Virus record (IMG/VR): IMGVR_UViG_3300042879_003909 | Span: 79,772 to 143,771 of that record | Strand: one strand, 5' to 3' | Source: a virus | Lineage: Duplodnaviria > Heunggongvirae > Uroviricota > Caudoviricetes | DNA: 64,000 nt | In this document: one piece after another, positions 1 through 64,000 of the stretch | Layout of the letters: every line of letters starts with the position of its first letter | Numbering within the stretch: the first letter of the stretch is position 1 | Translations under genes and position numbers: made by a program | Notes under the pieces: model-generated | What the model was told of the DNA's origin: nothing | The model's input: the letters and a program-made list of their open reading frames with translations, nothing else | Databases searched by the model: none

Positions 1-16
1 GCAAATTGGTTTTAAT

Positions 17-1243
17 TTGATATTAAAAGAGACAGAAGTAATAGAAGAAGGTATATATAAAAATGTCGGTTTTTTAAATGAAGTAGAGCAGTTTTCTCAG
101 TGCTATCCTCAGTCTGGCCCGGCTAGAGTTTGTCCAGATCAAAATCAGCAGCCTTGTGAAACAATTGTTGTAAAAGCTAAAAAAAGATGCAGGAGCCCAA
201 TATATAATGGCTCATATCCCACTCAATATTTTGGTTCACAATTTGGACTTCATCACGATATATCAGAAAAATTATTTTTTCCTTATAAATGTCAGGGCGG
301 TAGATGTGCTCCGCCGCCTAATGGTGGGGGGGTAGCTACAAGGAAATGGGGACGCTGTAGACAATTTATTAATCATTATAATTTTGATCCATTTCCAGCA
401 TGGGCATACATGTCCTTAATTGATTCTAATGCAACCGGCAATCGAGTAAATAGTGATGAACTTATGTCCTTTAGGGAATCCTGTGACATATCTGTCTTTT
501 CAGATATATCTAGATATTTTCCTTTTGTTTTTAATTTCGGATATCAAAATGATTGTTATTCAAATTTTATTAGCGATGATCCATGTAATTTTTGCGCTTC
601 GTATGATGATGCTACCAAACAAATAATACAAAAATATAAAGTAATAAATACAGAAAGTGGCAGATTTTTTCCGCCAGAAGAAGTTATAAATAAAACTAAT
701 TATAAAAAAGTTTTTAGTCCATGTGATTTTACGCATTATTTACTTGATGGATATTCTTGTGATCTTTCAGATACTTCTGGTATAGGTATTAGAAGCAGAA
801 AATATACCGTTTTCTCTAGTATTCCGTCTACTAATGGATTAGATTGGTTAACATATATATTTGGTAAGCAATTAGGTATTCCTGTTACAGGACTTGGTCT
901 TGGAACAATAAGAGGGACAGTTGTTAATGGGTGTCCATCATATGCTATATATCCACCTTCGCCGTTTTATAATCTAATATCTGGCGGATGGGGCAACGCA
1001 AATTTAAACTTTATTAAGTTTCAAGATCGCCCACCTCCTTGGCCAACTGTTAGTTGTCAAAATGAAAATACAATTTGCACTAAAACTTTTGCAGAATTTC
1101 CTAATTTAGATTGGCAACCAATTGAAAAAAGTAATGGAGCAATAACTACTGGTTTAACTTGGACAATAACTCCTGTTCAAATTAATCCTATCGAAATACC
1201 AATACCTCCGCCTACATTTATAGAGGTTATATATGAAAAATAA
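17..1243 (+). CDS. Cys-rich hypothetical protein (408 aa), possibly a virion or fibre protein; may be 5'-truncated by the window edge
   Basis: Long plus-strand ORF with many Cys, a PPPNGGG stretch and several GGW/PPW motifs; no catalytic motif recognised. It leads the plus-strand module that ends at the bidirectional terminator at ~2.6 kb. Confidence 0.4.
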   Translation: MILKETEVIEEGIYKNVGFLNEVEQFSQCYPQSGPARVCPDQNQQPCETIVVKAKKRCRSPIYNGSYPTQYFGSQFGLHHDISEKLFFPYKCQGGRCAPPPNGGGVATRKWGRCRQFINHYNFDPFPAWAYMSLIDSNATGNRVNSDELMSFRESCDISVFSDISRYFPFVFNFGYQNDCYSNFISDDPCNFCASYDDATKQIIQKYKVINTESGRFFPPEEVINKTNYKKVFSPCDFTHYLLDGYSCDLSDTSGIGIRSRKYTVFSSIPSTNGLDWLTYIFGKQLGIPVTGLGLGTIRGTVVNGCPSYAIYPPSPFYNLISGGWGNANLNFIKFQDRPPPWPTVSCQNENTICTKTFAEFPNLDWQPIEKSNGAITTGLTWTITPVQINPIEIPIPPPTFIEVIYEK

Positions 1244-1619
1244 TTGTAAGTTTTGTTATGCCGAGAATAGTATAAATGATTGCAGATGTAATATGTGCGG
1301 AACAATAGTTTGTCATGAAGAACCTAAAAATAGCCCTGCTCCATCATTGCTTAAAAAAGTTCAAAATTTTACTAAATCTGTAGTCAATCATGTAGCTAAC
1401 GGAATGGAAAATGTTTCTAGCTCGGTTAAAGAAGAGCGAATGTCTATTTGCCGGGCTTGTCCATTTTTTAATCAAACAGACCCTAAAAATCCTACCTGTA
1501 ATAAGTGTGGCTGCTATTTAGAGATAAAAACCGGCTGGGCTAGCGAAAAGTGCCCAGAAGGCAAGTGGCATGACATAAAAACGGCGTCTGCTGGTGGTTG
1601 TGGCTGTAATAAATCTTAA
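1233..1619 (+). CDS. zinc-ribbon protein (128 aa)
   Basis: Multiple CxxC pairs (CKFCY..CRCNMCG; CRACPF..CNKCGC; CPEGKWH...CGC); start overlaps the upstream stop (ATGA-type coupling). Confidence 0.4.
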   Translation: MKNNCKFCYAENSINDCRCNMCGTIVCHEEPKNSPAPSLLKKVQNFTKSVVNHVANGMENVSSSVKEERMSICRACPFFNQTDPKNPTCNKCGCYLEIKTGWASEKCPEGKWHDIKTASAGGCGCNKS

Positions 1620-1663
1620 TTTGTGTATAATAATATGACTTTTCCCTATAGGAGATAAAATAA

Positions 1664-2572
1664 ATGGCAGAAATTACATTTGGAACATATTCTACAGCAA
1701 ACTTGGCGGGGTCAGGACTAGGATTCTATGGCTCTACCTTTGGCAGTTCTGTACAAATTGGTGCATATAATCAGTCTACTTTCATTACTAATGCTAATGG
1801 TACGACTAACGGCGGAAATACCTTTAATAACCGATATACAGCAGCGGCTTCCGGCGAGCCACACGGTACTGGTAGTGGAATTCCCTTAATTCGTATTAAT
1901 GGGTATCATCGTACTTTGGATATTAATTTTGATCATACTACACCCGTAAATGTTCAAAATGTCCAGTTTAGAGTTTATGACCGTACCAATATTAATAACC
2001 CGGCCTCTGGGGTAAATACAAAAGTGGCTGAATTGGTTAATTTTAATGGGCAATCCTATAGTTCTTGGCTATCTACACCGGGCGATGCTAATACGGCTAA
2101 TGACGCTGTTGGCGGCTCTCCTAGAGGCTCTGGCGACCTAGTATGGTGGGGCGATCCTTGGCCTACTTCTCATGTATCTCAGGGCTATTACGAAAACAGT
2201 TCAGGGATTAGATTTTTGAATGGTAGAGTTGCTGACTCTGTTACCAATGGAGACTCTAGATTAGCTGGCGTTGCTGGCGCTGACGATACTGTTGGAGGAA
2301 CTGGTGTTATTGTACCTCTATTAAACAGCCCCGGTTCTGGGCAGAGATTCTTGAGTCCAGAATATGATACTGCATTTAAGCCAAAGTGGTTACAGTACTA
2401 TAATACATCTAATCCAGATGTTCCAAATATTGGGGTAAATACTACCACTAGAACCTTCGGCGGTACTGGCGTAGACAGAAGACACACTTGGAGACTGGCT
2501 TTAAGTGCTACTCCATTGAGTGTCGGAAGCAAGGAACAGTTCGCAGCTTATGTGAGCCTAGAATATCTTTGA
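1664..2572 (+). CDS. Gly/Asn/Thr-rich hypothetical protein, putative structural (302 aa)
   Basis: AGGAGA RBS 8-9 nt upstream of ATG; TATAAT-like box (gtataataat) ~35 nt upstream; composition G/N/T/S-rich with C-ending codons typical of abundant virion proteins; followed by a hairpin terminator. Confidence 0.45.
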   Translation: MAEITFGTYSTANLAGSGLGFYGSTFGSSVQIGAYNQSTFITNANGTTNGGNTFNNRYTAAASGEPHGTGSGIPLIRINGYHRTLDINFDHTTPVNVQNVQFRVYDRTNINNPASGVNTKVAELVNFNGQSYSSWLSTPGDANTANDAVGGSPRGSGDLVWWGDPWPTSHVSQGYYENSSGIRFLNGRVADSVTNGDSRLAGVAGADDTVGGTGVIVPLLNSPGSGQRFLSPEYDTAFKPKWLQYYNTSNPDVPNIGVNTTTRTFGGTGVDRRHTWRLALSATPLSVGSKEQFAAYVSLEYL

Positions 2573-2595
2573 TCCATATTCGTCTTTAGTGCCAT

Positions 2596-2635
2596 AAAAA
2601 AGGGGGGATTTTTAAGTCCCCCCTTTCCTTTTATA
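2596..2635. terminator. bidirectional rho-independent terminator between convergent genes
   Basis: Hairpin AAAGGGGGG(2599-2607) / CCCCCCTTT(2618-2626) with a 10-nt loop, flanked by an A-run on the left and TTTCCTTTT on the right; sits between the plus ORF ending at 2572 and the minus ORF ending at 2637. Confidence 0.7.
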
Positions 2636-2636
2636 T

Positions 2637-3035
2637 TTATTGCTGCTTCTTATACTTGTGCCAGCCGTTAAATCCTCGTTCTACATCCTTGTCTTCTTCA
2701 CTAGGACGCTTTGGGAACAGGTTATCGGTGCCATCATCAAGAACACCAAAGCTCTTCTTATACCACATAAGTTCGCCAGAAGTGACTACCTTTTCGAAGT
2801 ATTCGGCTTCCTTTTCCTTGCCCTTTTCATCAACATACTTAGCTTTACGCACTCGGTATGTTACATCTCCGCCAGACACTACCTTTTCTCCAATCTTGGC
2901 GGCAGGAGTATCTTCATAAATTTCTTGAAACCGGGCCAGTTTGCGAAACATTTCCTTGTCATTAGCCGCATCAAATTCAACAGTCATTCTTCCATCTTTG
3001 GTTGTGTAACTCAATTTCATTCTACATTTCTCCAA
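2637..3035 (-). CDS. hypothetical K/E-rich protein in a locally GC-elevated segment
   Basis: ORF with ~45% GC (hand count on 2640-2760) and AAG-preferring Lys codons, unlike the AT-rich glycosyltransferase genes; no motif recognised. Confidence 0.45.
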   Translation of the reverse strand: MEKCRMKLSYTTKDGRMTVEFDAANDKEMFRKLARFQEIYEDTPAAKIGEKVVSGGDVTYRVRKAKYVDEKGKEKEAEYFEKVVTSGELMWYKKSFGVLDDGTDNLFPKRPSEEDKDVERGFNGWHKYKKQQ

Positions 3036-3769
3036 TTCTTGTCATAACCCTTAAAACTATCAGGAGTAGGCTTGCTATTATTTTGAAAATCATTAATCAT
3101 AGTCAAAATATTAGAAGCTTCCTTCTTACTTACCTCATTAATATTTGTATATTTCTTAGATCCATTATTTAAAATAGACCAGACATTTAAATTTAGCTCT
3201 AGACATTTCTTATCCAAGAAATTAATCTGAGCGCTCGTAATCTTATCTTTGTCGCTAATTTCTCCGGTAGTAGCCACATCGACCTTAACGGTCGCTTTTA
3301 CTACTGCTTCTACGTCTTTCTTGCGGGTTAATTCTTCAGCAGCCAAGCATCGAATTTTTAGAGCTTTACGAAGGGCTCTACCTTCGGCCCTAGTAGACGC
3401 TGTAGCAACTGGATGGGCACAGAATAGATCGTCCGTGTTTCCGTGCCATACGTCGGCTACTTCCTTGTATGTTCTAGTTTGCTCTGTTCCAAGCCATTTA
3501 TCGAAAACAACTTCAAACACTACGGTAGCACGGCCGGGGCCATTTACATCCGTTGCTGCAAAAACTTGACATGGGCCACTATAAACAATATCGCCCAAGA
3601 TTTCTTCTGCTACACGCCTAAGTCCGGCACATGTAGGACTACCTTCTACAAGCTCGGTAGGATCGAAAAGACTCATTACATACTGGTGCCATTCTTTTGA
3701 TCCGTAGAGAGGACCAGATTGTTCTGACACGATTACATCACCACCAACATCAAACATTGTTTCTTCCAT
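3017..3769 (-). CDS. hypothetical protein with a GC-rich N-terminal domain (~3240-3769) and an AT-rich K/N-rich C-terminal tail
   Basis: 250-aa ORF whose composition changes abruptly mid-gene; no catalytic motif recognised. Confidence 0.45.
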   Translation of the reverse strand: MEETMFDVGGDVIVSEQSGPLYGSKEWHQYVMSLFDPTELVEGSPTCAGLRRVAEEILGDIVYSGPCQVFAATDVNGPGRATVVFEVVFDKWLGTEQTRTYKEVADVWHGNTDDLFCAHPVATASTRAEGRALRKALKIRCLAAEELTRKKDVEAVVKATVKVDVATTGEISDKDKITSAQINFLDKKCLELNLNVWSILNNGSKKYTNINEVSKKEASNILTMINDFQNNSKPTPDSFKGYDKNWRNVE

Positions 3770-3772
3770 TTT

Positions 3773-4516
3773 TTAAACCTCAATTAAACCAGACAACTTA
3801 CCAGACTCGATTTCCTTGATGACCTTACTAAGCTTGTTCCATGTATCTCTTTTGTTTTTTAGAGAACAGCTTTTCGCGCCATACTTAATTCTAACAACAT
3901 GGATGCCTTTTGACAAGAGCAATCCATTTTTTATTGTATCTTGTTTGATTGTCTTTTGCAATTTTTCTTCGCCAAAAATAGGCATAAAATGAAGAGGTCC
4001 ATCTATTTCTATAGCGACTTTTAGATCTTTCAAAAATAAATCGACCTTGTAATCTCCGCCTATATTGTCTTTATAGATAGTAACATTATATCCAGCAGAA
4101 GTCAACATTTTTCTTATATATTTTTCTATTTTGGAGCCATCAATAGAAGCTTTTCTAAGGGCTTCTCCGGCTTTTGTTTGCCTCTCATGTTTTTCATTAT
4201 CCGACAAAGACTCCCATCTTTCTTTCGCCATTTCTGAGAACTTTTCTTTTTTGTTTTTGGGCATCTTTTTCCATGCCGCATGTCTTTTTTCCGAGATTAA
4301 ATTTTTAGTACTTTCTTTAAGATTTTTGCCCCGGGTAGGATGGGCAGACCTGCCTCTAGCAATAGCTAGTGATTGAGACTCTTGATAGCTTCTTCTTTGA
4401 ATATTATGTTTTTTTAATATACGATAAATTTTAATCGGATATGTAGAAAATTCTTCCGCGATTTCCGGGACGCTTTTTCCAGATTCATATGCTTTAATTA
4501 TTTTAAGCTCATCCAT
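3773..4516 (-). CDS. free-standing endonuclease-like protein: N-terminal HTH plus C-terminal DUF559/Vsr-like endonuclease domain (putative homing endonuclease)
   Basis: C-terminal module DYKVDLFLKDLKVAIEIDGPLHF...GIHVVRIKYG matches the D-F/Y...IEIDG..H...RF pattern shared with ORFs 22185-23072 and 34862-35365; N-terminal helix-turn-helix-like segment (SVPEIAEEF..IYRILKK). Confidence 0.5.
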   Translation of the reverse strand: MDELKIIKAYESGKSVPEIAEEFSTYPIKIYRILKKHNIQRRSYQESQSLAIARGRSAHPTRGKNLKESTKNLISEKRHAAWKKMPKNKKEKFSEMAKERWESLSDNEKHERQTKAGEALRKASIDGSKIEKYIRKMLTSAGYNVTIYKDNIGGDYKVDLFLKDLKVAIEIDGPLHFMPIFGEEKLQKTIKQDTIKNGLLLSKGIHVVRIKYGAKSCSLKNKRDTWNKLSKVIKEIESGKLSGLIEV

Positions 4517-4964
4517 TTACTATCTCCAATAATTTACTTGATTGCCAGTCTGACATAATATCTTTTACTTTAATATTTGCATAGTTCTGTATCATATCTG
4601 CATGATCTATGCTTCTAGCCACAATTCTTATGGATGGGTCTCTTAGTATCCTCATATTTTCTTCAAAGTCTTGAGCAGACCTCAGCCATTCTAGATCGTA
4701 GAGATACAAATATTTCTTTGCTACGCTATTAATCTTCTTTAGCGTATTGGCTGTTTGTAAACTAGTGGCAAATATATGACCATCCCAATACGGCAAATAG
4801 TAGGAATTAATAATCGCAAAATTCATATTAATCGGGGGCGGTGCTAAATTGTGGTAAAAACAGCACGTAGACACCTTATTACTGGATAGTTTATTAAACT
4901 CTCTAATCATGAAATAAGAATTTTGAGAAATAGAAATGTCATCTAAAAATGAAGCTATTTTCAT
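4509..4964 (-). CDS. hypothetical protein (first gene of the glycan cluster)
   Basis: ORF only; co-oriented and overlapping its neighbours. Confidence 0.3.
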   Translation of the reverse strand: MKIASFLDDISISQNSYFMIREFNKLSSNKVSTCCFYHNLAPPPINMNFAIINSYYLPYWDGHIFATSLQTANTLKKINSVAKKYLYLYDLEWLRSAQDFEENMRILRDPSIRIVARSIDHADMIQNYANIKVKDIMSDWQSSKLLEIVNG

Positions 4965-4965
4965 T

Positions 4966-5823
4966 TTATTCTCCTAGTATTTTATTTATTATAAAATTTG
5001 CTGTAGCCGATGGGCTTAAATTGTTTTCCCAAAACTTCCTATGGCTAGTAGATAGTTCTTGCAGCGTAGGAGATAATAACAATTTATCGATATATTTGCT
5101 AGACCATGTAGGCACACAAAAATGAGGACTGTCCTTCATAAATTCATAGTTGTTTTGATATATACACATTACTATACATCCGCACTGCATGGCTTCGTAA
5201 AATCTAAAAGTATCTAGGCTAGCAGACCCCCAAGGAACTAATGCAATTTTTGTATCGCTCATTACGCTAGAATAAACCTCCGGGCCTAATCCCTTATTCC
5301 AGCCTTCATAGAAATGAATAAAAGAGCCGGGCCTATCTTTGTACGAACTAGCAAATTGAAAAAATTCCTGTCTAGTGTATGGATCATATTGTCCAATAAA
5401 AGAAACATCATACTTACGTTCTTTGATAGGTTTTTCTGCCGTACCAGTAAACCAAGACGTTGAACCTAGTTGTAGCTCAACAAGCTTAGGATGCTGTATA
5501 AAATGGCCGGGCGAAAATATTACGCTTAAATCCTTGCTTTTCTTTGGTAAATAATTCATGAATACGGCGGCTACTTCTGAAAAAGAGGTTTCCGGCGGAA
5601 AATATGAATGTCCTTCGGCAGATAGTATAACAACAATAGCATATTTTGTTACGATATTAAAAACTGGCTGTTCATGTCTTCTAACATAAAGTCCCCAGCT
5701 ATCATCGAAAGTTTGAGTTAATTTTTCATATATTTCCGACACATGTTTCGATTCACACGTATCGGGCGTTTGATTAAAAATTTTCATTAAAATATTCCTT
5801 TCGCCATTTTCTTCCGCCAGCAA
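4966..5823 (-). CDS. exostosin-like (GT47-like) glycosyltransferase
   Basis: C-terminal motif LVPWGSASLDTFRFYEAMQCGCIVM resembles the exostosin/GT-B signature (S..R..EAL..GCIPV). Confidence 0.5.
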   Translation of the reverse strand: MLAEENGERNILMKIFNQTPDTCESKHVSEIYEKLTQTFDDSWGLYVRRHEQPVFNIVTKYAIVVILSAEGHSYFPPETSFSEVAAVFMNYLPKKSKDLSVIFSPGHFIQHPKLVELQLGSTSWFTGTAEKPIKERKYDVSFIGQYDPYTRQEFFQFASSYKDRPGSFIHFYEGWNKGLGPEVYSSVMSDTKIALVPWGSASLDTFRFYEAMQCGCIVMCIYQNNYEFMKDSPHFCVPTWSSKYIDKLLLSPTLQELSTSHRKFWENNLSPSATANFIINKILGE

Positions 5824-6535
5824 AGTGTCTAATTACGGTATCTATCGACCTAGTTGGAATCATGTAAAACTTATCTTCCCCATCTTCTGATGGAACGTGT
5901 GTTACATTCCATACCGAGGGCAAGATTTCTACATTATGGTATAGCTCTTGTAGACTGTATATAGTATCTTCATCGACCGAAGAATGCCAGCCCCAATGCT
6001 TCATTAAAATAAAAGGTGTCCAGCTATGCCTTTGAATTCCTGCTAAACTATACCATGATGCCTGTTCTGTAAAAATATGCCAAAAAGAGCTTTGTTCTCC
6101 CATTGAGCCAGTAGTAATTTTATCGTTGAGTTTCTGATATCTTTTTTCCGATAAAATGTTTTCTATTAAGTCATAGCTCCAGTCATTTAGTGACAATGTA
6201 TAGGCTCCCATACAATGCGTATTACATGAATCTATGGCATAAGCAAAGCTTTTACATGTTTGAAATGGTACAGAATGATCTACTATAGCCATATCTGCAT
6301 CTATTTGTGTTACAATATCTCCTTCTTTTAAAAATTCATTTTTTACCATTTGTTGAATATTATAAAATTTATTCCATACAAACGATCCCCTAAAAGGTTT
6401 TTCTGTGTGGCCATATTCTATATATTCAAAATTATGTTTTAAGCAATATTTTTTGTTATTATTACGAGTATACTTTTCATAAAAATCTTGTCGCCAATCA
6501 TTATATGCAGCTACTACAATTAGGTATTTTTTCAT
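5774..6535 (-). CDS. GT-A fold nucleotide-sugar transferase (GMA12/MNN10- or GT34-like)
   Basis: YCLKHNFEYIEY and a DxD-type motif IDADMAIVD; N-terminal hydrophobic start. Confidence 0.4.
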   Translation of the reverse strand: MKKYLIVVAAYNDWRQDFYEKYTRNNNKKYCLKHNFEYIEYGHTEKPFRGSFVWNKFYNIQQMVKNEFLKEGDIVTQIDADMAIVDHSVPFQTCKSFAYAIDSCNTHCMGAYTLSLNDWSYDLIENILSEKRYQKLNDKITTGSMGEQSSFWHIFTEQASWYSLAGIQRHSWTPFILMKHWGWHSSVDEDTIYSLQELYHNVEILPSVWNVTHVPSEDGEDKFYMIPTRSIDTVIRHFAGGRKWRKEYFNENF

Positions 6536-6539
6536 ATTA

Positions 6540-7211
6540 TTAGTCTTGTATAGATGTTTTAAAGTTATTTTGCTTACATATGTATGGGATAGTATGATAT
6601 ACTTTAAAATTATTTACATAAAATATGTGGTTTAATTGCCAATCCCAAGATAAATGAAATTTCTTAAATGTATTTAATATTTTTATGGCTGTTTCTTTTT
6701 TGAAGATCATTGAGGAGGTCGTGTTAGTTGCTGGATGCTTAGCTAATAAAAAATTATCAATCATACATTCGTATTTACATAAAGAATGATCAAACGCCCC
6801 GCCTATTACGATAACATCCCAGTCGAATGGACATGATTTAGCTAATGATTCTATCATTTTTTCAGATGTGCCATTTAAAAACAAACAGTCATCCTCTAAA
6901 ATCATAGCATATTCATTATCTGAAGCAGCTAATTTTTTTAAAATTTCTACATGTTTAATCATCAAAGATATTTCTGAATCTTTTAGTATTCTATATTCAC
7001 CGCCTCCACACTTATTTTTTGTTATCTTAGCTGTTTCTTCAAATTTTTGTCGATCTGCCTCATAATACTCGCTTATAATTTCTTTAGTTAAATCTTCTCT
7101 ATCATAATTTTCAATTAATTCTATATCGCTAGCACCTATTTTACTTAACTCCTGTAGTATATATTGTTTTCTTTCTTTTAGTTTTGTATAGTGGGCTACA
7201 TATATTTTCAT
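6540..7211 (-). CDS. glycosyltransferase family 25-like
   Basis: N-terminus MKIYVAHYTKLKERKQYILQEL resembles the GT25 start (IYVINL..s.eRr); DDC acidic motif (ILEDDCLF). Confidence 0.45.
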   Translation of the reverse strand: MKIYVAHYTKLKERKQYILQELSKIGASDIELIENYDREDLTKEIISEYYEADRQKFEETAKITKNKCGGGEYRILKDSEISLMIKHVEILKKLAASDNEYAMILEDDCLFLNGTSEKMIESLAKSCPFDWDVIVIGGAFDHSLCKYECMIDNFLLAKHPATNTTSSMIFKKETAIKILNTFKKFHLSWDWQLNHIFYVNNFKVYHTIPYICKQNNFKTSIQD

Positions 7212-7843
7212 TATTTTTCCTGCTTTGTAAATAGAACATTTCCCATGTCCATGTATTGTAAATCTTCAAAGATCACTTTAAATCCATTATCCAGTAACCA
7301 ATTTTTATATTCTGGATATTTTACTACTCCATCATATGTATCAATTAAAGAAACTTCGGTATACAAGAATTTTATTTTAGACATAGCTAATGGAGAGTTT
7401 TTTAACAATATTGGCTCATATCCCTGCATATCTAGCCAAGCTAAGTCGATATGATCAATATTATTTGATTTAATCCAGTCGTCTAAACACAAAGTTTTAA
7501 CTTTTTCTGTTGATTTAAATGTTATTTCTTTATGAAACCATAAATGATCTTTTGGTGGCAATAAAGACGAAGATCCCCAGCTTTCATTAAATCTATCGCT
7601 AATATGTAGCTCTTCATATCCATCTATATAACTAAGAGCAGCTTTTTTTAAAGTTACATTTTTGTAATTTTTTGTTTTTGCTAATGCTTGCAAGTACAAA
7701 TTATCCAATGGCTCAAAACCATATATTTTACCTAGTGGAAAATTTTCAGCAAAAAATAAAGTATCACTACCATCCGCTACGCCAGCTTCTAGTATTGTAC
7801 AGTTTTCTACAAGACTTCTTAAAATCCAATGTTGAATATTCAT
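7211..7843 (-). CDS. FkbM-family SAM-dependent methyltransferase
   Basis: ILEAGVADGSDTLFF (GANDG-like) and LAWLDMQGYEPILL (DxEGxE-like) motifs. Confidence 0.55.
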   Translation of the reverse strand: MNIQHWILRSLVENCTILEAGVADGSDTLFFAENFPLGKIYGFEPLDNLYLQALAKTKNYKNVTLKKAALSYIDGYEELHISDRFNESWGSSSLLPPKDHLWFHKEITFKSTEKVKTLCLDDWIKSNNIDHIDLAWLDMQGYEPILLKNSPLAMSKIKFLYTEVSLIDTYDGVVKYPEYKNWLLDNGFKVIFEDLQYMDMGNVLFTKQEK

Positions 7844-7855
7844 TAAAATTCCTTA

Positions 7856-8521
7856 TCAAATAATATTATCATAATCCATATATAAAGCATCATTTATTGA
7901 TAATCTATCTATCAATTTATAATTTTTAGACTTCATATATTCTTCAGTAAAACACCTATAATATTCCAGAGATGTTGTTTCCATTAATATAAATTTTGGT
8001 CTTACGCGATCAAAATCAAGCCCATTTAAAACTTCTATCTCGTATCCTTCTACGTCTAAACTAAAAAAATCAACGGTTTGTATGTTATGTTTATTTAATA
8101 AATATTGTAGCGTACAACAATTTATACTGACTGCATTAGATATATTTTCTGACTTAAACTTATTGTGCCAGAAAATCATTTCTTCATCAAAATATTCAGG
8201 AATATCGTTAATAGAATTCATTAAACCGTTATGTGATGGATTATCAAAATTTCCTTTAACAGTAGAATCTTTATAATTTGAGTTTACTAATGCATAATTT
8301 TCATGAATACATTTTGGTCTATTTGTTTTACATTTTAAATAATTTGTTGTTCCAGCTTCAATTAAAAGCCCTCGCCAATTTAATTTCTGTTCTAATAATA
8401 AAGTGTTAGATTGAGTGATGCCATCATTTGCTCCACATTCAATAAAAAAACCATCCTTGTAATTTAAATATTTTAATAATTTTTCGTCTATTTCGTGCAA
8501 GCTATGCATATTGTTCACCAT
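7856..8521 (-). CDS. FkbM-family methyltransferase
   Basis: FFIECGANDGITQSN and FFSLDVEGYEIEVLNG motifs. Confidence 0.6.
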   Translation of the reverse strand: MVNNMHSLHEIDEKLLKYLNYKDGFFIECGANDGITQSNTLLLEQKLNWRGLLIEAGTTNYLKCKTNRPKCIHENYALVNSNYKDSTVKGNFDNPSHNGLMNSINDIPEYFDEEMIFWHNKFKSENISNAVSINCCTLQYLLNKHNIQTVDFFSLDVEGYEIEVLNGLDFDRVRPKFILMETTSLEYYRCFTEEYMKSKNYKLIDRLSINDALYMDYDNII

Positions 8522-8525
8522 TCAA

Positions 8526-9374
8526 TTATTTGATTAATAAATTTTTAATTTTATTTTTGATTGATTGTAAATTAAAATCTGTATTTACTAGTGGTTCATT
8601 TATAATCTCATTATATAATTCATTATCATTATCTATCTTTATAACAAAATTTTTAAGATCTTCTAAAGATTCAAAGTCTCTAACATCTATAAAGCATTTT
8701 TTATTAAAATCTAAATGAACTTTTTGGTCAGCCCAGTATATCGGAATTGTACCGGCAGTTTTAGCGTGTAGTAATTTTTCTGTATAATATCCGTCATAGA
8801 TTGAGTTTTCTGGACATATAGAAAATTTATACATAGATAGTTTTTGATATTTGTCTAATTCTCCTTCTGTATGATTGCCAAAAGGTCTACCGTATCCATC
8901 CACTTTTTTATATGCTGACAAAGTATTGAATAAGTCATATCTTAATTGTCTAGGAGAACTAAATACTGTTGCGCAAAACTTAGTTTTAGGCGTTCTTATA
9001 AATTCGTTATCGTTTATTTTTGATGGGTGTATTAGATATTGCGGATTAGTATACGTCTCTACATTAAACCAATCTATATACAGATGATATAAAGGTATCC
9101 TAATGTTTTTTCCACCATATGAATCAAAATCAAATGTAAAAGAATAATCACATTCATCAAAGTTTGGCCTAATATTTTCTCCAGTATAAAAAATTTTTTT
9201 AGTATTGTTTCTATTGATAGCATGATGATTATTACCAAAACAAGAATATATAATATAATTGCATTGCTGCACGGGAGCTAGTTGTACATCTCCAAATATT
9301 TCTCTGAACAGATTTATGAAAAAATTATTATTAACATCAAATCCGCCCCAAAAATCTAAAAAATTAATTTTCAT
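8526..9374 (-). CDS. GT10 alpha-1,3-fucosyltransferase-like glycosyltransferase
   Basis: Canonical GT10 motif YKFSICPENSIYDGYYTEKLLHAKTAGTIPIY (compare YKFYLAFENS..GYVTEKfw). Confidence 0.6.
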   Translation of the reverse strand: MKINFLDFWGGFDVNNNFFINLFREIFGDVQLAPVQQCNYIIYSCFGNNHHAINRNNTKKIFYTGENIRPNFDECDYSFTFDFDSYGGKNIRIPLYHLYIDWFNVETYTNPQYLIHPSKINDNEFIRTPKTKFCATVFSSPRQLRYDLFNTLSAYKKVDGYGRPFGNHTEGELDKYQKLSMYKFSICPENSIYDGYYTEKLLHAKTAGTIPIYWADQKVHLDFNKKCFIDVRDFESLEDLKNFVIKIDNDNELYNEIINEPLVNTDFNLQSIKNKIKNLLIK

Positions 9375-10183
9375 TATTTCTCCATCATTTTGATTATATA
9401 ATCCGTAGTAGCTTCATAAGTATATTTTTCTATAAAAGTTTTAATTCCGTTATTTATTTTATTATTTATCTCTTTCTCGGTCATATTAGCTAATTTGTCA
9501 TATAGATTAAATATATCTTTCACATGACACAAAACACCATATTCTTCGAAATTATCAAAATATGGAACCCAAGGATGATCGTAAATATAAACTGGTATAG
9601 AGTGGCACATCAGAGCTTCATAAATTCTAAAAGATGTTTTTCCATAGCCTCTGGGACATAATGAAAATACGGTTTGATTCATTATATTTAAGTACGAATT
9701 ATAATCATATCTTTTATCAGTAATCACTACATTTGGTTTATCTTTTAATTCATTTGTCATTATTTCTCTAACAGAATGTCTACCATAAATAGCCCCCACA
9801 AAGCTGCACAAAAAGCGTCTTTTTTCAATAGATATATTTGGCGCATTGCAATAAAAATAACTATTTAAAGGTATCGGATAATCCCCCATGCCCCCACTAG
9901 AAAAAATTAACAAATCTAAATCATGAATTTTATTAAGTATACCGTCGTCCCATTGAACTATTGTAAAGTATCTTTTGGATCTATCTAAAGAGTCTAGATA
10001 TCTTTGTAAATCAGATGTATCATCTTGTCCATAGTTTTTAGATATATAATAATTTGTCCAATAAATTGGTAGATATTCTCTTTTAAGTTTTGGTTTATTT
10101 AAAGAAATATATTTTCCAAAATACTCTTCAAAAATCATAATATTTTTAGGCGGATTTTCGTGATTTGTCGAGATATCAAACAT
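9374..10183 (-). CDS. exostosin-like (GT47-like) glycosyltransferase
   Basis: FSLCPRGYGKTSFRIYEALMCHSIPVYIYD exostosin-type C-terminal motif. Confidence 0.5.
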   Translation of the reverse strand: MFDISTNHENPPKNIMIFEEYFGKYISLNKPKLKREYLPIYWTNYYISKNYGQDDTSDLQRYLDSLDRSKRYFTIVQWDDGILNKIHDLDLLIFSSGGMGDYPIPLNSYFYCNAPNISIEKRRFLCSFVGAIYGRHSVREIMTNELKDKPNVVITDKRYDYNSYLNIMNQTVFSLCPRGYGKTSFRIYEALMCHSIPVYIYDHPWVPYFDNFEEYGVLCHVKDIFNLYDKLANMTEKEINNKINNGIKTFIEKYTYEATTDYIIKMMEK

Positions 10184-11066
10184 TAGAAGATCCTATAAAA
10201 AATTTAGATTTTGGTTGCCAGCTAGAATGCCATAAATGACAGGCCATGCTATAAGGTTCTATAAATTGATTTATAAATTCTAAAGATTGATTTTCTCTAT
10301 ATGCTGCCGGAAATGGATGAAAAATTTTTGATGGAAAAATCAATATGTCTTCAGTGCTTTTATTTTTTAAATGATAAAGTATAGCGGCTGTTAATAACCA
10401 AGGCCCGGTCTGATATAGAACTCTTGTTTGATCACACGATATTTCATTTATGTATTTAGTATCATCTACGTTATAAATGCATATTTTTAGTATATGATGA
10501 TTTGGTACAGATGCCATAATGCCATTATTTATTTGAACTGGTTTTTCTAAGCATATACCAGCATAAAATGAAGTAGATTCATGAAGCTTTGCAAAATCGG
10601 TAGAACAGCACAAAAAATCTGTGTCTACGTATAATCCGCCCATTGAATGAAGTATTTCATATCTTAAAACGTCTGATTTTATACCAAAACTTTTGGATCT
10701 TTCAAATATTGCTAAAGATGGCCGATTTAATAAAAATTTTTTAGCTTTATAATCGTCCCATATTTCTACATCAAATCCTGTTTTTTGCTTCCAGTCATCT
10801 ATAATTTCGCAGTACGCTTCTGGCAGTTTACTACCTAGCCATATAAAATGTATAACTTTTGGTATAGGATTCGATGTTTTACTATTTTGATTTTTATAAA
10901 AAATGTTTTTAATTAATTGCCAATCTAAATCTAATTCGGCAAGGTTTATATCAAATAAAGAAGTTTCAACTTGACATCTTTCAAAAAAATTATCTTCATG
11001 ATTTAACATACAGAGCATCTCCCCATGACGCACTTTGCCAAAAAGTATATACATTAGTAAAGCCAA
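10176..11066 (-). CDS. GT32 (Gly_transf_sug / OCH1-like) glycosyltransferase
   Basis: IHFIWLGSKLP and MGGLYVDTDF (DxD) motifs typical of GT32; the true start is probably an internal Met, which reduces the overlap with the upstream gene. Confidence 0.55.
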   Translation of the reverse strand: MALLMYILFGKVRHGEMLCMLNHEDNFFERCQVETSLFDINLAELDLDWQLIKNIFYKNQNSKTSNPIPKVIHFIWLGSKLPEAYCEIIDDWKQKTGFDVEIWDDYKAKKFLLNRPSLAIFERSKSFGIKSDVLRYEILHSMGGLYVDTDFLCCSTDFAKLHESTSFYAGICLEKPVQINNGIMASVPNHHILKICIYNVDDTKYINEISCDQTRVLYQTGPWLLTAAILYHLKNKSTEDILIFPSKIFHPFPAAYRENQSLEFINQFIEPYSMACHLWHSSWQPKSKFFIGSSNV

Positions 11067-11637
11067 AGTTTTTTAAAAATTCATCAATTTCATTAATCAT
11101 AGGGCACCCTTCATAGACCTCATTTCTATTAACTTCTGCAACTATAAAGTCTATGTGCTTTAAATTATTAATGGCACCTTTTAGGACTTTTAACTCATAT
11201 CCCTGAACATCTATAGCTAAAAAGTTGTATTGACTCATGTTTATTTGTTCTTGCTCAACTACGTCGTCTAATTTTTTAATTTGGCATTTTTCTATAGTTC
11301 CATCAAAAATTACAGAAGGATGTTCGGTCAAATGAACTTTGGGCTTTAAAAAAGAGCTAGATGCACCAGAGCCATTTACTATTCCTCCCTCTGTTTGAGA
11401 TATATTAAGCTCTAGTTCTGTTTCCTCGTCTCCCAGTCCAATATTATAGACCTTTTCTGCTGGTAGTAATTTAGATTTAATGATATTGTATAGATGTTCT
11501 TGTGGCTCAAACAAAATTGTATTTGTTAAACCTTCTTTTCTATATTCTTTAATTTCTGATCCGCAAAATGCTCCAACATGAATGATACCACGAACTGGGC
11601 CAAAAGAGTTTGAAATTTGTTCTATGCTAAATATCAT
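10996..11637 (-). CDS. FkbM-family methyltransferase
   Basis: IIHVGAFCGSE and FLAIDVQGYELKVLKGA motifs. Confidence 0.55.
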   Translation of the reverse strand: MIFSIEQISNSFGPVRGIIHVGAFCGSEIKEYRKEGLTNTILFEPQEHLYNIIKSKLLPAEKVYNIGLGDEETELELNISQTEGGIVNGSGASSSFLKPKVHLTEHPSVIFDGTIEKCQIKKLDDVVEQEQINMSQYNFLAIDVQGYELKVLKGAINNLKHIDFIVAEVNRNEVYEGCPMINEIDEFLKNFGFTNVYTFWQSASWGDALYVKS

Positions 11638-12458
11638 ATTAATTTTATCTCCGTATGTGGCGAAAAAACTTGACTAAAATCTAAGTTGTTTAAATTAATC
11701 CTAAGTCCATTAAGATATAGCTGATTCAAATGATCTTCGCAGTATGAATACTGATCGCCCGATCTATTCTGATACTCTAATTGTACTCTATTGTTTGGAC
11801 TATTAACAACACAGCTATACTTTGGGCATGCTTTTATGGCCCCGACCTCAAAGAAGTATCTTTGTAAAAGTCCCTCTAGTTTGTTTGGTGTTTGCGTTAC
11901 TTTTCGTATATTATTTCCTTGATATATTTCATATAAAATATTGTATATCTTTTGTTTATTAAAAATGTGGCCATCAACAGACAAGGGATAATTCCAATAA
12001 CTTTGTGGCAATATATTCATTCTATTCCAAAATAATGAATTATCCGCCTCGGCAAATGCTGGCTGGGGATCATTATACCAAACATCTCCCATTTGTCTTT
12101 TTGCTATATTTAGACCCAGTCTTAACGAATGACAAGCATAACTGTCGTCATCTAGATAAGATAGATCTAAAGATGGAGCACTTCTATAAAATATGTCATC
12201 GTCCGTAAAAAATACAATATATTTATTTTTAGAATTTCTACATGATTCCCAAGTATCTTTATAAAATTCTATTTGTTCTATGGATATAACTTTAGATCTG
12301 TATTCCTTGAATAAATTATTGTATGACTCTTTGTGTTCTTCATCAGCTTTCCATATGATTCTTATCTGATCGCATTGTTTGAAGTTTTGTTCTATGCTTC
12401 TTAGCAATAAATCTAGCTGTAGGGCCCTATTTTTACTAAACACTATAGCAGATATCAT
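11634..12458 (-). CDS. putative GT-A-like glycosyltransferase
   Basis: N-terminus MISAIVFSKNRALQLDLLLRS resembles a GT2/GT-A start; otherwise only weakly supported. Confidence 0.3.
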   Translation of the reverse strand: MISAIVFSKNRALQLDLLLRSIEQNFKQCDQIRIIWKADEEHKESYNNLFKEYRSKVISIEQIEFYKDTWESCRNSKNKYIVFFTDDDIFYRSAPSLDLSYLDDDSYACHSLRLGLNIAKRQMGDVWYNDPQPAFAEADNSLFWNRMNILPQSYWNYPLSVDGHIFNKQKIYNILYEIYQGNNIRKVTQTPNKLEGLLQRYFFEVGAIKACPKYSCVVNSPNNRVQLEYQNRSGDQYSYCEDHLNQLYLNGLRINLNNLDFSQVFSPHTEIKLI

Positions 12459-13443
12459 TCATTTTTTCCTTATTGTCGTAAAACCAATTTAGAGTTAAGT
12501 CCAAGCCTTCGCTAAGCCTATATAGCGGCCTGTAATCTAGCAATGTCTCTGCCCTTGCTATAGATAAGCTTCTTCTGGGTTGACCCTCTAATTTATCGCC
12601 CCTGAATATAAAACCACCATTGTAGCCCATCTTTTTAGCTAATAAGTGAACCAGTTCTCTAATTGTTGTTTCATCTCCCGTGCCTACATTTATTGGACTA
12701 GCTCCAGTTCTTTTATCCATAGATAAAATCAAAGCATTTACGCAATCATCTACGTATAGAAATTCTCTAGTAGCTTTTCCTGAGCCCCAAACTTCTATAG
12801 AGTTTAGCTTATTATTTATGGCATTATCGATTTTTAATATCAGGGCCGGGATAACATGGCTCGTTGTAAGATTGAAATGATCTTCTGGCCCATACATATT
12901 AGCTGGGATAATAACGGTTGAGTTAAATTCATATTCTTTTTCATACGCTATTAACATTTCGTTGATTGTTTTTTTAGCTATGCCGTATGGAGCATTGGTT
13001 TCTTCTGGATATCCATTCCACATATCTTCTTCAGAAAAAGGTGGTGCTGTATACTTTGGATAACTGCATACTGTTCCAACCATAATAAACTTTTTTAATT
13101 TGCCATACTTTCTGCACGATTCAATCAGATTAATCCCCATAGCAAGATTTTCATAAATAAACATTCCCGGGTGTTGTGAGTTAGCTAATATTCCTCCTAC
13201 TCTAGCTGCTGTGTGGATCACTATGTCCGGCTGAGTATGATTGATTAGATAATCGACATATCTTTGATTGGTTAAATCGCATTCTGTCTTTCCAGACAGT
13301 TTTACTATATTGTCATATCCAAGATATTCAAGTTTATTGATTAAATTCTTTCCAAGAAACCCCTGTGCTCCACTAACTAAGATTTTCATCATAATATTTA
13401 TTCCATGAAGATAAAATTGTTTCAGACAAATCTTTATAACCAA
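12436..13443 (-). CDS. fcl: GDP-L-fucose synthase (GDP-4-keto-6-deoxymannose 3,5-epimerase/4-reductase)
   Basis: Rossmann motif VSGAQGFLG; SDR catalytic YGIAKK (YxxxK); extended similarity to Fcl/GMER (HTAARVGGILAN..FIYENL..GTVCSYPK..PYGIAKK..PANMYGPEDHF..HVIPAL). Confidence 0.75.
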   Translation of the reverse strand: MVIKICLKQFYLHGINIMMKILVSGAQGFLGKNLINKLEYLGYDNIVKLSGKTECDLTNQRYVDYLINHTQPDIVIHTAARVGGILANSQHPGMFIYENLAMGINLIESCRKYGKLKKFIMVGTVCSYPKYTAPPFSEEDMWNGYPEETNAPYGIAKKTINEMLIAYEKEYEFNSTVIIPANMYGPEDHFNLTTSHVIPALILKIDNAINNKLNSIEVWGSGKATREFLYVDDCVNALILSMDKRTGASPINVGTGDETTIRELVHLLAKKMGYNGGFIFRGDKLEGQPRRSLSIARAETLLDYRPLYRLSEGLDLTLNWFYDNKEKMNDICYSV

Positions 13444-14425
13444 ATAGAGATAAAAATTGTGCCGCTCTATGATAGTTTGTATGATTTTTTAGAACAATAG
13501 CTTGTCCAGTCTTTGATATAATATTAGCCTGATCCCTGTTTTGTAAGAAATAATCTATTTTTTGTTTAAAGTCTTCTTCGTTATCAGCAAAAACCATTCC
13601 ATCTTGAAATATTCTTTTGTGGGAGGCTACATTATCACCTATACAAAATCCCCCGGCGGCTAATACTTTAAAACTTCTTTCATTTATTTCTATACCGTAT
13701 TCATGAGCATGTGGCTCGCTCAAATTGGGGCATATTTTTGCCGAAACAAAAAGATCTTTAACTTTATTTTCATTAATGTGTCCGCAATATTGGTTTACCC
13801 CAGTCCATCCCTGATTTCCGAAAATTTTAATATTGTATTTATTAACAGGATAACATAGTGGAAGCAAATACCTGTTGATAGTTTGGGCCTTATACGACCA
13901 ATATCCTCCAACAAATCCTATGTCGCACTCTAAAGATGGATCGTAAGAGCCTCCTAAATAAGAGTGAACATCGGCACACAGCATAATTCCGGCCACTGGT
14001 ATACCCGCTTGTATAAAGCGAGAATGTGTCATATTAGCCTGATCTTGTTCATAATGAATGTAAACAAAATTGGGCTGCCCGGTGGTCCTATGTAGTTCTT
14101 CTACGGCCTTAAACTCCGCTTCTGATGTCTGCAAAATGTTAAATCTTGGATCAGTTTTAAAATCTCCACAGTCACCAGCCCTTAATGCCACTTGAAGATG
14201 TGGTCTATTTTTGATACATTTGACGGTAGCCCTATCTAGATTATAAAGCTGGCCAATAAATATGTCTGGCTCAAATTCGTCAAAAACCCTGAAAGCTGGA
14301 TCTTTTACATTATACATCTTTGCTTCAATAGAGGCAATACTGTTAAAAGCATTTATCCAAGCCATTCTTTCAAAATAGTGTGCATGGTAGCCATCATTAG
14401 CTATCAATATTTTTAATTTTTTCAT
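13373..14425 (-). CDS. CgeB-like (DUF3880/Glyco_trans_1_2) GT-B glycosyltransferase
   Basis: C-terminal FKVLAAGGFCIGDN...FADNEEDFKQKIDYFLQN...LKNHTNYHRAAQFL resembles the CgeB family. Confidence 0.4.
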   Translation of the reverse strand: MKKLKILIANDGYHAHYFERMAWINAFNSIASIEAKMYNVKDPAFRVFDEFEPDIFIGQLYNLDRATVKCIKNRPHLQVALRAGDCGDFKTDPRFNILQTSEAEFKAVEELHRTTGQPNFVYIHYEQDQANMTHSRFIQAGIPVAGIMLCADVHSYLGGSYDPSLECDIGFVGGYWSYKAQTINRYLLPLCYPVNKYNIKIFGNQGWTGVNQYCGHINENKVKDLFVSAKICPNLSEPHAHEYGIEINERSFKVLAAGGFCIGDNVASHKRIFQDGMVFADNEEDFKQKIDYFLQNRDQANIISKTGQAIVLKNHTNYHRAAQFLSLFGYKDLSETILSSWNKYYDENLS

Positions 14426-15068
14426 TTTTTAAATCCTTGACAGAGTCTATTTCTACTATTTGCATATTGTGTGGTTCATAACAATGAAAAGTTCCGCCTC
14501 TTTCGATTACCATATTAATAATTTCAAAAACAAATTTTTCATCAATTTTTTCCCAAATAATTTCTTTTAGTATTTTTAATTCTTTGCCAGTAAAAAAAGC
14601 TATTTGACACCATTTCTTTTTTAACCCATAGGATAGATTTGCAACTATATCACCATTAGTAACGATTCCTACCTCTTTATCATGTATTTGATTTTTTGTA
14701 TCAACTATTATGAACGATTTTTCTTTTGGTACATCAATTGTATCAACGTTAAACAATAGGTCGCCATGCATTACCAAAACAGAATCTACAGAATTTTTTA
14801 AGGCTAGTTTGATACCATGACTCGGATTTGTATTTATAAAATCTTTATTTTCTATAAATTTAATCTTGCTATCAGATAGTTTTTTGTTTAATTTACAGGA
14901 CTTATATCCTGTAACAACAGTGATATCTTTTCCAAAAGTTTTATGAACATTACTAATTTGGTAGTCTATTAATGTTTTTTCTTTTATTTTTAATAAAGAT
15001 CTAGGCTCATGGCTTTTCATGCGGGCGCAGACGCCAGCCGCTAAAATGATTGTTTGATTTTTTTTCAT
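14397..15068 (-). CDS. sugar-phosphate nucleotidyltransferase
   Basis: N-terminal TIILAAGVCARMKSHEPRSLLKI matches the NTP_transferase G-loop (ILAAGxGxRx..PK.L). Confidence 0.5.
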   Translation of the reverse strand: MKKNQTIILAAGVCARMKSHEPRSLLKIKEKTLIDYQISNVHKTFGKDITVVTGYKSCKLNKKLSDSKIKFIENKDFINTNPSHGIKLALKNSVDSVLVMHGDLLFNVDTIDVPKEKSFIIVDTKNQIHDKEVGIVTNGDIVANLSYGLKKKWCQIAFFTGKELKILKEIIWEKIDEKFVFEIINMVIERGGTFHCYEPHNMQIVEIDSVKDLKNEKIKNIDS

Positions 15069-15871
15069 ATTCTTTGCTGTAAAATCTTTGCATTTTCGTT
15101 AAAAATTTCCGTAGTCATTTTTAAAGATTGATTTTTTCCCGTCATTCTTACTAGTGATAACGACTCTGGAACGTGTTTCATTATACATACTTTCGAAAGC
15201 CTAAGCCATAAGTCATAGTCTTCGGTGCATCCAATAAAGCCTTTGCTTAATGGGCCATGTAGTCTAACATCATATGCATCTCCATTTTCCAGCAATACTT
15301 TTTCTAGATAGGACTTTCTTATTAGGGCCCCGGAATGAACTATGCATCTTTGCATCAATACGGAAGGACTGTATGGCTCCTTATATTCTCTTTTAATATA
15401 TCCGTCCTGAAATATATCATAGTCTCCATAAACCACCCCAACATTTGGATCACTCATTTGTGCTAGTAGTTTTTCTACCTTGTTGGGATAATAAATATCA
15501 TCTGCATCCAGTATGGCAAAAAAATCAGACGATGACCACAGTCGTTTAATCAATGTATTTCGGGCAGCAGAAGCGCCCTGATTTTCTGTATTTATATATG
15601 TAAAATTTGCGTTTGATATTATGTTAGGCTTTATAGACGTAGCTTGAGATAAAGAATAAATATAGCTCACTATCTCATTATGAGAATTATCTGTTGACCC
15701 ATCGTTAATAATCCCAACATGACAGCGATATGTTTGATTAAGGGCGCTTTTTATAGCATCAACCACCATGTCTCCATAATTGTAGTTAGCTATTATAATA
15801 GAAACTTTATTCATTAAAAATATCCTTCCAGTCTGATATACAATCTGGGTCTTCAGCCCGAAGTGACTCAA
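15065..15871 (-). CDS. glycosyltransferase family 2
   Basis: VSIIIANYNYGDMVVDAIKSALNQTY, INDGSTDNS and ILDADDIYY (DxD) motifs. Confidence 0.65.
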   Translation of the reverse strand: MSHFGLKTQIVYQTGRIFLMNKVSIIIANYNYGDMVVDAIKSALNQTYRCHVGIINDGSTDNSHNEIVSYIYSLSQATSIKPNIISNANFTYINTENQGASAARNTLIKRLWSSSDFFAILDADDIYYPNKVEKLLAQMSDPNVGVVYGDYDIFQDGYIKREYKEPYSPSVLMQRCIVHSGALIRKSYLEKVLLENGDAYDVRLHGPLSKGFIGCTEDYDLWLRLSKVCIMKHVPESLSLVRMTGKNQSLKMTTEIFNENAKILQQRI

Positions 15872-16610
15872 TTCTTTCTAGGAATGTTCTATTGTCTACT
15901 TCTCCATCTTCCATCATCTTGGGGCTATTTCCACCAATCAGCTTGTATAGTGCGGCCTGAATAAGAAATGTCCTGTTGTCTTTTTTGCTACAGTATACCA
16001 ATCGTTTCATTTGATTATTTATTCTATCATTTACTTTGGTAGTCAAGCTCTTAGATGGTATATCCGCTTCATCAAAAAATACTATCCAGCCATTTTTGCA
16101 AAAGCCAAGAGAATCATCTATTGCTTGATAGATATCATAGTCTGCGTCTGGTGGCATCAATATATTGTATTCAACAATCTTTTCATTTTTCGATAACGAT
16201 TCTAGTAGTTCAAAAATTTCTAAATTATATTCGGGCCTGTCATTTACCACAATAATAAATTTTCTAGAATAGTCTTGTTCATATAATGATTCAACTATTG
16301 ACTTAAAGGTATCCATATTATAATTAAATTTAATAATAATAGATAGCCTTGGCGAAACTTCTTTATTTACTACTTCTACAGCCTTTTGAATATCGTTTTC
16401 GCAATATTTTTCTAGCCATTCTACTGGCCTTCTTGCGTTACAAAATCTATTAAATGTAAAATAAGATATACCATCTTCTACTTCGGAATTATTATCTGGA
16501 TTTAATTTTTGTACACGCTTTAGCCTACAATCATACTGTGTATCTATGCCTTTAAAGCTAACATATTCGGCAAAAACACAGTCTTTACAAGAAAATTTAA
16601 TTTCGCTCAT
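15807..16610 (-). CDS. putative GT2-like glycosyltransferase with an N-terminal Cys-containing extension
   Basis: LSIIIKFNYNMDTF...IIVVNDRPE resembles a GT-A N-terminus; the rest is unassigned. Confidence 0.3.
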   Translation of the reverse strand: MSEIKFSCKDCVFAEYVSFKGIDTQYDCRLKRVQKLNPDNNSEVEDGISYFTFNRFCNARRPVEWLEKYCENDIQKAVEVVNKEVSPRLSIIIKFNYNMDTFKSIVESLYEQDYSRKFIIVVNDRPEYNLEIFELLESLSKNEKIVEYNILMPPDADYDIYQAIDDSLGFCKNGWIVFFDEADIPSKSLTTKVNDRINNQMKRLVYCSKKDNRTFLIQAALYKLIGGNSPKMMEDGEVDNRTFLERIESLRAEDPDCISDWKDIFNE

Positions 16611-17023
16611 TCCAATGTGCCCACTATAATTAAAGTAAAGTTTTTAATTTGCTTTTGATTAATTTTAAATCCGAGTCTATTTAATATATCAAAAATAAAA
16701 TCAGAACTAATAAAACTCTTTATTGATTGACCGCTGTGGAAAAAACAATCATTGAAGTCATTAAATGTTATAGAGCCCGTAGTCAACATATGAGATAATA
16801 GCTCGATATCTGTCAAATATAGTATCAATTTGCCGCCCTTTTTGATTTTAGAAGCGATTAATTGTAAAATATTTTCAATTTCTTTTAATGAAAATGAATG
16901 AAGTATATCGTCTACCATTATTTCTGTAGCTTCACCGTCATCAGCTATGATATTAAGTGAATTTGGACTATTTACCCATAGGCTATCTTCGTGGTCGTTG
17001 GTGTTACTAAAAGCTATTTTCAT
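16607..17023 (-). CDS. hypothetical protein
   Basis: ORF only. Confidence 0.3.
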   Translation of the reverse strand: MKIAFSNTNDHEDSLWVNSPNSLNIIADDGEATEIMVDDILHSFSLKEIENILQLIASKIKKGGKLILYLTDIELLSHMLTTGSITFNDFNDCFFHSGQSIKSFISSDFIFDILNRLGFKINQKQIKNFTLIIVGTLE

Positions 17024-18006
17024 GAATACAAAACCTCCTCAAAAACTGTGTTCCATTTATTTATAAACTGATTTAAATTATATTTTTCTTTAATTGTTTT
17101 TTGTGCATTTAAGCCAAGCTCTCTTGCACGACTCGGATTGTCTAGTAATTCTTGGCAGTATTTTTTTAACTCATTAGGGTTATTGCTAATTAGTCCGTTT
17201 TCTCCATGCTGTATAATTTCTGGTATCATACATGTAGCTGTAGATACAATAGCACAACCACACGCCATAGCTTCCATCATAGACATTGGTACGGGCGAAT
17301 GAATCGAAGTATTCAGAAATATGCTTGATTTATTATAAATATCTTTTAGTTCATCCAATGTTGTCGCCGCCTCCGAAAGCCCGGGATTTTTTCCCGCTAC
17401 TCTGATTGGTTTTTGTTGACTGGAATTAAAACTAACTACATCTTTCCATAGCTCCCATCCACAGGCCCAGTCTCGACTTGACCAATAATTCACAACAGAT
17501 AACAGCACATTATCTCTTTCTTTTTGTTCGTCTAGCCAAAAATCGGTATCCATACCATGATTAATAAACCTAGAATTATTTTTATTATAGCCCCAGCTAT
17601 TCATATTAAATTCTGAGATAAATGTAGTTAAATCTACTTTTACAGACTGAAACGCATATTTTTGCTGATCTAAATTGTATCTGATATCGGGCAAGACATG
17701 ACAGTGTCTAATGATTGGTATATTACAATACTCTTGAATATCTTGAGCTACATTAATTCTTTCATCAGACGTATGCACCAATATAAGGTCAAACTCTTGA
17801 TGATATGGTATTTGATTAATAATGTGATAATTTTCTGGCACTGGGGCGTATGAAGAATCCCACTCCTTTCCATTTTTTAAACAAAAGAAATTATGCCCGG
17901 TTTTACATAGATTGGATTCATATCTTTCGTGGGTTGCTCCAACAACTATAATATTTAGGGGTTTTTCTCTAGTTGCCTGTCTAATCAAAGATTTAAGTAA
18001 GTCCAT
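17020..18006 (-). CDS. GT4-family (GT-B) glycosyltransferase
   Basis: SMMEAMACGCAIVST...GENGLI (E-x7-E type motif). Confidence 0.6.
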   Translation of the reverse strand: MDLLKSLIRQATREKPLNIIVVGATHERYESNLCKTGHNFFCLKNGKEWDSSYAPVPENYHIINQIPYHQEFDLILVHTSDERINVAQDIQEYCNIPIIRHCHVLPDIRYNLDQQKYAFQSVKVDLTTFISEFNMNSWGYNKNNSRFINHGMDTDFWLDEQKERDNVLLSVVNYWSSRDWACGWELWKDVVSFNSSQQKPIRVAGKNPGLSEAATTLDELKDIYNKSSIFLNTSIHSPVPMSMMEAMACGCAIVSTATCMIPEIIQHGENGLISNNPNELKKYCQELLDNPSRARELGLNAQKTIKEKYNLNQFINKWNTVFEEVLYS

Positions 18007-19102
18007 TCAATATCTCCCGAATAATTTTCCCTACTGACTGATGACTAAATTTTTCTTTAGTTTCTTTAGAAAGTTTTTCTTTATTGCTTATAAGATAATC
18101 TTTATTTTCATAAACCGATCTCATGGTTGATCTTAAAGACTGTACATTGATATCTTCCCACATTTCTGCGGAACTTTGAATTTCTGGGAGGGCTTGCTGC
18201 ATACCAAAACAATCATCTATGCTAGACTGAATTCCGCAAGAGTTACTCATCGCATAAGTAGCTGTACCAGTATTATTGGTATAAATTAAATTTAATCCTA
18301 GAGCCTGCGCCTCTAATGCAGGAATGCAACAGGCTTCTCCGTGACTGGAACAAACAAAAGTATGACATTGATTAAGGATAGATATATAATCATCATTTTT
18401 CATATGTCCACAAATAACAGAAATGTTTTGGTATTTTTTTCTTATTTTAAGCCCGGACTTTATATATTCATTTAGTTTATTAAATTCTGCCATACAATGA
18501 TCGCTATTCATGTTTGAACTTAGTTTAATAAATAAATTAACCGGTTCTGCTGGATGAAACTCTGTATAGAATGCCCTTAGTAAGGCCGACAGATTCTTTC
18601 TATTATTCCACTCTCCAATAAAGCAAAAATTAAACACATTTTCTAGCTCGGATATCGACGCTGTTCTTTTGTTAATATTGTACTTTTCTGGATCAATGCT
18701 GTATGTTACAACATCAATAGGTATTGATACTTGGCTACGTATGGATGCTTCTTTGTTTTGATCGCACATTACCCAAGCTCTGTCTAGTAAATTTATATAT
18801 TTATGCCATTTACTAAAATAAAAATCTTGTGATTCAACACAATAAAACCCAACATTTTTAATTTTGGAATTATAGTAATAATGCTTTGGTAAACAGTGCT
18901 GAATACAAATACTTGCCCCTGTTACTTGTTTTTTTTCAAGGCTTTCTATGATTGGGTTAGTGCCTCTTTGTGGTCCGAAAGAAATAGCTCTTGGTACAAC
19001 ATCAATACCAACAGAGTGCATAGCTAAAATATTTGCTTCAGCCGCAGACCCCCAGCCCCCTACATCTTTATAATTCCCTATGTATAAAACTTTCATAAAC
19101 AA
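17993..19102 (-). CDS. GT4-family glycosyltransferase
   Basis: CSSHGEACCIPALEAQALGLNLIYTNNTG motif; N-terminus MKVLYIGNY...GGWG. Confidence 0.55.
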   Translation of the reverse strand: MFMKVLYIGNYKDVGGWGSAAEANILAMHSVGIDVVPRAISFGPQRGTNPIIESLEKKQVTGASICIQHCLPKHYYYNSKIKNVGFYCVESQDFYFSKWHKYINLLDRAWVMCDQNKEASIRSQVSIPIDVVTYSIDPEKYNINKRTASISELENVFNFCFIGEWNNRKNLSALLRAFYTEFHPAEPVNLFIKLSSNMNSDHCMAEFNKLNEYIKSGLKIRKKYQNISVICGHMKNDDYISILNQCHTFVCSSHGEACCIPALEAQALGLNLIYTNNTGTATYAMSNSCGIQSSIDDCFGMQQALPEIQSSAEMWEDINVQSLRSTMRSVYENKDYLISNKEKLSKETKEKFSHQSVGKIIREILNGLT

Positions 19103-20757
19103 TTCATCCTATGAGATTCCCATGTATTATAATATTCTCTTAGACTTACTATCTGCTTATAAGCATCTTGGTAGCTAAAAGCTTTCATTTTTAAAGCATC
19201 TTTATTATGGCTTTCATTAATATAATAAGAGCTTAAATTTTCTACTGTTGCCTTATATGTTAATTCTTTAAGCAGTCTTCTCCATAAAAAGCTGCCTAGC
19301 AATTCTGGCTTACATAAAACTTCGCATATTAAAAAATTAGCTTGATCGAGCGGTGACTTTAGCGATTCGTCTATTGCTTTTGGCTTTCTTATATCTGCCG
19401 GGGACTTCCATGTTTTACTATCTTCTTTTATATCACAAGACTTGAAATAGTCTATCCATCTAGAGGCGGTTTTATCCCAATTATAGCAAGATAATGTTTT
19501 TATGTACGTGTCTCTACCCATCTTTGTCAATTCTTCTTTTGTTTTTGACGTAAGATTATGTAAGATGCTAATAAAGTCCTCATTATCCGGCACTGCTCTT
19601 TTACATCCTGTCTCTGGCTCTAGAACAAATTCTTTGACCTTTATAGGAATAGCATTGATATTTTTAATAACAGAAGACATGGCCGAATAATCGATAGAGC
19701 ACAATACATTGCCACATTGGGCCGCTTCTAGTTGAGGCATACCAAAGCCTTCGCTGTTGGCGTATTGTACATAGATATCGAATACATTGTAGACTTTAGC
19801 TAATTCAGTTTCAGACAAAGGGTTATTAATGCCGCAAATACCAGCGGTGAAATTATTACATTTATTACAATATTTTACAATATCGCTAAAAAATGAACAT
19901 GTGATGTCGCTACATTTTGAACACTTGTAAGTAAATAAAACCTTATTAGTAAGACCGTTCTGTATTAATAAATTAGGTATATCCCATCCCACATCGGGGA
20001 AAGATGTATGACAATAAAGATAAACATCCTCTCTAGATGATTGGTCCAAGAATTTTCTAAACGAATAAAATAAATCTGGGTATAATTTGCGGCGCTGATT
20101 ACGCATGACTGTGCCAATAATATATGGGGCACCGTCCATACCAAAAGCACTTCTTAGTCTTGCCTTATCTTTAATTGGATAAAAATTATTAGAAGCACAC
20201 GGAGAAGCCACGGTAACAAAATTATTAAACTGCCCCTGTTTTCTTAATGTCTCTATACCAAACTCTGAATATGTAAAAATAGCATCGGCTTTAGAGTAAG
20301 TATCTATCCATTCTATGTTTTGTGGTTCGGCATCTACCGTAGGCATTAATGCTAGGTTATAAAAATTTCTAAATGGAGAACTTTGCTCAAATGAAACCAT
20401 CCAAAAATCTCTAATATCAAAAACAAAATTTGGCTTATAGGATAATAAGATAGAATTAAAAGAAAACTCCCCAAATTCTGCTGTGGGCGATTTTTTGTAT
20501 GCTTCAAATTCCGGCGTATTATTCTTCGGCTTATTAGCAAAAACCGTCCAAGGAACATTTTTGATCTTTGGATCATCTTCGCTACAATAGCATGCCAGCT
20601 CGGCAATTTCAAAGTCTTCAACTTGATTTAGTCTACTTAATACTTCTTTAGAATAAACAGAGTATCCAGTCGGTAGCTGTGAAAATTCTGTTACCATTAG
20701 TATCTTTTTTTTGGCCATAAAGTCTCCAATAAATAAAGGCCCGCTTTCACGGGCCAA
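19093..20757 (-). CDS. GT4-family glycosyltransferase with an inserted Cys-rich (zinc-ribbon-like) segment and a long C-terminal extension
   Basis: KKILMVTEF N-terminus; EGFGMPQLEAAQCGNVLCSIDYSAM motif; Cys cluster CSKCSDITCSFF..YCNKCNNF. Confidence 0.55.
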   Translation of the reverse strand: MARESGPLFIGDFMAKKKILMVTEFSQLPTGYSVYSKEVLSRLNQVEDFEIAELACYCSEDDPKIKNVPWTVFANKPKNNTPEFEAYKKSPTAEFGEFSFNSILLSYKPNFVFDIRDFWMVSFEQSSPFRNFYNLALMPTVDAEPQNIEWIDTYSKADAIFTYSEFGIETLRKQGQFNNFVTVASPCASNNFYPIKDKARLRSAFGMDGAPYIIGTVMRNQRRKLYPDLFYSFRKFLDQSSREDVYLYCHTSFPDVGWDIPNLLIQNGLTNKVLFTYKCSKCSDITCSFFSDIVKYCNKCNNFTAGICGINNPLSETELAKVYNVFDIYVQYANSEGFGMPQLEAAQCGNVLCSIDYSAMSSVIKNINAIPIKVKEFVLEPETGCKRAVPDNEDFISILHNLTSKTKEELTKMGRDTYIKTLSCYNWDKTASRWIDYFKSCDIKEDSKTWKSPADIRKPKAIDESLKSPLDQANFLICEVLCKPELLGSFLWRRLLKELTYKATVENLSSYYINESHNKDALKMKAFSYQDAYKQIVSLREYYNTWESHRMNCL

Positions 20758-20760
20758 GCT

Positions 20761-21090
20761 TTAATCTTCTTTATTAGAAGGAAAAATCTTAAAGTGGTTT
20801 ACTCTAAAACTTATTTTTTGTTTTCTATCGCCTTCCGGCGTATTCCACTTTTGTTGCCGGGCAGATGCATTTACTACTAAGTAGTCGCCCTTTTTGGCAT
20901 GCTTATAAATTGTTTCTGCTCCAGAATCCCAGATTTCAAAATCAAGATAATCATATCTCTTTTTATTTACTCCGTCATTATCTTTCCATGTTTCTTCTAC
21001 ACTCAATGTAAAAGTTACCAATTTTGTTCCGTTTAAATCTTTAGAAATTGGCTCTTGTGCTAATCTACCTAAAAATTGACAATTGTTCAT
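20761..21090 (-). CDS. ssb: single-stranded DNA-binding protein (OB fold)
   Basis: N-terminus MNNCQFLGRLAQEPISKDL...KLVTFTLSVEETWKDNDG...DYLDFEIWDSGAE parallels bacterial/phage SSB (MN.v.liGRLtrDPE...va.f.lAv...w.d..G..e.t.f....wg). Confidence 0.7.
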   Translation of the reverse strand: MNNCQFLGRLAQEPISKDLNGTKLVTFTLSVEETWKDNDGVNKKRYDYLDFEIWDSGAETIYKHAKKGDYLVVNASARQQKWNTPEGDRKQKISFRVNHFKIFPSNKED

Positions 21091-21099
21091 GACACTCTC

Positions 21100-22221
21100 C
21101 TAAATTTGACAAACTTTATCTACAATAAAACCATCTTTGCTATCTGAAGGTTTTCCAATAAGTATCACAGTATTTCCTTCGTATAGCATTTTTTTATACT
21201 GATCATAAGAATCTGGAAAAACAATAACGGAATCTAAAATAGCACTATGGTCTGAAACAGACAAGAATGCCATTTTTTTACCCTTATTCTTTCCCTCTTT
21301 CTTAATAACATACTCTCTCAATCCATTAATAGTAACACCAAGGTTAGCCGGGCCTTTAACAATTCCCTGATAAATTTCCTTACATTCTGCATTGATTATA
21401 TCAGTATCACCCATATCGCTAGCTGCACATGTCATCGGAATGCCCATATAGTATTCTTCTTTCTCTGCTATCCAAGAAGCGTGATCATTTAGATCTGTTG
21501 GAGGATTATCAAGTAGCTTTTTTATGCCCATTAGTATGTCTAATCTCGGTTTATTAACTTTAAAATTATGTATCAAAACGTTAATATGGTGAGATAAAGA
21601 TTCTGTATACTCAACATTATTCTTAATAAAATCTACCTCTCTTTGCGTGAGTTTTTTCCATGCATCATACTCAAATAACATCCTGTTTCTAGAAACAGTG
21701 TTTAGTTTATTATTAAAAATACCACACGATATCATGGCTATAAAAGCCCGCTTATTTATTTTATTAGCAAAATTACATAGTACCGATATCCAATCTAGCT
21801 CTTTAATAGTATTAGGCAGTAGAGACAATATTTTCTCTGATTCGGACTCGCCAATATCTTTCACTAAAGAAATACCAAAATAGATTTTATCTTTATGTAT
21901 AGTAAAATCTTTATATAAATTACCAAGCCTCGGTGGCAATACATCTACATTATGTATCTTGCTATCATATATCAAGCCCCGAATTTCTTCTTGAGTATCG
22001 GGCTTACGTCTAGCATGATTTAAATAAACTTCATAGAACTTGTGAATACTTTTTGCCTTACATAAAGCGCTCCAATAAGCGTTGAGTCCATAAGATACAG
22101 AATGTGAATTAGATACAGCTATGCCATCACCATAAAATATATGGTCTTCTGATCGCACCTCTATATCCATAGTTGGAATTATTCCTATTTTATTACATCT
22201 AATAATTTTTGCAGTATGCAT
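21100..22221 (-). CDS. dnaE: DNA polymerase III alpha subunit, C-terminal fragment, beginning with a 38-aa C-intein
   Basis: Begins MHTAKIIRCNKIGIIPTMDIEVRSEDHIFYGDGIAVSN / SHSVSYGLNAYWSALCKAKS, i.e. a C-intein (..HNF..GI.VSN) followed by the conserved DnaE (FNK)SHSxAY..YQTAWLK region; the rest resembles DnaE C-terminal/OB domains. Confidence 0.75.
   Translation of the reverse strand: MHTAKIIRCNKIGIIPTMDIEVRSEDHIFYGDGIAVSNSHSVSYGLNAYWSALCKAKSIHKFYEVYLNHARRKPDTQEEIRGLIYDSKIHNVDVLPPRLGNLYKDFTIHKDKIYFGISLVKDIGESESEKILSLLPNTIKELDWISVLCNFANKINKRAFIAMISCGIFNNKLNTVSRNRMLFEYDAWKKLTQREVDFIKNNVEYTESLSHHINVLIHNFKVNKPRLDILMGIKKLLDNPPTDLNDHASWIAEKEEYYMGIPMTCAASDMGDTDIINAECKEIYQGIVKGPANLGVTINGLREYVIKKEGKNKGKKMAFLSVSDHSAILDSVIVFPDSYDQYKKMLYEGNTVILIGKPSDSKDGFIVDKVCQI
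22108..22221 (-). mobile_element. split intein, C-terminal half (Int-C) of the fractured dnaE
   Basis: 38 codons ending ..GIAVSN with a +1 Ser; pairs with the N-intein at 23105-23389. Confidence 0.7.
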
Positions 22222-23072
22222 TCAATATCTCCTAGAATGTCTGATTCCCAAAATCTTATCAATTTTATATTATTATTTTTACAAAATTTATTTTTCTTAA
22301 TATCTCTAATGGCATTTCTTTTTTGCGTAGATGTTTTCGGTCCATCTTTGTATATCTTGGGATTACTGTGCCAATAATCTCCATCTATTTCTATACATAT
22401 ATTATAGTCAATGAGATAAAAATCAAAAGACCAATATTCGATTCTTTTTTCTTGTTCGTAGTTTATGTTATTGGCTTCTAATAAATCTTTAAATTTTCGA
22501 CATGGTAAAGTATCATTTTGTTTAAAAATGCCTTCTTTGATTAATCTTAATGTATTCTCTCTTAATTTCTGTTTAGTTTCTTCGGTATGTTTATGTCCAG
22601 TATGTCCATGTACAGATCTTTTTTTAGCTGACTCGCTTTGTTTTTGTTTAGTTTCTACTGACGGCTTTCTACCTATGGCTTTATCTGATATTCTTTTCAT
22701 TAAGTCAGAATTTTCTTTATTCAATCCGTTGTTCCAAGGTATTTTTCCAAACATCGGATTATTGCTTCCGACCCTATTGGTTTTTGCTTCTTGTGACCAT
22801 TTTTTTACACCTTCATTTAAACCACATGCTATCTTTTTATATCTAATATTAGAGCCATCTAATATGACCGTTAGTTTTTTATTGCACGCACCGCAAGGAC
22901 AGCTTGGGCCATATCCAAAATAGTCTGTTAAGGATAACTCATGACATTCTTCTATATGCTTTTTAAAACATTGAGATTTATAAACCCCTGTCCCTCCATA
23001 TTGTTTTACCATTTCTGATAAAGAATAATTACATATTTTACAAAACTCCCATTCTTTCTTTTCTATAATCAT
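22185..23072 (-). CDS. free-standing homing-endonuclease-like protein between the dnaE halves (zinc finger + NUMOD-like repeat + DUF559/Vsr-like endonuclease domain)
   Basis: CKICN...CFKKHIEECH zinc finger; GHTGHKHTEETKQKLRENT (NUMOD3-like GxxHSEETKxKIS); C-terminal DFYLIDYNICIEIDGDYWHSNP...IKLIRFWE (DUF559-type). It lies exactly between the Int-N and Int-C ends. Confidence 0.6.
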   Translation of the reverse strand: MIIEKKEWEFCKICNYSLSEMVKQYGGTGVYKSQCFKKHIEECHELSLTDYFGYGPSCPCGACNKKLTVILDGSNIRYKKIACGLNEGVKKWSQEAKTNRVGSNNPMFGKIPWNNGLNKENSDLMKRISDKAIGRKPSVETKQKQSESAKKRSVHGHTGHKHTEETKQKLRENTLRLIKEGIFKQNDTLPCRKFKDLLEANNINYEQEKRIEYWSFDFYLIDYNICIEIDGDYWHSNPKIYKDGPKTSTQKRNAIRDIKKNKFCKNNNIKLIRFWESDILGDIECILQKLLDVIK

Positions 23073-23101
23073 TAGTATGCCTCCTGTTAATAAAACCCAT
23101 A

Positions 23102-25786
23102 CTAATTATTATACACAATAATTTCATAACCTTGGTCTAAAATTTCATACAATGGCCGTGTTATAAAATCAGAGCATAGAAATTTATGATCTAGGGTACA
23201 TTTAATACTATGGCCCGAATCTGTTTCTATTTCATATACTTCTTTTTCGCCATTATGTATTATGTCTATTACTTCAACATAATGATCTTGTCCATTTTTA
23301 TTTGGTGCTAATATCATATCTCCTAGATTTAATTCGCACAACATCTTAATTTCATCTTTAGTATTAACCGTTGTCGTCGGGTCCAAGCATCGATTAAACG
23401 AATATCTGTTTGATGCTTCAATCCATTCAAAGATTTGTTCTGCCTCTTCTTTAGTTACAATGCCCTTTTTTTCAGCACCTTCAATAAAAGATATTTTAAC
23501 TTTAGCCATAAGATCAGCAAGTTTTTTACCCATAGCTTTACGCAAGTTATCGGCTTCTTGCTCTGTAAATCCAGCTATTTCTCTAGCTATCATCATACTT
23601 TGTTCTTGATAAACTAAAACGCCGTAAGTATCTTTCAGAATAGGCTCTAGGGCCGGATGAAAATACTTTACCTCATCCTTACCAGACTTGCGATCAATAT
23701 AGTGTTGTGTCATAGACTTGCCTTCAAAATAGGCATTCAGTGTGCCCGGCCTAATTAAAGCTACAAGGGCCGATCCTTCTTCCAGCATATGTGGCTGTAA
23801 TTTTTTAGTCCATGTTTTACCAAGCTGTGACTCAAGCTGAAAAACTCCTCTTGTATCGCCTTCGCACAATAATCTCCAAGTCTCTACGTCTTCCCAGTTG
23901 TCCAAGTCTATATTGGCATACTTAGCTATTTTATCAATCTTGCTTAAAATATCAACACCAAGAATATCAAACTTTACCTGACCAATAGATTCAAGATCGC
24001 CCATTTCAAAACCGGCTACCGGATTGCCTTCACTGTCGCGTACCATCGGACAAATATCCGCTAATGGAGAAGCGGCAATAATAATACCGGCAGCATGCTT
24101 GCCCTGCGATTTGTAGGTGCCTTCAACCTTAATTGCTTTTTCAAAAACATCTGCTAGATCGCCAATTAGTTTACCGTCTACTAAAGAGCACCACTTCTCT
24201 AATTTTTTAGGATTATTAATAAGCGCCCATCTAATAATAGACTTATCTTCCATTTCTTCTAATTCGTCAGAGATTTCAGCCTCGTCTGGAATATACTTTG
24301 TTATTTCATTCATTTCAGTAAATGAAACGATATCTTCTACTCTTAATACTTCCTTGACTGCTGATCTGCCCTGAAGTCTACCAAATGTAGCCATTTGAGA
24401 AACATTTTCATGTCCATATGTTTGTTTGATATATTCGATAACTTCGTCTCTATGTTCGGCTGGAACATCTACGTCAATGTCCGGCAAGCTACCCTTTCTA
24501 GAGCTATTATAAAATCTAGAGAACAAAAGCTTAAACGGAATAGGATCAATAGAAGTAATACCAACTAAATAAGATATTAAACAGCCAGCAGCACTTCCAC
24601 GGCCCGGGCCCGGTAGCCAGCCTTGTTTTCTTACCCAGTTGACAATATCTTGAACAATTAGAAAATAGCCAGATAGTCCAGCGTCTTTAATAATTTCCAA
24701 TTCTTCTTTGATTCTGTTTTCATATATGCTTTTAGATTCTTGTGTAGAGACTTTACCCTTTTTCACCAGTAGTTCTTGCCATCCTTTACGGCAAAGATGT
24801 TTTAAATATTCAAACTCGCTCATTCCATCGGGACAACTAAAATGCGGCAAAATAGGACTATTTAGAATGTTATATTCTTCGCACTTATCAACAATCTTTC
24901 CAGCATTATCTATCTCTTCCTGTGTATGCAAAGCTAATATTTCGCCCGGCGAAGGTATGTGATAATTGTCTGAAATAAAAAATCCTTTCAGTGGGACCTT
25001 TTCTTTCTTTTGTATCGCCCTGTTGATTTGTGGCATAGTCTTTTTTAACGCAGAACACAATAGAATTCTTTGATATACTGCGTCCGACTTATCTACATAA
25101 TGACTATCCGCAGTAGCTACAGTTTGAATATTATACTCGGCTGCTATTTCTCTCAAGCATTGGCCTATTACTTTTGCTGCATGTAGAACTTCTTGATCTA
25201 TTAGCTGAATCTCTAGATAAAAATCATTTCCAAAGATTTCTTGATGCAGCTTTATAACCTCATAACAAGACTCTTTCCAGTCTGGCCTTAAATAAGCCCG
25301 GGCTTCTTCATATGATTCTGCATCAAAAACATTATTAGAAAAGAATAAAGATTCAGATATAGCCGTGCCCGGATGACCACTAATGCAAATATGATTTCCA
25401 TTGCCAAGATTTTTCTTCATGATTGAATAGTCAATACGTGGCTTATAATAAAAATTATCTGGGTGATAACTTTCTGAAACACAGCGAATTAATTCCTTCC
25501 ATCCTTGTAGGTTTTTAGCTAATATAACAACGTGATTTAAGCCTTTATTTTCGGATGATCTATCTTTGGCATCTTTGCTTATATAAAACTCGCAACCCAG
25601 AATGGGTTTAATCCCACCCTTTTTACACTCGGAAAAAAAGTCTACGCAGCCAGATATGGAGCCATGATCGGTCAAAGCACAAGCCTTGTATCCATACTCT
25701 TTACATCGCTTGACCATGTCTTTTGGCTTACTATAACCGTCTAATAACGACAAGTGACTGTGGTTATGGAGAGACGCCCAATTCAT
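23102..25786 (-). CDS. dnaE: DNA polymerase III alpha subunit, N-terminal fragment (PHP + polymerase core), ending in a 95-aa N-intein
   Basis: PHP domain MNWASLHNHSHLSLLDGYSKPKD...ALTDHGSISG; polymerase core; the ORF terminates with ..ASNRYSFNR / CLDPTTTVNTKDE...TLDHKFL...EIIVYNN*, i.e. Hint blocks A (C-LD-T) and B (TLDH) with a stop after the N-intein. Confidence 0.85.
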   Translation of the reverse strand: MNWASLHNHSHLSLLDGYSKPKDMVKRCKEYGYKACALTDHGSISGCVDFFSECKKGGIKPILGCEFYISKDAKDRSSENKGLNHVVILAKNLQGWKELIRCVSESYHPDNFYYKPRIDYSIMKKNLGNGNHICISGHPGTAISESLFFSNNVFDAESYEEARAYLRPDWKESCYEVIKLHQEIFGNDFYLEIQLIDQEVLHAAKVIGQCLREIAAEYNIQTVATADSHYVDKSDAVYQRILLCSALKKTMPQINRAIQKKEKVPLKGFFISDNYHIPSPGEILALHTQEEIDNAGKIVDKCEEYNILNSPILPHFSCPDGMSEFEYLKHLCRKGWQELLVKKGKVSTQESKSIYENRIKEELEIIKDAGLSGYFLIVQDIVNWVRKQGWLPGPGRGSAAGCLISYLVGITSIDPIPFKLLFSRFYNSSRKGSLPDIDVDVPAEHRDEVIEYIKQTYGHENVSQMATFGRLQGRSAVKEVLRVEDIVSFTEMNEITKYIPDEAEISDELEEMEDKSIIRWALINNPKKLEKWCSLVDGKLIGDLADVFEKAIKVEGTYKSQGKHAAGIIIAASPLADICPMVRDSEGNPVAGFEMGDLESIGQVKFDILGVDILSKIDKIAKYANIDLDNWEDVETWRLLCEGDTRGVFQLESQLGKTWTKKLQPHMLEEGSALVALIRPGTLNAYFEGKSMTQHYIDRKSGKDEVKYFHPALEPILKDTYGVLVYQEQSMMIAREIAGFTEQEADNLRKAMGKKLADLMAKVKISFIEGAEKKGIVTKEEAEQIFEWIEASNRYSFNRCLDPTTTVNTKDEIKMLCELNLGDMILAPNKNGQDHYVEVIDIIHNGEKEVYEIETDSGHSIKCTLDHKFLCSDFITRPLYEILDQGYEIIVYNN
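23105..23389 (-). mobile_element. split intein, N-terminal half (Int-N) of the fractured dnaE
   Basis: 95 codons starting at Cys1 (CLDPTT) and containing the block-B TLDHKF motif; the gene stops immediately after it. Confidence 0.75.
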
Positions 25787-26475
25787 TTAATATACAACTC
25801 CTGCCCAGCAAAGGCTTTTTCAAACTTAGTTTTTGTCGCTAGTGTTCTATGATATTTCATAAACTTAATAAAAATATTTGCAGTATTCTTTACGTCTTGC
25901 AACGCATCGTGGGCATTTTCTATATTTGCTGATGGGAGTCCTAGATATTCTGATATCGCGGTTAGACTACGGCTTTTTATCTTATCGTTATCTTCAGTCC
26001 ATGTAAAGACCAAATCCATCAAATCTACTTTGAAAATTTTGTTAAATAGGTTCGGCCTTCCTTCTTTGTCCACTTGGCCATATTCTTTGCACAATCTATG
26101 TACAATAGGTAAGTCAAATCCATTAATGTTATAGCCGCACGGAATAGGTGCCGTAAAATCACTTTTCTTGTAATTAAATCTATTTACAAACTGAACAAAG
26201 CTATCCCAAGCTATTTTTAATGGCGTAGCATTAGCAAGCCCTTCTCTAGTTTTTCTGGTTATTTCTAAAGCTTTATCTTCAACTGGATCAAGGCCCGCAG
26301 CCACAGCTTTTTCGTCATCTAGGATTGGACGAATTTCTATGTTGAATATGCCGTTGGGCTCAATTGTTAATTTTCTGCTATGCAGAGCAATTGCTGCTAT
26401 CTGTGTAGGCTGACATTTATGAGGATTAGCACTTCCTGTTTCAAAGTCAAAAATTATGAATGTATTATAGTTCAT
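25783..26475 (-). CDS. dnaQ: DnaQ-like 3'-5' exonuclease (DEDDh; Pol III epsilon-like proofreading subunit)
   Basis: Exo I FIIFDFETGS; Exo II GYNINGFDLPIV; Exo III HDALQDVKNT. Confidence 0.8.
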   Translation of the reverse strand: MNYNTFIIFDFETGSANPHKCQPTQIAAIALHSRKLTIEPNGIFNIEIRPILDDEKAVAAGLDPVEDKALEITRKTREGLANATPLKIAWDSFVQFVNRFNYKKSDFTAPIPCGYNINGFDLPIVHRLCKEYGQVDKEGRPNLFNKIFKVDLMDLVFTWTEDNDKIKSRSLTAISEYLGLPSANIENAHDALQDVKNTANIFIKFMKYHRTLATKTKFEKAFAGQELYIK

Positions 26476-26723
26476 TCTGTCATCACCTGTAATTTAAGCT
26501 CAATAAATTTATTTACTGCTTCTTCAATATTGTAATATATCTCAGAAAATTTTGCCTTAGAGTTGTCTGAGTGTACCTGATACATTCCGTTAGTTTTATT
26601 TTTTAGATATGGCACATGGTCAGTTAAATCACACAATGTAATATTTTTATATGATACAATACATCCAGCAAAAACAACCGACATATAATCTTTTTTAATA
26701 ATTTCTTCTTTTTCTTTTAGCAT
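26472..26723 (-). CDS. hypothetical protein
   Basis: ORF only; translationally coupled to its neighbours. Confidence 0.3.
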   Translation of the reverse strand: MLKEKEEIIKKDYMSVVFAGCIVSYKNITLCDLTDHVPYLKNKTNGMYQVHSDNSKAKFSEIYYNIEEAVNKFIELKLQVMTE

Positions 26724-27214
26724 TGATCTTCTCCAAATTTATATAATTCATCAATTCTGACGTTGTAGCAATCACTTTTAACTTTAAACCAATTGCTTCC
26801 GTCTCTTTGTCCTTTTGTTAGTTTTTTGGCTTTTTGAAAATATTCTTCTTTTGGCAGATATCCAAGAACCCAAGCCCTACCCCATTTTCCATTTATATTT
26901 TCAATCCTGACAAAAACATATCTGCTACAATTTTGTTTAGTGTTAAAATTAGCCACAGAACATTCGTAATCTGGCTTGGGCTCAGATGTACAGCGTTTTG
27001 TTTTTACATCATAAGTAATACCGCTATCATCAATAATATCATAGTTATAGGTATTTTCTATTTTTCCCTTGATAATAGCATTAGCAACCTCTTCTCCCAA
27101 GAAAGCGGCAATGTTACCATCGCCTTTTGTAATGGAATTTTTTAACTTGCCCATTTCTCTAGCCTTTTTCCAAGCTCGGCGTTTCATTTGTTCGGTAATT
27201 TCTACTTCTATCAT
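26717..27214 (-). CDS. hypothetical protein
   Basis: ORF only. Confidence 0.3.
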   Translation of the reverse strand: MIEVEITEQMKRRAWKKAREMGKLKNSITKGDGNIAAFLGEEVANAIIKGKIENTYNYDIIDDSGITYDVKTKRCTSEPKPDYECSVANFNTKQNCSRYVFVRIENINGKWGRAWVLGYLPKEEYFQKAKKLTKGQRDGSNWFKVKSDCYNVRIDELYKFGEDQC

Positions 27215-28212
27215 TCTGAAGCCCCCGGGGCCTTATAGTTATTTACGTTGAATTTTGGATTTTTGCACTTATTGATAGTTTCTTCTAAGCCGTATACTTT
27301 AATATGATCTTCTACATAGTTGCACATAGTCTTATCTGAATCTGGCCATTTATTTTTATAAAAATGACAAAGTTTAGTGCACCTAAAATCATTACGGTTT
27401 GCCTTGATTGGTTTTGGGTTTATGTCATTTAATATCTGCTTATATCTTTTTTCCAGCTTTGATAAAAATTTAGTACAATCAGATGCGTCAAAACACATGC
27501 TAAAAGGTCCGCCGTCCCGAATAAAAAATATTGTCATAATAATATATTTAAATTCCGGAAACAGTTTAGATATTGCGTAGTAGTAAAGTAAAAGCTGGGC
27601 ATCTTCTTCAAGCTTTTCATATGTTTTCTCTTCTCCGGTCGCCCAATTCTTTCTTTGCCCAGTTTTCCAGTCTACTACCTCAATAGTATCATCTCCAAGC
27701 TGTGTAATAAGGTCGATTGTGCCCTTAATAGCAAGCCTGCCGCCATCATTCATTATAGCCCAATCCTCCATAATTGGAATATTGAACTCTTGTTCTGGGG
27801 CTACAATAGCCCTATTTCTAGGATCAAATTGGCCATTGTTATATTCTAAAGCCATCCAAACCCATTCTTCACAAGTATCATATTCTTTTTTAGAATAATT
27901 ATTAGTTTTATCTGATTGCGAATAATGCTCAAAACTTCTGTCTAACAAACTTAGTACAAACTTTTTAGTACCAAGACTTTTTTTAGTAAAAGAAATTTCT
28001 CCTATGTGTTCATCGTTTACAACTAACTCTTCATTCTTTTGAATTTTTTGTTTGCAAGCAGCTAAGCATTCCATTACCTTATGAACAATTGTGCCAAGCT
28101 GAGCCTTGAGGCCCGAGGGTTCTGACCATCCTAAATTATAATTGAAAAAATACTTTAATGCGCAATACTCATACGCTCCGTAACTTGACGATCTTATATA
28201 TGGACATAGCAT
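27211..28212 (-). CDS. Cas4/RecB-family PD-(D/E)XK exonuclease with a Cys4 cluster
   Basis: Motif TIEVVDWKTGQRK (D..EhhDYKTG); one N-terminal Cys (MLCPY) plus a C-terminal CTKLCHFY...C cluster in the Cas4-like Fe-S arrangement. Confidence 0.55.
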   Translation of the reverse strand: MLCPYIRSSSYGAYEYCALKYFFNYNLGWSEPSGLKAQLGTIVHKVMECLAACKQKIQKNEELVVNDEHIGEISFTKKSLGTKKFVLSLLDRSFEHYSQSDKTNNYSKKEYDTCEEWVWMALEYNNGQFDPRNRAIVAPEQEFNIPIMEDWAIMNDGGRLAIKGTIDLITQLGDDTIEVVDWKTGQRKNWATGEEKTYEKLEEDAQLLLYYYAISKLFPEFKYIIMTIFFIRDGGPFSMCFDASDCTKFLSKLEKRYKQILNDINPKPIKANRNDFRCTKLCHFYKNKWPDSDKTMCNYVEDHIKVYGLEETINKCKNPKFNVNNYKAPGASE

Positions 28213-29120
28213 TATTTAATCTTCTTTATTCCTGTTTCTTTTTTTGGTTCATCTTTAATCCAGCCCCACGATTCAATACCAGATAATAGGGCTCGGCACG
28301 TATCTAGAACACTCATGTTTGAATTATTAATAGTAAGATCAAAATCATCAAAATCATCAAAGCCATTTTCGCTAGCGTGCGAATCGGTATTTGATATTGA
28401 GCGATCCAGATATACCAGCTTTGCACCTATTTGCTTGAGCGCAACAGCCTCGTTCTTAAACCTACAATCTGAAATTACTGCAATTTGCGGATCTTCTGTT
28501 TGAATATCTTTAATAACTTTATTGATCCAAATATTATCATACATTTTACGCATTACTTCAGTACCAAAAAACTGCATAAACTCTCGGGCTGTCATTGGAC
28601 CCGCTGCATGATATGTCATCTGTAAAATAAATTTTTTAACACCATCCCCATAATTATTTTTTGTTGCAGCATTATAAAGATCCTTATCAGAAATGACCCC
28701 GGGCATATTTTCCCAAAGTAAATGAGCGATAGTCTGATTCTTTTGTTCATCTGTTCCGTAAAGACATTCTTTTGGAATATCAAATAGCTTTTCTGCAATT
28801 TCTTTTAAAACAGAAGCAAAAGCATAATGTTTAATGAACGGCCATACATTATACGCCGCCCATTCGCCAAATTCTAAATCTGTTCTAGTTACATCAATCA
28901 ATAGATCAGCCTTGACCTCTTGCATATTTTCATCTAGGGTATTTGTGTTAATAATTAATCCACCTTTATCATCTAGATAAAAATCATTAATAATTTCTAA
29001 AGACTTTAGTTGATACCCGTGCAAAAAATTACAAAGAGTATTTTTACCGCTACCCTTTTTTCCACATAGGGCAATTATGTTTGCCATAAACTTCTCCCAA
29101 AAATTGTTTAGTTTGCTCAA
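28212..29120 (-). CDS. deoxynucleoside monophosphate kinase (T4 gp1-like P-loop kinase)
   Basis: P-loop IIALCGKKGSGKNTL near the N-terminus (compare T4 gp1 FLSGVKRSGKDT); later VISDCRFKNE (gp1-like D-x-R-F-x-N-E); true start probably Met12. Confidence 0.5.
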   Translation of the reverse strand: MSKLNNFWEKFMANIIALCGKKGSGKNTLCNFLHGYQLKSLEIINDFYLDDKGGLIINTNTLDENMQEVKADLLIDVTRTDLEFGEWAAYNVWPFIKHYAFASVLKEIAEKLFDIPKECLYGTDEQKNQTIAHLLWENMPGVISDKDLYNAATKNNYGDGVKKFILQMTYHAAGPMTAREFMQFFGTEVMRKMYDNIWINKVIKDIQTEDPQIAVISDCRFKNEAVALKQIGAKLVYLDRSISNTDSHASENGFDDFDDFDLTINNSNMSVLDTCRALLSGIESWGWIKDEPKKETGIKKIK

Positions 29121-30126
29121 TTGTTAATTCTGCAATATCTTTTGCTGGCATATTAGGTCTAATATAATTAAACCTTCTGCCGCATTTTTTGATAATTTTT
29201 TGTGCAGCTTTATCTCCAGCTTCGTCTGCATCTGTTAAGATAATAACTGTTAAAGCCCCGCTTTTCTCTAATAAAAATACTTGATCGTCACTAATTTCTG
29301 CACCGAATTGACCAACAGAATTAGGAAAATTTGCTTCGTGCAATCTCCATATACAACTCTGTCCTTCGACTATATTAACTACTCCTGTTGATAGAATTGA
29401 TTCTTTGGCAAAATTTAGTCCATATAAAAAAGAAGCTTTTTGAAAACCCTTACTGTTTTTCCATTTAGCATATCCTTCGTTCAATGTTCTTCCTATGCAT
29501 CCAACATAGTTATTATCTTCGTCGTATACAGGTACTACGGCTCGGCAATACATTTCTTTATTCTGTGCGAAGCAATCGCCTACGTCAAATTTATCAAGTA
29601 TTTCTTTTGAAAAATTTCTATCCTGTCTAGAGTTATCCATATAAAATTTAGATGGAATACTTAGGCTTGACCTAATTTTATCTTTTGTTAAAGCTGATTG
29701 TGACCGTACCAATTCTTTATTAAAGGTCTCTAAGAGCTTTAATTCTTTCAATAAGTTAAATTTAGATTCGTTGTTTTCTTCTTCTATCTCTGATAGATTT
29801 AAGAACTTCATGCAATAATCAAGTGTCTCGGACATGCTTGCTTTTTGTCCCTTGATATTAGACAAACAGCCTCTAACAAATCCAAATATTGTATTCTTGA
29901 ATTCTTCGTGGCATAAATTAGTCCAGCATGTCCAATAGCCACTATCTTTTCTTATGCTGCAACCAAGACCATTGTCGCCAGAATGAATAGGGCAACAAAA
30001 AGAAAAAGAACCGTTTGATTCTCTATATTCTATGTTTAATCTATCTAATAAATCTGGTAATCTTTCAACCAGTAGGTTACAAATTTGATATATCTGTATC
30101 TGATTCATCTGTTTCAAATCCATCAT
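29050..30126 (-). CDS. dnaG: DnaG-like DNA primase (zinc finger + TOPRIM)
   Basis: CCPIHSGDNGLGCS..CWTNLCHEEF zinc-binding region; TOPRIM-like VVNIVEGQSCIWRL and IILTDADEAGDKAAQKI. Confidence 0.65.
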   Translation of the reverse strand: MMDLKQMNQIQIYQICNLLVERLPDLLDRLNIEYRESNGSFSFCCPIHSGDNGLGCSIRKDSGYWTCWTNLCHEEFKNTIFGFVRGCLSNIKGQKASMSETLDYCMKFLNLSEIEEENNESKFNLLKELKLLETFNKELVRSQSALTKDKIRSSLSIPSKFYMDNSRQDRNFSKEILDKFDVGDCFAQNKEMYCRAVVPVYDEDNNYVGCIGRTLNEGYAKWKNSKGFQKASFLYGLNFAKESILSTGVVNIVEGQSCIWRLHEANFPNSVGQFGAEISDDQVFLLEKSGALTVIILTDADEAGDKAAQKIIKKCGRRFNYIRPNMPAKDIAELTIEQTKQFLGEVYGKHNCPMWKKG

Positions 30127-31561
30127 CTATAGTTCTTGTGTTAAGCTCGTTTCTGGTAGGGCCTTCGGTTAATTTAGCTATAGCCCCATCCATTCTAATA
30201 TTTATATAGTCGCCGTCTTCTAGACAGCCCCCGTGACGAGCTATTAGCGGAACAAGCTTTCTGTTATAGGCTTTCTTACATCCATTTTCTAAATCTTCTG
30301 CCTGTTCTTCTGATGATTTAACTTTAAAAATAGAAAACGAAGTACATAGCCAAACTAATCTATCTGATCCCGAAACAACGTCTGTAGATTCTTTAGTGAC
30401 ACCGTCTCGATTCAACTGAACAAAACTAAGACATGGAACATCATACTTTACGCAAAAATTATGTAGTTGAGTAATCAAAAAACCAAGCGCCTGATATTCC
30501 TGCATGCTTTCGCTTATGCTATCAGCACTCATTAACTTTAAATAGTCATAAATAATTATACAGTCTTTGGTCTTTCCATTTTCATCAAAGCCAACATGTT
30601 GATATAACCATTTTCTCATAATGGCTAAGATGGACTCAAATGATTGCCCGGCGATGCTAACATAGTGATATGGAATATTTTTTAATAAATTTGCTGACTG
30701 TTTTACTTTATCTAATTTAGCGGGGTCTGAGGCAAACTTGCCCGTAGTAAATTCATCTAGTGTTACTTCACTAAGACTACAAATGATTCTGTTATAGTGA
30801 TCTTCTTTGCTCATTTCGGTATCTAGCATTAGGACAGGTATATCGAGTTTACCAGCCGCATGCATAGCTACGGCGTCAGCAAAAAGACTTTTACCCACTT
30901 TTGCTCTAGCTCCTACAAGAGCGACTCCCTTGCGACGTAGTCCGCCGCCTATACACCTATCAAATTCTGCAAAGCCGGTACTAATACCGATCATATCGGT
31001 TGGATTATTGATTAGATGGTCTATATAGTCATCTACATCTTCTCCTAGAACCACTGTTTTATTTTCATCAGTTCTATAAGTCTGAAAGACTACGTCTAAA
31101 ATAGGCCCTTCTACCAGCCCAAGTAAATCAGATATAGACTCTTCGCCAGTAATCGATGCTAGATTATTATCGCATGATTGTAGTGTCTGCCTTAAATCCC
31201 GGGCTAATTTTAGTTTTGCTAATTTAGCAGCAAAATTGACAATATTATTTTTGTTTATGGGAAAATTAAATAAAGAACGAATAAAGGCAATTTCTTCATT
31301 ATTGCTAAGCAAATGATAAAATCCTAATTCATTCGCTTTAGATAATATTGAAGATAGTTCTATATTGGCTCCAGACATAGCTACTTCTTTTAAGCAAGAA
31401 AATAGGCTGGAGTTTAGCGTATCAGAAAATGATCCTGCATCAATAAAATCTATTTCTAATAAACAGTCTAATCCATATTGGGCAATGCCACTTAGTACCG
31501 CTCTTTCTGCGGCAAAATCTATAATCTCTTTTTGTTTCGGATCTTTTGAAAGTCTTCCCAT
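30077..31561 (-). CDS. dnaB: DnaB-family replicative DNA helicase
   Basis: N-terminal DnaB-like domain (ERAVLSGI..); Walker A GARAKVGKS; LMLDTEMS; RecA-fold motifs (LIIYDYLKLM, NRDGV..). Confidence 0.8.
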   Translation of the reverse strand: MGRLSKDPKQKEIIDFAAERAVLSGIAQYGLDCLLEIDFIDAGSFSDTLNSSLFSCLKEVAMSGANIELSSILSKANELGFYHLLSNNEEIAFIRSLFNFPINKNNIVNFAAKLAKLKLARDLRQTLQSCDNNLASITGEESISDLLGLVEGPILDVVFQTYRTDENKTVVLGEDVDDYIDHLINNPTDMIGISTGFAEFDRCIGGGLRRKGVALVGARAKVGKSLFADAVAMHAAGKLDIPVLMLDTEMSKEDHYNRIICSLSEVTLDEFTTGKFASDPAKLDKVKQSANLLKNIPYHYVSIAGQSFESILAIMRKWLYQHVGFDENGKTKDCIIIYDYLKLMSADSISESMQEYQALGFLITQLHNFCVKYDVPCLSFVQLNRDGVTKESTDVVSGSDRLVWLCTSFSIFKVKSSEEQAEDLENGCKKAYNRKLVPLIARHGGCLEDGDYINIRMDGAIAKLTEGPTRNELNTRTIDDGFETDESDTDISNL

Positions 31562-31731
31562 CTATACGTCAGTCCTGTTAATAATATTTTTATACGTTTT
31601 GGTGGTTTATCATCTACTAGAGACTCGCCATCCCAAAAAATCCAGACAGGGTGTTTTGGTACTTCGCTTAAAAAAGTAATACTAGGGTCTTCTTCTAGCC
31701 AAGAAGCCATATATTTATAATCATTGAGCAT
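31519..31731 (-). CDS. hypothetical small protein
   Basis: ORF only. Confidence 0.3.
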   Translation of the reverse strand: MLNDYKYMASWLEEDPSITFLSEVPKHPVWIFWDGESLVDDKPPKRIKILLTGLTYRWEDFQKIRNKKRL

Positions 31732-32275
31732 TTGGTGGCGTCATCTTAAAATCATTTTGGTCTTGAATTAGTCTAAAAACTTTTACTTGAGAATATGAAA
31801 TTACAAAAGCTTTAATGACTTTTATTCCATATGGGCGCAAAAACGCTCTCACTTTTTTTGTTAATAATTTATCTATCAATGTTTGCTTTCTTTGTAGGTC
31901 ATCAAATGTTTCGGTAATAACAACCCGCTTCACCGCTCCTTGTGCCGTGTCTCTAATAGTATCTTCTAGATTGAAAGTATCAACCAAAGCTTTAAGAATA
32001 TCATCAACTTCGTAGATAACAGCCACATCTATAACTACAGATTTTTTATCAGATGTAGTCAATACTTGTGCCGGAAGATTGATAGTTTGACGTTTAACAG
32101 GATATGTTTCGGGATTAGCCCAAAATGGCAAATATACATGAAGGCCGGGCCCTATTTCTTTAGCCTTATCCCTAATAAACATCACGCCCCTATGGGTCGA
32201 TTTTATGTGTAAAATTCTAGGGATAAAACTCCCTATCCATTCGAATATATGACCTATCCAATCTAAAGCTGCCAT
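31721..32275 (-). CDS. SPFH/band-7 (stomatin/prohibitin-like) domain protein
   Basis: RQTINLPAQVLTTSDKKSVVIDVAVIYEVDD...TAQGAVKRVVITETFDDLQ...PYGIKVIKAFVISYSQV matches the SPFH core (Q.i.lp.Q...TkDnV.v.VdavV.yrv.d). Confidence 0.5.
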   Translation of the reverse strand: MAALDWIGHIFEWIGSFIPRILHIKSTHRGVMFIRDKAKEIGPGLHVYLPFWANPETYPVKRQTINLPAQVLTTSDKKSVVIDVAVIYEVDDILKALVDTFNLEDTIRDTAQGAVKRVVITETFDDLQRKQTLIDKLLTKKVRAFLRPYGIKVIKAFVISYSQVKVFRLIQDQNDFKMTPPNAQ

Positions 32276-32742
32276 TAGTCACCGTTTGTTTTTATATTAA
32301 ATTCATGCATATTATTTATTTCAATAGAATATTTAGAGTCATCTTTTATGTTAACAATATATCCTTCTTTATCTATTGTCACATGAAAGATTTTTTGGCC
32401 CTGATTATACAGATTTAGCTTTTCTTCATTTTTCTTAAAAATAGATTTAAGCTTTTTTAAGCATTGCCTGCTTAATGAATTACTTTCTTTTTCTATTTTT
32501 TTAAGTATATCTATGGCTAATCTATTATCTCGGTCTTCACAAGCTTTTAAAAACGAATACCCTAGATTTTGTAAAGACTTAAAAGAAGGTACGCCACCAA
32601 TAGTCCTTGGTATAATACTGTCTTGGTGGCCAACGGCACATGTGCAAAAGTCCTCAGCCTTTTTTATGAGGCTTTTCCATTGTACTCTTGCCTGTCTCAA
32701 TTCTGTTTTCCAATCTATTCTCTCGTTCGGTGATGTAAACAT
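32275..32742 (-). CDS. hypothetical protein
   Basis: ORF only. Confidence 0.3.
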   Translation of the reverse strand: MFTSPNERIDWKTELRQARVQWKSLIKKAEDFCTCAVGHQDSIIPRTIGGVPSFKSLQNLGYSFLKACEDRDNRLAIDILKKIEKESNSLSRQCLKKLKSIFKKNEEKLNLYNQGQKIFHVTIDKEGYIVNIKDDSKYSIEINNMHEFNIKTNGD

Positions 32743-32845
32743 CGATCTCTTTATTTCCTTTTCTATGGGGCTTGGTGTATGGACAATTTTTACATTTTAA
32801 TCCACAACATTCACCCCTAGATAATAAAAAATCTCTAGTTAGCAT
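32654..32845 (-). CDS. small CxxC protein (GECCGLKCKNCPY)
   Basis: 63-aa ORF with a Cys cluster; overlaps the 32275-32742 ORF in another frame, so only one of the two may be real. Confidence 0.3.
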   Translation of the reverse strand: MLTRDFLLSRGECCGLKCKNCPYTKPHRKGNKEIDVYITERENRLENRIETGKSTMEKPHKKG

Positions 32846-33057
32846 AGTTCGCTTAAATTTCTAATTAGCTTATCTTTTTCTTTATAGAGTTTGCTTTTTA
32901 TTTTTTCTATTTTTCTAATTTCGCTATTAGAAATAGTGGAATCCAGCCTATCATTTAGGTCGTAAATTCTAGACTGGATTTCTCTGATTCTTTTCTCTAT
33001 TTTTTCTTTATTCATTGCTGCTTGCAAATTTAATATTATTGTCTTCGTCAATGCCAT
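32839..33057 (-). CDS. hypothetical coiled-coil protein
   Basis: ORF only. Confidence 0.3.
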   Translation of the reverse strand: MALTKTIILNLQAAMNKEKIEKRIREIQSRIYDLNDRLDSTISNSEIRKIEKIKSKLYKEKDKLIRNLSELC

Positions 33058-33295
33058 CGATTCTTATATGGCCAGATGCAAACCTATCAAATAAAAGTTT
33101 GCTGACTTTTACTAGAACCATTGCTTGAACTACTTTGTGAATATTGTCTACATTAAAATCTGCTGTTGCCCGAACATATTGTAGTATGATTTTGTCTATC
33201 TCTTCTTCGGAAAGAGCTACAAAGTTTTTTTCACTTTCATTCCAATGTAATTCGTCCGTGGGAATCAATGCGTATATATCTTTTCTAGTTGTCAT
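33008..33295 (-). CDS. hypothetical protein
   Basis: ORF only. Confidence 0.3.
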   Translation of the reverse strand: MTTRKDIYALIPTDELHWNESEKNFVALSEEEIDKIILQYVRATADFNVDNIHKVVQAMVLVKVSKLLFDRFASGHIRIDGIDEDNNIKFASSNE

Positions 33296-33545
33296 TTTCT
33301 TGTTTCTTTAAAAAAGCTTCTCTTCTGGAACTGTATCTGTTTGGATCAGCAAGATTAGTATCTAGCCTTTCCGAATATGTAATATAATACCCATCATCAT
33401 CTTGACATATTACTTCATTTTTTTGTAGCTCCACATCAAATAAATCTTTGTTAACAACCATTTTCGCATGAGACCCATAAAAGCTAGGAGTGGTAATTGT
33501 TCTTCCAGAATCATGAGATTTTCTTGATACCACTTTTTTATTCAC
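33285..33545 (-). CDS. hypothetical protein
   Basis: ORF only. Confidence 0.3.
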   Translation of the reverse strand: MNKKVVSRKSHDSGRTITTPSFYGSHAKMVVNKDLFDVELQKNEVICQDDDGYYITYSERLDTNLADPNRYSSRREAFLKKQENDN

Positions 33546-33958
33546 AGTCCAGTACTCCCAAATCCAGATTCGCCTCTATCAGTCTCTTCTAAAGATTCTA
33601 CAGTTTCAAATTCATAAGTCAAGTATTCCTGAAATAAAATTTGAGCAACTTTTGCTCCAGATTCTAGATATACATCTTGGTCTCCGGTATTATGCAGGAT
33701 TACCTTAACTTCTCCTCTGTACGAGCTATCAATAACGCCCGCCAATACGTCTAGTCCAAAGTCTTTAGCATATCCGGAGCGGGGCCAAATTAGACCAACT
33801 ACGCCCTCTGGAATCTCTAAAGATACTCCGGTACTTACCGAAACTCTATCAAAAGCCGGAATCAAAACAGTTTCGCATGAAAACAGATCGTGCCCGGCAT
33901 CGCCTAACTTTGGTGACTTTGGAGTTTTTGCGTTTGGATTTAATAGTTTTACTTTCAT
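33542..33958 (-). CDS. dut: dUTP diphosphatase
   Basis: All five dUTPase motifs: AGHDL, WPRSG, GVIDSSYRGE, KVAQI and RGESGFGSTG. Confidence 0.85.
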   Translation of the reverse strand: MKVKLLNPNAKTPKSPKLGDAGHDLFSCETVLIPAFDRVSVSTGVSLEIPEGVVGLIWPRSGYAKDFGLDVLAGVIDSSYRGEVKVILHNTGDQDVYLESGAKVAQILFQEYLTYEFETVESLEETDRGESGFGSTGL

Positions 33959-34414
33959 TTATCTTCCCTTTCTTCCTAAAATACAGCTATCGCATAAATA
34001 AGATGTTACCGAACCATCTCCCGCAATAACTTTAATTTTGTTATTACAATTTTCGTTTGAACACTTCTTATAAGTCGGTTTATACTTGGGCCTATCCCTT
34101 GGTGACAATTTAATTTTTGGCGTTTGGTCTGCTTTAGACATTGCCTCTGTTTTATCATCAAAGAAAATATTTTTTCTATTTTTAATTTTATTTACCGGCA
34201 CCTTAACTTTACCATCTACTTTTCTTTTCATAGTAAAATCGCCAGAATCTTTTGTAGAAGATACTTGTTTTTTAGGTGCCTTTTTTGTTTTTTTACTGAC
34301 TGGCTCTACAGCTTCAGGCTCTTCCAGCAATTTATTAGCCAATTCTATCAGCTCTTCATCTTGAGTAGCTAAAGCCTTTTTTAATAGTTGTTTTACAATT
34401 TCTGTGTTTTTCAT
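33959..34414 (-). CDS. Lys-rich protein with a C-terminal zinc ribbon
   Basis: CSNENCNN...CDSC Cys4; highly basic middle region. Confidence 0.35.
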   Translation of the reverse strand: MKNTEIVKQLLKKALATQDEELIELANKLLEEPEAVEPVSKKTKKAPKKQVSSTKDSGDFTMKRKVDGKVKVPVNKIKNRKNIFFDDKTEAMSKADQTPKIKLSPRDRPKYKPTYKKCSNENCNNKIKVIAGDGSVTSYLCDSCILGRKGR

Positions 34415-34875
34415 TGCTTCCTCTTAGATAGTTCTAACATAATATCGGACAATCTTTTAATATTTAATGCTTTATTTTCTAAAAGCTGAAATCTTAAAGA
34501 CGCTTCATTCTTTAAATTATATAATTTTTCTGCTAATGGATTTTCTCTGATAGCTAGGTTGTACTTCTTTTCATACTTAACATAGTTATCGCCATAATTA
34601 TCTATTGTTGGTGCCACGATATAGTTTATACTATTTGTAGCGTAATCTATAATTGCTTTTAATCTATTTGATTCTTTATTTATATAATCTGCATAGCTAC
34701 ACAAAACAAAAGATGAAGTAATTAAATCTTGAGAATTCATTTCTTTAATTTCTTCGTATGATAAGTTTATTACTTCTTCGCACTTATCATGATTAATTCT
34801 AGAAATATCTAATTTATTATCAGATATCCAAGAATCAATTTTTTGCATAAAATCAATTACATCATCTGGATTCAA
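34411..34875 (-). CDS. hypothetical protein
   Basis: ORF only. Confidence 0.3.
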   Translation of the reverse strand: MNPDDVIDFMQKIDSWISDNKLDISRINHDKCEEVINLSYEEIKEMNSQDLITSSFVLCSYADYINKESNRLKAIIDYATNSINYIVAPTIDNYGDNYVKYEKKYNLAIRENPLAEKLYNLKNEASLRFQLLENKALNIKRLSDIMLELSKRKQ

Positions 34876-35365
34876 TTTGCTGTCTCCATGTGTCTGGTTT
34901 ATCTTTATGATTTAAAACAATTAGACTTATTTGATTTTGTTCACACCATCTAATTTTGTCACAATCTCTTTTTTTTGCTTTTAAAAAATTAAACTTCTGT
35001 TTGTAGAAAAAGCTGCTATAAGAATAATGCTGTTCTCCATGAGCTTCTACCATTAAATTTCTATTTGGTATGTAAAAATCTACAGATAATTCTTTCTTGC
35101 CTTTCCAATCTCTGCTACCTATTAATTCTACTTCTTCCATAATTATATCAAACGGAAAAATTTCTTTTAGTAAAAGTTTTACATTTTGATGCAAGGAAGA
35201 CTTATTATCTAAGGCACTAGAACCTCTAGGCTTCCAATCATATTCTTTTCCATCTAATCCTATGATTTTCATAACATTAATTTGATTTCTTCCACTAATG
35301 CTTCGTATAGTCGTGGATTTTCTTTGATAAAGAAATATGTTTTTTCCGCCCCCTGAAACTTGCAT
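34862..35365 (-). CDS. DUF559/Vsr-like endonuclease-domain protein (third free-standing endonuclease paralogue); true start probably an internal Met
   Basis: SVDFYIPNRNLMVEAHGEQHY...CDKIRW...ISLIVLNH fits the DUF559 pattern (aDFy.p..kl.iEvDG.qH....d..Rd..L...G..vlRf); abuts the recA-like gene. Confidence 0.45.
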   Translation of the reverse strand: MQVSGGGKNIFLYQRKSTTIRSISGRNQINVMKIIGLDGKEYDWKPRGSSALDNKSSLHQNVKLLLKEIFPFDIIMEEVELIGSRDWKGKKELSVDFYIPNRNLMVEAHGEQHYSYSSFFYKQKFNFLKAKKRDCDKIRWCEQNQISLIVLNHKDKPDTWRQQIESR

Positions 35366-36411
35366 TTCTTGAGTGCTTCATCTGGCTCTTTATATGTATT
35401 ATCAGAATTTAGCTCAATCTCTGGAAAAATACTTTTCAATAATTCTGGTTTGTTGTAAAGAAAAGAACATGTCATCCAAGCCACAGCCTGAGAAATAAGC
35501 CCAGCTTCTTGACCCATGATTAGAATTTCTTGCACCTTATCAACACCATATCCATAGCGTACCCAGCTTTGGCATTCTGCCCCCGGCGGGCCCATAGAAG
35601 AGCACAATACCTTCCAGTTAATCGCCTGACCGATTTGCTGGTCGTCTTGTAGCCAAGGCTGAATAGACTTAACTTCCATTCGCGTATCTGCCTGATATTG
35701 AATCTTAACACCACCATCGGCCATTCTAGCAGCACCATAGCCGCTTGTATTGGTAATCATGTGAGTAATCAAAATCATTAGAGATTTCTGATTTGGTACA
35801 ATCTGTCCCATTTTCTTAGTAAAGTCCGAAAGTATTTTTGGTAAACCGGGCCTTGTCATTCCGTTGATTTCCTGCTCTAAGTCTCTTTGTGGAATTAAAG
35901 AAGAGACAGAGTCAATAATACAAACACAGCCTTCATTTTCTTTTGCTGAAACTAGTTTGGCAGCTATATCTAAAAACTCTTCTGCACTTAGAGGCTTTTC
36001 TTCCGCCCTAATTACAGTTACTTTTGCTGGATCTAATTCGCTTATTTCAAAGTTCATTTCTTTTAATCGGCCCTCAACATCTAAATATATGATATGACGA
36101 CCTTCTTTTTGACAATTTGCTGCAATTTGCATAGCAATTGTAGTTTTTCCAGACTTGCATGCTCCGCTCAACATAACCCAAGAGCCTTCTTTAATACCGC
36201 CGCTTAATGCTACGTCGATTACCGGGCTGACAGAAATAACCTTATAGTCTTTTCTTTTATCAAGTAGCTCTGTACCAGTTCTAATAACATCTCCATACTT
36301 TTTTGCAATTTCGGATAGTGTATTGCCTTCTGTTTTAGATACTTTAGTCTTCGCCATTATTATTCTCCAAATTTTTAAATTTTGCAAACATACTTTTTTT
36401 CTTGCTGGCAA
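35269..36411 (-). CDS. RecA-family recombinase (UvsX/RecA-like)
   Basis: Walker A VMLSGACKSGKTTIAMQIAA (compare RecA GPESSGKTT); Walker B IIYLDVEG; probable true start MAKTKVSK. Confidence 0.6.
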   Translation of the reverse strand: MPARKKVCLQNLKIWRIIMAKTKVSKTEGNTLSEIAKKYGDVIRTGTELLDKRKDYKVISVSPVIDVALSGGIKEGSWVMLSGACKSGKTTIAMQIAANCQKEGRHIIYLDVEGRLKEMNFEISELDPAKVTVIRAEEKPLSAEEFLDIAAKLVSAKENEGCVCIIDSVSSLIPQRDLEQEINGMTRPGLPKILSDFTKKMGQIVPNQKSLMILITHMITNTSGYGAARMADGGVKIQYQADTRMEVKSIQPWLQDDQQIGQAINWKVLCSSMGPPGAECQSWVRYGYGVDKVQEILIMGQEAGLISQAVAWMTCSFLYNKPELLKSIFPEIELNSDNTYKEPDEALKKCKFQGAEKTYFFIKENPRLYEALVEEIKLML

Positions 36412-36817
36412 AAGATGCTCTCGGTTGTTGAGAAGTATCTATCTTTTCTTTTGCTTCGACTATACTAACCTTTTCTAGTTCTTCTCTATATGTAAAAGCA
36501 AAATCTTCAATCATTTTTTTTACGAAATCTAGCGGGTGATAAAAGCCCAAAGAATATATCTTTTTGCCTTTTTCTGAATTAATAAAAGCTATTAAAACTT
36601 TATCTCCAAATTCTTCTATAAGTCTATGCGCGGCAACGATTTGTGCCTGATATGATTTTTTTTGAGACTTGTTCCAAAATTTAAACGCTAGATTGCCTTT
36701 ATTATCTTTTTCTGCTTTTCTAAGGCACATAACCTCAGCAACATATTGTGCGGCATTACACATCACGCCTGTCGAGGGCGACTTGAATACTTTCTCTAGT
36801 TTTTTTTCTTGATCCAT
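36344..36817 (-). CDS. hypothetical protein
   Basis: ORF only. Confidence 0.3.
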   Translation of the reverse strand: MDQEKKLEKVFKSPSTGVMCNAAQYVAEVMCLRKAEKDNKGNLAFKFWNKSQKKSYQAQIVAAHRLIEEFGDKVLIAFINSEKGKKIYSLGFYHPLDFVKKMIEDFAFTYREELEKVSIVEAKEKIDTSQQPRASFASKKKSMFAKFKNLENNNGED

Positions 36818-37274
36818 TTTTAAAAATCATCAACTTTGCATTTTCTGGAGTGATTAGTCTTGTTTGATTGAATGGCTCTATTGAATTTTCCGGCCAACAA
36901 AACTTTTTAACATCAATAATATCTTCATTATCCCTTAAAACACCAACTATTAACTGTTTGTAAGATGGACCCTGTTCTCCAGTTTCTATCTTAATATCTC
37001 TGGATGATCCTCTCAAGATAAAAACACCATCTAGACCATCGCTATTTTCAAACATAACTGTGTGAGGAGCACCAAACATGAGTGCCTCAATTTTTATTAT
37101 AAATTTATTATTGTCTTCGCAGTATTTTTTGAGTCTGTTATAAGGATGATCGCTAACGGTAGGTCTATCATAATCAGAGTAAACTTTAGTTCCGTCGTCT
37201 AAAGTTGCCACCCATAACATTTCTAAATTTCTAATTAATGTTTTTACGTAGCTATCTATTTGTGTACAAATCAT
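36756..37274 (-). CDS. hypothetical protein
   Basis: ORF only. Confidence 0.3.
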   Translation of the reverse strand: MICTQIDSYVKTLIRNLEMLWVATLDDGTKVYSDYDRPTVSDHPYNRLKKYCEDNNKFIIKIEALMFGAPHTVMFENSDGLDGVFILRGSSRDIKIETGEQGPSYKQLIVGVLRDNEDIIDVKKFCWPENSIEPFNQTRLITPENAKLMIFKNGSRKKTRESIQVALDRRDV

Positions 37275-37618
37275 TGTTTATCAGGGTTCATTATAAAAAT
37301 AAATCTGTTGTCTTTTTTATTTGCCGCCGGTCTATTTTTTCTTTTTTCGTCAGAAATCATAGACGCAGTAGGTGTCATAATCACTGCTCCATATTTTTTA
37401 TTTCTAGATAGAGAGCTTGATATTGCACTTTCTTCTTTTACTTCTTTTGGTTCTTCTGGCTTTGTTTCTAGTTTTACTTCCGGCACATTAAATTGATCTA
37501 AGAATTGTTTAATAGATTCTTCTGTTCTTCCAGTCTTCTTAGACAAAAACTTTAAAGTTTTATTCTTGTTTTTTAAAAGAAAATCTTTGTCTGTGCTTGA
37601 CATAGGTCCACGTTTCAT
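37271..37618 (-). CDS. hypothetical basic protein
   Basis: ORF only. Confidence 0.3.
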   Translation of the reverse strand: MKRGPMSSTDKDFLLKNKNKTLKFLSKKTGRTEESIKQFLDQFNVPEVKLETKPEEPKEVKEESAISSSLSRNKKYGAVIMTPTASMISDEKRKNRPAANKKDNRFIFIMNPDKQ

Positions 37619-37905
37619 GTTCGTTGCTCCGTTAATGCTACCCGTTGAGCTTGAATAAAATATAGTTTATTTTTAGTTTTTAGATACTTAAAAAATAAAT
37701 TAAATGCAGATTCGGAAACGGTTTTTAGCTTACATAAATCTTTATCGCCCCTTTTCAATAGATATGGGCCATATGGATCATGTATCGCTCCCTTCCAGAA
37801 TATAATAAAGTAATACGTCTTGTTTTGCAACTCAATTTTTTTAGCGAGGGCACTATTTTCTTCAACTTCTTGTCCCCCAAGACCATAACAAGTTTCACTC
37901 TTCAT
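37615..37905 (-). CDS. hypothetical protein
   Basis: ORF only. Confidence 0.3.
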   Translation of the reverse strand: MKSETCYGLGGQEVEENSALAKKIELQNKTYYFIIFWKGAIHDPYGPYLLKRGDKDLCKLKTVSESAFNLFFKYLKTKNKLYFIQAQRVALTEQRT

Positions 37906-38107
37906 ATTTTAAACTCTCCAAAACTTTCTTGATCTTTTCTATGCAATTTTCTTTATTATATCCAGATATATTAAAAATCGCCTTATCTTTTATTCCAAAT
38001 TTTTCTAACTCTTCATTTGGTAATCTTTCCGGAATTAGGCTTCCGTCTTCAGATATAGGAAAAACATGTATGTTAAAAGAAATCTGAGCATGATGCGGGC
38101 TATTCAA
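37895..38107 (-). CDS. hypothetical protein
   Basis: ORF only. Confidence 0.3.
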   Translation of the reverse strand: MNSPHHAQISFNIHVFPISEDGSLIPERLPNEELEKFGIKDKAIFNISGYNKENCIEKIKKVLESLKYEE

Positions 38108-38108
38108 A

Positions 38109-38462
38109 TCAATCTCCTTCTACTATCCATTTTTGCTTTTGTTCTGGTGTCATTTTATTAATTTTACGCATTAAGTCTTTTTTATCTTTTGCTTCTTTAG
38201 AAATAATTTTATTATCTTTTCTCATTTTTTCTTCTAGGCCATATTTGCCTAGCTTTTTAGTATTTGCTTCGGCAAGCTGTCCTATAGTTTTAATTTCTTT
38301 GACTGTTGCGTGAATGCTATCTAATGAATATTCTCTATTAACTTTTTTGCTTTTACATTGATGACATTTAACTTTTTTCATATTATCATCATACTCTTGA
38401 ACTCGCCAAAACTCTACAGATATAGAGTTACACTTTTCACATTTAAAATTATACTCAGGCAT
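38109..38462 (-). CDS. FmdB-like zinc-ribbon protein
   Basis: N-terminal YNFKCEKCNS...KCHQCKS (CxxC-x~20-CxxC). Confidence 0.4.
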   Translation of the reverse strand: MPEYNFKCEKCNSISVEFWRVQEYDDNMKKVKCHQCKSKKVNREYSLDSIHATVKEIKTIGQLAEANTKKLGKYGLEEKMRKDNKIISKEAKDKKDLMRKINKMTPEQKQKWIVEGD

Positions 38463-40206
38463 CTTTTAACCTACTTAAAATTTTTGGAATCAAGCCGTTT
38501 CTGACAACATCGGTGCCATCTAATTCACAAATGGCTACCTTATCTAAATTATGTAATCTAGAAATAAATTTATCTAATCCGCCCTTAGTGTATTCTGGTA
38601 AATCACTTTGGTCAGTATCGCCATTGATAATAGCTTTTGAGTTCATGCCAATTCTAGTAATAAACATTTTTATTTGTTCAAAAGTGCAATTTTGGGCTTC
38701 GTCAAGAATCATAAAAGCATTATGGAAGTTTCTACCTCGCATGTATTCTAGTGGACAAATTTCTATTATATTGGTTGCTTTGAGATGCATCAAGGCTTCG
38801 CCTAGATATTGTTTCATTTCTTCAAGGATAGGAATCATGTACGGATTAATTTTTTCTAACATAGTGCCGGGCAAAAAGCCTAAGCCTTTTCCTGACTCAA
38901 TTACTGGTCTAGTAATAATAACTTTAGATACATCATTTCTCATTAACGCTTCGCAGGCTAATCCAGTAGCAATTGCGGTGTTATGCGTTTGAACAAATCC
39001 GTCTGTTAAATATAAATGACTATTAGAATCTATTAAAATACACTGACATTCTTTTTCTGATATTTTTTCTATTGAATCTATGTATCTTTTTAGAAAATAT
39101 TTTTCTCTTACTAATAAATTTTCTCTTTTTCTGCTTAGCTTAAATGGCACTAAGTTATTATTAAATCTTATAAAAACCCTATAGTTTTCTTTAGTTATTA
39201 TTTTTTCATTATTTTTTGTGTAATGTCCCATTCTTGCACTAATTTTTGCAAAACCGCCTAAAGATTGAACGATAGTTTGAACATCTAGTGCTAGCTGGTA
39301 AGAAGCCGTAGAAAATTCTATTGTACTGCTTCCACAATATCCATCTGTATCTAGCAAGCCAGACAATATTTCAGTTCTAACCTGTTTAGAGTTATAAATA
39401 TATTCTTTTGGTATAAATTTATTATAAGAAAGCTTATTTAAAATACCAAGTCTTTCTAGTTCTGGTTTTAAAACTAAATATCCTCCTGTAATATTATAGT
39501 CACAATTATTTTGTTTGGAGAGAGAACAAGATATTTCATTTAGTACAGGCGTAAGTAAATCTATCATTTCTTTATCATTTGTGCTAAACCTAAGCATTTG
39601 TTGGCTTAATCCGCCGTCACCAATCAAGCATCCTAGCAAGTATGGATCGATATTAACTTCCTGATGATCAAAATCAACTGCTTCTATAGCGGGCAGATAG
39701 TATTTCCTTTTGCCGGATTTTCTTTTATAAGAATTAATAATTTTTTCTAAGGGCAATGTTTTTGGAGCTTTCCAATTTTCACTACATAATGTCCATAAAT
39801 GCTCTTTACAGCATTCTACAGTTTGTCCATCTGAAAATGTTATTAAATAAACATCTTTTTTGCCTTGCGGAAAAACATTTAGTACTTTAGCTCTTTTACC
39901 ATCTTCAGTAAGAACATATGAGCCTATTTTTACATCGCCCATCGCTATTGGGCCACTAGGAGTCCATATTGTAGAATCAAGCGGCTGCGCCTTGCCGCTA
40001 CCGGCCGGGCCAATACATAAAGTAACATCGTTTTCTACAACGCTTCTAATATAATCAGCCTGATTTTTAGTTTTTGGAACTAAAGTTTTTCTTTCTTGTC
40101 TTGGGGGATCTTTCTTTGGCGTATTATCTTGTCTCTTTTTTTTCATAAGATATCCCTTAATATGATTCAGATGTTTGCGCGAATAACGCCGGATTAAGAG
40201 ATGCAT
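38455..40206 (-). CDS. phoH: PhoH-like ATPase interrupted by a 337-aa LAGLIDADG intein inserted in the Walker-A P-loop
   Basis: Exteins CIGPAGSGK / TAIATGLACEALMRNDVSKVIITRP align with PhoH GPAGTGKTYLAvAaAvdAL...RiVLTRP, followed by the DEAQN and GD..Q PhoH core. The insert runs from AQPLDSTIW to LTDGFVQTHN|T and contains LLGCLIGDGG and LSGLLDTDGY LAGLIDADG motifs. Probable start is Met21 (MKKKRQ). Confidence 0.85.
   Translation of the reverse strand: MHLLIRRYSRKHLNHIKGYLMKKKRQDNTPKKDPPRQERKTLVPKTKNQADYIRSVVENDVTLCIGPAGSGKAQPLDSTIWTPSGPIAMGDVKIGSYVLTEDGKRAKVLNVFPQGKKDVYLITFSDGQTVECCKEHLWTLCSENWKAPKTLPLEKIINSYKRKSGKRKYYLPAIEAVDFDHQEVNIDPYLLGCLIGDGGLSQQMLRFSTNDKEMIDLLTPVLNEISCSLSKQNNCDYNITGGYLVLKPELERLGILNKLSYNKFIPKEYIYNSKQVRTEILSGLLDTDGYCGSSTIEFSTASYQLALDVQTIVQSLGGFAKISARMGHYTKNNEKIITKENYRVFIRFNNNLVPFKLSRKRENLLVREKYFLKRYIDSIEKISEKECQCILIDSNSHLYLTDGFVQTHNTAIATGLACEALMRNDVSKVIITRPVIESGKGLGFLPGTMLEKINPYMIPILEEMKQYLGEALMHLKATNIIEICPLEYMRGRNFHNAFMILDEAQNCTFEQIKMFITRIGMNSKAIINGDTDQSDLPEYTKGGLDKFISRLHNLDKVAICELDGTDVVRNGLIPKILSRLKDA
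38980..39990 (-). mobile_element. intein (Ala1-type, with a double-motif LAGLIDADG homing endonuclease) within phoH
   Basis: Block A A-QPLDST (Ala in place of Cys1); block B GQTVECCKEHLW; two LAGLIDADG motifs; C-terminal block G VQTHN followed by +1 Thr, which is the Thr of the GKT P-loop. Confidence 0.75.
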
Positions 40207-41344
40207 TACTTGCCTGTATCTGAGTGTATGTTAAAAAATCATTATTATTGTTTTGATAACTAATTTCGTACTCTACTATGCTCCCATCCGCACTACCTCC
40301 TGTCTGGTTAAAAGAAATCATTTTGTTTTTATTGCCCAAGTTCCATATGAAAAACTTAGTTTGTCCGCTGGGCAATGGTATGCCAGCAACTATACAAATT
40401 CTTTCATTATGATTCGTAATAAAATCGCTATTGACTGGATCAATATCTACTTGAGGCAATCTCCGGGCCGAAATAGTAAACGAGCATGTTACGCCAACTG
40501 GAAGTGCCAGCGTTTTATGCCAATTAACCTTATCGCCCTGCTGAATTTGTCCAGTAGTTAAATAATCCATATATTCTAAAGATAAATCAATCTTTATATT
40601 TTTTATTCCAAATATTTCTTGTCCATTAAAAAAATTATTAAAATCGGTCAAAGCTTTTATAGACTCTGGTAATACGCAAAAATGATTGTATACTGATCCT
40701 CTTTTTAAAATGATAGGATCGTTAATTGGATTGTCTATTGTTAAAGAATCTAAATTAAAGCTATTTGATGCTTGTTTAGTTTTAATTTTATTACTTAAAG
40801 ATATATTTTCTGTAAAGAATCCAGACACATCTAGGTTATATGACAAGTTTGTTAGTAAGCACTTAGGCATACTAATGATATCTTGTGCCGTTCCAGAGTT
40901 TCCAGACACTTCGCCCAATAAAGATGTTTCGTCTGTAGCAACAAGAGTTAAATCATACTCTGGTATATTCTTTGCCTTAACATTATTAGCTTGACCGACA
41001 TCCCATCCATTGATGGAGGAGCCAAATATTTCTGGCTTTAAGAAAAAAGTATTAGCATAAGTTAAAGAATTTCTGGCTGTATTACATAAAAAATTAGACC
41101 CAAGTTCTGCCCAAAATATATCCTTATTAGACAAAACTCTTTCGATGGTAATCTCATTATTGGGAGGTAATCTTAAACTATCATATAGCTGTGTCTTTCC
41201 GACATTAGAAATATTAGCCATTTCCATTCCTGTATCTATTCCTATAGACTGTACCCCGGAAAGGAAATAGTTAGTGATTGAGCTATTTTTGCTTATGCTG
41301 TTTAAGAATACGGCTAAAGAGCCATAAAATATTCTATTTGCCAT
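40157..41344 (-). CDS. hypothetical N/S/T-rich protein, possibly a virion protein
   Basis: 395-aa ORF with low-complexity N/S/T composition; no motif recognised. Confidence 0.3.
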   Translation of the reverse strand: MANRIFYGSLAVFLNSISKNSSITNYFLSGVQSIGIDTGMEMANISNVGKTQLYDSLRLPPNNEITIERVLSNKDIFWAELGSNFLCNTARNSLTYANTFFLKPEIFGSSINGWDVGQANNVKAKNIPEYDLTLVATDETSLLGEVSGNSGTAQDIISMPKCLLTNLSYNLDVSGFFTENISLSNKIKTKQASNSFNLDSLTIDNPINDPIILKRGSVYNHFCVLPESIKALTDFNNFFNGQEIFGIKNIKIDLSLEYMDYLTTGQIQQGDKVNWHKTLALPVGVTCSFTISARRLPQVDIDPVNSDFITNHNERICIVAGIPLPSGQTKFFIWNLGNKNKMISFNQTGGSADGSIVEYEISYQNNNNDFLTYTQIQASNASLNPALFAQTSESY

Positions 41345-41362
41345 TGTTACTCGCGTGTTCTT

Positions 41363-43570
41363 TTAAAATAGATCGCATTTTCCGCCGCCACAGGCTATTT
41401 CTTCCTGAAGTTTTGTATTGTCCTTTTCCTCTTGTAGGAGAGTATAGTCAACCTCAACATATTCTCTTTGAAGCTCTGTCCACAGCTTATAGTTATACAC
41501 ATCTTTCATGGCATGGGTTAGTTTCTTGATATCTCCCTCAAAGTATTTGACTGCATATTTATTGCATCTTTTGATCCAGTCTGTTTTTGCCGTACCTCTG
41601 CTTCTTGATCCGTTTCCTAGTAATGCTGAGCATGCTTCCCATAGATTATCTTCCCAGAGTGTTAGTGCTGTTTCGATAAGGCCGCTAACAAATACCACTC
41701 CATCGCCGTAATGAGATAGCATCTCGCTAGGTAGATATATGGTAGTAAAAGGAGCTTGTGGGTAGTCTTTATCGCCGGTCGATGCCAATAGACTAATTCC
41801 GCAGAAAAATTCTCTATTTTCATAAATAAAATCTTCAACCTGCACCCATTCGCTGGGCTTAATATTGATCGTATTACTCACATTATGATTTAGCCAAGGC
41901 TGCGTACATAAATCTTTATTTAATCCAGACATGACCCAATTCTTTTGTGTTGACTTAACAATTTCTAATAAATTGATAGCACTAGTCTGATTTTTTGTCT
42001 TTGATCCATCCGGAACCTCTACACAAAAACTAATTACATCATCCGTATCATTTGCCGACCAAACCGATCTTTCGCAAGCTCTTGGATTCATTGTACTAAA
42101 ATATTTATATACATTTTCCATTTTATTAGCCTGAACTCTTCTGATATATCTTTTGGCATGGTGCGGATGGATGCCGCTAGCAGTACCTAAAACACATGAA
42201 GATGAACCTTCTGGTTTAACGCATGTAGTTCTAGCCGCTGGATTAATATTTATTAGTTTTGATATTTGATTGTTTGTTTCTTTTACTACCTCTGCTCCCT
42301 TTTGCTGTACTGTGGGGTCTAGGCAAACTTCAGGGTTTTCTAGCCATCCAGTGCCACTAACGCCTAATAGGGCCTCTCTAGCAAAGATTCTCTCTGATAC
42401 TTCGCCCAAATAAGGAAAGCTTGTGAAACCAGCTTGTAAAGTTCCGATTATTGCAGCAGCCTTACATGCCTCATAAAAGTCTTCTTCGGTTTTTACTTTG
42501 GCACAATTAATGGTTGATAAATTACAACCCTGCCAGCCAGAAATTCCAGTTTTTTCATCCACTGGCCACATGCCAATTTCCACACAGGGATTCACAATTA
42601 ATTCAGTCGAATCAGACCATACAAAGCCCGGTTCTCCAAATTCTTTTACGGATTTCATCAATTCTGCAAACTGTTCTTTTGTTGTAGAATCCCGCAATAG
42701 CAATGCTGAATTATTGGATCGGCCTCTTTGCGGATTATCCGTAAACCAATTACCTGTTTTTGCTTTAGCCATTTCTGCGTCATCGGGCGAAAAAACACAA
42801 ATCGTAGCGGACCTTCTCACGCCACCCGAGATAACAGCATCAGAAGCATGCATGATAATATCATATGCCTCAATAGGCTTTATTTTTCTTAAATCATCTG
42901 AACAAAATTCTGTCCGGCTAATTGAATTGTCTAGAATTTTTTTAATATTTTTTAGAGCCTTTTTTAGTGGCTCTGGGCCGGGCGCTTTGCCGACCCCGCC
43001 AGCTACGGGCGATCCAGCGGGTCTAATTTGCGTGTAATCAAAAGTTACATTATATCCCACATACTCTGCAAAAAGCTCGTCCTGATCAAAATACGAGGCA
43101 ACTAAGACGCCTACCGCATCTGACCATCCTTCGATACTATCCTCGATAACAAATTTCTTATTCTTCTCTGGCGCAACTGAAATAAGGGCCGGAAGTTTAT
43201 CTATGTGATGTTTCTGTACTGAGAACCCAGTACCACAACCACACAGCAATAAATACATACATTCTTGAAAGAATCTTAATCGGTCTACATATGAGCTAAC
43301 ACAATTATAAATCCGGGCATGCTTGTTTAAAATAGGCTCTCCGCCAAATTGGAGCGCTCTTTGGCTTCCTAATACCTTCTTCTTATACATCATATCATAC
43401 GCCCAGTCTATTTGGTCGTGTAGTTCTTGAGATGCATTGCTGTACTTCGTATGCATCATGCTTCTGACACGATCATTTGCCTCTTTCCATGTTTCTCTTC
43501 TTTTCTTTTCTGGCAAATACCTTGCATATTTTGAAGTAAAGGTATAGTCCTGTAGCGATTTCAAACTCAT
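41363..43570 (-). CDS. ribonucleotide reductase catalytic subunit (probably class II, monomeric NrdJ-like)
   Basis: 735-aa ORF with the active-site region VNPCVEIG (NPCGE-type) and Cys pairs (LLCGCGTGF); AGGAG RBS 6 nt upstream; no small-subunit gene adjacent; class assignment is an inference from length and the absence of nrdB. Confidence 0.7.
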   Translation of the reverse strand: MSLKSLQDYTFTSKYARYLPEKKRRETWKEANDRVRSMMHTKYSNASQELHDQIDWAYDMMYKKKVLGSQRALQFGGEPILNKHARIYNCVSSYVDRLRFFQECMYLLLCGCGTGFSVQKHHIDKLPALISVAPEKNKKFVIEDSIEGWSDAVGVLVASYFDQDELFAEYVGYNVTFDYTQIRPAGSPVAGGVGKAPGPEPLKKALKNIKKILDNSISRTEFCSDDLRKIKPIEAYDIIMHASDAVISGGVRRSATICVFSPDDAEMAKAKTGNWFTDNPQRGRSNNSALLLRDSTTKEQFAELMKSVKEFGEPGFVWSDSTELIVNPCVEIGMWPVDEKTGISGWQGCNLSTINCAKVKTEEDFYEACKAAAIIGTLQAGFTSFPYLGEVSERIFAREALLGVSGTGWLENPEVCLDPTVQQKGAEVVKETNNQISKLININPAARTTCVKPEGSSSCVLGTASGIHPHHAKRYIRRVQANKMENVYKYFSTMNPRACERSVWSANDTDDVISFCVEVPDGSKTKNQTSAINLLEIVKSTQKNWVMSGLNKDLCTQPWLNHNVSNTINIKPSEWVQVEDFIYENREFFCGISLLASTGDKDYPQAPFTTIYLPSEMLSHYGDGVVFVSGLIETALTLWEDNLWEACSALLGNGSRSRGTAKTDWIKRCNKYAVKYFEGDIKKLTHAMKDVYNYKLWTELQREYVEVDYTLLQEEKDNTKLQEEIACGGGKCDLF

Positions 43571-43595
43571 AGCTGCTCCTATATTTTATTGAAAG

Positions 43596-43621
43596 AAAAA
43601 GCGCTCTGACGAGCGCTTTTA
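43596..43621 (-). terminator. rho-independent terminator upstream of the RNR gene
   Basis: Hairpin GCGCTC-TGAC-GAGCGC (43601-43616) followed on the minus strand by TTTTTCTTTC. Confidence 0.6.
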
Positions 43622-43643
43622 TTGAATGTTAATTAATTAAATT

Positions 43644-43821
43644 ATTTTTTAATAATCAACTTAACTCGATCATTGATACTAACAGTGATTTCATCTTCTG
43701 TTACTTCTATAGTATCAAGAATGAATTTGATTTTGTCAACATGATCTTTAGAAAATCCCATCATTTGCAAAATTTTATCCATTACTCCGTCCATCATTCC
43801 GCCATAATTTTTTTCACTCAT
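43644..43821 (-). CDS. small hypothetical protein (59 aa; below the ORF-track cutoff)
   Basis: ATG overlapping the stop of the upstream ORF (ATGA-type junction), translating MSEKNYGGMMDGVMDKILQMMGF...KLIIKK; hand-translated. Confidence 0.3.
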
Positions 43822-44113
43822 GTTCTTTATCCATTTTTTTAATGATATAAGTGACGTTTTGGTTTAAATGGTCCAGTATAGCATTGTTCTTAGCAATGTT
43901 AACATGGACAGATTCTAGCTTGGTTTCAAAAGCATTGATTTTTGTTTCAAGAGACTGTAGTCTAATAGAAACTGAATCATTTACTTTTTGTTCCAGTAGG
44001 GACAATTTACTGCTATGATCAATAACTGTTTTTAGTAACCAAATTGTAAAAGGAATTAATATAATAGCTACAATTTGCAAAATAAAATTTATTATATCCC
44101 AGCTCCATATCAT
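43814..44113 (-). CDS. membrane-anchored coiled-coil protein
   Basis: N-terminal TM helix (IINFILQIVAIILIPFTIWLL) followed by a heptad-like region. Confidence 0.4.
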   Translation of the reverse strand: MIWSWDIINFILQIVAIILIPFTIWLLKTVIDHSSKLSLLEQKVNDSVSIRLQSLETKINAFETKLESVHVNIAKNNAILDHLNQNVTYIIKKMDKEHE

Positions 44114-44169
44114 AGTAATACCCCTTCATAAAAAGGGGGCGTTTCCGCCCCCAGATTGTGTGATCAATC

Positions 44170-44865
44170 TTACATACCGGTAATCGGTTTGTAATTGAAG
44201 AAGTTGCCACCTGCAATGGTCTTAGTTACAAAATCAACTTGCATAACGAATTCGCCCGGAACTGCTCTTGTTGGTGTTGCTGCATCATCAACAGCTTTAT
44301 CCGTTGTATTCTTGTCAGTCAAGTCAAACATGTTAACATTGGTTAGGGTTGATGGAGCAGAGCCACCCACCGTATTACGGCTACCGCTGGTGAGCCATAG
44401 TCTACGAGACTTGATTTTATTGCCATTATCCAAGGTGCCAGTCCATGTGAATAGATTAGCTCTCCATGCTGTCAATAGTCTAGCGCCAAATCCATGAACA
44501 AAATCCAAGATTGGCTTTCTTCTTGATCCTTGGCTCATGAATAGCAAATTAGTTTTCGCTACGCCAGCTAGGCTAGTAGCAATTCTACTGATTACCCATG
44601 TTCTATTTTTTGCTGCATTATAAGCAAAAGCACCGCCAGACAAGATTTTTCTAGCGTTGTAGGTTCTACCAGTAGCGGTTATTTCTTTTGGACTTGCGTC
44701 GTAGCCAAAAAGAGCATTGTCTTCGAGGGCGTCTACTAGGCTAAAAGCCTTGGTGATAACGGCATTTGTTGTGCCATTACCCAGAATTACACCGCCGTAA
44801 GTTTGTTTAACAAATGTAGCATTAGCTGTGGTCTTTAAATGACCTCTTTTGCCGGGAACTGCCAT
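44170..44865 (-). CDS. putative abundant structural (virion) protein
   Basis: G/A/T/N-rich 231-aa protein with C-ending 'optimal' codons (ttc, aac, acc, ggc) and locally higher GC; a T4-late-promoter-like TATAAATT lies ~45 nt upstream on the coding strand. Confidence 0.4.
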   Translation of the reverse strand: MAVPGKRGHLKTTANATFVKQTYGGVILGNGTTNAVITKAFSLVDALEDNALFGYDASPKEITATGRTYNARKILSGGAFAYNAAKNRTWVISRIATSLAGVAKTNLLFMSQGSRRKPILDFVHGFGARLLTAWRANLFTWTGTLDNGNKIKSRRLWLTSGSRNTVGGSAPSTLTNVNMFDLTDKNTTDKAVDDAATPTRAVPGEFVMQVDFVTKTIAGGNFFNYKPITGM

Positions 44866-44946
44866 GATAATATCTCCAAATAGATATTCTATCCTAAATT
44901 ATCCTAAAAATTTATATCCTGTTATCCAAGTATAAATACACAAATA

Positions 44947-45411
44947 TTAGGAAGTAATTTGATAGTAGGAGGCTATTTTCTGCTTGATTTTATTTAGCCT
45001 ATTTTTCATAGATTGTCGGGATATATTATTCTTGTCTGCAATTTCTTGCACGGAATAATTATATATGTATTTTTGTTCAAATAGCTCTTTTTCCGGCTGG
45101 GTTAGGCAATCTAGCATATCTATGATTCCTGTATACTGCCTAGAATCAGCCACATCTTTCATTGGCTTAATGGCCTTAATTTTTTGTGATCTAATGTATA
45201 AAAGGATTTTAAACTTTAGACAATTACCAAGAAAAGTCGTAAACTTCATTTTGCTGGGATGATTGGGATCGTATTTTTCACAAGCTTCCCAAGCAGCCTC
45301 TAGTTTAAATGATTTAATTTCATCTTTACTAATGAATGCTTTATACCGTTTTGCAATAGAGGTCATTATACTAACACAATCTTCATCTTTCAATACTTCT
45401 TCAAATTTCAT
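44947..45411 (-). CDS. sigma-70-family-like transcription factor (regions 2 and 4)
   Basis: FTTFLGNCLKFKILLYIR (region-2-like) and LTQPEKELFEQKYIYNYSVQEIADKNNISRQSMKNRLNKIKQKI (region-4 HTH-like). Confidence 0.45.
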   Translation of the reverse strand: MKFEEVLKDEDCVSIMTSIAKRYKAFISKDEIKSFKLEAAWEACEKYDPNHPSKMKFTTFLGNCLKFKILLYIRSQKIKAIKPMKDVADSRQYTGIIDMLDCLTQPEKELFEQKYIYNYSVQEIADKNNISRQSMKNRLNKIKQKIASYYQITS

Positions 45412-45413
45412 TT

Positions 45414-46067
45414 TTATTCCTCGTTTTTACCTTTTAATAAATAGCCGCCATGATCTTTTTTAATTTTCTCGAAAGAAAATGTATTCAATTCAAAATCTTC
45501 TAGTGAGTCTGTGTGATAAGAATAAATGTTATTATTGGAATCTACAAAAATAGACCAATATTTATTTACATTTATATTTTGTTTAATCTTTTCTACCTCC
45601 TCCAAAATATCGTCTGGTAAATTTTCAATTAGCTCCTCCTCCTTCGCAGAACACAATAATCTTCCTATCTCGGCTGCAACATGCTTAAAGTTAAACATCT
45701 TTCCTACGCCAATACAAAAAGAATATCTATCCATGATTTTTATAGCAGATATGCCCTCTACATTTACCAAAAGCGAGACTATATCTGTAGTTAGTCTAAA
45801 ATTAGTGTGGGCTATCCAGCAATCCCATCTTTGAGCCGGGCGAAAATAGCTTTCTGGATCATAATTTCCAAAAGGTGTTGTAACAAAAGATGGGTTCATT
45901 TGAGGAAAAGCAATTAATTCTTGTTTATCTAATGACAAGGAATCGTCGTCTTCGTCAGAAACAAGCTCAATCTTGTTTTTATTTTTGTGTTTTTGACAAA
46001 GCTCATCTTCCACAACATTCCAGCTTTCCCAACTAATCTTATTCATCGCTATCTCCATTGTCATCAA
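45414..46067 (-). CDS. hypothetical protein
   Basis: ORF only. Confidence 0.3.
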   Translation of the reverse strand: MMTMEIAMNKISWESWNVVEDELCQKHKNKNKIELVSDEDDDSLSLDKQELIAFPQMNPSFVTTPFGNYDPESYFRPAQRWDCWIAHTNFRLTTDIVSLLVNVEGISAIKIMDRYSFCIGVGKMFNFKHVAAEIGRLLCSAKEEELIENLPDDILEEVEKIKQNINVNKYWSIFVDSNNNIYSYHTDSLEDFELNTFSFEKIKKDHGGYLLKGKNEE

Positions 46068-46380
46068 ATAAAGGAGAAATATAATCCCTATTGCCCGGAT
46101 TAATTTCTGTACTTAATTCTATTACCTGCATAATCTCACTAATTTTACTTGCATCATCTGGATTATTTTCTATGTATTCTAAATAAGCTGATTGTAAGCT
46201 TTGCATGATGATTTGAGTATATTTTATTGCCATTAGTAGCTGTGCCAGCGTGACCACATCATCGTCATCCCTCCAGCCGAAGTCGTGCATTACGTTATCA
46301 TCTTCGTCGATATAAAATAGAGACCAGCATTTAGTCTTATCGAATCGACGGCTGTCCGAACTTGAAGAAGAGTTCTCCAT
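46039..46380 (-). CDS. hypothetical acidic protein
   Basis: ORF only. Confidence 0.3.
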   Translation of the reverse strand: MENSSSSSDSRRFDKTKCWSLFYIDEDDNVMHDFGWRDDDDVVTLAQLLMAIKYTQIIMQSLQSAYLEYIENNPDDASKISEIMQVIELSTEINPGNRDYISPLFDDNGDSDE

Positions 46381-46729
46381 AGTATTCCTCTAGTAAAATA
46401 TTTTTTTCTTGAATTTGGTCCAGTGTATATAGTGACCCGTTCTGAATAGAGTCTGACATATACTTTATCGTTGTCAAGTAAGAAATCTCACATTTGTCGT
46501 GATCCAAAACCCTAAATCCGCATAGTATTTTTGGATAAAAATTAAAATCATATTTTATGTAAGATTCATGAATTTGTCTTAATATATCATATTCATTCTT
46601 TTCAAATTTATCTACCGTAATAGATGGTATCTCATTATCTTTTGTAAAGAATAAATATAAGTACTTTTGATCATTTGCTTTTCTATTTTTATCAATAGCA
46701 GCAACTAGGTAAGATATTTTTATTTGCAT
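46337..46729 (-). CDS. hypothetical protein
   Basis: ORF only. Confidence 0.3.
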   Translation of the reverse strand: MQIKISYLVAAIDKNRKANDQKYLYLFFTKDNEIPSITVDKFEKNEYDILRQIHESYIKYDFNFYPKILCGFRVLDHDKCEISYLTTIKYMSDSIQNGSLYTLDQIQEKNILLEEYYGELFFKFGQPSIR

Positions 46730-46760
46730 TTTAAATAGGGCCTATTTCTAGGCCCTCAAA

Positions 46761-47231
46761 TTATCGTGATAGATTCCAAGAGAGACCAACTAGGCATTGT
46801 TTCAGGCTATCTATTTCATCTTTTGATAAAATATGATCCTCGTCACCCATAATGCCCTCTAGAAGTTTTTTCATTTCATCCGATAAACCTGTATACTTAC
46901 CGGCCAAAGAATCTTTAAATTGTTCTTTGACAGAATTAGCGTATAAATCTACCAACTGCTGACTTGTTATATTAGCCCCAAGATATTTGTCTAACCTGCT
47001 GGCAAACTGATCATTCAGCAGAGATAAATATAATCTGTCGTTTTTATCGGTAATTAAAGATGATACCGCTTTGGTTTTTTCAATTATATCATCTGAAGGT
47101 TTTTCTTCAACCACGATTGCATTGTTTTGGCTATTTTTTATAACAGAGCTAAAATTGTTATATATTTTTTCACCAAATAATGCCAGAAATATAATTCCTA
47201 CACCAATAATAGCTCTATACTGCTGGTTCAT
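46761..47231 (-). CDS. membrane-anchored protein (N-terminal TM)
   Basis: Hydrophobic N-terminus AIIGVGIIFLALFG. Confidence 0.35.
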   Translation of the reverse strand: MNQQYRAIIGVGIIFLALFGEKIYNNFSSVIKNSQNNAIVVEEKPSDDIIEKTKAVSSLITDKNDRLYLSLLNDQFASRLDKYLGANITSQQLVDLYANSVKEQFKDSLAGKYTGLSDEMKKLLEGIMGDEDHILSKDEIDSLKQCLVGLSWNLSR

Positions 47232-47511
47232 CTGGTTTATCCTTTTTTACTAGAAGTGGAAAAATTTCCTCTAGTTTTTTTTCAGCTTCCGATAGATTAT
47301 TTTGTTTACATATATTTTTTAATTTTTCCCAACTAGAGACAATATCAGATAAGCTATCTTTTTTAGTACTATTGTCTAGTTCTATTACTTCATCAGAATT
47401 AGCCAAATTTTCTTTAACTGTATTTTGATTAAGCAATTTCTTAAAATCTATAAAATTGCTTGCGATAAATAAAGCCCCAAGAGCAATCGCTATGATTTGA
47501 ATCCAAGACAT
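47215..47511 (-). CDS. small membrane protein (holin or spanin candidate)
   Basis: N-terminal TM IQIIAIALGALFIASNFI followed by a charged tail. Confidence 0.35.
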   Translation of the reverse strand: MSWIQIIAIALGALFIASNFIDFKKLLNQNTVKENLANSDEVIELDNSTKKDSLSDIVSSWEKLKNICKQNNLSEAEKKLEEIFPLLVKKDKPDEPAV

Positions 47512-47687
47512 ATTTCACCTATTCTGTTTTACGTAAAGAGTCGCCAACGATCCAAGCGGATAGTGTTACCACTGCAAATTCTACTTGTTCTTGTGAAAGT
47601 TTGAATCCAAGCCCCTCATTTCCGATGGCTACAACCAATGCTGCAACAGCAGCCCAAAAACGTCTAGATTGCAATAATTGTTGTGTC

Positions 47688-48023
47688 TTAATCATTTGTC
47701 TTTACCTCTTTAAAAAGTTTATTAGCCTCGTCAGATGACACATTCCATCTAACAAGCTCTCTGTATAAGTCCGAAGGCTTAATATCCGTGCCCAAACAAG
47801 CTTTTCCAACGTGTCTTCTTAATATAATTTTTTCAAGCAAATTAGGTTTTTGAAGCGTAGCTACTCTTTCTTCGCTAGAATTTTTGCATTCATAGATTAA
47901 GCGAACTACATTTAAAATAAGTCCGGCAATCATAATCAGTGTTAACGGATCAAAAGAATATCCGTAGTTATTGGTTAGTTTAGCCGATATCTTATTAGCT
48001 ATAGAATTACTTTTATTTTGCAT
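47688..48023 (-). CDS. small membrane protein (holin candidate)
   Basis: TM segment LTLIMIAGLILNVV followed by a charged C-terminus. Confidence 0.35.
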   Translation of the reverse strand: MQNKSNSIANKISAKLTNNYGYSFDPLTLIMIAGLILNVVRLIYECKNSSEERVATLQKPNLLEKIILRRHVGKACLGTDIKPSDLYRELVRWNVSSDEANKLFKEVKTND

Positions 48024-48537
48024 TTTTTACTATCTCTTTAAAAGATTCCTTAGACATAAAACCCGTATATGTATATTGTTTATTATTTATCCATACTTCA
48101 AACCAAGGCGCTATTGTTTGTGATCCAACTTCTACTACGCTCCAGCCAGAAGCTTCTACCCAAGGTTTAATTTCATTTTTCCATCTTTGGCAAGGAGCAC
48201 AGCCGGGCAATGTATAAAAATTAATTATTCCGTTTTTTTGTTCGTCGGAATACATTGTTGTTAGCTTAGTACACTTGCAATTTTCCCCACATGGACACGG
48301 TGTTCTATGGCCGTCTCCATGAATAATATATTTATTACCCCCACATTCACAATCTTTTTTCTCGTCTGGTAACAAATTTTCTAAAACTTTTTTCTCTGCT
48401 GCGTCAATAGATAGGTTTATTTCTATTTTCTTTTTTTCAATATCTTCCGGCAAGGCGGCGCTTCTGGTTTTTGGTATAAAATTAATTACTGCCGCTAATG
48501 CCAAAATTGCAAATATTATTTTATCTTCATTTTTCAT
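48013..48537 (-). CDS. secreted Cys-rich thioredoxin-fold-like protein
   Basis: Signal-peptide-like IIFAILALAAVINFIP; Cys cluster DCECGG...PCPCGENCKC; CxxC PGCAPCQRW. Confidence 0.4.
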   Translation of the reverse strand: MKNEDKIIFAILALAAVINFIPKTRSAALPEDIEKKKIEINLSIDAAEKKVLENLLPDEKKDCECGGNKYIIHGDGHRTPCPCGENCKCTKLTTMYSDEQKNGIINFYTLPGCAPCQRWKNEIKPWVEASGWSVVEVGSQTIAPWFEVWINNKQYTYTGFMSKESFKEIVKNAK

Positions 48538-48538
48538 A

Positions 48539-49459
48539 TTATAATACCTCGTCTAAGGACCATTTGATCTTTTGTGCAGGAAAACCGTCTACGCTACTCA
48601 ATGCCCAAGTGCTTCCGACTTCTATGATATCCTCGGCAACTGATTGTCTCACCCAAAAAGAACCGTCTGGCTGATTAAATCTTTTCGGCCCACTGTTCCA
48701 AGGTCCCCAGCTATTTTGTATTAAAAATAATGTTTCATTGAAAATTTCTCTGGTATCGTCCATAGCTATCCAAGCCATTGCATGGGCCCAATTACCAGAC
48801 CTTTGTGCTATTCCATTTTTATCTCTTTTTTCAGAAAAGCCTAAATTACTGCATGCAAAAATACCATAGCCATTAAATAAGGCATCTCTTGCTTCATCTA
48901 TGCTCCTGATATTAGATGCGGTTTTTACCTGATTTTTCTTTGCTTCTTCTACTAGCGCTCTAGGTGTTCCGGATCGGCCCCAAGAAGCTGCCATTCTACC
49001 ATTATAAACCGAAAGATCATGAGATCCATATTTTTTTCTTAATAAGATGCCACCGTCTTGCGTTAAGAATCTGACCGCTCTTTCGCATGTCATTCCTTGG
49101 CCCGTGTGTCCACGAACGCCATAAATGCCCTCCGTGGCAGAACGAACTATAAAAGACTCTTTATCGCCATTGATAATTTCGGTCGATCTTGTGGTATCTA
49201 CGGCGTTTCTAGCGGCGTGACTTACACAATCCCCGGTGGTCTGTCTTTCATTAAATGCTTTTGGGTCAAATTTTAATAAATTTTTGAATAATAAAGCTGT
49301 TTTACCCTTGCCAGAGCCAGCTATGGACTGAGCCGCAAGTCCAAAGTAAGGATATTTAGACTCGGCCAATAATCTTTCTTGCCCCTCTTTATCACAAACA
49401 GAACCAATAAAACCATTTTTGTATGCGTTTAAAAGCTGAAGAGGGGTATTAAAGATCAT
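48539..49459 (-). CDS. papain-like cysteine peptidase (candidate endolysin or peptidase)
   Basis: Putative catalytic Cys in TTGDCVSHAARNA, His in NWAHAMAWIAM, and an NSWGPWN motif reminiscent of papain-family NSWG. Confidence 0.4.
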   Translation of the reverse strand: MIFNTPLQLLNAYKNGFIGSVCDKEGQERLLAESKYPYFGLAAQSIAGSGKGKTALLFKNLLKFDPKAFNERQTTGDCVSHAARNAVDTTRSTEIINGDKESFIVRSATEGIYGVRGHTGQGMTCERAVRFLTQDGGILLRKKYGSHDLSVYNGRMAASWGRSGTPRALVEEAKKNQVKTASNIRSIDEARDALFNGYGIFACSNLGFSEKRDKNGIAQRSGNWAHAMAWIAMDDTREIFNETLFLIQNSWGPWNSGPKRFNQPDGSFWVRQSVAEDIIEVGSTWALSSVDGFPAQKIKWSLDEVL

Positions 49460-49460
49460 A

Positions 49461-50507
49461 TTAGTCTCCTATTTTATCCAGTATGGATTTCGCGGTATTT
49501 TTCCACGTAAATTTTTGAGAGGTATTAATGCCGGAATCATTATTTAAAAATCCTGCTGACTGTTTAATCTTGTGAACTTCTTTCATGTGATGTATTACGG
49601 CTTCTTTTTGTTTTTCTGTGATCTTAGCCCATAAGCCTTGACCATGAAACCAAATGCCATCTTGAGCTAATTCTAAGCTATCTATTTCGATTAGCCTAGC
49701 ATTATTTTTATCACAAAATTCAGTATGGGCAGAATAATTTGTGGTTATAACTTGCTTTCCGCATGCTAGAACCTCTAATAATTCTAAATTCCAGCCTTCG
49801 GCCCTAGCTGGAAACACCCCGCAGTCAATTTGTCGCATTATATTATACACATTTTTTTGGGTGGCTTGTCTTGGTATAATCTTGATTTTATTTGATAAAT
49901 GCGAGCTTTTGCATAAATTAACCCAAGATTCTCCCCTATCCATAAGGAAAGGATTATCGCACATAAGCCACAATTCTACGTTATCTTTTTGTGTAAATGC
50001 CCTGTTAAAGCATTCTATCAGAATATCATGACCCTTACGTTTTTCCCATTTTCCGCAGTTAAAAAAGATAGTTTCTGGCCTAGATATATTATTTAATCCA
50101 TTAAATATAACATTATCTACGCCCAAAGGTATTACAGAGGTTGGCACACTAACATGCTGATGAACTATATCTTGAGCCCACTTACTAGTGGTAAAAATAT
50201 GGTCGCAATGATTTAAGCTGGCGACTTCTTGCTGGGTAAAATGGGTTAATTCAAAAATGGGAAATCCTACGCGCCTTCCTTTTGTTATCCAAGTTGTTAG
50301 TTCGTGCTGGTGCCATATTTTAATTTCTGTATCTTTACTATTAATTTTTTTATTTATCCAAAATAAACTTTTGATATCCTCTGACAAATCTTTATCTGGG
50401 GAGCTTATAGGATACAAGCATACATCTGTTAGTAAGCTAAGCTCTTTCGAGATATGGTATCCAGTATAGCCATACCCGGTAGTATTTATTGGGGCTTGAA
50501 TAATCAT
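49461..50507 (-). CDS. GT4-family glycosyltransferase
   Basis: VFPARAEGWNLELLEVLACGKQVITTNYSAHTEF (E-x7-E). Confidence 0.6.
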   Translation of the reverse strand: MIIQAPINTTGYGYTGYHISKELSLLTDVCLYPISSPDKDLSEDIKSLFWINKKINSKDTEIKIWHQHELTTWITKGRRVGFPIFELTHFTQQEVASLNHCDHIFTTSKWAQDIVHQHVSVPTSVIPLGVDNVIFNGLNNISRPETIFFNCGKWEKRKGHDILIECFNRAFTQKDNVELWLMCDNPFLMDRGESWVNLCKSSHLSNKIKIIPRQATQKNVYNIMRQIDCGVFPARAEGWNLELLEVLACGKQVITTNYSAHTEFCDKNNARLIEIDSLELAQDGIWFHGQGLWAKITEKQKEAVIHHMKEVHKIKQSAGFLNNDSGINTSQKFTWKNTAKSILDKIGD

Positions 50508-51319
50508 TTAACTTCCTCTTGTGCTTTTAAAAATTCTGGTATGTATTTTTTATCTTCTCCAAAAAAATGTACAGCCATGTCTATTTTAGTTTTTAGGACA
50601 TTTTCGCCATTTTGTTTAATTAAATCAAAACTAGCCGCGATTTCTATAGGTGGATGTACTATAATTTTTGTTATATTAACAAAAGAATCATAAATACATT
50701 CATCGCATATAAATTCATATCTTTGTTTACCGTATATTTCTTCATGTTTCAGTAATAATTCTTTGATATGATTATCATCCCTTATGTCCAATCTGTAATC
50801 TTTGCAAAAGTTTTCTAGGCTATTTCTTACTCCTTCTGTCATTTTGATTAGTCCTGCGTTTGTATCATAAAGATATAGATCATTTAAATTCATAATCTTT
50901 TGTAAAAAATCTGTTTTTCTTTTAACGTGAAAAAAAGATATCTCATTTTCTCTATTCAATAAGTTATGCATTATGTGACAATCATTTTTCATTAACTCAA
51001 ATATATTTTTTGATTTATCTAAAATTAAATCTAAATCTACCCACATAATTTCGTCATAATCTTTTGTAGTTAAAAAACCATAAACACTACATAAAGTCGC
51101 GGGGGCCCATATACATGGATAATAATGTCCATAAGATCTTATCTTGTTGTAAATAGTATTAAATGGGGTAGAGTTGTCGATTACTGATAGATCGCAATTA
51201 ATGTATTCACAATATCTATCTAAATTATTAAGAGATCTTATTTGCCATCTAGACAGTCCTTTAAAATATGGAGTATATCCATTTGAGAAACATCCAGTAA
51301 TTATAATTCTTTTTGTCAT
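50504..51319 (-). CDS. putative GT-A-like nucleotide-sugar transferase
   Basis: DxD-like MWVDLDLIL; only weakly supported. Confidence 0.3.
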   Translation of the reverse strand: MTKRIIITGCFSNGYTPYFKGLSRWQIRSLNNLDRYCEYINCDLSVIDNSTPFNTIYNKIRSYGHYYPCIWAPATLCSVYGFLTTKDYDEIMWVDLDLILDKSKNIFELMKNDCHIMHNLLNRENEISFFHVKRKTDFLQKIMNLNDLYLYDTNAGLIKMTEGVRNSLENFCKDYRLDIRDDNHIKELLLKHEEIYGKQRYEFICDECIYDSFVNITKIIVHPPIEIAASFDLIKQNGENVLKTKIDMAVHFFGEDKKYIPEFLKAQEEVK

Positions 51320-52248
51320 AATATATTCTTTAATTTAGTAATAAAATCATATACAAAGTATTCTCCTGTCAAAAAATACTTATCCATGTTTTTTATATAT
51401 TCATGTGCTTCTATTATTTTGTTTATATTTAATAAATCTTCCGGGCCATTGTAATATAGAGGATAATCATTCCCTAAATATTCAACGGTCGCATCGAGTT
51501 TATTGGTTAAAATAGGTGTGTTTCTTATCATTGGCTCTATTATACCATTATTAGCCGAAGTAGCCCAAAGGCAAGCATATACTAATGTTTTACTTAGATG
51601 TTCGTCATACTGATTATTTTCAAGTCGGCTAGGGGCATGTACCTCGTAATCTTTTCCGGTAAAACAGCTTAACCTATTCCATATCTTATTGTATTCCTCA
51701 ACAAAGCCCGGCAGACAATATGTTTCGTAATTAAGGTTATTATTTTTTATAAAGCTACATATATTGCTAAATTCTTCAAAGTTTCTTAACCAATATCCCA
51801 ATTGCGAAATAGATGGAGACTTTAAAAATTCAAAGGGGCTCCAAGTTTTGTGCACTTTTTCAGTTGGATGCTTTACAGAAAATGTCGGAATTTTAAGTCC
51901 CCATATTTTTAACAAATTATTTACATCTTTTAATAAAGAATTAGATAAGGTTATCAGACATAAACATTTTTCTAAAGATTTATAAAAGTTGGGCTGACTA
52001 AATAAAAAATGCAATGAATTTTTTTTATCAAACTCGGGCTTATCATGAACTGGCACATGAATAATTCCAATCCAAGGAAAATTATAATAAGAGTTATCCG
52101 TTTTCCTGCCCCATATAAACTTTCTTTCTACAAAATCATCTAAAAATATTCCATTATTAGAATGGAATGGTTTTAAACAATTTATAACATAGCTCCAGCC
52201 AGACCTGTGCATGCTAAAGCCTTCGCATTTAGATAAGTTTAGTCTCAT
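51316..52248 (-). CDS. hypothetical protein (possibly glycosyltransferase-related)
   Basis: ORF in the glycosyltransferase/methyltransferase island; no firm motif. Confidence 0.3.
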   Translation of the reverse strand: MRLNLSKCEGFSMHRSGWSYVINCLKPFHSNNGIFLDDFVERKFIWGRKTDNSYYNFPWIGIIHVPVHDKPEFDKKNSLHFLFSQPNFYKSLEKCLCLITLSNSLLKDVNNLLKIWGLKIPTFSVKHPTEKVHKTWSPFEFLKSPSISQLGYWLRNFEEFSNICSFIKNNNLNYETYCLPGFVEEYNKIWNRLSCFTGKDYEVHAPSRLENNQYDEHLSKTLVYACLWATSANNGIIEPMIRNTPILTNKLDATVEYLGNDYPLYYNGPEDLLNINKIIEAHEYIKNMDKYFLTGEYFVYDFITKLKNIL

Positions 52249-53054
52249 CCTATCTTTTCGCCTATAAAAGATTCATAACATCCAGCATCATATATCCATT
52301 TAAAAAAATTAATTCTTTTTTTGTAATCTTCGTCTTTAAATTTACAGCCAAACAAAAGCATGTCTGGATTATCGCTCCATTTTTCTTGATTAAAATAGCC
52401 CAAATCATAAAACCATTTTGAAAAAAATTTATCATCAAAGTCTGATAGCGGTATGTACTCAAATATATTTAATCTTCTAGACCAAATTAATTGATTATTT
52501 TTATTTATTAAAGATGGTGCCATTGCAGACATTGTTCTTGGCGTTAACACCGGCTTAAATCCACCATTAGAATTATAGTAATAACCATTAAAAATACAGC
52601 CATAAATTAGAGGCTGGTGAATTTCATCAGTTAGCTCCATTAATGAATTTTTATTCCATTCTCCCCCAATCTTTCTGGCATGATATATGCTAGCTAATTC
52701 ATTATTAAACTCACTACTTTTTGTATTGTTGTAAACACACGAATGATCGCCCAAAAACCCATAGGCCGACCTATATAAATTATTCAAAGACATAACTCTT
52801 GCTAAATAATCGTCTGGTATAAGATTGTTTTCGCATAAAAATCCTACCAATAAAGATTTGGTTGAAGATGGAACTTCATTTAAATCTAGTTTTTTAATGT
52901 TTATCTTTACCCCAAGCTCCTTAGCCTGATTTTCAAGAGATTCTGAGCATGGTCTATAGGCAATACCTCGGTCGTCTTTGCTTGATGTAGAAAAAATACC
53001 GGGCACTTTTGTTTCATTATTTATTATAAAAAAGTCTATCATACTAGCTTCCAA
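52245..53054 (-). CDS. hypothetical protein
   Basis: ORF only. Confidence 0.3.
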   Translation of the reverse strand: MEASMIDFFIINNETKVPGIFSTSSKDDRGIAYRPCSESLENQAKELGVKINIKKLDLNEVPSSTKSLLVGFLCENNLIPDDYLARVMSLNNLYRSAYGFLGDHSCVYNNTKSSEFNNELASIYHARKIGGEWNKNSLMELTDEIHQPLIYGCIFNGYYYNSNGGFKPVLTPRTMSAMAPSLINKNNQLIWSRRLNIFEYIPLSDFDDKFFSKWFYDLGYFNQEKWSDNPDMLLFGCKFKDEDYKKRINFFKWIYDAGCYESFIGEKIG

Positions 53055-53590
53055 GAGTTTCCATAGTTTTTAATGGTTAAATTTTTGTTTAAAGCAAATT
53101 CGTCTACGGCCTGCTTAACGCTTTCCCATCCGTAGTCGTGACCAGCAATAGTTCCGCTAACTTTAATCTTTGTAAACCAGATATTTAAGTCTTGCTTTAC
53201 AGATTCATAGTCGTGGGACGCATCGATATAAACAAAGTCTATTGTTTTATCTTCAAAAAATCCTGCCGAATGCTCTGATGGCTGTGGAATAATATAAAAA
53301 TAATTATGATATTCTTTTGTATTTTCTAGAAAAATTTTAAAAAGATTTTTTATGGTTGGATCGTCTTGATGCTCCCAAGAACCTTTAAAGTGATCAACGG
53401 CTACAAATTTTATTTTCTTATTATGTTTTTCAATAATCTCACACATCGCAACGGTACTTCGTCCTTTAAAACATCCAATTTCTACAAATATTGATGAATC
53501 ATTTGCAGAGGCCACTATTTCTTCATAAAGATTAACATCGTTATGGTCAAACCAGCCCTCGATTGATTCGTATTTCATATTGTCTCCCAT
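53039..53590 (-). CDS. class I SAM-dependent methyltransferase (Methyltransf_24 / sugar O-methyltransferase-like)
   Basis: SIFVEIGCFKGRST (motif I), FVYIDASHDYESV, and a divalent-cation-dependent O-methyltransferase-like layout. Confidence 0.55.
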   Translation of the reverse strand: MGDNMKYESIEGWFDHNDVNLYEEIVASANDSSIFVEIGCFKGRSTVAMCEIIEKHNKKIKFVAVDHFKGSWEHQDDPTIKNLFKIFLENTKEYHNYFYIIPQPSEHSAGFFEDKTIDFVYIDASHDYESVKQDLNIWFTKIKVSGTIAGHDYGWESVKQAVDEFALNKNLTIKNYGNSWKLV

Positions 53591-53660
53591 ATTTATAAAA
53601 ATTCCTCCATCATATTATATACAACGGAGGAATAAAATGTATAGCTATATATAAAAAATA

Positions 53661-54578
53661 CTAATCTTCTACTGGCGCATTAGATCGCCATTGCCTACAG
53701 CTCCAGTACCGCGCTTTCCATTTTGGCCCCGGGCTTGTATCACACTTATGCCTTGCTCTAAACGATTTTCTGCGTTCTGGATCATCTCTCTTAATAGATA
53801 AATTTTTATCGCCAAATCTTACAACTACAACGTTGCCGCTTTCATTCTTAGTGTATACGGCAAACTTCTTTGGGCCCTTCGGAGTACGGAATGGTTTATT
53901 TAAAGTTACTTTACGGCCCTGATATTCGGCTGAATAAGACTCTTCTGGGCTTTCTGTCTCATCTTCTTCATCGGTTTCTGGCTTGTAATATGAAACAAAG
54001 TCAAAGATATTTTGAATGTAGATTTCTGCCTTGGAAACCATATCAGTTGTCCATTCTTCAAGCTCTATATCCATCATTTCCATTTTTTGCACAACCATCA
54101 TTAGCTGATCGTGCATCTTTTTGATTTGCTCCTTGGCCATATCTGAACCAGACTGAGCCTTCTTCCAAGCCTCTGGGTCTGGACGATCTTTGTCGCCCGG
54201 CTTAGCTGGCTTGTACTTTTTGCCCATTCTTTCTTTTTTCTTACGAATATTTTCCCAAAGACTAGCGACTGATACTTCTTCGGTTTTTTCGCCAAAATCC
54301 TCATATTCACTATCTTCCGGAATATAAAGATTTGCTTCAGTAAGTTCTTCCTCAAACCCCAATTCAATATCTTCTAAATGTTTTTGGCAGCAATGGGCAA
54401 AGTCTGCTTTTTCTAAAAGGCTTTCTTCTGATCCTTCTGCTTTATCTTTATTTCTAAAAGTTGATAGACACATGGCCACTTTTTGCTCATTTGGACGATC
54501 TTCATTCGCCAAAAAGGTCATGCACCTGCTCATATACTCTGGTTCTTTTTCATTTTTTTTAGGGCTTGGTAATGGCAT
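53661..54578 (-). CDS. highly charged acidic protein with a basic Cys-containing C-terminal tail
   Basis: E/D/K-rich 305-aa ORF in a locally GC-elevated segment; C-terminal RRKSFRARHKCDTSPGPKWKARYWSCRQWR. Confidence 0.35.
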   Translation of the reverse strand: MPLPSPKKNEKEPEYMSRCMTFLANEDRPNEQKVAMCLSTFRNKDKAEGSEESLLEKADFAHCCQKHLEDIELGFEEELTEANLYIPEDSEYEDFGEKTEEVSVASLWENIRKKKERMGKKYKPAKPGDKDRPDPEAWKKAQSGSDMAKEQIKKMHDQLMMVVQKMEMMDIELEEWTTDMVSKAEIYIQNIFDFVSYYKPETDEEDETESPEESYSAEYQGRKVTLNKPFRTPKGPKKFAVYTKNESGNVVVVRFGDKNLSIKRDDPERRKSFRARHKCDTSPGPKWKARYWSCRQWRSNAPVED

Positions 54579-54747
54579 ATAAGTCTTCCTCTACATCTAA
54601 TTCTAAGGGTTTTGTTTGTATAAAATCACAATCAGGACATTTAAAAAGAAAAAGCCTACCATCTATAGTATCAAAAATATCATAGATTTTGCAATTGTTT
54701 TCTTCTTTATATTGTTTACACACTTCACAATAAAAACCATAACACAT
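54559..54747 (-). CDS. small zinc-ribbon protein
   Basis: CEVCKQ...CPDCDF (CxxC-x~30-CxxC). Confidence 0.35.
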   Translation of the reverse strand: MCYGFYCEVCKQYKEENNCKIYDIFDTIDGRLFLFKCPDCDFIQTKPLELDVEEDLYAITKP

Positions 54748-54748
54748 C

Positions 54749-55183
54749 CTATAGCTCCTTAATACAATCTATTAACATAGCGCCCGGGTCTGTATACTTA
54801 CTTCTTTTTGCGAGTTTGATGACTACCTTTTTAGCATCTTCTTTTTTATATTTAATTTTTACTAAACCATCTAAAACATCCTGCATAACTTTTTTATCAG
54901 TCAAGAATTGTACTGACTGCTTTTGGATCTTTTTAGCTTTTTTCTGTGGCTCTAAGACATTTTTTGTGACCCAAGTTCTGGCTGAGCTATTTCCTTGCAT
55001 TGCCTGCGAAATCGCTGTCTGCTTGATTGATTCGTAGATATCTTGTTCATAGTAAGTATTATCTTCGGCGGTAGAATATAAAGATCTAACTATTTCCATG
55101 AAAAAATGAATAAACAAAGGTAGTAACATAAGTAAAACTAATAATACTACAAAGTTGTTATCGTAAGTGTTAGTGTGTTCCAT
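54749..55183 (-). CDS. membrane-anchored hypothetical protein
   Basis: N-terminal TM FVVLLVLLMLLPLFIHFFM. Confidence 0.35.
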   Translation of the reverse strand: MEHTNTYDNNFVVLLVLLMLLPLFIHFFMEIVRSLYSTAEDNTYYEQDIYESIKQTAISQAMQGNSSARTWVTKNVLEPQKKAKKIQKQSVQFLTDKKVMQDVLDGLVKIKYKKEDAKKVVIKLAKRSKYTDPGAMLIDCIKEL

Positions 55184-55189
55184 ATTACC

Positions 55190-55225
55190 TCAAAAAATAA
55201 GGGGCGATTTCTCACCCCTTATTAT
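55190..55225 (-). terminator. rho-independent terminator
   Basis: 9-bp stem AATAAGGGG (55196-55204) / CCCCTTATT (55215-55223) with a 10-nt loop; the minus strand reads hairpin then TTTTTTG. Confidence 0.6.
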
Positions 55226-55244
55226 ACTATGTCAAGAAAGAAAG

Positions 55245-55613
55245 TCAAATCTTTTTTAGACGCCTGTTCTTAAAACTACAAGATATAGCATTTACAGATT
55301 CGTCTGTATTGGTAGGATCAATTTCAAATACGCTAAATAATGCTGAATTTGTCCTACGTTCAATAAGCCGGGCATATCTAGTCCAATCCTTAAATTTGTA
55401 TTTTACTACAACATCTTCATCAAAATCATCATCTAGCTCAATTTCGATAATCTCTCCGATAAGATGTTTTGGATTTTTGATTGGCTTTAAAGGATTCGTA
55501 ATTTTCTCCGCTTCTTTGCTTAAAAAGTAAGATTCTCTTTCTAATTTCCGATTCTGAATCCTCTTGGCCCGAATCTTTTTCATTTGGGCTTCTACTCTCT
55601 TGGCTCGCTCCAT
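55245..55613 (-). CDS. hypothetical basic protein
   Basis: ORF only. Confidence 0.3.
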   Translation of the reverse strand: MERAKRVEAQMKKIRAKRIQNRKLERESYFLSKEAEKITNPLKPIKNPKHLIGEIIEIELDDDFDEDVVVKYKFKDWTRYARLIERRTNSALFSVFEIDPTNTDESVNAISCSFKNRRLKKI

Positions 55614-55855
55614 TATGCCTTGATACTCCTGCGTTCTAGGGCTCGTCTAGCAAGCCTACGTGCATCCTCAACACCCTTGTCTCGCAACAATCCTCGTACC
55701 AATCCTCCGTGTGCAGTATTCTTATAGACGGCATAAAGCTGTCTACCACTAACTGCCCCGTTGGCAAATTGCCTAAGAAGATTTACCTGAGTATTGTTGC
55801 CAGTCAAATCGTTCCAGTTCATAACATATCCCCTTTCAAAGAAACAAAAAAACAC
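55613..55855 (-). CDS. hypothetical small protein (Arg-rich C-terminus)
   Basis: ORF only; locally GC-elevated. Confidence 0.3.
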   Translation of the reverse strand: MFFCFFERGYVMNWNDLTGNNTQVNLLRQFANGAVSGRQLYAVYKNTAHGGLVRGLLRDKGVEDARRLARRALERRSIKA

Positions 55856-55857
55856 AG

Positions 55858-55933
55858 TATGGCGTGTTGGAATCGAACCAACCTATGAGCGCCTTATAAG
55901 AGCGCCGGATGCTACCAGCTTACCTTACACCAC
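55858..55933 (-). tRNA. tRNA-like element with a UAU anticodon arm (tRNA-Ile(UAU)-like, possibly a pseudo or partial tRNA)
   Basis: Minus-strand sequence GTGGTGTAAGGTAAGCTGGTAGCATCCG GCGCT CTTATAA GGCGC TCATAG GTTGG TTCGATT CCAAC ACGCCAT A. It has a perfect T arm (GTTGG/TTCGATT/CCAAC). The anticodon arm has a 5-bp stem with loop CUUAUAA, anticodon UAU. The 7-bp acceptor stem has 5 Watson-Crick and 2 G.U pairs. The D arm is poor (only 2 clean pairs) and position 8 is A. A T-run follows the 3' end. Folded by hand only. Confidence 0.45.
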
Positions 55934-56105
55934 ATGTTCTACTTATATTTTAACATCTTCTTGAAGAAAGTCAATACCTTTTCCCAAAAACTTTCAGGTT
56001 TTTCTTCTTGTTTTATATTTTTTACAAAATTATTATATGATGAATGATGTTTCTGAAAGCTCTTTTGGGCTTCCATAAACTGACTATCGCTCATGCCGGA
56101 ATCTT

Positions 56106-56543
56106 TCATAGTTTAACTAGCTCCGGGTTTTGAAAAATGTTTCCAACTACAATAAAGCCTTTGTTATTAAAAGTTACGATATTACAGTCGTTATGTCCCC
56201 AATAAAGAGCGAGTCCACCAGCTTTCCACTTTACTTCACACTGAATCCAATGTACCCTTTCCTCGTTGATACTAAACCCTCCACCGGACTTATATGGATA
56301 TAAAACAATATCGCCTTCATAAATATCTTTTCCATCACGATCTTTAAGGCCGGTATATTGCTGAATAACAATGTCTTTCATTTGACAGTTTAAATTACTA
56401 TGATTTTTTGTTTCTCTGTCATAAATATAAACTTCACACCCTTCTCCAAAATCTTTTAAAGAAAGAATCGGGTCTTCTTCGGCCCAAGGGTCTAGCCAGC
56501 GGTTTTCTTTTTTGTGCCAGATTCTAAATTTAAATTCTCTCAT
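56106..56543 (-). CDS. YopX-family phage protein
   Basis: MREFKFRIWHKKENRW ... GNIFQNPELV, matching the YopX N- and C-terminal signatures (MREIKFRaW ... GNIyeNPELL). Confidence 0.55.
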   Translation of the reverse strand: MREFKFRIWHKKENRWLDPWAEEDPILSLKDFGEGCEVYIYDRETKNHSNLNCQMKDIVIQQYTGLKDRDGKDIYEGDIVLYPYKSGGGFSINEERVHWIQCEVKWKAGGLALYWGHNDCNIVTFNNKGFIVVGNIFQNPELVKL

Positions 56544-56823
56544 TTATTATAACCTTTCCTTTGACCCAGTATTTTCCGTCATTATCATAGTACATGATAT
56601 AAAATATATCATCAGAATCTGGCTTTAAAGCTATTCTAGTTTTATCTGAAGAACTATTCATTTTTGGATATGCCTTATCTAAAAACTCATACATTTCCAT
56701 TAATGAATTTATTCCTTGATGGCATCCATCATCTTTACTGCGTCGATCAAAAATGCTATATTTATAACCCTGTTTTGCATATTCTTTTGCAATCGTTTCT
56801 GTCCAATGTTCATATAATATCAT
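56530..56823 (-). CDS. hypothetical protein
   Basis: ORF only. Confidence 0.3.
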   Translation of the reverse strand: MILYEHWTETIAKEYAKQGYKYSIFDRRSKDDGCHQGINSLMEMYEFLDKAYPKMNSSSDKTRIALKPDSDDIFYIMYYDNDGKYWVKGKVIINERI

Positions 56824-57145
56824 CTAAATCCCAAGCCTCTATAGTCTTTAATATTTTTTTACCCATAGCAATTCCTAGTTTATTGGGCTCAAATCTTGCT
56901 ATTACAACATGATCTTTTCCAAGTAAATGCGGGTCTAATTTTGTTAATTTTTTAACTTCTTTACGGCTTCCTTTTAACAGCATTAATTTTTTGCCATTAA
57001 ATGTAGTACATCCATAATATTTTGCTAATACGAGGCAAAAGTTTTTTAAAGGAGATTCAGTAATAGACTCAATAACAAACTTATATGGATCTGGATTGGG
57101 CGACTGAGTATTTGTAGCTGTATCACTAAATATTTTAATTCCCAT
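56810..57145 (-). CDS. hypothetical protein
   Basis: ORF only. Confidence 0.3.
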   Translation of the reverse strand: MGIKIFSDTATNTQSPNPDPYKFVIESITESPLKNFCLVLAKYYGCTTFNGKKLMLLKGSRKEVKKLTKLDPHLLGKDHVVIARFEPNKLGIAMGKKILKTIEAWDLDDII

Positions 57146-57146
57146 C

Positions 57147-57845
57147 TTAATATCCCCACGCCTCTAGCGTGTATTTAAATGGATTGCCCTCGATATTCTT
57201 AACGCACTCTAGCATTTTAGCAGCAATTTCGCGGATTTCAAGTTGTGCCGCCTCATCCATGCGTAATTTTAGAAAATTTTCAAAACACGACATATTAGAC
57301 ATAATGCTTAGGGTTATTTGAGAGTTGTAAGTTTTAAAATATCTTGCCGACTCTTTGGCTCGCTTGCGACCAAGAACTGGCGTTAAATCTTCAAGGCATT
57401 TATGATACAAGCTATTGCCTAAAGCTGTATAGTCATTTAGTATATCTTCCCAAGTGTCATTTGTATAGTCATAACTAAAATCTCCAGAATATAAAGTATC
57501 TGGAAGTGAAGATGGTTTAATACTCCCCCAATCTTCCGGCAAATAATACTTATCTTCTTTCAACTCTTTATATCTTGCGCTTTCGCCGTTTACATTAAGT
57601 AGCCTGTGTTTTACGATATGAATGTGACTTGCCACGCAGCAAGTAATATTAAATTCTACTATGCCTCTCTCAAAAGGGGTCTTATGGGGCTTGCCAGTTC
57701 CGTTATTCCAAAGTTTATTAACAAGCAAATCACGAATTTGCCCATCTGTTTTTTTATCAACATCGGCTTGTGTAGAAGTCCATGCTGCTCTAGCTATAGC
57801 TCTATCGCCGCCATACCACCCAATTAATTCTACGCTATTATTCAT
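57147..57845 (-). CDS. thyX: flavin-dependent thymidylate synthase
   Basis: ThyX signature HRLLNVNGESARY (RHR-x7-S) plus other ThyX-like segments (GWYGGDRAIARAAWTS). Confidence 0.75.
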   Translation of the reverse strand: MNNSVELIGWYGGDRAIARAAWTSTQADVDKKTDGQIRDLLVNKLWNNGTGKPHKTPFERGIVEFNITCCVASHIHIVKHRLLNVNGESARYKELKEDKYYLPEDWGSIKPSSLPDTLYSGDFSYDYTNDTWEDILNDYTALGNSLYHKCLEDLTPVLGRKRAKESARYFKTYNSQITLSIMSNMSCFENFLKLRMDEAAQLEIREIAAKMLECVKNIEGNPFKYTLEAWGY

Positions 57846-58092
57846 TATCGCTCCATTGTTTTTCTTTTAATACAACAATTATTAAATTTTTGACACACTG
57901 ATCAAAATCGCCCGTTGGATTTTTCCAATTTTCAAGCACATGATTCAAAACTTTTTTATCTAGTTTTTGAGATTCGGCATCTCTATCATATGAGCCCGTA
58001 TTAGTCATATGTACATCTAAGGCACAGTCTAATATAGATCGCCCGTCTAAAGCTTTTTCAACCCACTGTGGTCTATACATCGTAATACCCAT
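57838..58092 (-). CDS. hypothetical protein
   Basis: ORF only. Confidence 0.3.
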   Translation of the reverse strand: MGITMYRPQWVEKALDGRSILDCALDVHMTNTGSYDRDAESQKLDKKVLNHVLENWKNPTGDFDQCVKNLIIVVLKEKQWSDNE

Positions 58093-58543
58093 TCAAAAAA
58101 TAATCTTCTACTTTATTTTTATATAAATTTATTTGAATATTAGCTTCATGAAACATTTTTGTAGAAATTACAAACTCGTCATACCATCTTGTCTCTGGGA
58201 CATAATAGGATACCACTCTTTTTATGCCAGCCTGAATAATCATACCAGCACAAACAGGACACGGCATAAATGGATAAGTATAAATTGTACAATCTTTCAG
58301 AGATTGCTTAGCAAATAATAAACTATTTCTTTCTGCATGTACAATATATTTGTACTTAATATCTCGGTTATTAAGTTTTTCAGGATCATCTTCAACCCCG
58401 CGAGGAAATCCGTTATATCCTAAAGATACAACAGTCCTATCGCTATCTATAATAACAGCCCCGACCTTAGTTGACGGATCTTTTGAGGCAGTTGAGACAT
58501 ATTCTGCCATGCCTAAGAACCATTTGTCCCACTTATAATCCAT
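58073..58543 (-). CDS. dCMP deaminase (cytidine/deoxycytidylate deaminase family)
   Basis: Zinc-binding HAERNS (H-A-E) and PCPVCAGMI (PCxxC) motifs. Confidence 0.8.
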   Translation of the reverse strand: MDYKWDKWFLGMAEYVSTASKDPSTKVGAVIIDSDRTVVSLGYNGFPRGVEDDPEKLNNRDIKYKYIVHAERNSLLFAKQSLKDCTIYTYPFMPCPVCAGMIIQAGIKRVVSYYVPETRWYDEFVISTKMFHEANIQINLYKNKVEDYFLNGYYDV

Positions 58544-59199
58544 AGTAAATTTCCATTGCTAATTAAATTTCCAGTCCTGTCTTCAATACATGAACCATTA
58601 CTAAAAAAAGTATTAATCCCAGCCAACTGTAGCATACCAGAATTTAGTACATGTGAAGAGTTATGAATGTGTCCAAATAGGTGTAACTGTGGTCTAATTT
58701 GGCCTATTCTTTTTAATAAATTTTTACATCCAGCCCTCTCTAATTCCATATGCATGGTCAAGTCCAATATTCCCATTGGTGGCCCGTGTGTAATTATAAT
58801 ATCTGTATCATCAGGAATCAAGTCCCAATATTTATGAATTTTTGCTCTATCTACATTCCATGCCCAGTCTTTTCCAAATGTTGGTGTTTGTGGCGCTCCG
58901 TAAAATTTCACGCCATCAATTATAGCTTCTTGGTTCTCTAAATAAATAATTCCACTCGGTATTTGCTCGGGGAGAATTCTTTTATGAAAAATAGAAACAT
59001 CATGATTGCCCGGCACCAAAATCTTATATTGAATATTTAGTGCCGAAAACCAATCCAGAAAAGACATAGTTTCATTATAGTTAATGTCTATGTTTCTAGA
59101 ATTTGAAAAATCGCCCGAATGAACAACAGCATCTACCTCATGTGGAATTTTTAACTCCCCATGTTTACAATGCGTATCGCTAATATGCCAAATTTTCAT
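58513..59199 (-). CDS. calcineurin-like metallophosphoesterase
   Basis: ISDTHCKHG, VHSGDFSN, VPGNHDVS and ITHGPP metal-binding motifs. Confidence 0.65.
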   Translation of the reverse strand: MKIWHISDTHCKHGELKIPHEVDAVVHSGDFSNSRNIDINYNETMSFLDWFSALNIQYKILVPGNHDVSIFHKRILPEQIPSGIIYLENQEAIIDGVKFYGAPQTPTFGKDWAWNVDRAKIHKYWDLIPDDTDIIITHGPPMGILDLTMHMELERAGCKNLLKRIGQIRPQLHLFGHIHNSSHVLNSGMLQLAGINTFFSNGSCIEDRTGNLISNGNLLWIISGTNGS

Positions 59200-59849
59200 T
59201 TTATAATCTTTTTAATACTAAAAATATGACCCATTCTGCCCGGCCATGTAGATACTCTAAACTCTTTTTCTGAATTTGGAAGGACATTTTTTCTTATTTC
59301 AAATTTCTTATCTTTAAACCAAGTATTACCACCCGATACAACCCCTATAACTTCTTTTTTACTATTTAAAACTGGGGAGCCTGATTCGCCAGATACGAAA
59401 AATACATCTGCAAAAATCTCGTTTTCATCCATCGCAGAAACTTTGGTTCTTCTTATTCCTCTCGGAGAACATATAAAAATTTCTTCTTCTTCCTGTATTG
59501 TTTCTCCTAAAGAAATAGGGCTAATTTTATTGGGTGTCCATGATTTTAAAATAGCTACATCGGCTTTTTCATCTTTAGACACTAATGTAGAATTTGATAC
59601 TGGTTGTCCATTTGTATATAATATGCTGTATGTTGAGCTACCTTCAACAACATGAGCAGCAGTCAATATAAGTGATCTATAGCCCTCGCCCAAAGCATGG
59701 GGTGCATCTTCAAGCTTTTTAATTACTACCCCAGTTCCTTGCGCAACTCCCCCGCCCGGCATGTTAACACTAATTGTAACAAGAGATTCTTCTTGTGCAA
59801 TTAAATTAAAAGCAAAAAGACTAAAAAATAAAAATAGAATATACTTCAT
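59196..59849 (-). CDS. secreted trypsin-like (S1) serine protease
   Basis: Signal peptide MKYILFLFFSLFAFNLIAQ; catalytic His (LTAAHVVEG) and Ser (SGESGSPVLN). Confidence 0.6.
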   Translation of the reverse strand: MKYILFLFFSLFAFNLIAQEESLVTISVNMPGGGVAQGTGVVIKKLEDAPHALGEGYRSLILTAAHVVEGSSTYSILYTNGQPVSNSTLVSKDEKADVAILKSWTPNKISPISLGETIQEEEEIFICSPRGIRRTKVSAMDENEIFADVFFVSGESGSPVLNSKKEVIGVVSGGNTWFKDKKFEIRKNVLPNSEKEFRVSTWPGRMGHIFSIKKIIK

Positions 59850-59860
59850 AATACATTTCC

Positions 59861-61123
59861 TTAAATAAGAATATCTTTAATTAATTTTCCATTATCAACA
59901 ATTTCGATAGGTCTCGGGCCCGGGGCCAATAATTCTTTTTCTCCAACAATTCCTAATAAATGATACATCGTGTAAGCTAAATCTTCTGGGCTTGTTGGAT
60001 TCATATCAGGGTCAGATGCAGTAGGATCAGAAGAGCCATAAACCATTCCCTGCTTTATTCCGCCACCAGCAAGTAATACGCTAAAAACTTTTGGCCAATG
60101 ATCGCGTCCAGCATCTTTGTTTACTTTTGGCGTTCTACCAAATTCGCTGGAGACCATTATCAATGTTTTACCTAGCATACCACGCTCCTCTAAATCTAAT
60201 AGTAGAGTCGAAATAGCTTTATCTAAAGGAGGAAGTTGATTATTCATTCCGCCGGAGATGCCTGTGTGCATATCCCAGCCACCATATGTAACAGTCACCA
60301 TTCTTACGCCAGCTTCAACTAGTCTTCTAGCTATTAGAAGTCTTTGACCCGCTTCATTTTTGCCATATCTTTCTTTAGTTTGATCATTTTCTAATTCTAG
60401 ATTAAAAGCATCTCTTGCTTGAGCAGAACTAATTAAATTATAAGCCTGTTCATAAAATTTGTCCATAGCCACGATTTTATCTGAATTGTGTTTAGATGAA
60501 AATTCTTTATTTAATAAATCAAGAGCCTCTCTTTTTTTGTTGAATCTATTAACTTCGTCTTGAGAATTTAAATCTAAAACTTTAAAATCCTTGCTTGCAG
60601 GATCGGAATTTAAGCTAAATGGCTTATAAGAAGAGCTTAGATATCCATTATTAGCAAACTCATTTGGAGTATTTGGTACACAAACATATGGAGGCAAATT
60701 GTTTCTTGAGCCATATTCGTGACTAATTACACTTCCGAAACTAGGATATGATAAAGCCGGGCTTGGCTTATACCCAGTAAACATATTATGGGTGCCTCGC
60801 TCATGAGCGGCTTCGCCGTGAGTCATTGACCTAATAAGAGTAAATTTGTCAGAAATATTAGCTAGCTGTGGCAATCGGCTTGAGAGTATATCGCCCGTTT
60901 TTGTTTTAATAACATTAACATCGCCCCTGTATTCTATTGGAGCAAATGGCTTAGGGTCAAAAGATTCTTGATGAGCTATTCCGCCCGGCAAAAAGATATG
61001 AATTACGCTTTCGGCTTTAGCTGGAATAAAATCATATTTTTGTTGCTCTGATTTTAAATATAGTGCCTGAGCTAGATTAATACCGAAAAAACTACCAATC
61101 TGTAGAAAATTTCTTCTATACAT
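59861..61123 (-). CDS. DUF1501-family (sulfatase-like) protein
   Basis: TYGGWDMHTG, VSSEFGRTPKVNKDAGRDHW and LLAGGGIKQG motifs recalled for DUF1501; paralogous to the next gene. Confidence 0.6.
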   Translation of the reverse strand: MYRRNFLQIGSFFGINLAQALYLKSEQQKYDFIPAKAESVIHIFLPGGIAHQESFDPKPFAPIEYRGDVNVIKTKTGDILSSRLPQLANISDKFTLIRSMTHGEAAHERGTHNMFTGYKPSPALSYPSFGSVISHEYGSRNNLPPYVCVPNTPNEFANNGYLSSSYKPFSLNSDPASKDFKVLDLNSQDEVNRFNKKREALDLLNKEFSSKHNSDKIVAMDKFYEQAYNLISSAQARDAFNLELENDQTKERYGKNEAGQRLLIARRLVEAGVRMVTVTYGGWDMHTGISGGMNNQLPPLDKAISTLLLDLEERGMLGKTLIMVSSEFGRTPKVNKDAGRDHWPKVFSVLLAGGGIKQGMVYGSSDPTASDPDMNPTSPEDLAYTMYHLLGIVGEKELLAPGPRPIEIVDNGKLIKDILI

Positions 61124-61209
61124 AAAAGTCCTAATTAAAAGAGCTGTCTGCGGCTAATTCGCCCTTAATATCTTGGGCAAAACAAACTAATTATACTATA
61201 ATAAATACA

Positions 61210-62487
61210 CTAATCAACTAATTCTGTGATTATTTTGCCACTATTTGCTATTTTCATAGGTCTTCCATCATTGGAAGTAAAATTTGTTTCTAGAGAAATA
61301 TCAAGCGATTTAAGAACTGTCGCCATTATATCTTGGGCAGAATAGGGTTCAGTGGCTACCGATGTTCCATCTTCGTTTGTAGAGCCGATTACTTGTCCGC
61401 CCTTAACTCCGCCGCCACCAAGCACTACGCTCCAAGCTTTTGCATAGTGATCGCGTCCGGCATCGGTGTTAATGTTTGGAGTACGCCCAAACTCGCCCAT
61501 CCACAAGATTGTGGTGTCTTGATAAAGACCACGTTGATTTAAATCTTCTATTAAAGCACTCATGGCCTGATCCATGATTGGTAGCTTTTCTTCTAGTGTA
61601 TTAAAAATATCCGCATGATTATCCCAGCCACCAAAATCTACCTCGATAAAAGGAGTACCGACTTCAACCAGACGGCGGGCCATCAAGCATCCTCGCCCAA
61701 AAGAATTATCGCCATATCTCTGTTTAATTTTTTCTGGCTCTTTATCTATTTTGAATAGATTCATTTGATCGCTGGCAACAACTTTAACGGCACGGCCTAA
61801 AGTCTTTGAATGATCTTGAGGAAGAGAGCCTCTATTTTCTTTTATAAATCCTTTTTCTATAACCTCCAAAGCCCTTAGTCTCTGGATCATCCTTAATTCA
61901 TCTACATTAAATTTTAAATCTCTAATATTTCCATTTGAACCAACTACAAATGGAGAATAGCTAGCTCCTAAAAATCCCGGGCCAATACTGGCTCCTCCAA
62001 TAGAAACAAATTGCGGTATTTCTAGTGCTGGATTATTTAACTGATTAGAAATTACAGAGCCATAACTTGGATGCTCCATAGTTGGAGAAGGTGCATATCC
62101 AGTATGTAAATAATATCTGCCCCTTGTATGGTCGGCTTCTCTGGTGCTCATGCTTCTAACTATGCTTAGATTATGCATCTGTTTTGATAGAAGGGGCAAA
62201 TGTTCGCAGATTTGAATGCCATCTGCCGATGTTGAAATAGGTTTAAACTTTCCTCCAGTCGGAGCATTTGGCTTCAAGTCCCATATGTCGATAGTGCTAG
62301 GCCCACCATTCATCCAAAGCAAAATACATGATTTATTTTTTTTCTTTATTTCATCCGCTTTTGCAAAAAGTCCAGAACCAACAAAACCAGAAGCCAAAAT
62401 TAAATTATTTACAAATTCTCTTCTATTCATTTTTATTACCCTTGTTTTTTGTAGCATAACCCTTTTCGACCATAACATTTGATACAT
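61210..62487 (-). CDS. DUF1501-family protein with a twin-arginine (Tat) signal
   Basis: MNRREFVNNLILASGFVGSG Tat-like N-terminus (probable true start); FGGWDNHAD, MGEFGRTPNINTDAGRDHY and VLGGGGVKGG motifs. Confidence 0.65.
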   Translation of the reverse strand: MYQMLWSKRVMLQKTRVIKMNRREFVNNLILASGFVGSGLFAKADEIKKKNKSCILLWMNGGPSTIDIWDLKPNAPTGGKFKPISTSADGIQICEHLPLLSKQMHNLSIVRSMSTREADHTRGRYYLHTGYAPSPTMEHPSYGSVISNQLNNPALEIPQFVSIGGASIGPGFLGASYSPFVVGSNGNIRDLKFNVDELRMIQRLRALEVIEKGFIKENRGSLPQDHSKTLGRAVKVVASDQMNLFKIDKEPEKIKQRYGDNSFGRGCLMARRLVEVGTPFIEVDFGGWDNHADIFNTLEEKLPIMDQAMSALIEDLNQRGLYQDTTILWMGEFGRTPNINTDAGRDHYAKAWSVVLGGGGVKGGQVIGSTNEDGTSVATEPYSAQDIMATVLKSLDISLETNFTSNDGRPMKIANSGKIITELVD

Positions 62488-62902
62488 CGTCTAAAGAGCC
62501 ATCTCCATCAACATCTTTATAAATATATCCTAGTACTCTAGACATATTAACAGAATTTGAAATATTTCCATCAAAAGGCACTCTTACATGCACTTCATCA
62601 TTTGGTTTTAATATTTTTTGTAAATATTCTTTCGATTCTAATCCTCTGGCTTTTTCTTGCTGGTTTTTTGTTTTTATTTCAGGCGCCCAACAATCTACCA
62701 TTCTTATATTTGCTCGGATTTTAAATTCTACTGTTACAGTATCTCCATCATAAACAGAAATTATTTTAGCCGGGGCATCAATAAATGTTTCTGTCTTAGA
62801 ATAAGCTAATGTAAACCTTGTAGCTACTACAAATAGCATAAACATAGCGCAATAACTAGAAATAATATTTAAGATTTGAGCAGCTACAAGTTTATATTTC
62901 AT
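62423..62902 (-). CDS. membrane-anchored staphylococcal-nuclease (SNase/thermonuclease)-like protein
   Basis: N-terminal TM; SVYDGDTVTVEF..NIRMVDCWAPE...RVLGYIY...MVEKGYA matches the SNase fold (ViDGDTi.v......vRL.gIDaPE...yGR.lAyv...G). Confidence 0.55.
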   Translation of the reverse strand: MKYKLVAAQILNIISSYCAMFMLFVVATRFTLAYSKTETFIDAPAKIISVYDGDTVTVEFKIRANIRMVDCWAPEIKTKNQQEKARGLESKEYLQKILKPNDEVHVRVPFDGNISNSVNMSRVLGYIYKDVDGDGSLDDVSNVMVEKGYATKNKGNKNE

Positions 62903-62904
62903 AT

Positions 62905-63885
62905 TTATTCCTCTTGAAAGATATCCGAGTTTGCCCGGGTCATTAGGGCTATAATATTTTGTCCGCTAGAAGTTTCCGATATAAAATGCACAGAGCCATC
63001 ACATCTTAGGCTCATTATACCACCATTATGAAAACTGTAAAGCTCACTATCGTTTGTACAATTCATGTTGCACTGTCCTACTATAGTAACAGCACCACTA
63101 GAAGAAGTGCCATTTTGTACGCCAATTTCGTTAGAACCATCTAAACTAAATCCATTGTTAATATCGGCCCAGCCCCATCCATCTCCAACAAAAGGCGTAT
63201 TAAAAACTAAACCAGATTTTGGATTCTGTGATATTCTACTGCCTCTTCCATAGAAACTTGGTCTTCCGGAGCCCTCTGCCACAATTACTGTTTGGCTTGT
63301 TCCATCTAGAATCTGGCTCATTTTAACGCCTTGAGGCCCTCTTGCAAGAGCACCAAAGACTTCTCTGGTATTTATTGATGGAAGCCCATTAGACACAAAG
63401 AATGAGTTTCTAACAGCATTCACGGAACCATAATCGCTATAACCAAAAACCGGCTGACCATAAGTAATTCCTAAAGCAACATATAGGCTTTGAAAAGGAA
63501 CTTCTCTGGTCGCTGGTGCTGTTGGGCACAAATATGTAGGGATAGACTTAGTTGTAATTGGGGTATTTAAAGAATCAAACCAATTTACGCCATGATAATA
63601 ATTGTTATATGCAGATGTTTGTTCAATAAAAGGAAGAACCATTTTTTGCCAAGATTGCTGAAAAACCGGAGGCGAAACACTAATCCGGCTTGGCGGAAAT
63701 AGTTTATATGTACTTTCGTAATTCAATAAAGCTAATCCAATTTGCTTTAAGTTGTTGGAACATTGCATTCTGCGGGCTGCTTCTCTGGCTGCTTGAACTG
63801 CCGGAAGCAATAATCCCACTAAAACGCCAATAATTGCAATAACAACTAGAAGTTCAATCAATGTAAAACCATTCTTTTTTTTCAT
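62905..63885 (-). CDS. DUF1559 protein: type-IV-pilin-like N-terminal methylation domain plus C-terminal H-X9-DG motif (a Planctomycetes/Verrucomicrobia signature family)
   Basis: N-terminus [56 protein letters not shown]; C-terminal [20 protein letters not shown] (H-x9-DG). Confidence 0.75.
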
Positions 63886-64000
63886 TTTTTTTCTCCATAT
63901 AAAAATAGTAAAGCGATATCTATAATTACACTTTACAAATCATATGTTAAGAACTTAACCAAATCTTAACTTACTATCTTTATATGATCTTTAATCCAGT

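Follow-up and report, generated by a model that had tools for sequence, protein, structure and literature searches.

The window analyzed here is the whole stretch of 64,000 nucleotides from a large uncultured phage, whose host is probably a member of Planctomycetota. According to the window ORF listing, an uninterrupted series of 20 minus-strand open reading frames (ORFs) occupies 4509–20757, ~16 kb (Table 1), and neighbors overlap by up to 71 nt or lie up to 12 nt apart. The original prediction had counted about 24 genes in this interval; ORF tiling and Pfam searches otherwise called for minor corrections only, and the coordinates and gene content were correct. A profile-search check of the family assignments, run with Pfam, upheld the ten predicted glycosyltransferases (GTs), eight above the gathering thresholds and two below, and two more were recognized by profile or structure comparison. 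The three FkbM methyltransferases (Methyltransf_21), the nucleotidyltransferase (NTP_transf_3), and the Fcl-type GDP-fucose synthase (NCBIfam GDPFucSynFcl below its cutoff, and PDB matches) were likewise confirmed. We regard the cluster ORFs as real genes because each has a family match or conserved homologs in other contigs.

Table 1 Features of the glycan cluster and its flanks. Relatives are counted among 46 loci with full flanks, picked by the 328-aa GT (core gene 3).
Feature	Position	Strand	Basis	Relatives
SSB, proximal boundary	20761–21090	-	Pfam SSB 61.7 bits; split DnaE precedes	
Core 1: GT-B (GT4-like) GT, 554 aa, Cys-rich insertion	19093–20757	-	Pfam Glycos_transf_1 24.1 bits (cutoff 26.4)	46/46; mean identity 47%
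Core 2: GT4 GT, 369 aa	17993–19102	-	Pfam Glycos_transf_1 37.3 bits	46/46; 40% identity
Core 3: GT4 GT, 328 aa	17020–18006	-	Pfam Glycos_transf_1 62.8 bits	
Core 4: 138 aa, no family assignment	16607–17023	-	blastp homologs	40/46
Core 5: N-terminal Cys4 module + GT2-like (GT-A) domain, 267 aa	15807–16610	-		39–42/46
Core 6: GT2 GT	15065–15871	-	Pfam Glycos_transf_2 83.7 bits	46/46; 44% identity
Core 7: predicted MobA-like sugar-phosphate nucleotidyltransferase	14397–15068	-	Pfam NTP_transf_3 50.5 bits	46/46
Core 8: Glyco_trans_1_2 GT	13373–14425	-	Pfam PF13524 80.2 bits	45/46; 48% identity
Core 9: Fcl/GMER-type GDP-L-fucose synthase (SDR)	12436–13443	-	NCBIfam, PDB	42/46
Semi-core 10: GT-A-fold GT, family without Pfam model	11634–12458	-	AF2, Foldseek	28/46
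FkbM methyltransferase	10996–11637	-	Pfam Methyltransf_21 65.7 bits	13–14/46
DXD-type GT-A GT (Gly_transf_sug/TcdA-TcdB-like)	10176–11066	-	Pfam TcdA_TcdB 40.2, Gly_transf_sug 30.1 bits	9/46
Exostosin GT47/RXYLT1-like GT	9374–10183	-	Pfam Exostosin/RXYLT1_C, 50.2 and 40.3 bits	7–8/46
GT10 alpha-1,3-fucosyltransferase, 282 aa, catalytic part only	8526–9374	-	Pfam FucT_N 80.3, Glyco_transf_10 71.8 bits	
FkbM methyltransferase	7856–8521	-	Pfam Methyltransf_21 77.5 bits	4/46
FkbM methyltransferase	7211–7843	-	Pfam Methyltransf_21 51.8 bits	9/46; ~31% identity
GT25 GT	6540–7211	-	Pfam Glyco_transf_25 24.7 bits (cutoff 24), marginal	2/46
253 aa, no assignment	5774–6535	-	homolog in L002	
GT47/RXYLT1-like paralog	4966–5823	-	Pfam RXYLT1_C 19 bits, sub-cutoff	11–19/46
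Distal boundary gene, 151 aa, no assignment	4509–4964	-	homologs in relatives	10/46
Homing-endonuclease-like gene	3773–4516	-	PHROG HNH/homing endonuclease, E 3e-13	
Strong hairpin terminator	2599–2626	.	12-bp stem, 6 GC pairs, A-run and T-run flanks	
Convergent neighbor, 302 aa, all-beta, G/S/T/N-rich, very conserved	1664–2572	+		

The proximal half of the cluster (about 11.6–20.8 kb) forms a syntenic core that essentially every relative shares. Core genes were found in about 42–46 of the 46 loci at 40–48% identity, compared with 54% for DnaE. Core gene 1 lies directly downstream of SSB, and its homolog followed DnaE/SSB in 25 of 25 informative relatives, which were picked by exonuclease homology and not by the cluster; the DnaE-SSB-GT order is kept. 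IMG/VR contains more than 500 relatives by exonuclease and 221 by the core gene 3 GT, on contigs of up to 172 kb.

The family profile of core gene 3 matches the GT4 enzymes BshA, PglA, and TarM in PDB. The only methyltransferase matches of core gene 4 are non-significant, and its likeness to the C-terminal half of such an enzyme is very weak. Core gene 5 has four invariant cysteines (C8, C11, C28, and C57), and hhalign aligned it with the GT2 family of the cluster at a probability of 66% (E 5.5e-5; Pfam GT2, E 0.051). For core gene 7, NCBIfam gave sub-threshold GlmU N-terminal and MocA-like matches only. Fcl scored 266 bits on GDPFucSynFcl, under the equivalog cutoff of 500, and its top PDB matches were all GDP-L-fucose synthases (E 1e-60 to 1e-54). 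Judged from our own reading of the alignment, it presumably keeps the residues at the catalytic Ser/Cys and Tyr/Lys motifs of the E. coli enzyme. No Gmd paralog was detected by blastp among the window proteins. The AF2 model of semi-core gene 10 (pLDDT 91.3, pTM 0.90) adopts a GT-A fold, with TarP, SpsA, and GnT-I as the best Foldseek matches (probability 1.0, E 2e-6). Its family has an invariant DD within a TDDD motif and 724 metagenomic homologs, a few of which carry a precomputed PF00535 match.

The distal half (4.5–11.6 kb), which includes the GT10, FkbM, and GT25 genes, is a low-GC variable tail whose genes occur in just 2–19 of the 46 loci. GC content falls to 27.4% in the block 6540–10183 (GC3 ~20%), and synteny with the closest relative, L174, ends after the Exostosin gene, which is 67% identical there. 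ORFs without a counterpart in the window form 80 families in the tails of the relatives, among them other GTs, methyltransferases, DegT aminotransferases, SDRs, sulfotransferases, acyltransferases, a GHMP kinase, and cytidylyltransferases. The GT10 protein best matched the H. pylori alpha-1,3-fucosyltransferase in PDB (E 1e-24) and contains ENSIYDGYYTEK, which we take to be the GT10 fucosyltransferase motif. Its nearest homologs (37–45% identity) lie in the unrelated jumbo-phage contigs L002–L005; homologs of the GT25 gene adjoin the fucosyltransferase gene in L002–L004, and the 253-aa protein has a 50%-identical homolog within the fucosyltransferase cluster of L002. This protein had no match in Pfam, PHROG, NCBIfam, or PDB, and a DADMAIVD motif spotted by eye suggests a GT-A enzyme. 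The two GT47-like proteins are paralogs by blastp (E 7.6e-6). The 151-aa boundary protein had no family match in profile searches, and the tabulated homologs of its gene are likewise positioned at the distal cluster end (for example, in L241 and L242).

Next to the variable tail, the homing-endonuclease-like gene has an equivalent in the same position in L241 and L242, and a GIY-YIG gene is found there in L335. The cluster terminates beside the 3' end of a convergent arm encoding very large, uncharacterized proteins, and the hairpin sits where this plus-strand arm meets the minus-strand arm of replication and glycan genes. The window encodes split DnaE, SSB, DnaB, DnaG-type primase, exonuclease, and a UvsX-like recombinase, together with RNR, PhoH, dUTPase, ThyX, a T4 gp1-type dNMP kinase, and dCMP deaminase. 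Host-like surface genes are present as well, namely a DUF1559 pilin-like gene and DUF1501 genes. Nearly all window genes lie on one strand, an arrangement typical of phages. Because phage replication genes flank one side and the convergent unknown block the other, and hundreds of IMG/VR contigs share the core, the cluster is viral, as had been predicted, and not a contiguous host capsule or lipopolysaccharide (LPS) locus.

Membrane components are absent. By a simple hydropathy window, which is not a dedicated predictor, no transmembrane segment was predicted in the 20 cluster proteins, except for one borderline stretch; among 562 ORFs from the clusters of the 46 relatives, none had at least three segments and one had two. 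Neither the window cluster nor these 562 ORFs contained an initiating transferase, flippase, polymerase, ligase, ABC transporter, or membrane acyltransferase. The lack of a polytopic membrane protein favors cytoplasmic assembly. This absence and the two-part layout are the two new findings of this analysis.

The statement that a phage rarely invests so much coding capacity in sugar chemistry was overstated, as comparable GT-rich clusters had been described from large cyanophages: P-SSM2 has a 15-gene cluster (PMC7824862), and S-SCSM2R has 13 GTs, including GT10, GT11, and GT25 (PMC12801897). The original prediction also drew a parallel with chloroviruses and mimiviruses, which holds as an analogy but not as kinship, since the window belongs to a bacteriophage with DnaE, DnaB, DnaG-type primase, and SSB. 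In chloroviruses, soluble GTs without signal peptides are an argument for cytoplasmic capsid glycosylation, the GT genes are expressed early, the glycans combine a conserved core with variable decoration, and some viruses lacking gmd and gmer still bear fucose (PMC5408694, PMC7826918). Mycobacteriophages glycosylate the capsid and tail tube, as summarized in PMC12619734. We propose a functional likeness to these two systems.

Our tentative reading is that the cluster encodes a phage glycan pathway of soluble cytoplasmic enzymes, which most likely act on virion proteins of the phage itself. The combination of Fcl, a GT10 alpha-1,3-fucosyltransferase, and three FkbM methyltransferases makes a fucosylated, O-methylated glycan, as originally predicted, a reasonable expectation. 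The core enzymes (three GT4, the Cys4-GT2-like protein, GT2, Glyco_trans_1_2, the new-family GT-A, the nucleotidyltransferase, and Fcl) would build a conserved core oligosaccharide containing a 6-deoxyhexose such as fucose, with GDP-4-keto-6-deoxymannose supplied by a Gmd from the host or from elsewhere on the phage genome. The tail enzymes (GT10, GT25, two GT47-like, the DXD GT, and three FkbM) would cap it with fucose and O-methyl groups that differ between strains. The glycan would be assembled in the cytoplasm, with virion proteins as the most likely soluble acceptor, either as particles form or earlier. The site of the cluster, ending beside the convergent arm, agrees with this reading. 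The 302-aa convergent neighbor, which had no fold match, is possibly a virion component and candidate acceptor, although this is a guess. Counting against a virion acceptor, no capsid, portal, terminase, or tail genes were found in the window.

The serious rival, which we consider somewhat less likely, is remodeling of the host envelope. Phage GTs would act at the inner membrane face on host undecaprenyl-phosphate-linked intermediates, host machinery would export the product, and the altered LPS or exopolysaccharide would block superinfection or the adsorption of progeny to infected cells and debris. The literature reads the P-SSM2 and S-SCSM2R clusters in this way, as an untested idea (PMC7824862, PMC12801897). 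The variable tail resembles serotype diversification, and a hypervariable sugar-tailoring cassette, a point against the virion reading, is also expected from an arms race over host surface receptors. GT25, GT10, GT2, GT4, and FkbM, all found here by Pfam, are common in O-antigen and capsule loci, and these GTs are typical of LPS and exopolysaccharide synthesis. The DUF1559 and DUF1501 surface genes carried by the phage also fit this rival, and Planctomycetes are slow growers, so a long infection could repay a surface change. Known seroconversion modules (Gtr, Oac, and Wzy types), however, center on polytopic membrane proteins, and the missing initiation, polymerization, and export functions weigh against envelope remodeling. 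A further point against the virion reading is that a phage might borrow the host initiating transferase and flippase; bacterial O-antigen GTs are soluble or peripheral, and their lipid-linked acceptors are made and exported by the products of other genes. Also against remodeling, the core is conserved like the replication genes and collinear with them, which is unusual for accessory exclusion genes, and the 27% GC of the tail speaks against recent capture from a host of 50–60% GC.

There is a slim chance of another soluble end-point, either a non-virion cytoplasmic protein of phage or host, or a free oligosaccharide or glycoconjugate metabolite. We know of no precedent for a lineage-conserved free oligosaccharide product in phages, and the cluster lacks genes for making a peptide, lipid, or aglycone; these points count against it. 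In its favor are the all-soluble enzymes, the lack of an export system, and the idea, brought up by Iyer et al., that cyanophages have secondary-metabolite-like sugar clusters (PMC7824862).

DNA hypermodification, with the GTs placing sugars on modified phage bases against restriction, is highly improbable. The conserved DnaE-SSB-GT-GT-GT order and the dNMP kinase, dCMP deaminase, ThyX, and dUTPase genes would suit it, but 10–12 GTs, three O-methyltransferases, and a fucose pathway are excessive; to our knowledge, DNA glycans comprise one to a few sugars, none near this size. The nucleotide genes suit ordinary dTMP synthesis, and the scanned window proteins, which represent part of the window ORFs, include no ThyA-family hydroxymethylase. 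Phage GTs that build DNA glycans are known, according to a passage in PMC12619734 citing Pyle et al. 2024.

A host capsule/LPS locus or recent host-derived cassette mistaken for viral shares enzyme families with bacterial polysaccharide loci, but it merits almost no credence given the phage-like flanks on both sides, the near-uniform strand, the core synteny across hundreds of IMG/VR viral contigs, a GC content of 30–34% against 50–60% in the Planctomycetota contigs with the closest DUF1559 homologs, the lack of any other window gene at those Planctomycetota loci, the absence of export genes from the cluster, and the nearest homologs of the fucosyltransferase and its neighbor genes in other large phage contigs.

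The lineage-wide core, together with the lack of any membrane or export component in the clusters of the lineage, leads us to lean toward a cytoplasmic, phage-essential function. Conservation of the core approximately equal to that of DnaE fits a function that would be integral to phage reproduction.

The interval 4509-20757 is fully tiled by 20 minus-strand ORFs, rather than the about 24 genes of the original prediction, and neighboring ORFs overlap by up to 71 nt or lie up to 12 nt apart. The glycosyltransferase (GT) calls were borne out by profile searches: eight GTs passed the Pfam curated thresholds, two fell below threshold, and two more proteins were GT-like without Pfam hits. The three FkbM methyltransferases and the MobA-like nucleotidyltransferase were also confirmed. 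These 16.2 kb hold 10-12 GTs, Fcl, NTP_transf_3 and three FkbM methyltransferases between flanking phage genes, that is, several GT families and NDP-sugar enzymes clustered in a phage genome, as in P-SSM2 and S-SCSM2R. A sigma-70 promoter scan returned 100 sites against 102 expected by chance, so no internal promoters were inferred.

Predicted genes of the glycan cluster, with positions in the window.
Gene product	Position	Strand	Support
Unassigned protein	4509-4964	minus	
GT47-like paralogue	4966-5823	minus	Pfam 19 bits vs cutoff 27; blastp paralogue of 9374-10183
253-aa protein	5774-6535	minus	
GT25	6540-7211	minus	Pfam above threshold, marginal
FkbM methyltransferase	7211-7843	minus	
FkbM methyltransferase	7856-8521	minus	
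GT10	8526-9374	minus	Pfam FucT_N 80.3 bits and Glyco_transf_10 71.8 bits
Exostosin GT47/RXYLT1-like	9374-10183	minus	Pfam above threshold
DXD-type Gly_transf_sug/TcdA-TcdB-like	10176-11066	minus	Pfam above threshold
FkbM methyltransferase	10996-11637	minus	
274-aa GT-A-like protein	11634-12458	minus	Structure model
Fcl/GMER-type SDR	12436-13443	minus	NCBIfam and PDB matches
Glyco_trans_1_2	13373-14425	minus	Pfam above threshold
MobA-like nucleotidyltransferase (NTP_transf_3)	14397-15068	minus	
GT2	15065-15871	minus	Pfam above threshold
Cys4-GT2-like protein	15807-16610	minus	hhalign
138-aa protein	16607-17023	minus	
GT4 (328 aa)	17020-18006	minus	Pfam above threshold
GT4	17993-19102	minus	Pfam above threshold
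554-aa GT	19093-20757	minus	Pfam 24.1 bits, below 26.4 cutoff

The Fcl assignment held at the level of enzyme type and fell short at the equivalog level. The SDR scored 266 bits against an NCBIfam equivalog cutoff of 500, and its best PDB matches were all GMER/GDP-L-fucose synthases (E 1e-60 to 1e-54), with the next SDR class at 1e-27. Aligned with the E. coli enzyme, the protein keeps what we take to be the catalytic T/C (Ser/Cys motif) and Y/K residues; at the position presumed to be E. coli His179 it has Glu, and 7ll6 has Asn. It is best described, from these alignments, as Fcl/GMER-type. No Gmd paralogue was found in the 64-kb window, and the GDP_Man_Dehyd model was matched by two representative ORFs from the tails of relatives. 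The GT10 enzyme aligned over its whole length (residues 3-265) with the H. pylori alpha-1,3-fucosyltransferase at E 1e-24 and contains ENSIYDGYYTEK, presumably the GT10 fucosyltransferase motif. It has a GT10 alpha-1,3/4-fucosyltransferase catalytic domain and is predicted to have the corresponding activity.

PDB sequence and profile searches with the 253-aa, 274-aa, Cys4-GT2-like and 138-aa proteins gave no significant match, and a relaxed Pfam scan of the 253-aa and 138-aa proteins and of the ORF at 4509-4964 gave nothing usable. The last three carry no assignment. Aligning the 274-aa family with the GT2 family (hhalign) found no support, and structure prediction settled this case instead: the AlphaFold model (pLDDT 91, pTM 0.90) best matched the GT-A enzymes TarP, SpsA and GnT-I in the PDB (Foldseek probability 1.0), and the protein is predicted to be a GT-A glycosyltransferase. 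The Cys4-GT2-like protein has four invariant Cys followed by a region aligning to the GT2 family of the cluster (hhalign probability 66%, E 5.5e-5), and it is also a predicted glycosyltransferase-like protein.

Gene context indicates that the cluster is viral. The SSB gene and DnaE, which has an intein-like split and a free-standing endonuclease, lie upstream with gaps of 3-9 nt to the cluster. Further along the same strand are a DnaE-associated exonuclease, an exonuclease, dNMP kinase, primase, DnaB, dUTPase, a UvsX-like recombinase, a PhoH fusion, ribonucleotide reductase, ThyX and dCMP deaminase. With phage replication genes and homing endonucleases as flanks and IMG/VR viral contigs as relatives, the cluster is virus-encoded, as originally predicted, and not a contiguous host locus. 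Of the window ORFs that were scanned, none resembled an integrase. Kinship with giant viruses was rejected, as the replication genes are of bacterial type. DnaE (21100-25786) itself is, to judge from its sequence, a "fractured gene" with a split intein. The last approximately 100 residues of its 894-aa N-terminal gene (23102-25786) start with Cys and are N-intein-like, and the first approximately 38 residues of its 373-aa C-terminal gene (21100-22221) end in VSN before S and are C-intein-like. The NUMOD3+DUF559 endonuclease gene stands free between the two halves (22185-23072), and the relative L137 has a homologue of this endonuclease at the same place.

The minus-strand arm meets a plus-strand arm at a strong hairpin terminator (2599-2626). 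The plus-strand proteins of 1800, 510, 1048, 678, 128 and 302 aa have no informative family matches. Because the four largest, read from window 17-1619 and contig L009 1-8843, gave no informative match to Pfam and PHROG, this arm could not be shown to be structural. Two of its proteins are rich in Cys, which makes up 4.6% of the 678-aa protein and 10.9% of the 128-aa protein (phrog_13558).

Megablast of the cluster against INPHARED phages, an exact-DNA search of IMG/VR with the window and a single-protein scan with the C-terminal half of DnaE each gave no match; relatives were collected by alignment-based scans in place of the last. The best DnaE match among deposited phages was 36% identical and the best match of the 554-aa GT 21-23% (tblastn, INPHARED: S-EIVl and S-CBS4), and none of the deposited phages is related by these comparisons. 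IMG/VR yielded more than 500 matches to an exonuclease profile and 221 to a GT profile, from contigs as long as 172 kb. Large contigs of the lineage include IMGVR_UViG_3300005613_000006 (172 kb) and JGI 3300051216 Ga0502770_0000011 (171 kb). The closest relative, IMGVR_UViG_3300014720_000027, is collinear with 70-85% amino-acid identity, and members of the lineage occur in freshwater and marine (TARA) metagenomes.

The two halves of the cluster differ in conservation. The distal tail (4.5-11.6 kb) is sporadic among relatives (2-19 of 46), whereas the proximal core (about 11.6-20.8 kb) is not (42-46 of 46). When relatives were selected by homology of the exonuclease alone, all 25 informative ones had the 554-aa GT after DnaE/SSB.

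Occurrence of cluster genes among the 46 relatives for which the 10-kb flanks of the 328-aa GT are complete.
Gene	Relatives with the gene	Identity
Three GT4 genes, GT2, nucleotidyltransferase	46/46	mean 40-47%
Glyco_trans_1_2	45/46	mean 48%
Fcl-type SDR	42/46	mean 44%
Cys4-GT2-like protein	39-42/46	about 28%
138-aa protein	40/46	about 38%
GT-A protein (274 aa)	28/46	mean 39%
DnaE (comparison)	46/46	mean 54%
Exonuclease (comparison)	38/46	mean 51%
Tail FkbM 10996-11637	13-14/46	
Tail DXD-type GT	9/46	
Tail GT47-like	7-8/46	
Tail FucT-like	8-9/46	about 30%
Other tail FkbMs	4-9/46	
Tail GT25	2/46	

Collinearity with the closest relative runs down to the GT47-like gene and then breaks. Tail ORFs of relatives without a homologue in the window sort into 80 families; among these are other GTs (GT2, GT8 and GT25), a number of methyltransferase families, DegT aminotransferases, SDRs, sulfotransferases, cytidylyltransferases, acyltransferases, a HAD enzyme and a GHMP kinase. 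The stretch 6540-10183 (GT25, two FkbM genes, FucT and the GT47-like gene) has the lowest GC content in the window (27.4%, GC3 approximately 20%), compared with 33.5% in the core, 34.5% in the rest of the arm and a window mean of 34%. The closest homologues of the genes in the tail sit together in two unrelated jumbo-phage contigs, IMGVR_UViG_3300036770_008729 (281 kb) and IMGVR_UViG_3300042308_001511 (344 kb), with identities of 43-45% for FucT, 50% for the 253-aa protein, 30-32% for GT25 and 31-33% for the GT47-like protein; FkbM is found there as well. The jumbo-phage contig L002 is similarly low in GC (27.7%). Since the 20-kb jumbo-contig FucT loci match the window in nothing beyond these tail-gene homologues, the tail appears to be common to different phage lineages, and it looks like an exchangeable cassette. 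Homing-endonuclease genes stand at the distal cluster boundary in the window (3773-4516, HNH/Vsr-like) and in three relatives (L241, L242 and, as a GIY-YIG gene, L335), and they may drive the exchange. In another jumbo-phage contig (L005, IMGVR_UViG_3300042878_002525), a single 2480-aa ORF at 6209-13651 has a GT10-like segment 37% identical to the window FucT and may be a giant multi-domain glycosyltransferase.

Hydropathy scanning of the 20 window proteins found no signal segment and, except for one borderline stretch, no transmembrane segment. Among 562 ORFs in the clusters of the 46 relatives, none had three or more such segments and one had two. No polyprenyl-phosphate transferase, flippase, polymerase or ABC transporter was present among the 25 Pfam families listed (54 matched in all). 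The initiating polyprenyl-phosphate GT plus Wzx/Wzy or ABC exporter of O-antigen and capsule loci is missing by Pfam family and by multi-transmembrane protein, and the scans likewise revealed no polytopic glycosyl- or acyltransferase or flippase of the seroconverting type. By hydropathy, the cluster encodes soluble GTs, as virion self-glycosylation would use, and they probably act in the cytoplasm.

The phage thus encodes soluble sugar-activating, transferring and methylating enzymes, arranged as a lineage-wide core and a variable tail. In the mechanism we propose, the core enzymes would build a conserved oligosaccharide that includes a 6-deoxyhexose, with GDP-fucose made from a Gmd product that is host-supplied or distally encoded. 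The tail enzymes would add alpha-1,3-fucose, other sugars and O-methyl caps, and assembly would finish on a cytoplasmic acceptor. Three considerations make us favor the virion proteins of the phage itself as this acceptor, at somewhat less than an even chance: a function under replicase-like conservation should be integral to particle making, surface-converting systems carry polytopic membrane proteins and none were seen here, and the chlorovirus precedent fits point by point. Chloroviruses have soluble GTs, early GT genes and a conserved glycan core with variable decoration, and some strains carry fucose without gmd and gmer (PMC5408694, PMC7826918). Virion glycosylation by phage GTs is also described for mycobacteriophages in a summary within PMC12619734. 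The only candidate acceptor looked at, the 302-aa neighbor (1664-2572, plus strand), is G/S/T/N-rich and all-beta, with 567 homologues at 45-96% identity and no fold match; it is a candidate acceptor or virion component.

Remodeling of the host envelope, with the lipid carrier and export machinery supplied by the host, is rather unlikely but the most serious alternative. The GT families and the serotype-like variability fit it, and the published reading of cyanophage clusters agrees with it (PMC7824862, PMC12801897). Seroconverting modules (GtrABC, Oac, phage Wzy/inhibitors) and O-antigen or capsule loci resemble our cluster in that sugar-modifying enzymes are phage-borne and GT families are shared. 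These systems depend on polytopic proteins (flippase-like GtrA, GtrB, membrane acyltransferases, Wzx/Wzy, ABC transporters), of which there are none here or in the 46 relatives. To our knowledge, polytopic membrane proteins belong to every phage system that converts the host surface and to nearly all surface-polysaccharide loci of bacteria, and none were seen in approximately 0.5 Mb of related cluster DNA. Another soluble end-point is improbable. DNA hypermodification by the phage GTs is suggested by the DnaE-SSB-GT synteny, and the window carries ThyX, dCMP deaminase, dUTPase and dNMP kinase; however, the number of enzymes speaks against it, no ThyA-like hydroxymethylase was found among the scanned window proteins (part of the ORFs, in 64 kb of the genome), and we consider this reading very improbable. 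A host capsule or LPS locus misread as viral is effectively excluded, as flanks, GC content and viral relatives all contradict it.

Since P-SSM2, large phages have been known to carry GT-rich clusters. The original prediction held that a phage rarely invests this much in sugar chemistry; the cluster is at the top of the known size range, yet it has precedents in P-SSM2 and S-SCSM2R. The latter has 13 GTs of at least seven families, including GT10, GT11 and GT25, possibly the top number for a marine phage (PMC12801897). The clusters of these large T4-like cyanophages (the 15-gene cluster of P-SSM2, S-SCSM1 and S-SCSM2R) have a putative function in LPS or cell-wall modification (PMC7824862 section 3.4.10, PMC12801897). 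They likewise combine many GT families with NDP-sugar epimerases/dehydratases, nucleotidyltransferases and methyltransferases, and their content differs among related phages. In contrast, they have no sequence relationship to the window cluster (null megablast; 21-23% for the 554-aa GT), they are sporadic islands whereas half of this cluster is a lineage-wide core collinear with DnaE/SSB, and their hosts are cyanobacteria whereas this is another phage lineage with a predicted Planctomycetota host.

Chlorovirus PBCV-1 shares with the window virus-encoded soluble GTs without signal peptide or transmembrane segment, GMER/Fcl, fucose and O-methylated sugars (predicted here), and chlorovirus GT genes need not adjoin or be co-expressed with structural genes (PMC5408694, PMC7826918). 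Both have a conserved and a variable part, at the gene level here and at the glycan level in chloroviruses. In chloroviruses, which are giant viruses of eukaryotes, the GT genes are scattered and most members have the GMD plus GMER pathway, whereas here a bacteriophage has one compact operon-like cluster, with a GMER/Fcl-type enzyme and no Gmd in the window. Freeman et al. (2023) reportedly found that mycobacteriophages encode GTs, with methyltransferases, that act in the cytoplasm of the bacterium on capsid and tail proteins of the phage itself. Those systems comprise a few genes beside structural genes in actinobacteriophages of approximately 50-70 kb; here 20 genes with 10-12 GTs stand at the end of a replication arm, on lineage contigs of up to 172 kb, and virion glycosylation is only predicted.

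Full-length homologues of the DUF1559/N-methyl pilin-like gene (62905-63885) are 51-69% identical to it, and all but one come from Planctomycetota MAG contigs (Pirellula, Pirellulaceae and Planctomycetaceae). As these MAG contigs have 50-60% GC and no other window gene, we regard them as bacterial and not as mis-binned phage. Two DUF1501 paralogues, a family that we take to be also typical of Planctomycetota, are conserved across relatives (57-62%). The DUF1559 and DUF1501 families, the sole basis for a host, point to Planctomycetota as the likely one, although the phage GC of 34% is far from that of this host. MAG isolate names suggest freshwater lakes as the source. We found no relevant description of a Planctomycetota phage lineage or a DUF1559 phage in the literature.

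Several other window features were recorded. The block 59196-63885 carries Planctomycetota signatures: the DUF1559 gene (69% to a Pirellula MAG gene), two DUF1501 genes, an SNase-like gene and a trypsin-like protease. The interval 48539-54578 holds another small glycosyl module, with a GT4 gene (49461-50507, Pfam 56.6 bits) among uncharacterized ORFs of 270-310 aa, some of them conserved in relatives (84% identity in contig L022 for 48539-49459), and with a Methyltransf_24 gene (53039-53590). There are also a single tRNA-Ile with anticodon TAT (55857-55933, minus strand), an SPFH/Band-7 domain protein (31721-32275) 87% conserved in the closest relative, and a small sigma-70 region-4 domain protein (44947-45411), possibly a phage transcription factor. 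PhoH (38455-40206, 583 aa) is a fusion with a P-loop domain at the N terminus; full-length relatives at approximately 41% identity lie on IMG/VR contigs of 370-494 kb (L015 and L020), which makes this fusion common to huge phages.

Four features set this cluster apart from the known ones: a lineage-conserved core collinear with replication genes, a tail that appears to be traded between different phage lineages, the absence of membrane components across the clusters of the lineage, and a lineage without a deposited isolate in the collection searched, with a host that is probably in Planctomycetota. Taken as a whole, our reading stays tentative and well below even confidence: a widespread, still uncultured lineage of large aquatic phages, here probably on Pirellulaceae-like Planctomycetota, must make a glycan itself and cover its virions with it, this glycan consisting of a core oligosaccharide conserved like the replicase and strain-specific fucosylated/O-methylated caps from cassettes traded between unrelated phages, next to homing endonucleases.

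As far as we know, virus-encoded, host-independent virion glycosylation is established in chloroviruses and mimiviruses, and among phages only in some mycobacteriophages. The locus contributes two GT-A families without Pfam models and gives one of only a few looks at the genome of a probable Planctomycetota phage. Should the host envelope be the target, the replicase-like conservation of the core and the lack of an export gene in the clusters of the lineage still challenge the usual view of such clusters as accessory superinfection-exclusion islands. If the lineage glycosylates its particles, self-glycosylation would be a core trait of an abundant environmental phage group, and the conserved core with its swappable tail would give a genetic handle on the diversification of phage surface glycans. 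In that case a bacteriophage would have its own equivalent of the capsid glycan of chloroviruses, and its virion serotypes would compare with O-antigen types.

Follow-up and report, generated by a model that had tools for sequence, protein, structure and literature searches.

The DNA analysed here, referred to as the window, is a stretch of 64,000 nucleotides that probably derives from a large uncultivated phage, and its dnaE gene is in pieces. Three ORFs follow one another on the minus strand: 23102-25786 (894 aa) encodes DnaE residues 1-799 and a 95-aa N-intein (IntN), 22185-23072 (295 aa) encodes an endonuclease, and 21100-22221 (373 aa) encodes a 38-aa C-intein (IntC) joined to the remaining 335 aa of DnaE (Table 1). 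The two intein halves belong to separate polypeptides, with a stop codon after IntN and a ribosome-binding site (RBS) for each ORF. The original prediction had itself raised the possibility that these are parts of one continuous gene; since the three ORFs occupy three different frames, neither read-through nor a single frameshift could join them. The first 37 nt of IntC overlap the endonuclease ORF, and an overlap between the endonuclease and C-half ORFs, of 11-61 nt, is present in every related cassette examined. The computed spliced product is 1134 aa, close to the earlier estimate of about 1130 aa.

The fractured gene has ssb, dnaQ-like exonuclease, dnaG-like and dnaB-like genes as neighbours, and the replisome setting described originally is thus borne out. 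No structural phage genes were found in the window, so it is called a phage because of the genes it carries and the way IMG/VR classifies its relatives.

Table 1. Features of the fractured dnaE locus, in window coordinates
Feature	Coordinates	Strand	Description	Evidence
dnaE N-extein	23390..25786	-	Residues 1-799 (PHP, Pol III alpha core, finger); ends ...EASNRYSFNR	Pfam, NCBIfam
N-intein (IntN)	23105..23389	-	95 aa; CLDPTT...TLDHKF...IIVYNN	TIGR01445, Pfam Hint
IntN stop codon	23102-23104	-	TAG	
Motif resembling a -10 promoter element	23108..23116	-	GTGTATAAT; just upstream of the endonuclease hairpin	Alignment
RNA hairpin	23062..23115	-	Around the IntN stop, endonuclease RBS and start codon; core stem UAGUAUG/CAUACUA	Folding
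Endonuclease RBS	23080-23085	-	AGGAGG	
Endonuclease start codon	23070-23072	-		
Free-standing homing endonuclease gene	22185..23072	-	295 aa	NUMOD3, 3R3P match, AF2 model
EDxHD (Vsr-like) nuclease domain	22188-22514	-	C-terminal, aa ~187-295	
C-half RBS	22229..22233	-	AGGAG, 7 nt upstream of its ATG, within the 3' end of the endonuclease ORF	Sequence reading
C-intein (IntC)	22108..22221	-	38 aa; MHTAKIIRCNKIGIIPTMDIEVRSEDHIFYGDGIAVSN	TIGR01443, blocks F/G
dnaE C-extein	21100..22107	-	335 aa (coordinates include the stop codon); starts SHSVSYGLNAY (Ser+1); HhH and OB-fold	Pfam, NCBIfam
Tract ~99% identical to sister genome L046	22100..23431	-	Cassette plus flanking extein (~40 nt upstream, 8 nt downstream)	

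The DnaE exteins and the split intein

Once the intein is removed, the PHP, polymerase core, finger, HhH and OB domains of DnaE are all present and colinear. The N-extein matches the Pfam PHP, DNA_pol3_alpha and DNA_pol3_finger families and the C-extein matches HHH_6 and the tRNA_anti-codon OB fold; in the NCBIfam DnaE models the N-terminal ORF covers position 1 to about 749-751 and the C-terminal ORF picks up at about 748-751. The joined exteins align with the Taq and Escherichia coli Pol III alpha structures, and with 40 uninterrupted dnaE alleles of related viral contigs, with no gap across the junction. The insertion site is FNR|SH (NRYSFNR|SHS, with Ser+1), in the FN(K/R)|SH motif that Pol III alpha proteins conserve. 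This site had been described as at or near that of the cyanobacterial DnaE split inteins. In native Npu DnaE the junction reads AEY|CFNK (PMC3759424), and its alignment with NRYSFNR|SHS places the window site four residues downstream; 'near' therefore stands and 'at' does not, as the Tyr/Cys junction of AEY|CFNKSH with its Cys+1 is not the one used in the window, where the +1 residue is Ser. Values of dN/dS of 0.03-0.06 (0.03-0.05 for the N-extein against L046) show strong purifying selection on the two exteins.

The assignment of the two intein halves held up in profile searches. IntN scores 34.5 bits against TIGR01445 (intein N-terminal region; cut-off 24.5) and 31.3 bits against Pfam Hint, and runs as predicted from CLDPTT to IIVYNN before its TAG; IntC scores 17.7 bits against TIGR01443 (intein C-terminal region; cut-off 15.6) and is followed directly by SHSVSY, with the expected Ser at +1. 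Judged by their sequences, the joined halves are a split intein of the HINT superfamily with class 1 chemistry, and the splicing residues of blocks A, B, F and G are all present. Position 1 is Cys in the window and in six of seven lineages (Ser in L054). The block B T-x-x-H motif is TLDH, at IntN residues 65-68; its His does not vary, and the Thr that opens it in six lineages is replaced by Ser in L018. In blocks F and G (MDIEV...DHIFY...AVSN|SHS) D114, H122, N133 and Ser+1 are invariant in the compared lineages, as are DIEV...H of block F and the terminal SN of IntC, which reads MHTAK...IAVSN. The break aligns with the canonical split, or endonuclease-insertion, point (LYVKE|MMLKK), and the net charge of -11 on IntN is complementary to that of +3 on the first 17 aa of IntC. 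A seven-lineage profile of the joined halves finds gp41-1 in the PDB with E=1.1e-19, aligning profile positions 2-133 with chain positions 5-128, and also finds Npu DnaE, at ~1e-16; a search with the single joined sequence finds gp41-1 with E about 1e-6. The AF2 model made from one sequence of the fused halves has a pLDDT of 45, too low to be of use.

The endonuclease and its start region

The description of the middle ORF as zinc-finger/NUMOD-like/DUF559-like is upheld by two Cys/His clusters conserved across the endonuclease family, together with a Pfam NUMOD3 match of 22.9 bits (cut-off 20.4) at aa 134-171 and scores just under the cut-offs for DUF559 (20.5 bits against 20.6) and Vsr. Behind the N-terminal clusters come DNA-binding repeats of the NUMOD type and, at the C-terminus, the EDxHD (Vsr-like) nuclease. 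A phmmer search matches the protein to 3R3P (I-Bth0305I), which is also the best Foldseek match (TM 0.78-0.79) of its AF2 model (pLDDT 88), followed by 3HRL, 1CW0 and 1VSR. E208, D217, E228, D230, D232, H235 and D257 are invariant in the family (40 homologues), and D217, H235, D257, E228 and E208 align with I-Bth0305I positions mutated in 3R3P; the catalytic set of the EDxHD family consists of a Mg-binding Asp, a general-base His, an Asp next to it and one more acidic residue. From these matches and the model, the middle ORF is an EDxHD (Vsr-like) homing endonuclease, and the whole 295-aa protein is under purifying selection (dN/dS 0.09-0.15). All seven sampled relatives, from 99% to 49% identity, occupy the same dnaE slot, and on that sample the clade, with several hundred metagenomic members, appears to be dedicated to this dnaE site.

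The RNA hairpin in the window has a minimum free energy of -12.9 kcal/mol (z = -3.5), and none of 200 shuffled sequences was equally stable. Counterparts in L049, L050, L052 and L054 have z values of -2.6 to -4.8 and show compensatory changes, giving a hairpin over the endonuclease RBS and ATG in five of seven lineages; folding of the corresponding hairpin in L018 and L056 is not significant. The GTGTATAAT motif is kept in the window, L018, L049, L050 and L054; it overlaps the last IntN codons in the window and is non-coding in L054. The hairpin is presumably functional, and the motif may serve as a promoter. A TATAAATA late-promoter element has been reported in the hairpins of 10 of 16 fractured loci, although it is not strictly defining (PMC2677866); this exact T4/Aeh1-type element is absent here, and the window has GTGTATAATAAT.

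Relatives, signs of recent cassette movement and alternative readings

The search for relatives with an intact dnaE or a contiguous intein, suggested at the outset, found both. In a census of 45 related viral dnaE loci the gene is uninterrupted at exactly the window's insertion point in 40, while one locus (L018) is fractured there and one (L011) carries at that point a contiguous intein that includes an HNH domain. The order N-part, endonuclease, C-part is also found in L018, L046-L053 and L054-L056, and persists across lineages whose DnaE proteins are 42-72% identical; the stop, restart and overlap recur, at 49-99% identity, in assemblies made independently of one another (JGI, ENA, Logan, IMG/VR). 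Presence of the cassette differs between close relatives. A second cassette, at PGPGRG|SAAG, is present in a sister genome and missing from that site in the window; with such second cassettes, the dnaE of the sister genomes is in three to four pieces. In L018, L011, L050 and L052 dnaE is also split near residue 620, where there is no intein and a dnaQ-like gene occupies the gap, so that non-covalent assembly of DnaE is possible in principle.

Comparison of the window with L046 gives 12 mismatches in 1282 positions of the cassette (0.94%), against 98/1203 (8.1%) in the N-extein and 169/1008 (16.8%) in the C-extein (Fisher P = 5e-20 and 5e-49), and a dS of 0.044 against 0.42-1.09. The flanks have therefore diverged about 9-18 times as much as the cassette, and the boundaries fall at the cassette edges, the first downstream mismatch lying 9 nt beyond the end of IntC. 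This signal comes from one genome pair, the window and L046, and for that pair it is evidence that the cassette moved recently.

We consider this locus to be, very probably, a genuine fractured dnaE, in which a split intein is broken by a free-standing homing endonuclease gene, with trans-splicing and homing as the presumed activities. The intein sits in the FN(K/R)|SH motif and is broken at its canonical endonuclease-insertion point by the endonuclease gene, and after transcription three proteins would be translated separately. IntN, the acidic tail of DnaE(1-799), would associate with IntC, the basic head of DnaE(800-1134), and form the HINT fold with it; the two would then splice in trans, through Cys1, the T-x-x-H of block B, the final Asn and Ser+1, to give the 1134-aa polymerase. 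The endonuclease is predicted to cut the intein-less dnaE alleles of co-infecting relatives near the FN(K/R)|SH motif, and repair of the cut allele would copy the whole IntN-endonuclease-IntC cassette into it; the dedication of the clade to this site (seven of seven) and the signature of recent transfer lend the predicted cleavage indirect support. A broader proposal seems to us evenly poised between right and wrong: that the cassette is actively homing and has recently moved between phage genomes with 8-17% flank divergence, and that the polymerase of this lineage consists of two, three or four polypeptides, joined by as many as two distinct split inteins, each of which is paired with a free-standing nuclease of its own, and by one intein-free junction holding a dnaQ-like gene. 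If true, this would be evidence, at the level of populations, of the step of mobility that Dassa et al. postulated and could not observe, and a natural case of several, presumably orthogonal, trans-splicing reactions building one essential enzyme.

The cassette might instead be fixed and immobile, its endonuclease retained for another reason, such as the overlap with the C-half or a domesticated function, with no homing. The overlap includes the start codon and RBS of the C-half in all lineages examined and could hinder loss of the endonuclease, and the cassette and flanks are similarly divergent against L049, as expected of vertical descent. We nevertheless think this unlikely given the purifying selection on the endonuclease and its invariant catalytic residues, the sharply bounded similarity to L046, and the variable presence of the cassette among close relatives. 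More doubtful still is the suggestion that the intein halves do no more than dimerize the DnaE fragments non-covalently, the fragments functioning with no peptide bond formed between them. The intein-free split near residue 620 indicates that this polymerase lineage tolerates non-covalent pieces, and a phage NrdA whose fragments assemble through interaction domains has been described (PMC3045599). Docking alone would need no retained splicing residues, however, and Cys1/Ser1, the block B T..H, the block F D..H, the terminal Asn and Ser+1 are all kept at 42-76% overall identity; gp41-1, the closest solved relative, also comes from a fractured gene and splices fast in vitro.

The two remaining readings are weaker again. 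That dnaE is a decaying pseudogene, broken by a mobile element and replaced in function by the host polymerase, would account for the stop codons and foreign ORF that physically break it up, but it is very improbable for a gene with every DnaE domain intact, exteins with the low dN/dS given above, and a fractured arrangement maintained across such diverged lineages. An assembly or sequencing artefact concealing a single contiguous intein that contains the endonuclease domain in frame is scarcely credible, even though the window is apparently metagenomic and L011 has a contiguous intein at this site, given the three frames, the RBS and start codon of the endonuclease itself, and the recurrence of the layout in independent assemblies.

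Comparison with known systems

The arrangement is of a known kind, and the statement that similar fractured genes had been reported from marine metagenomes is correct: Dassa, London, Stoddard, Schueler-Furman and Pietrokovski (2009) described three fractured dnaE loci, DnaE-1, DnaE-2 and DnaE-3, from the GOS metagenomes, and a phage origin was proposed for fractured genes (PMC2677866). What is new here is the gene context, the apparent dedication of the endonuclease to its site and the evidence of recent cassette transfer. The likeness extends to the order on one strand of host N-part with IntN, free-standing endonuclease gene and IntC with C-part, to the host protein DnaE, to a Vsr-like endonuclease in at least DnaE-2, to a hairpin upstream of the endonuclease start (over the RBS and ATG in the window), and to the lengths of IntN and IntC, which lie inside the reported 88-105 and 33-54 aa. 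The loci differ in that those of Dassa et al. are short read assemblies, mostly truncated, and the five complete ones include no DnaE locus; the DnaE-2 endonuclease is at least 315 aa, against 295 aa here, and the exact TATAAATA of 10 of their hairpins is absent from the window. The comparison with DnaE-1, DnaE-2 and DnaE-3 draws on their published descriptions.

The gp41-1 intein (PDB 6QAZ, 6RIZ) shares the split point with the window intein. Its host protein is the gp41 helicase rather than DnaE, its penultimate residue is His (THN) where the window has Ser (VSN), and the pairwise similarity is low.

In cyanobacteria the two halves of dnaE are encoded at separate, unlinked places on the chromosome, and no endonuclease gene is known to lie between them. 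The Ssp and Npu DnaE inteins (PDB 1ZD7, 2KEQ, 4KL5) resemble that of the window in their DnaE host, their position in the FNKSH region, the acidic IntN, the basic IntC and the terminal SN, and differ in their cellular rather than phage host and in the upstream site and Cys+1 discussed above.

I-Bth0305I, the type member of the EDxHD homing endonuclease family (PMC3239194; PDB 3R3P), has the same C-terminal Vsr-like nuclease, with Asp/His/Asp and an extra acidic residue, an N-terminal NUMOD-type region and, as the model indicates, a similar fold, although catalytic-domain identity is only about 24%. It is encoded inside a group I intron of a phage recA gene and has NUMOD2, whereas the window enzyme is free-standing within a split intein and its clade has a NUMOD3 match and two additional N-terminal Cys/His clusters. 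The nrdA/mobE locus of Aeromonas phage Aeh1 (PMC3045599) is likewise an essential phage gene of replication or nucleotide metabolism split by a free-standing homing endonuclease gene, with its product reassembled after translation; that assembly is non-covalent and involves no intein, whereas the endonuclease gene in the window is flanked by complete split-intein halves.

Organization of the divided dnaE gene and its split intein

The dnaE gene, which encodes Pol III alpha, is divided among three minus-strand ORFs, all present where the original prediction placed them, and the two outer ORFs carry the pieces of an intein on either side of a free-standing endonuclease gene. The N-half ORF contains PHP, Pol III alpha core and finger domains with a Hint match at its end (Pfam), and consists of a 799-aa N-extein and a 95-aa IntN (CLDPTT...IIVYNN) followed by a stop codon; the C-half ORF begins with a 38-aa IntC (MHTAK...IAVSN) and continues as a 335-aa C-extein with the first residues SHSVSY, placing Ser at +1. 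NCBIfam DnaE models run from position 1 to ~749-751 in the former and are picked up again at ~748-751 in the latter, and the two terminal intein models score above their cut-offs (TIGR01445, 34.5 bits against 24.5; TIGR01443, 17.7 bits against 15.6), as anticipated for a Hint N-fragment and a C-intein. The joined exteins are colinear with Taq and E. coli Pol III alpha and align gap-free across the junction (ysfnr/shsvsygl against YGFNKSHSAAYAL, a slash marking the insertion point here and below), restoring a DnaE with a predicted length of 1134 aa. Fusion of the halves by read-through or a single frameshift, a circumstance named as refuting the prediction, is ruled out because the three ORFs lie in three different reading frames, and a group I intron at dnaE is ruled out by an Rfam scan of the whole window that gave zero matches. 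The window's DnaE halves would be united by protein trans-splicing, and both the observation and its interpretation are supported, except for an offset in the insertion site discussed below.

Judged by their sequences, the pieces flanking the endonuclease gene are a split intein. When fused, the halves match the Npu DnaE and gp41-1 inteins in a PDB search, and a profile of seven intein lineages matches gp41-1 over its full length (E=1.1e-19) and Npu DnaE at about 1e-16; the break between the halves is the natural gp41-1 split point (...LYVKE/MMLKK...). A protein homology search with the fused 133-aa intein returned three matches, all to IntN only, and did not recover the known relatives, and an AF2 model of the fused intein, with no alignment given, had a pLDDT of 45. 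Lineages that are 42-76% identical retain Cys1, the block B T-x-x-H, the block F DIEV...H, the terminal Ser-Asn and Ser+1; in the related loci L054 and L055 intein position 1 is Ser rather than Cys (RYSFNK/SILADT...) and Ser+1 is kept, so that this natural split intein has Ser at both positions and might be of interest for cysteine-independent splicing. IntN carries a strongly acidic net charge of -11 and the N-terminal 17 residues of IntC a basic one of +3, a complementarity like that described as a trait of natural split inteins (PMC2677866).

The window genes, nearly all on one strand, include the ssb, dnaQ-like exonuclease, DnaG-like and DnaB-like replisome neighbours that had been proposed, together with a PD-(D/E)XK nuclease, a dNMP kinase, a UvsX-like recombinase, class II RNR, a thymidylate synthase-like protein, PhoH and many glycosyltransferases. 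No structural genes are present within the 64 kb window; related contigs are of IMG/VR viral class and 87-243 kb long, and the source is likely a large uncultivated phage. Two long ORF runs include glycosyltransferase-like genes in an amount unusual for a phage replication region, and the ssb-glycosyltransferase synteny is kept in the relatives L046 and L052. There is a single tRNA gene. The second intein of the window is contiguous, lies in the P-loop of the PhoH-like protein (GPAGSGK/AQPLD...FVQTHN/TAIATG) and contains two LAGLIDADG motifs (Pfam LAGLIDADG_3); its first residue is Ala and the +1 residue Thr, and it may be non-canonical and class 3-like.

Features of the window and of related dnaE loci
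Feature	Source	Coordinates	Strand	Length
dnaE N-half and IntN	window	23102-25786	minus	894 aa
Free-standing endonuclease	window	22185-23072	minus	295 aa
IntC and dnaE C-half	window	21100-22221	minus	373 aa
Empty PGPGRG/SAAGC site (DnaE G397/S398)	window	24595/24596
dnaQ-like gene	window	25783-26475
PhoH-like ORF	window	38455-40206	minus	583 aa
PhoH intein	window	about 38980-39990		~337 aa
tRNA-Ile (anticodon TAT)	window	55857-55933	minus
Long ORF run	window	~3000-20757	minus
Long ORF run	window	48539-53054	minus
Second fractured cassette	L046	2245-3480
Methyltransf_21 gene	L046	411-1055		214 aa
Contiguous HNH intein, FNK/SH site	L011	9946-10761		272 aa
Contiguous HNH intein, ~residue 685	L018	~8664-9430
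Ser1/Ser+1 split intein	L054	3668-3958
Intein-free split near residue 620	L018	7653-8479
Intein-free split near residue 620	L011	7860-9334
Intein-free split near residue 620	L050	2824-4171
Intein-free split near residue 620	L052	2150-3284

The endonuclease gene

The middle ORF is an EDxHD (Vsr-like) homing endonuclease, whose cleavage specificity we infer. Its anticipated zinc-finger, NUMOD-like and DUF559-like character is borne out by a NUMOD3 match above the Pfam cut-off, DUF559 and Vsr matches just under theirs, and two N-terminal Cys/His clusters that are kept in an alignment of 40 homologues, in which E208, D217, E228, D230, D232, H235 and D257 are invariant. A phmmer search matched the catalytic domain of I-Bth0305I (3R3P), which is also the best PDB match (TM 0.78-0.79) to an AF2 model with a pLDDT of 88, ahead of a DUF559 protein and E. 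coli Vsr; the protein thus shows the features that define the EDxHD family (PMC3239194). With 364 metagenomic matches the family is a large one, and the best 120 are nearly all ~293-330 aa long, near full-length and 47-69% identical. The endonuclease clade appears to be dedicated to the FNR/SH site, since all seven relatives whose genomic context was inspected (99% down to 49% identity) occupy the same dnaE slot; ssb adjoins the fractured dnaE in examined relatives wherever the flank is long enough.

The gene has an AGGAGG site 5' of its ATG, and the C-half has an AGGAG ribosome-binding site 7 nt before its own ATG; the two ORFs overlap by 37 nt, with this ATG inside the endonuclease ORF. A hairpin (-12.9 kcal/mol, z=-3.5) spans the IntN stop codon and the endonuclease ribosome-binding site and start codon. 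Equivalent hairpins with compensatory changes occur in L049, L050, L052 and L054 (z -2.6 to -4.8), and no significant hairpin was found at the equivalent position in L018 and L056. The motif GTGTATAAT lies just 5' of the hairpin, even in L054 where this stretch is non-coding. The hairpin, which is presumably functional, agrees with those reported upstream of fractured-gene endonucleases (PMC2677866). The exact TATAAATA element is absent.

Alleles at the insertion sites and possible recent transfer of the cassette

Both an uninterrupted dnaE and a contiguous intein, the two kinds of relative that the prediction had proposed looking for, were found in a census of 45 related IMG/VR dnaE loci (35-60% identity). 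The gene is uninterrupted at this point in 40 of the 45, with the junction RY[SA]FNK/SH in 22 and RYLFNA/SH in 18, and L024-type empty alleles read ...AGATATTCTTTTAATAAG/TCTCACGG...; of the other five, L018 is fractured alike, L011 has a contiguous intein at exactly the same point (1/45) and three are truncated. A single insertion site is therefore found in three states: empty, with a contiguous intein, and fractured. The 18 empty alleles of the RYLFNA/SHSISY clade (L001-L010, L013, L028, L037-L039, L042-L045) have Ala in place of Lys/Arg at -1, and none was seen to carry a cassette; the substitution might make them resistant to the endonuclease or might not be compatible with splicing. The L011 intein (RYSFNK/CVSG...VTSN/SHAVSY) contains an HNH motif. 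It is at best a possible direct ancestor of the window split intein, to which its similarity is weak (block B identity only ~27%), and may have entered this site independently.

Comparison with the sister genome L046 (85-90% nucleotide identity) gives dN/dS values of 0.03-0.06 for the exteins and 0.09 for the endonuclease (0.15 against the relative L049), indicating that polymerase and endonuclease are both under purifying selection. Across the 1282 nt from IntN to IntC just 12 positions (0.94%) distinguish the window from L046, compared with 98/1203 (8.1%; Fisher P = 5e-20) in the N-extein and 169/1008 (16.8%; P = 5e-49) in the C-extein, and downstream the sequences match until a first difference 9 nt beyond the end of IntC. 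Strong nucleotide-level constraint could lower cassette divergence, but is rejected because the contrast sits at synonymous sites (0.044 in the cassette, 0.42-1.09 in the flanks). For this one genome pair the pattern is what a recent copying of the cassette from one genome to a diverged one, with short tracts of co-conversion, would be expected to leave, as in homing. Against L049, cassette divergence is similar to that of the flanks.

A second fractured cassette is present in dnaE of L046-L048 at the motif PGPGRG/SAAGC, with a 90-aa IntN, a 278-aa free-standing ORF with weak PD-(D/E)XK and T7 endonuclease I-like matches, and a 35-aa IntC; the window is an empty-site allele here. A ~335-aa insert occupies the same point in frame in L037, L039 and L043, and its beginning resembles an intein N-terminal region. 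In many relatives dnaE also has an intein-free split near residue 620, where a dnaQ-like exonuclease gene fills the gap, in some together with an HNH ORF or with other small ORFs; the window dnaE is uninterrupted at that position, and its dnaQ-like gene is just upstream. Counting this split and two intein cassettes, L050 and L051 encode DnaE in four pieces. L018 has a contiguous intein at a fourth site (IRPG/CVSGDTKV...VVHN/CTKA), where L016, L021 and L034 also have inserts. With at least four insertion sites, DnaE of this phage lineage is a hot-spot for inteins. The Methyltransf_21 gene between the dnaQ-like gene and dnaE of L046 is absent from the window (~25786).

Relation to known fractured genes

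Dassa et al. (2009) described this arrangement, the fractured gene, from short metagenomic fragments with incomplete DnaE examples, along with the Vsr-like family, hairpins and a likely phage origin (PMC2677866); their GOS DnaE-1, -2 and -3 loci are set beside ours by description only. In later papers fractured genes are cited chiefly for the split-intein tools they supply, and our literature search found no description of a fractured dnaE in a phage genome. Among 50,697 GenBank phage records, tblastn with the endonuclease found four partial matches, no full-length homologue and no cassette; megablast of the 4.7 kb dnaE region matched no GenBank phage, and the best GenBank phage DnaE is 36% identical. 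The insertion site had been proposed to lie at or near that of the cyanobacterial DnaE inteins: it is near, but not at it, FNR/SH being four residues downstream of the native Npu junction AEY/CFNK (PMC3759424) and having Ser at +1, so it is not the cyanobacterial allele.

With the window and its relatives, a complete fractured dnaE is available inside a replication gene block, together with three allelic states of one insertion point (empty, contiguous intein and fractured), and the sister pair, with a cassette far younger than its flanks, bears on the origin and spread of split inteins. Natural Ser+1 split inteins, kin of the very fast gp41-1 intein, now form a set with one Ser1 lineage, and together with the second, different split intein in the same protein could interest protein engineers in search of orthogonal or cysteine-independent splicing pairs. 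The established picture of fractured genes is extended rather than changed, the most interesting additions being the signature of recent transfer and the multiply fractured sister alleles.

Follow-up and report, generated by a model that had tools for sequence, protein, structure and literature searches.

A fractured dnaE carrying a Vsr-like homing-type endonuclease gene, and two fixed genes with the same nuclease domain, in an uncultured aquatic phage

The dnaE gene at this locus is broken in two, and between its parts lies a gene for a putative endonuclease (ORF1) whose C-terminal module recurs in two other genes of the window, ORF2 and ORF3. The window, i.e. the whole stretch of 64,000 nucleotides that was analysed, comes from an uncultured aquatic phage with a genome of about 160 kb. 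Are the three genes mobile in the same way? The first-pass annotation took them for an expanding lineage of homing endonucleases, analogous to the T4 seg/mob genes but built on a different nuclease fold. The three open reading frames are indeed present, all on the minus strand (ORF3 was first given as 34862-35365; Table 1), and we are largely confident of a different answer: ORF1 is a selfish fractured-gene homing endonuclease, and ORF2 and ORF3 are fixed relatives that share an ancient nuclease domain with it. The dnaE region has no megablast match among cultured phages, and tblastn of ORF2, ORF3 and recA yields only domain-level matches or matches of at most 30% identity, so that no cultured relative offers annotations for transfer.

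Table 1. Features of the three loci, in order of position in the window.
Feature	Position	Strand	Description	Evidence
Downstream gene of the ORF2 module	3017..3769	-	Conserved gene, function not assigned	Family of 1492 representatives
ORF2	3773..4516	-	247 aa; N-terminal HTH, NUMOD3-like helical linker, C-terminal Vsr-like nuclease, conserved acidic-hydrophobic tail	
Upstream gene of the ORF2 module	4509..4964	-	Conserved gene, function not assigned; completes the conserved three-gene module	Orthologue in 35/35 loci and 2 distant genomes
dnaE C-extein	21100..22107	-	Starts SHSVSYG...; HHH_6 and OB fold	Pfam HHH_6, tRNA_anti-codon; phrog_405 positions 793-1068
C-terminal split-intein half	22108..22221	-	38 aa, ends ...GIAVSN	Fused-half intein match; likeness to L034
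ORF1	22185..23072	-	Free-standing Vsr-like/EDxHD putative homing endonuclease, 295 aa	Profile and PDB matches, homologue alignment
Spacer region	23071..23106	-	29-nt spacer (23073-23101) with AGGAGG ribosome-binding site, within an RNA hairpin	Sequence and RNA folding
N-terminal split-intein half	23102..23389	-	95 aa; Cys1 in CLDP..., block B TLDH, then stop codon	Pfam Hint E 2e-7, Intein_splicing E 4e-5
dnaE N-extein	23390..25786	-	DnaE residues 1-799 (PHP, polymerase core, fingers), ends ...NRYSFNR	Pfam PHP, DNA_pol3_alpha, DNA_pol3_finger; phrog_405
ORF3	34862..35272	-	136-aa single-domain Vsr-like nuclease, no separate DNA-binding module	
recA	35269..36411	-	recA/UvsX-like recombinase gene, intact; likely start Met at 36360	Pfam RecA E 7.5e-25 over the whole model; phrog_97 UvsX-like

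The common C-terminal module, first noticed as a residue pattern, is well supported at the profile level. Pairwise BLASTP among the three proteins is marginal by itself (E = 0.02, 0.024 and 0.13; 23-26% identity), but ORF1, ORF2 and ORF3 match the PHROG endonuclease families phrog_559, 9084 and 4538 over the same profile region (E 1e-12 to 1e-15), and hhalign between family profiles built from their orthologues aligns the modules significantly (E = 1.7e-5, 3.6e-7 and 2.2e-5). Each family HMM ranks the other two ORFs as its next-best matches among the 480 stop-to-stop ORFs of the window, in which the HMMs of the three modules and three families find no fourth copy. A borderline match at 47218-47514 (E 0.034) is lost with better profiles.

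The motif corresponds to the catalytic residues, namely D217/E228/D230/H235/D257 in ORF1, D159/E170/D172/H176/D193 in ORF2 and, numbered on the 136-aa protein, D65/E76/H78/H82/D103 in ORF3. Orthologue alignments of 25-26 sequences show each of these positions as invariant or nearly so, and they were mapped onto D196/N208/H213/D222 of I-Bth0305I through the PDB 3r3p alignment and the published description (PMC3239194). The proposed Vsr/DUF559-like PD-(D/E)XK fold is likewise borne out by Pfam, PDB and NCBIfam profile matches and by fold comparison, so that each protein has a C-terminal catalytic domain of the Vsr-like restriction-enzyme fold. ORF1 matches DUF559 (Pfam, E 4e-4), TIGR00632 vsr (E 4e-5), NUMOD3 (Pfam, E 8e-5; 22.9 bits, above the gathering score of 20.4) and the catalytic domain of I-Bth0305I (PDB 3r3p, E 5e-5). 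For ORF2 and ORF3 the fold comparison was needed because PDB searches with their narrow family profiles gave weak matches (AbaSI, E 0.15; 3hrl, E 0.5). The fold is not a new one: in 2009 a Vsr-like homing family was reported from fractured genes, among them three dnaE loci (DnaE-1 to DnaE-3; Dassa et al., PMC2677866), and it was given the name EDxHD after the characterisation of I-Bth0305I in 2011 (Taylor et al., PMC3239194).

The N-termini had been described as variable, and they are: ORF1 has Cys/His clusters and NUMOD3, ORF2 has a weak HTH signal, and ORF3 is a single domain. What the three proteins have in common is an ancient domain and not a recent gene duplication.

As listed in Table 1, dnaE is broken at the conserved motif FN(K/R)-SH, between its third and fourth residues, and shows all three anatomical hallmarks of a fractured gene. 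The N-extein matches phrog_405 up to profile position 793, where the match of the C-half resumes. When the intein halves are fused, both parts are covered by the matches to the Npu/consensus DnaE split inteins (E 1e-7) and to the gp41-1 intein (E 1.6e-6), and the splicing residues are in place (CLDP..., TLDH, ...AVSN and a +1 Ser). At its penultimate position the intein has Ser in place of His, which counts little against splicing because the efficient Npu DnaE intein has Ser at this position too. The C-intein half starts within ORF1, the two sharing 37 nt, and this half is 63% identical to its counterpart in locus L034.

The spacer hairpin (-8.7 kcal/mol, z -3.6; 1 of 200 shuffles folds as well) takes in the stop codon on its upstream side and the beginning of the AUG of the endonuclease gene. 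L106 has a comparable hairpin, and L034, L103 and L107 have weaker ones; such 5' hairpins are also known from the endonucleases of fractured genes (PMC2677866). In the surroundings of dnaE, sigma-70 promoters and terminators are no more numerous than in shuffled sequence.

ORF1 itself is composed of two Cys/His clusters (residues 11-83), NUMOD3-type repeats (~100-172) and the nuclease domain (~184-295), and its first assignment as a homing-type endonuclease inside a fractured dnaE is supported. Its mobility is indicated by the dnaE alleles of relatives. In a set of 42 dnaE loci collected independently of the insert, 40 have no interruption; of the remaining two, one carries this element and the other an HNH intein at the same site. 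A second scan added 80 uninterrupted loci, although its ranking favours such alleles. In all, about 120 relatives read ...FNK-SH... straight through, and in 120 uninterrupted loci the N- and C-extein matches adjoin with a gap of 0 nt; the comparison with genomes lacking the copy, which the first-pass annotation had called for, places the insertion site at FN(K/R)-SH. Four of the uninterrupted loci are on contigs that carry ORF2 orthologues. The target region in dnaE is highly conserved at the DNA level. Presence and absence of all three genes were scored on metagenomic contigs retrieved by short peptide patterns, not on a complete genome set; when the dnaE C-half served as the peptide-pattern query, the dnaE locus of the most closely related contig was not recovered. 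On the evidence of these alleles, ORF1 appears to behave as a mobile, selfish homing endonuclease gene.

From this arrangement we infer a homing cycle. The zinc-finger and NUMOD3 region of ORF1 would bind the uninterrupted dnaE allele of a co-infecting relative, and the Vsr-like domain would cut near the insertion point. Recombinational repair would then copy the endonuclease gene, together with both intein halves, into the broken allele, in which DnaE function would be restored by protein trans-splicing of the two halves. Translation of the endonuclease is probably held down by the 5' hairpin that covers its ribosome-binding site.

The other two genes present a different picture. Related loci were retrieved by way of the neighbour of ORF2, and in 35 of 35 of them, as well as in two distant genomes, ORF2 occupies the same position; its identities track those of its neighbours (r 0.67-0.88). 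Its HTH matches are below threshold (E 0.015-0.03), with the model helical in that region. The gene downstream of ORF2 gave no Pfam, PHROG, NCBIfam or PDB match, and these same searches returned nothing for a Rad52-like annealing protein, an identity suspected from a motif and not claimed here. A fractured gene without an intein is described for SbcD by Dassa et al. 2009 (PMC2677866). We considered whether ORF2 splits a gene in this manner, and rejected it: N-terminal extensions in the downstream family (1492 representatives, 132-373 aa) have no similarity to the upstream gene. The homing-type architecture of ORF2 and the low GC3 of ORF1 and ORF3 would be compatible with a selfish past or present of ORF2 and ORF3; GC3 of ORF1, ORF3 and the N-intein half lies below that of their neighbours.

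ORF3 was first placed at 34862-35365, abutting the start of the recA-like gene. It does adjoin and overlap recA, but its true start is the internal Met32 at 35272, on which gene callers and all orthologues agree, and because all genes are on the minus strand it is the 3' end of recA that it adjoins, with the ATG of ORF3 and the stop codon of recA overlapping as ATGA. The recombinase gene is not broken by ORF3: its product is of normal length and matches the RecA model over the full extent of the latter. ORF3 is present in 13 of 13 recA loci that extend far enough, and in one distant genome.

Sporadic presence alongside empty alleles is therefore seen for ORF1, but for neither ORF2 (35/35 filled, plus 2 distant genomes) nor ORF3 (13/13, plus 1 distant). 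The search for genomes lacking either of these two met no empty site and no ORF2-less or ORF3-less allele in these 35 and 13 independently ascertained loci, nor in the more distant genomes, and the synteny of both genes is kept in the most distant relatives. Omega is about 0.04-0.07 for ORF2 and ORF3, at divergences with saturated synonymous sites. Both have invariant catalytic residues, are coupled to their neighbours by overlapping start and stop codons and are without a spacer or ribosome-binding-site cassette of their own. With the same position in all loci compared, low omega and translational coupling, ORF2 and ORF3 bear the marks of core genes and not of seg/mob-like mobile ones. The seg/mob analogy fits ORF1, which is free-standing and mobile, but fails for these two. 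By sequence comparison, they appear to be vertically inherited, strongly constrained genes of the replication and recombination region of this lineage.

ORF2 and ORF3 most likely work for the phage, their roles being suggested by gene context. We propose that ORF3 is a small DNA nuclease with specificity for structures or lesions, expressed together with the RecA-like recombinase, and that ORF2, kept from an ancestor resembling homing endonucleases, is a nuclease or nickase directed by sequence. We tentatively suggest, at somewhat less than even confidence, that both are domesticated members of the EDxHD superfamily that may have turned into core replication and recombination enzymes in a widespread lineage of uncultured aquatic phages. 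As a minimal Vsr-like nuclease, ORF3 would be made together with the recombinase (for example, cutting recombination intermediates or nicking mismatches or lesions), and ORF2 would act as a sequence-directed nuclease in its conserved three-gene module.

It is less likely, though worth serious consideration, that ORF2 and ORF3 are fixed yet selfish, as old free-standing homing endonucleases kept by cutting competitors from beyond the sampled lineage (marker exclusion) or satellites, and not by serving replication or recombination. The architecture of ORF2 and the GC3 of ORF3 would fit such a history, and ICP1 phages have turned homing endonucleases into weapons against satellites. At least one account describes nuclease genes that persist at recombination boundaries in phages (PMC10448857). 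However, strong purifying selection over the whole protein and operon-like coupling better fit a function in every infection, and among the sampled loci no target allele lacking ORF2 or ORF3 is known on which such cutting could act.

For ORF1, the corresponding doubt is whether it is an inactive relic, vertically inherited and decaying or a mere spacer between the intein halves. Its rarity is in line with this, as 2 of about 45 unbiased dnaE loci carry the element, but we consider a relic quite improbable. ORF1 belongs to a family of at least 364 homologue clusters at 90% identity, ~295-310 aa long, in which the presumed zinc ligands C11/C14/H39/H44 and C58/C60/C63/C83 and the five catalytic residues are invariant. 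Homologues at 47-54% identity occupy the same dnaE position in diverse phages, and distant ones are always at the dnaE site. The 5' regulatory hairpin and ribosome-binding site are conserved as well.

Least probable of all is a single expanding lineage in which each of the three genes encodes an active homing endonuclease and is mobile, like T4 seg/mob: although all have the nuclease domain of a known homing family, ORF1 is clearly mobile, ORF2 is modular like a homing endonuclease and ORF3 adjoins recA, the gene targeted by the family prototype I-Bth0305I (PDB 3R3P; PMC3239194), this is opposed by the invariable presence, low omega and coupling of ORF2 and ORF3, by modules only 23-26% identical within different architectures, and by the missing DNA-recognition domain of ORF3. 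The original picture of an expanding homing lineage on a new fold is incorrect, because the fold belongs to a homing family that already has a name and because two copies out of three are fixed.

The combination of a Vsr-like nuclease with a split-intein fractured dnaE has been known since 2009. What the ORF1 locus offers is a well-resolved fractured dnaE for which there are many empty alleles and one allele with an HNH intein in its place, which may help in mining split inteins and in studying the exchange of inteins, split inteins and endonucleases at one hotspot. Less expected is that two other Vsr-like nuclease genes of the same genome are fixed and strongly constrained. To our knowledge, the EDxHD fold has so far been found only in selfish elements and bacterial Vsr. 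If ORF2 and ORF3 work for the phage, this fold also serves as a regular phage recombination or replication enzyme, and selfish and domesticated copies can be contrasted within one genome. If domestication is true, it would be the first instance of a Vsr-like homing fold taken into service as an essential gene of a phage, beside an actively selfish cousin.

Compared with I-Bth0305I and the EDxHD family, ORF1 has the same NUMOD-type N-terminal region and C-terminal Vsr-like D...E.x....H...D set without the Vsr zinc site. Like them it is a free-standing gene that lies within an interrupted replication gene and is present in some relatives and absent from others, but it has two extra N-terminal Cys/His clusters. 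ORF2 and ORF3 share the catalytic domain and its residues with this family and differ from it in being fixed, ORF2 using an HTH and a NUMOD3-like linker and ORF3 having no DNA-binding module. With the fractured genes of 2009, the ORF1 locus shares the order on one strand (host N-part, N-intein, spacer, endonuclease, C-intein, host C-part), the short spacer (29 nt here, 27-51 nt reported; PMC2677866), the overlap of the endonuclease with the C-half, which is described there as well, the 5' hairpin, the dnaE host and the origin in environmental phage. Unlike those dnaE loci, the present one is on a much longer contig and has many alleles for comparison.

The Ssp/Npu cyanobacterial DnaE split intein has the same host protein, homologous halves, the same split position and the same ...SN ending. 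It differs in its +1 residue (Cys there, Ser here) and in its gene arrangement, since here the halves are adjacent with the endonuclease gene between them and not at distant loci. We take its junction to lie between ...EY and CFNKSH, so that the insertion point here, between FN(K/R) and SHS, would be a few residues downstream.

From E. coli Vsr the three ORFs are clearly set apart. TIGR00632 gives 24 bits for ORF1 and 21.8 bits for ORF2 against a cut-off of 97.85, and no match for ORF3; none has a Cys/His zinc cluster around the catalytic His. The Phe-Trp intercalation pair is absent from ORF2 and ORF3, and only ORF1 keeps an aromatic pair (YWH). Nor are the phage ORFs known to occur in a Dcm context.

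Finally, ORF1 resembles the T4 seg/mob genes in being free-standing, at or within a conserved gene, and polymorphic, but it has a Vsr-like fold instead of GIY-YIG or HNH, and a split intein would keep its host gene functional. For ORF2 and ORF3, T4 provides another comparison. Its endonuclease II has the GIY-YIG homing-type nuclease fold and is kept as a regular phage gene, and we propose it as a possible precedent for both.

Our profile analysis shows that the C-terminal modules of ORF1, ORF2 and ORF3, all three of which are confirmed to exist, are homologues sharing a nuclease fold, as the first-pass annotation had proposed. BLASTP between the three proteins is marginal (E 0.02, 0.024 and 0.13; 23-26% identity). 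In PHROG, the three proteins hit the same endonuclease families within one common profile segment (E 1e-12 to 1e-15), and with orthologue alignments made for each ORF (A5 for ORF1, A4 and A7 for ORF2, A3 and A6 for ORF3), profile-profile comparison of the three families gives E 1.7e-5, 3.6e-7 and 2.2e-5. The next-best matches of each family HMM among the 480 window ORFs are the other two ORFs, and these HMMs find no fourth copy of the module there. These matches therefore speak against the two outcomes that would undermine the proposal, i.e. lack of a fold match and lack of mutual alignment. In every orthologue set, the catalytic positions (Asp, Glu, His and Asp) do not vary.

Positions of the features discussed, in window coordinates unless a locus is named
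Feature	Positions	Strand
Gene downstream of ORF2	3017-3769	
ORF2	3773-4516	minus
ORF2 C-terminal tail	3773-3800	
ORF2 helical linker (residues ~45-105)	4200-4380	
Glycan-synthesis run	4966-20757	minus
Part without homologues in L064	4966-6535	
ORF1	22185-23072	minus
DnaE 1-799 ORF	23102-25786	
Exonuclease gene	25783-26475	
ORF3	34862-35272	minus
PhoH-like fusion ORF	38455-40206	
Contiguous dnaE intein in related locus L027	8946-9761 (L027)	

In the ORF upstream of ORF1, DnaE residues 1-799 run into a 95-aa N-intein (CLDP...; Hint E 2e-7), and the downstream ORF opens with a 38-aa C-intein (...GIAVSN) that leads into SHSVSYG.... The two halves join at one identical position of the DnaE profile, and the fused intein halves match the Npu/consensus DnaE split inteins (E 1e-7) and the gp41-1 intein (E 1.6e-6) with both halves covered. 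ORF1 is directly preceded by a 29-nt spacer with AGGAGG and overlaps the C-intein half by 37 nt; a hairpin (z -3.6) spans the spacer, RBS and start codon. The related locus L106 has a similar hairpin, and other homologous loci have weaker versions. Presumably, the DnaE halves would be rejoined by protein trans-splicing, while ORF1 would act in homing.

N-terminal DnaE peptides retrieved 45 related dnaE loci, 42 of them extending to the junction, and in 40 of these 42 the gene is uninterrupted (0-nt gap, same frame). The same site in locus L034 is occupied by an N-intein (46%), an ORF1 homologue (54%) and a C-intein (63%). Exactly at this junction between FNK and SH, L027 holds a contiguous intein of 272 aa that carries an HNH motif (CNRC...HHKDGN...CVSCH); this intein is allelic to the split intein and Vsr-like gene of the window but has a different nuclease. 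ORF1 is thus polymorphic among related dnaE loci. A further 80 dnaE loci are uninterrupted, in a scan biased toward uninterrupted alleles, and four uninterrupted loci share contigs with ORF2-positive loci. The ORF1 family comprises 364 clusters with conserved zinc ligands and catalytic residues; three members (47-54% identity) all lie between a DnaE-finger-plus-Hint ORF and a DnaE C-half. The dnaE target region is strongly conserved at codon positions 1 and 2.

Extra dnaE inserts occur at DnaE residue 397 in L053, L055 and L059 (~400 aa, with intein similarity) and at residue 685 in L034, L037 and L050 (~750 nt); dnaE is a hotspot for selfish elements in the phage lineage of the window. In ~125 related loci (L017-L061, L109-L188), dnaE is present as two ORFs, residues 1 to ~620 and ~625 to the end, which flank an RNase T/epsilon-like exonuclease gene, and no intein was detected at this break. 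The window differs: DnaE 1-799 forms a single ORF there, with the exonuclease gene upstream of it. Polymerase and exonuclease genes are thus organised in two different ways in this lineage.

The window is AT-rich (34% GC), with nearly all genes on the minus strand, and its replication/recombination region encodes ribonucleotide reductase, DnaB-like helicase, primase, PD-(D/E)XK exonuclease, RNase T-like exonuclease, DnaE, SSB and a RecA/UvsX-like recombinase. The same proteins are found on metagenomic contigs up to about 158-165 kb; among cultured phages, megablast found no match and protein matches reach at most 30% identity. One related locus, L005 (IMGVR_UViG_GVMAG-S-3300005662-70_000001), stems from a bin annotated as a giant-virus metagenome-assembled genome, yet its genes are phage-like (RecA-like and neighbours), and it may be a mis-binned phage contig. 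Between SSB and ORF2 lies a glycan-synthesis run of ~16 kb and ~18 genes (including GT25, FkbM methyltransferase, GT10 fucosyltransferase, TcdA/B-like glycosyltransferase, NAD epimerase/dehydratase and GT1/GT2/GT4-type enzymes), whose content differs between relatives, e.g. L064. Elsewhere, a 583-aa ORF shows an unusual fusion of PhoH-like matches at C-terminal residues 318-580 with an N-terminal part matching DnaC-like loader, primase and terminase ATPase families.

For ORF2, we searched with its downstream neighbour, a query independent of ORF2, and obtained 35 loci (neighbour 36-82% identical). All 35 contain a full-length ORF2 orthologue (38-75% identity) between the same two flanking genes, and the triad also persists in two genomes at greater distance (38-44% identity for the neighbour; A4 HMM E 1e-104 and 7e-96). 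Omega (Nei-Gojobori, pairs with unsaturated dS) is 0.01-0.06, median 0.04, and pairwise identities correlate with those of the neighbours (r 0.67-0.88). The start codon of ORF2 and the stop codon of the gene upstream overlap (ATGGATGA), and 3 nt separate the ORF2 stop from the next ATG. Judged by comparison of the flanking genes, ORF2 does not split a gene.

Conservation extends over all of ORF2, with the HTH, a NUMOD3-like segment and the C-terminal tail KRLIE(L/I)E among the conserved parts. The tail (FPPK.KRLIE(L/I)E(I/V)S in A4; GLIEV in the window) resembles a short peptide that docks a partner protein. The linker gives weak HMG-box-like matches (HMGB1 in PDB, E 0.14; HMG_box_2 in Pfam, E 0.22), which may be chance or hint at a DNA-bending module. 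The downstream gene belongs to a very large unannotated family, which has 1492 representatives at the 50% identity level; the best 150 listed are 132-373 aa long. The core, VADVWHGNTDDLFCAHPVATASTRAEGRALRKAL, is near-invariant, and searches of Pfam, PHROG, NCBIfam and PDB gave no match.

ORF3 does adjoin recA as first annotated, at the 3' end rather than the start of that gene, and it is shorter than the initial 34862-35365: gene callers and all orthologues agree on the start MKIIGLDG, giving 136 aa. Its ATG overlaps the recA stop (ATGA; TTGA in distant orthologues), and recA is intact. In 13/13 loci extending far enough (recA 55-85% identical), ORF3 follows the recA 3' end, and its most distant homologue is still within the recA-to-DnaB block, ~1 kb downstream of recA. 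The median omega is 0.07, and ORF3 has no DNA-binding module.

ORF2 and ORF3 belong to the same nuclease superfamily as ORF1. Nevertheless, neither shows mobility, and ORF3 also departs from homing endonucleases in architecture; we therefore do not file them as such. Since both are fixed, the notion of an expanding lineage of homing endonucleases is unsupported. Most likely, ORF2 and ORF3 count among the ordinary genes of the phage and may have been domesticated: ORF3 might act together with the recombinase, and ORF2 could be a sequence-directed nuclease inside the conserved three-gene module. Alternatively, the same fixation could reflect genes that are still selfish and exclude competitors.

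The different nuclease fold of free-standing homing genes is already established: "fractured genes" were described by Dassa et al. 2009 (PMC2677866), and for I-Bth0305I, encoded by a recA intron, Taylor et al. 2011 (PMC3239194) demonstrated DNA cleavage, solved the catalytic domain structure and named the family EDxHD. The ORF1 locus agrees feature by feature with the fractured genes of Dassa et al., and ORF1 is a new example of this known kind of fractured-gene Vsr-like endonuclease.
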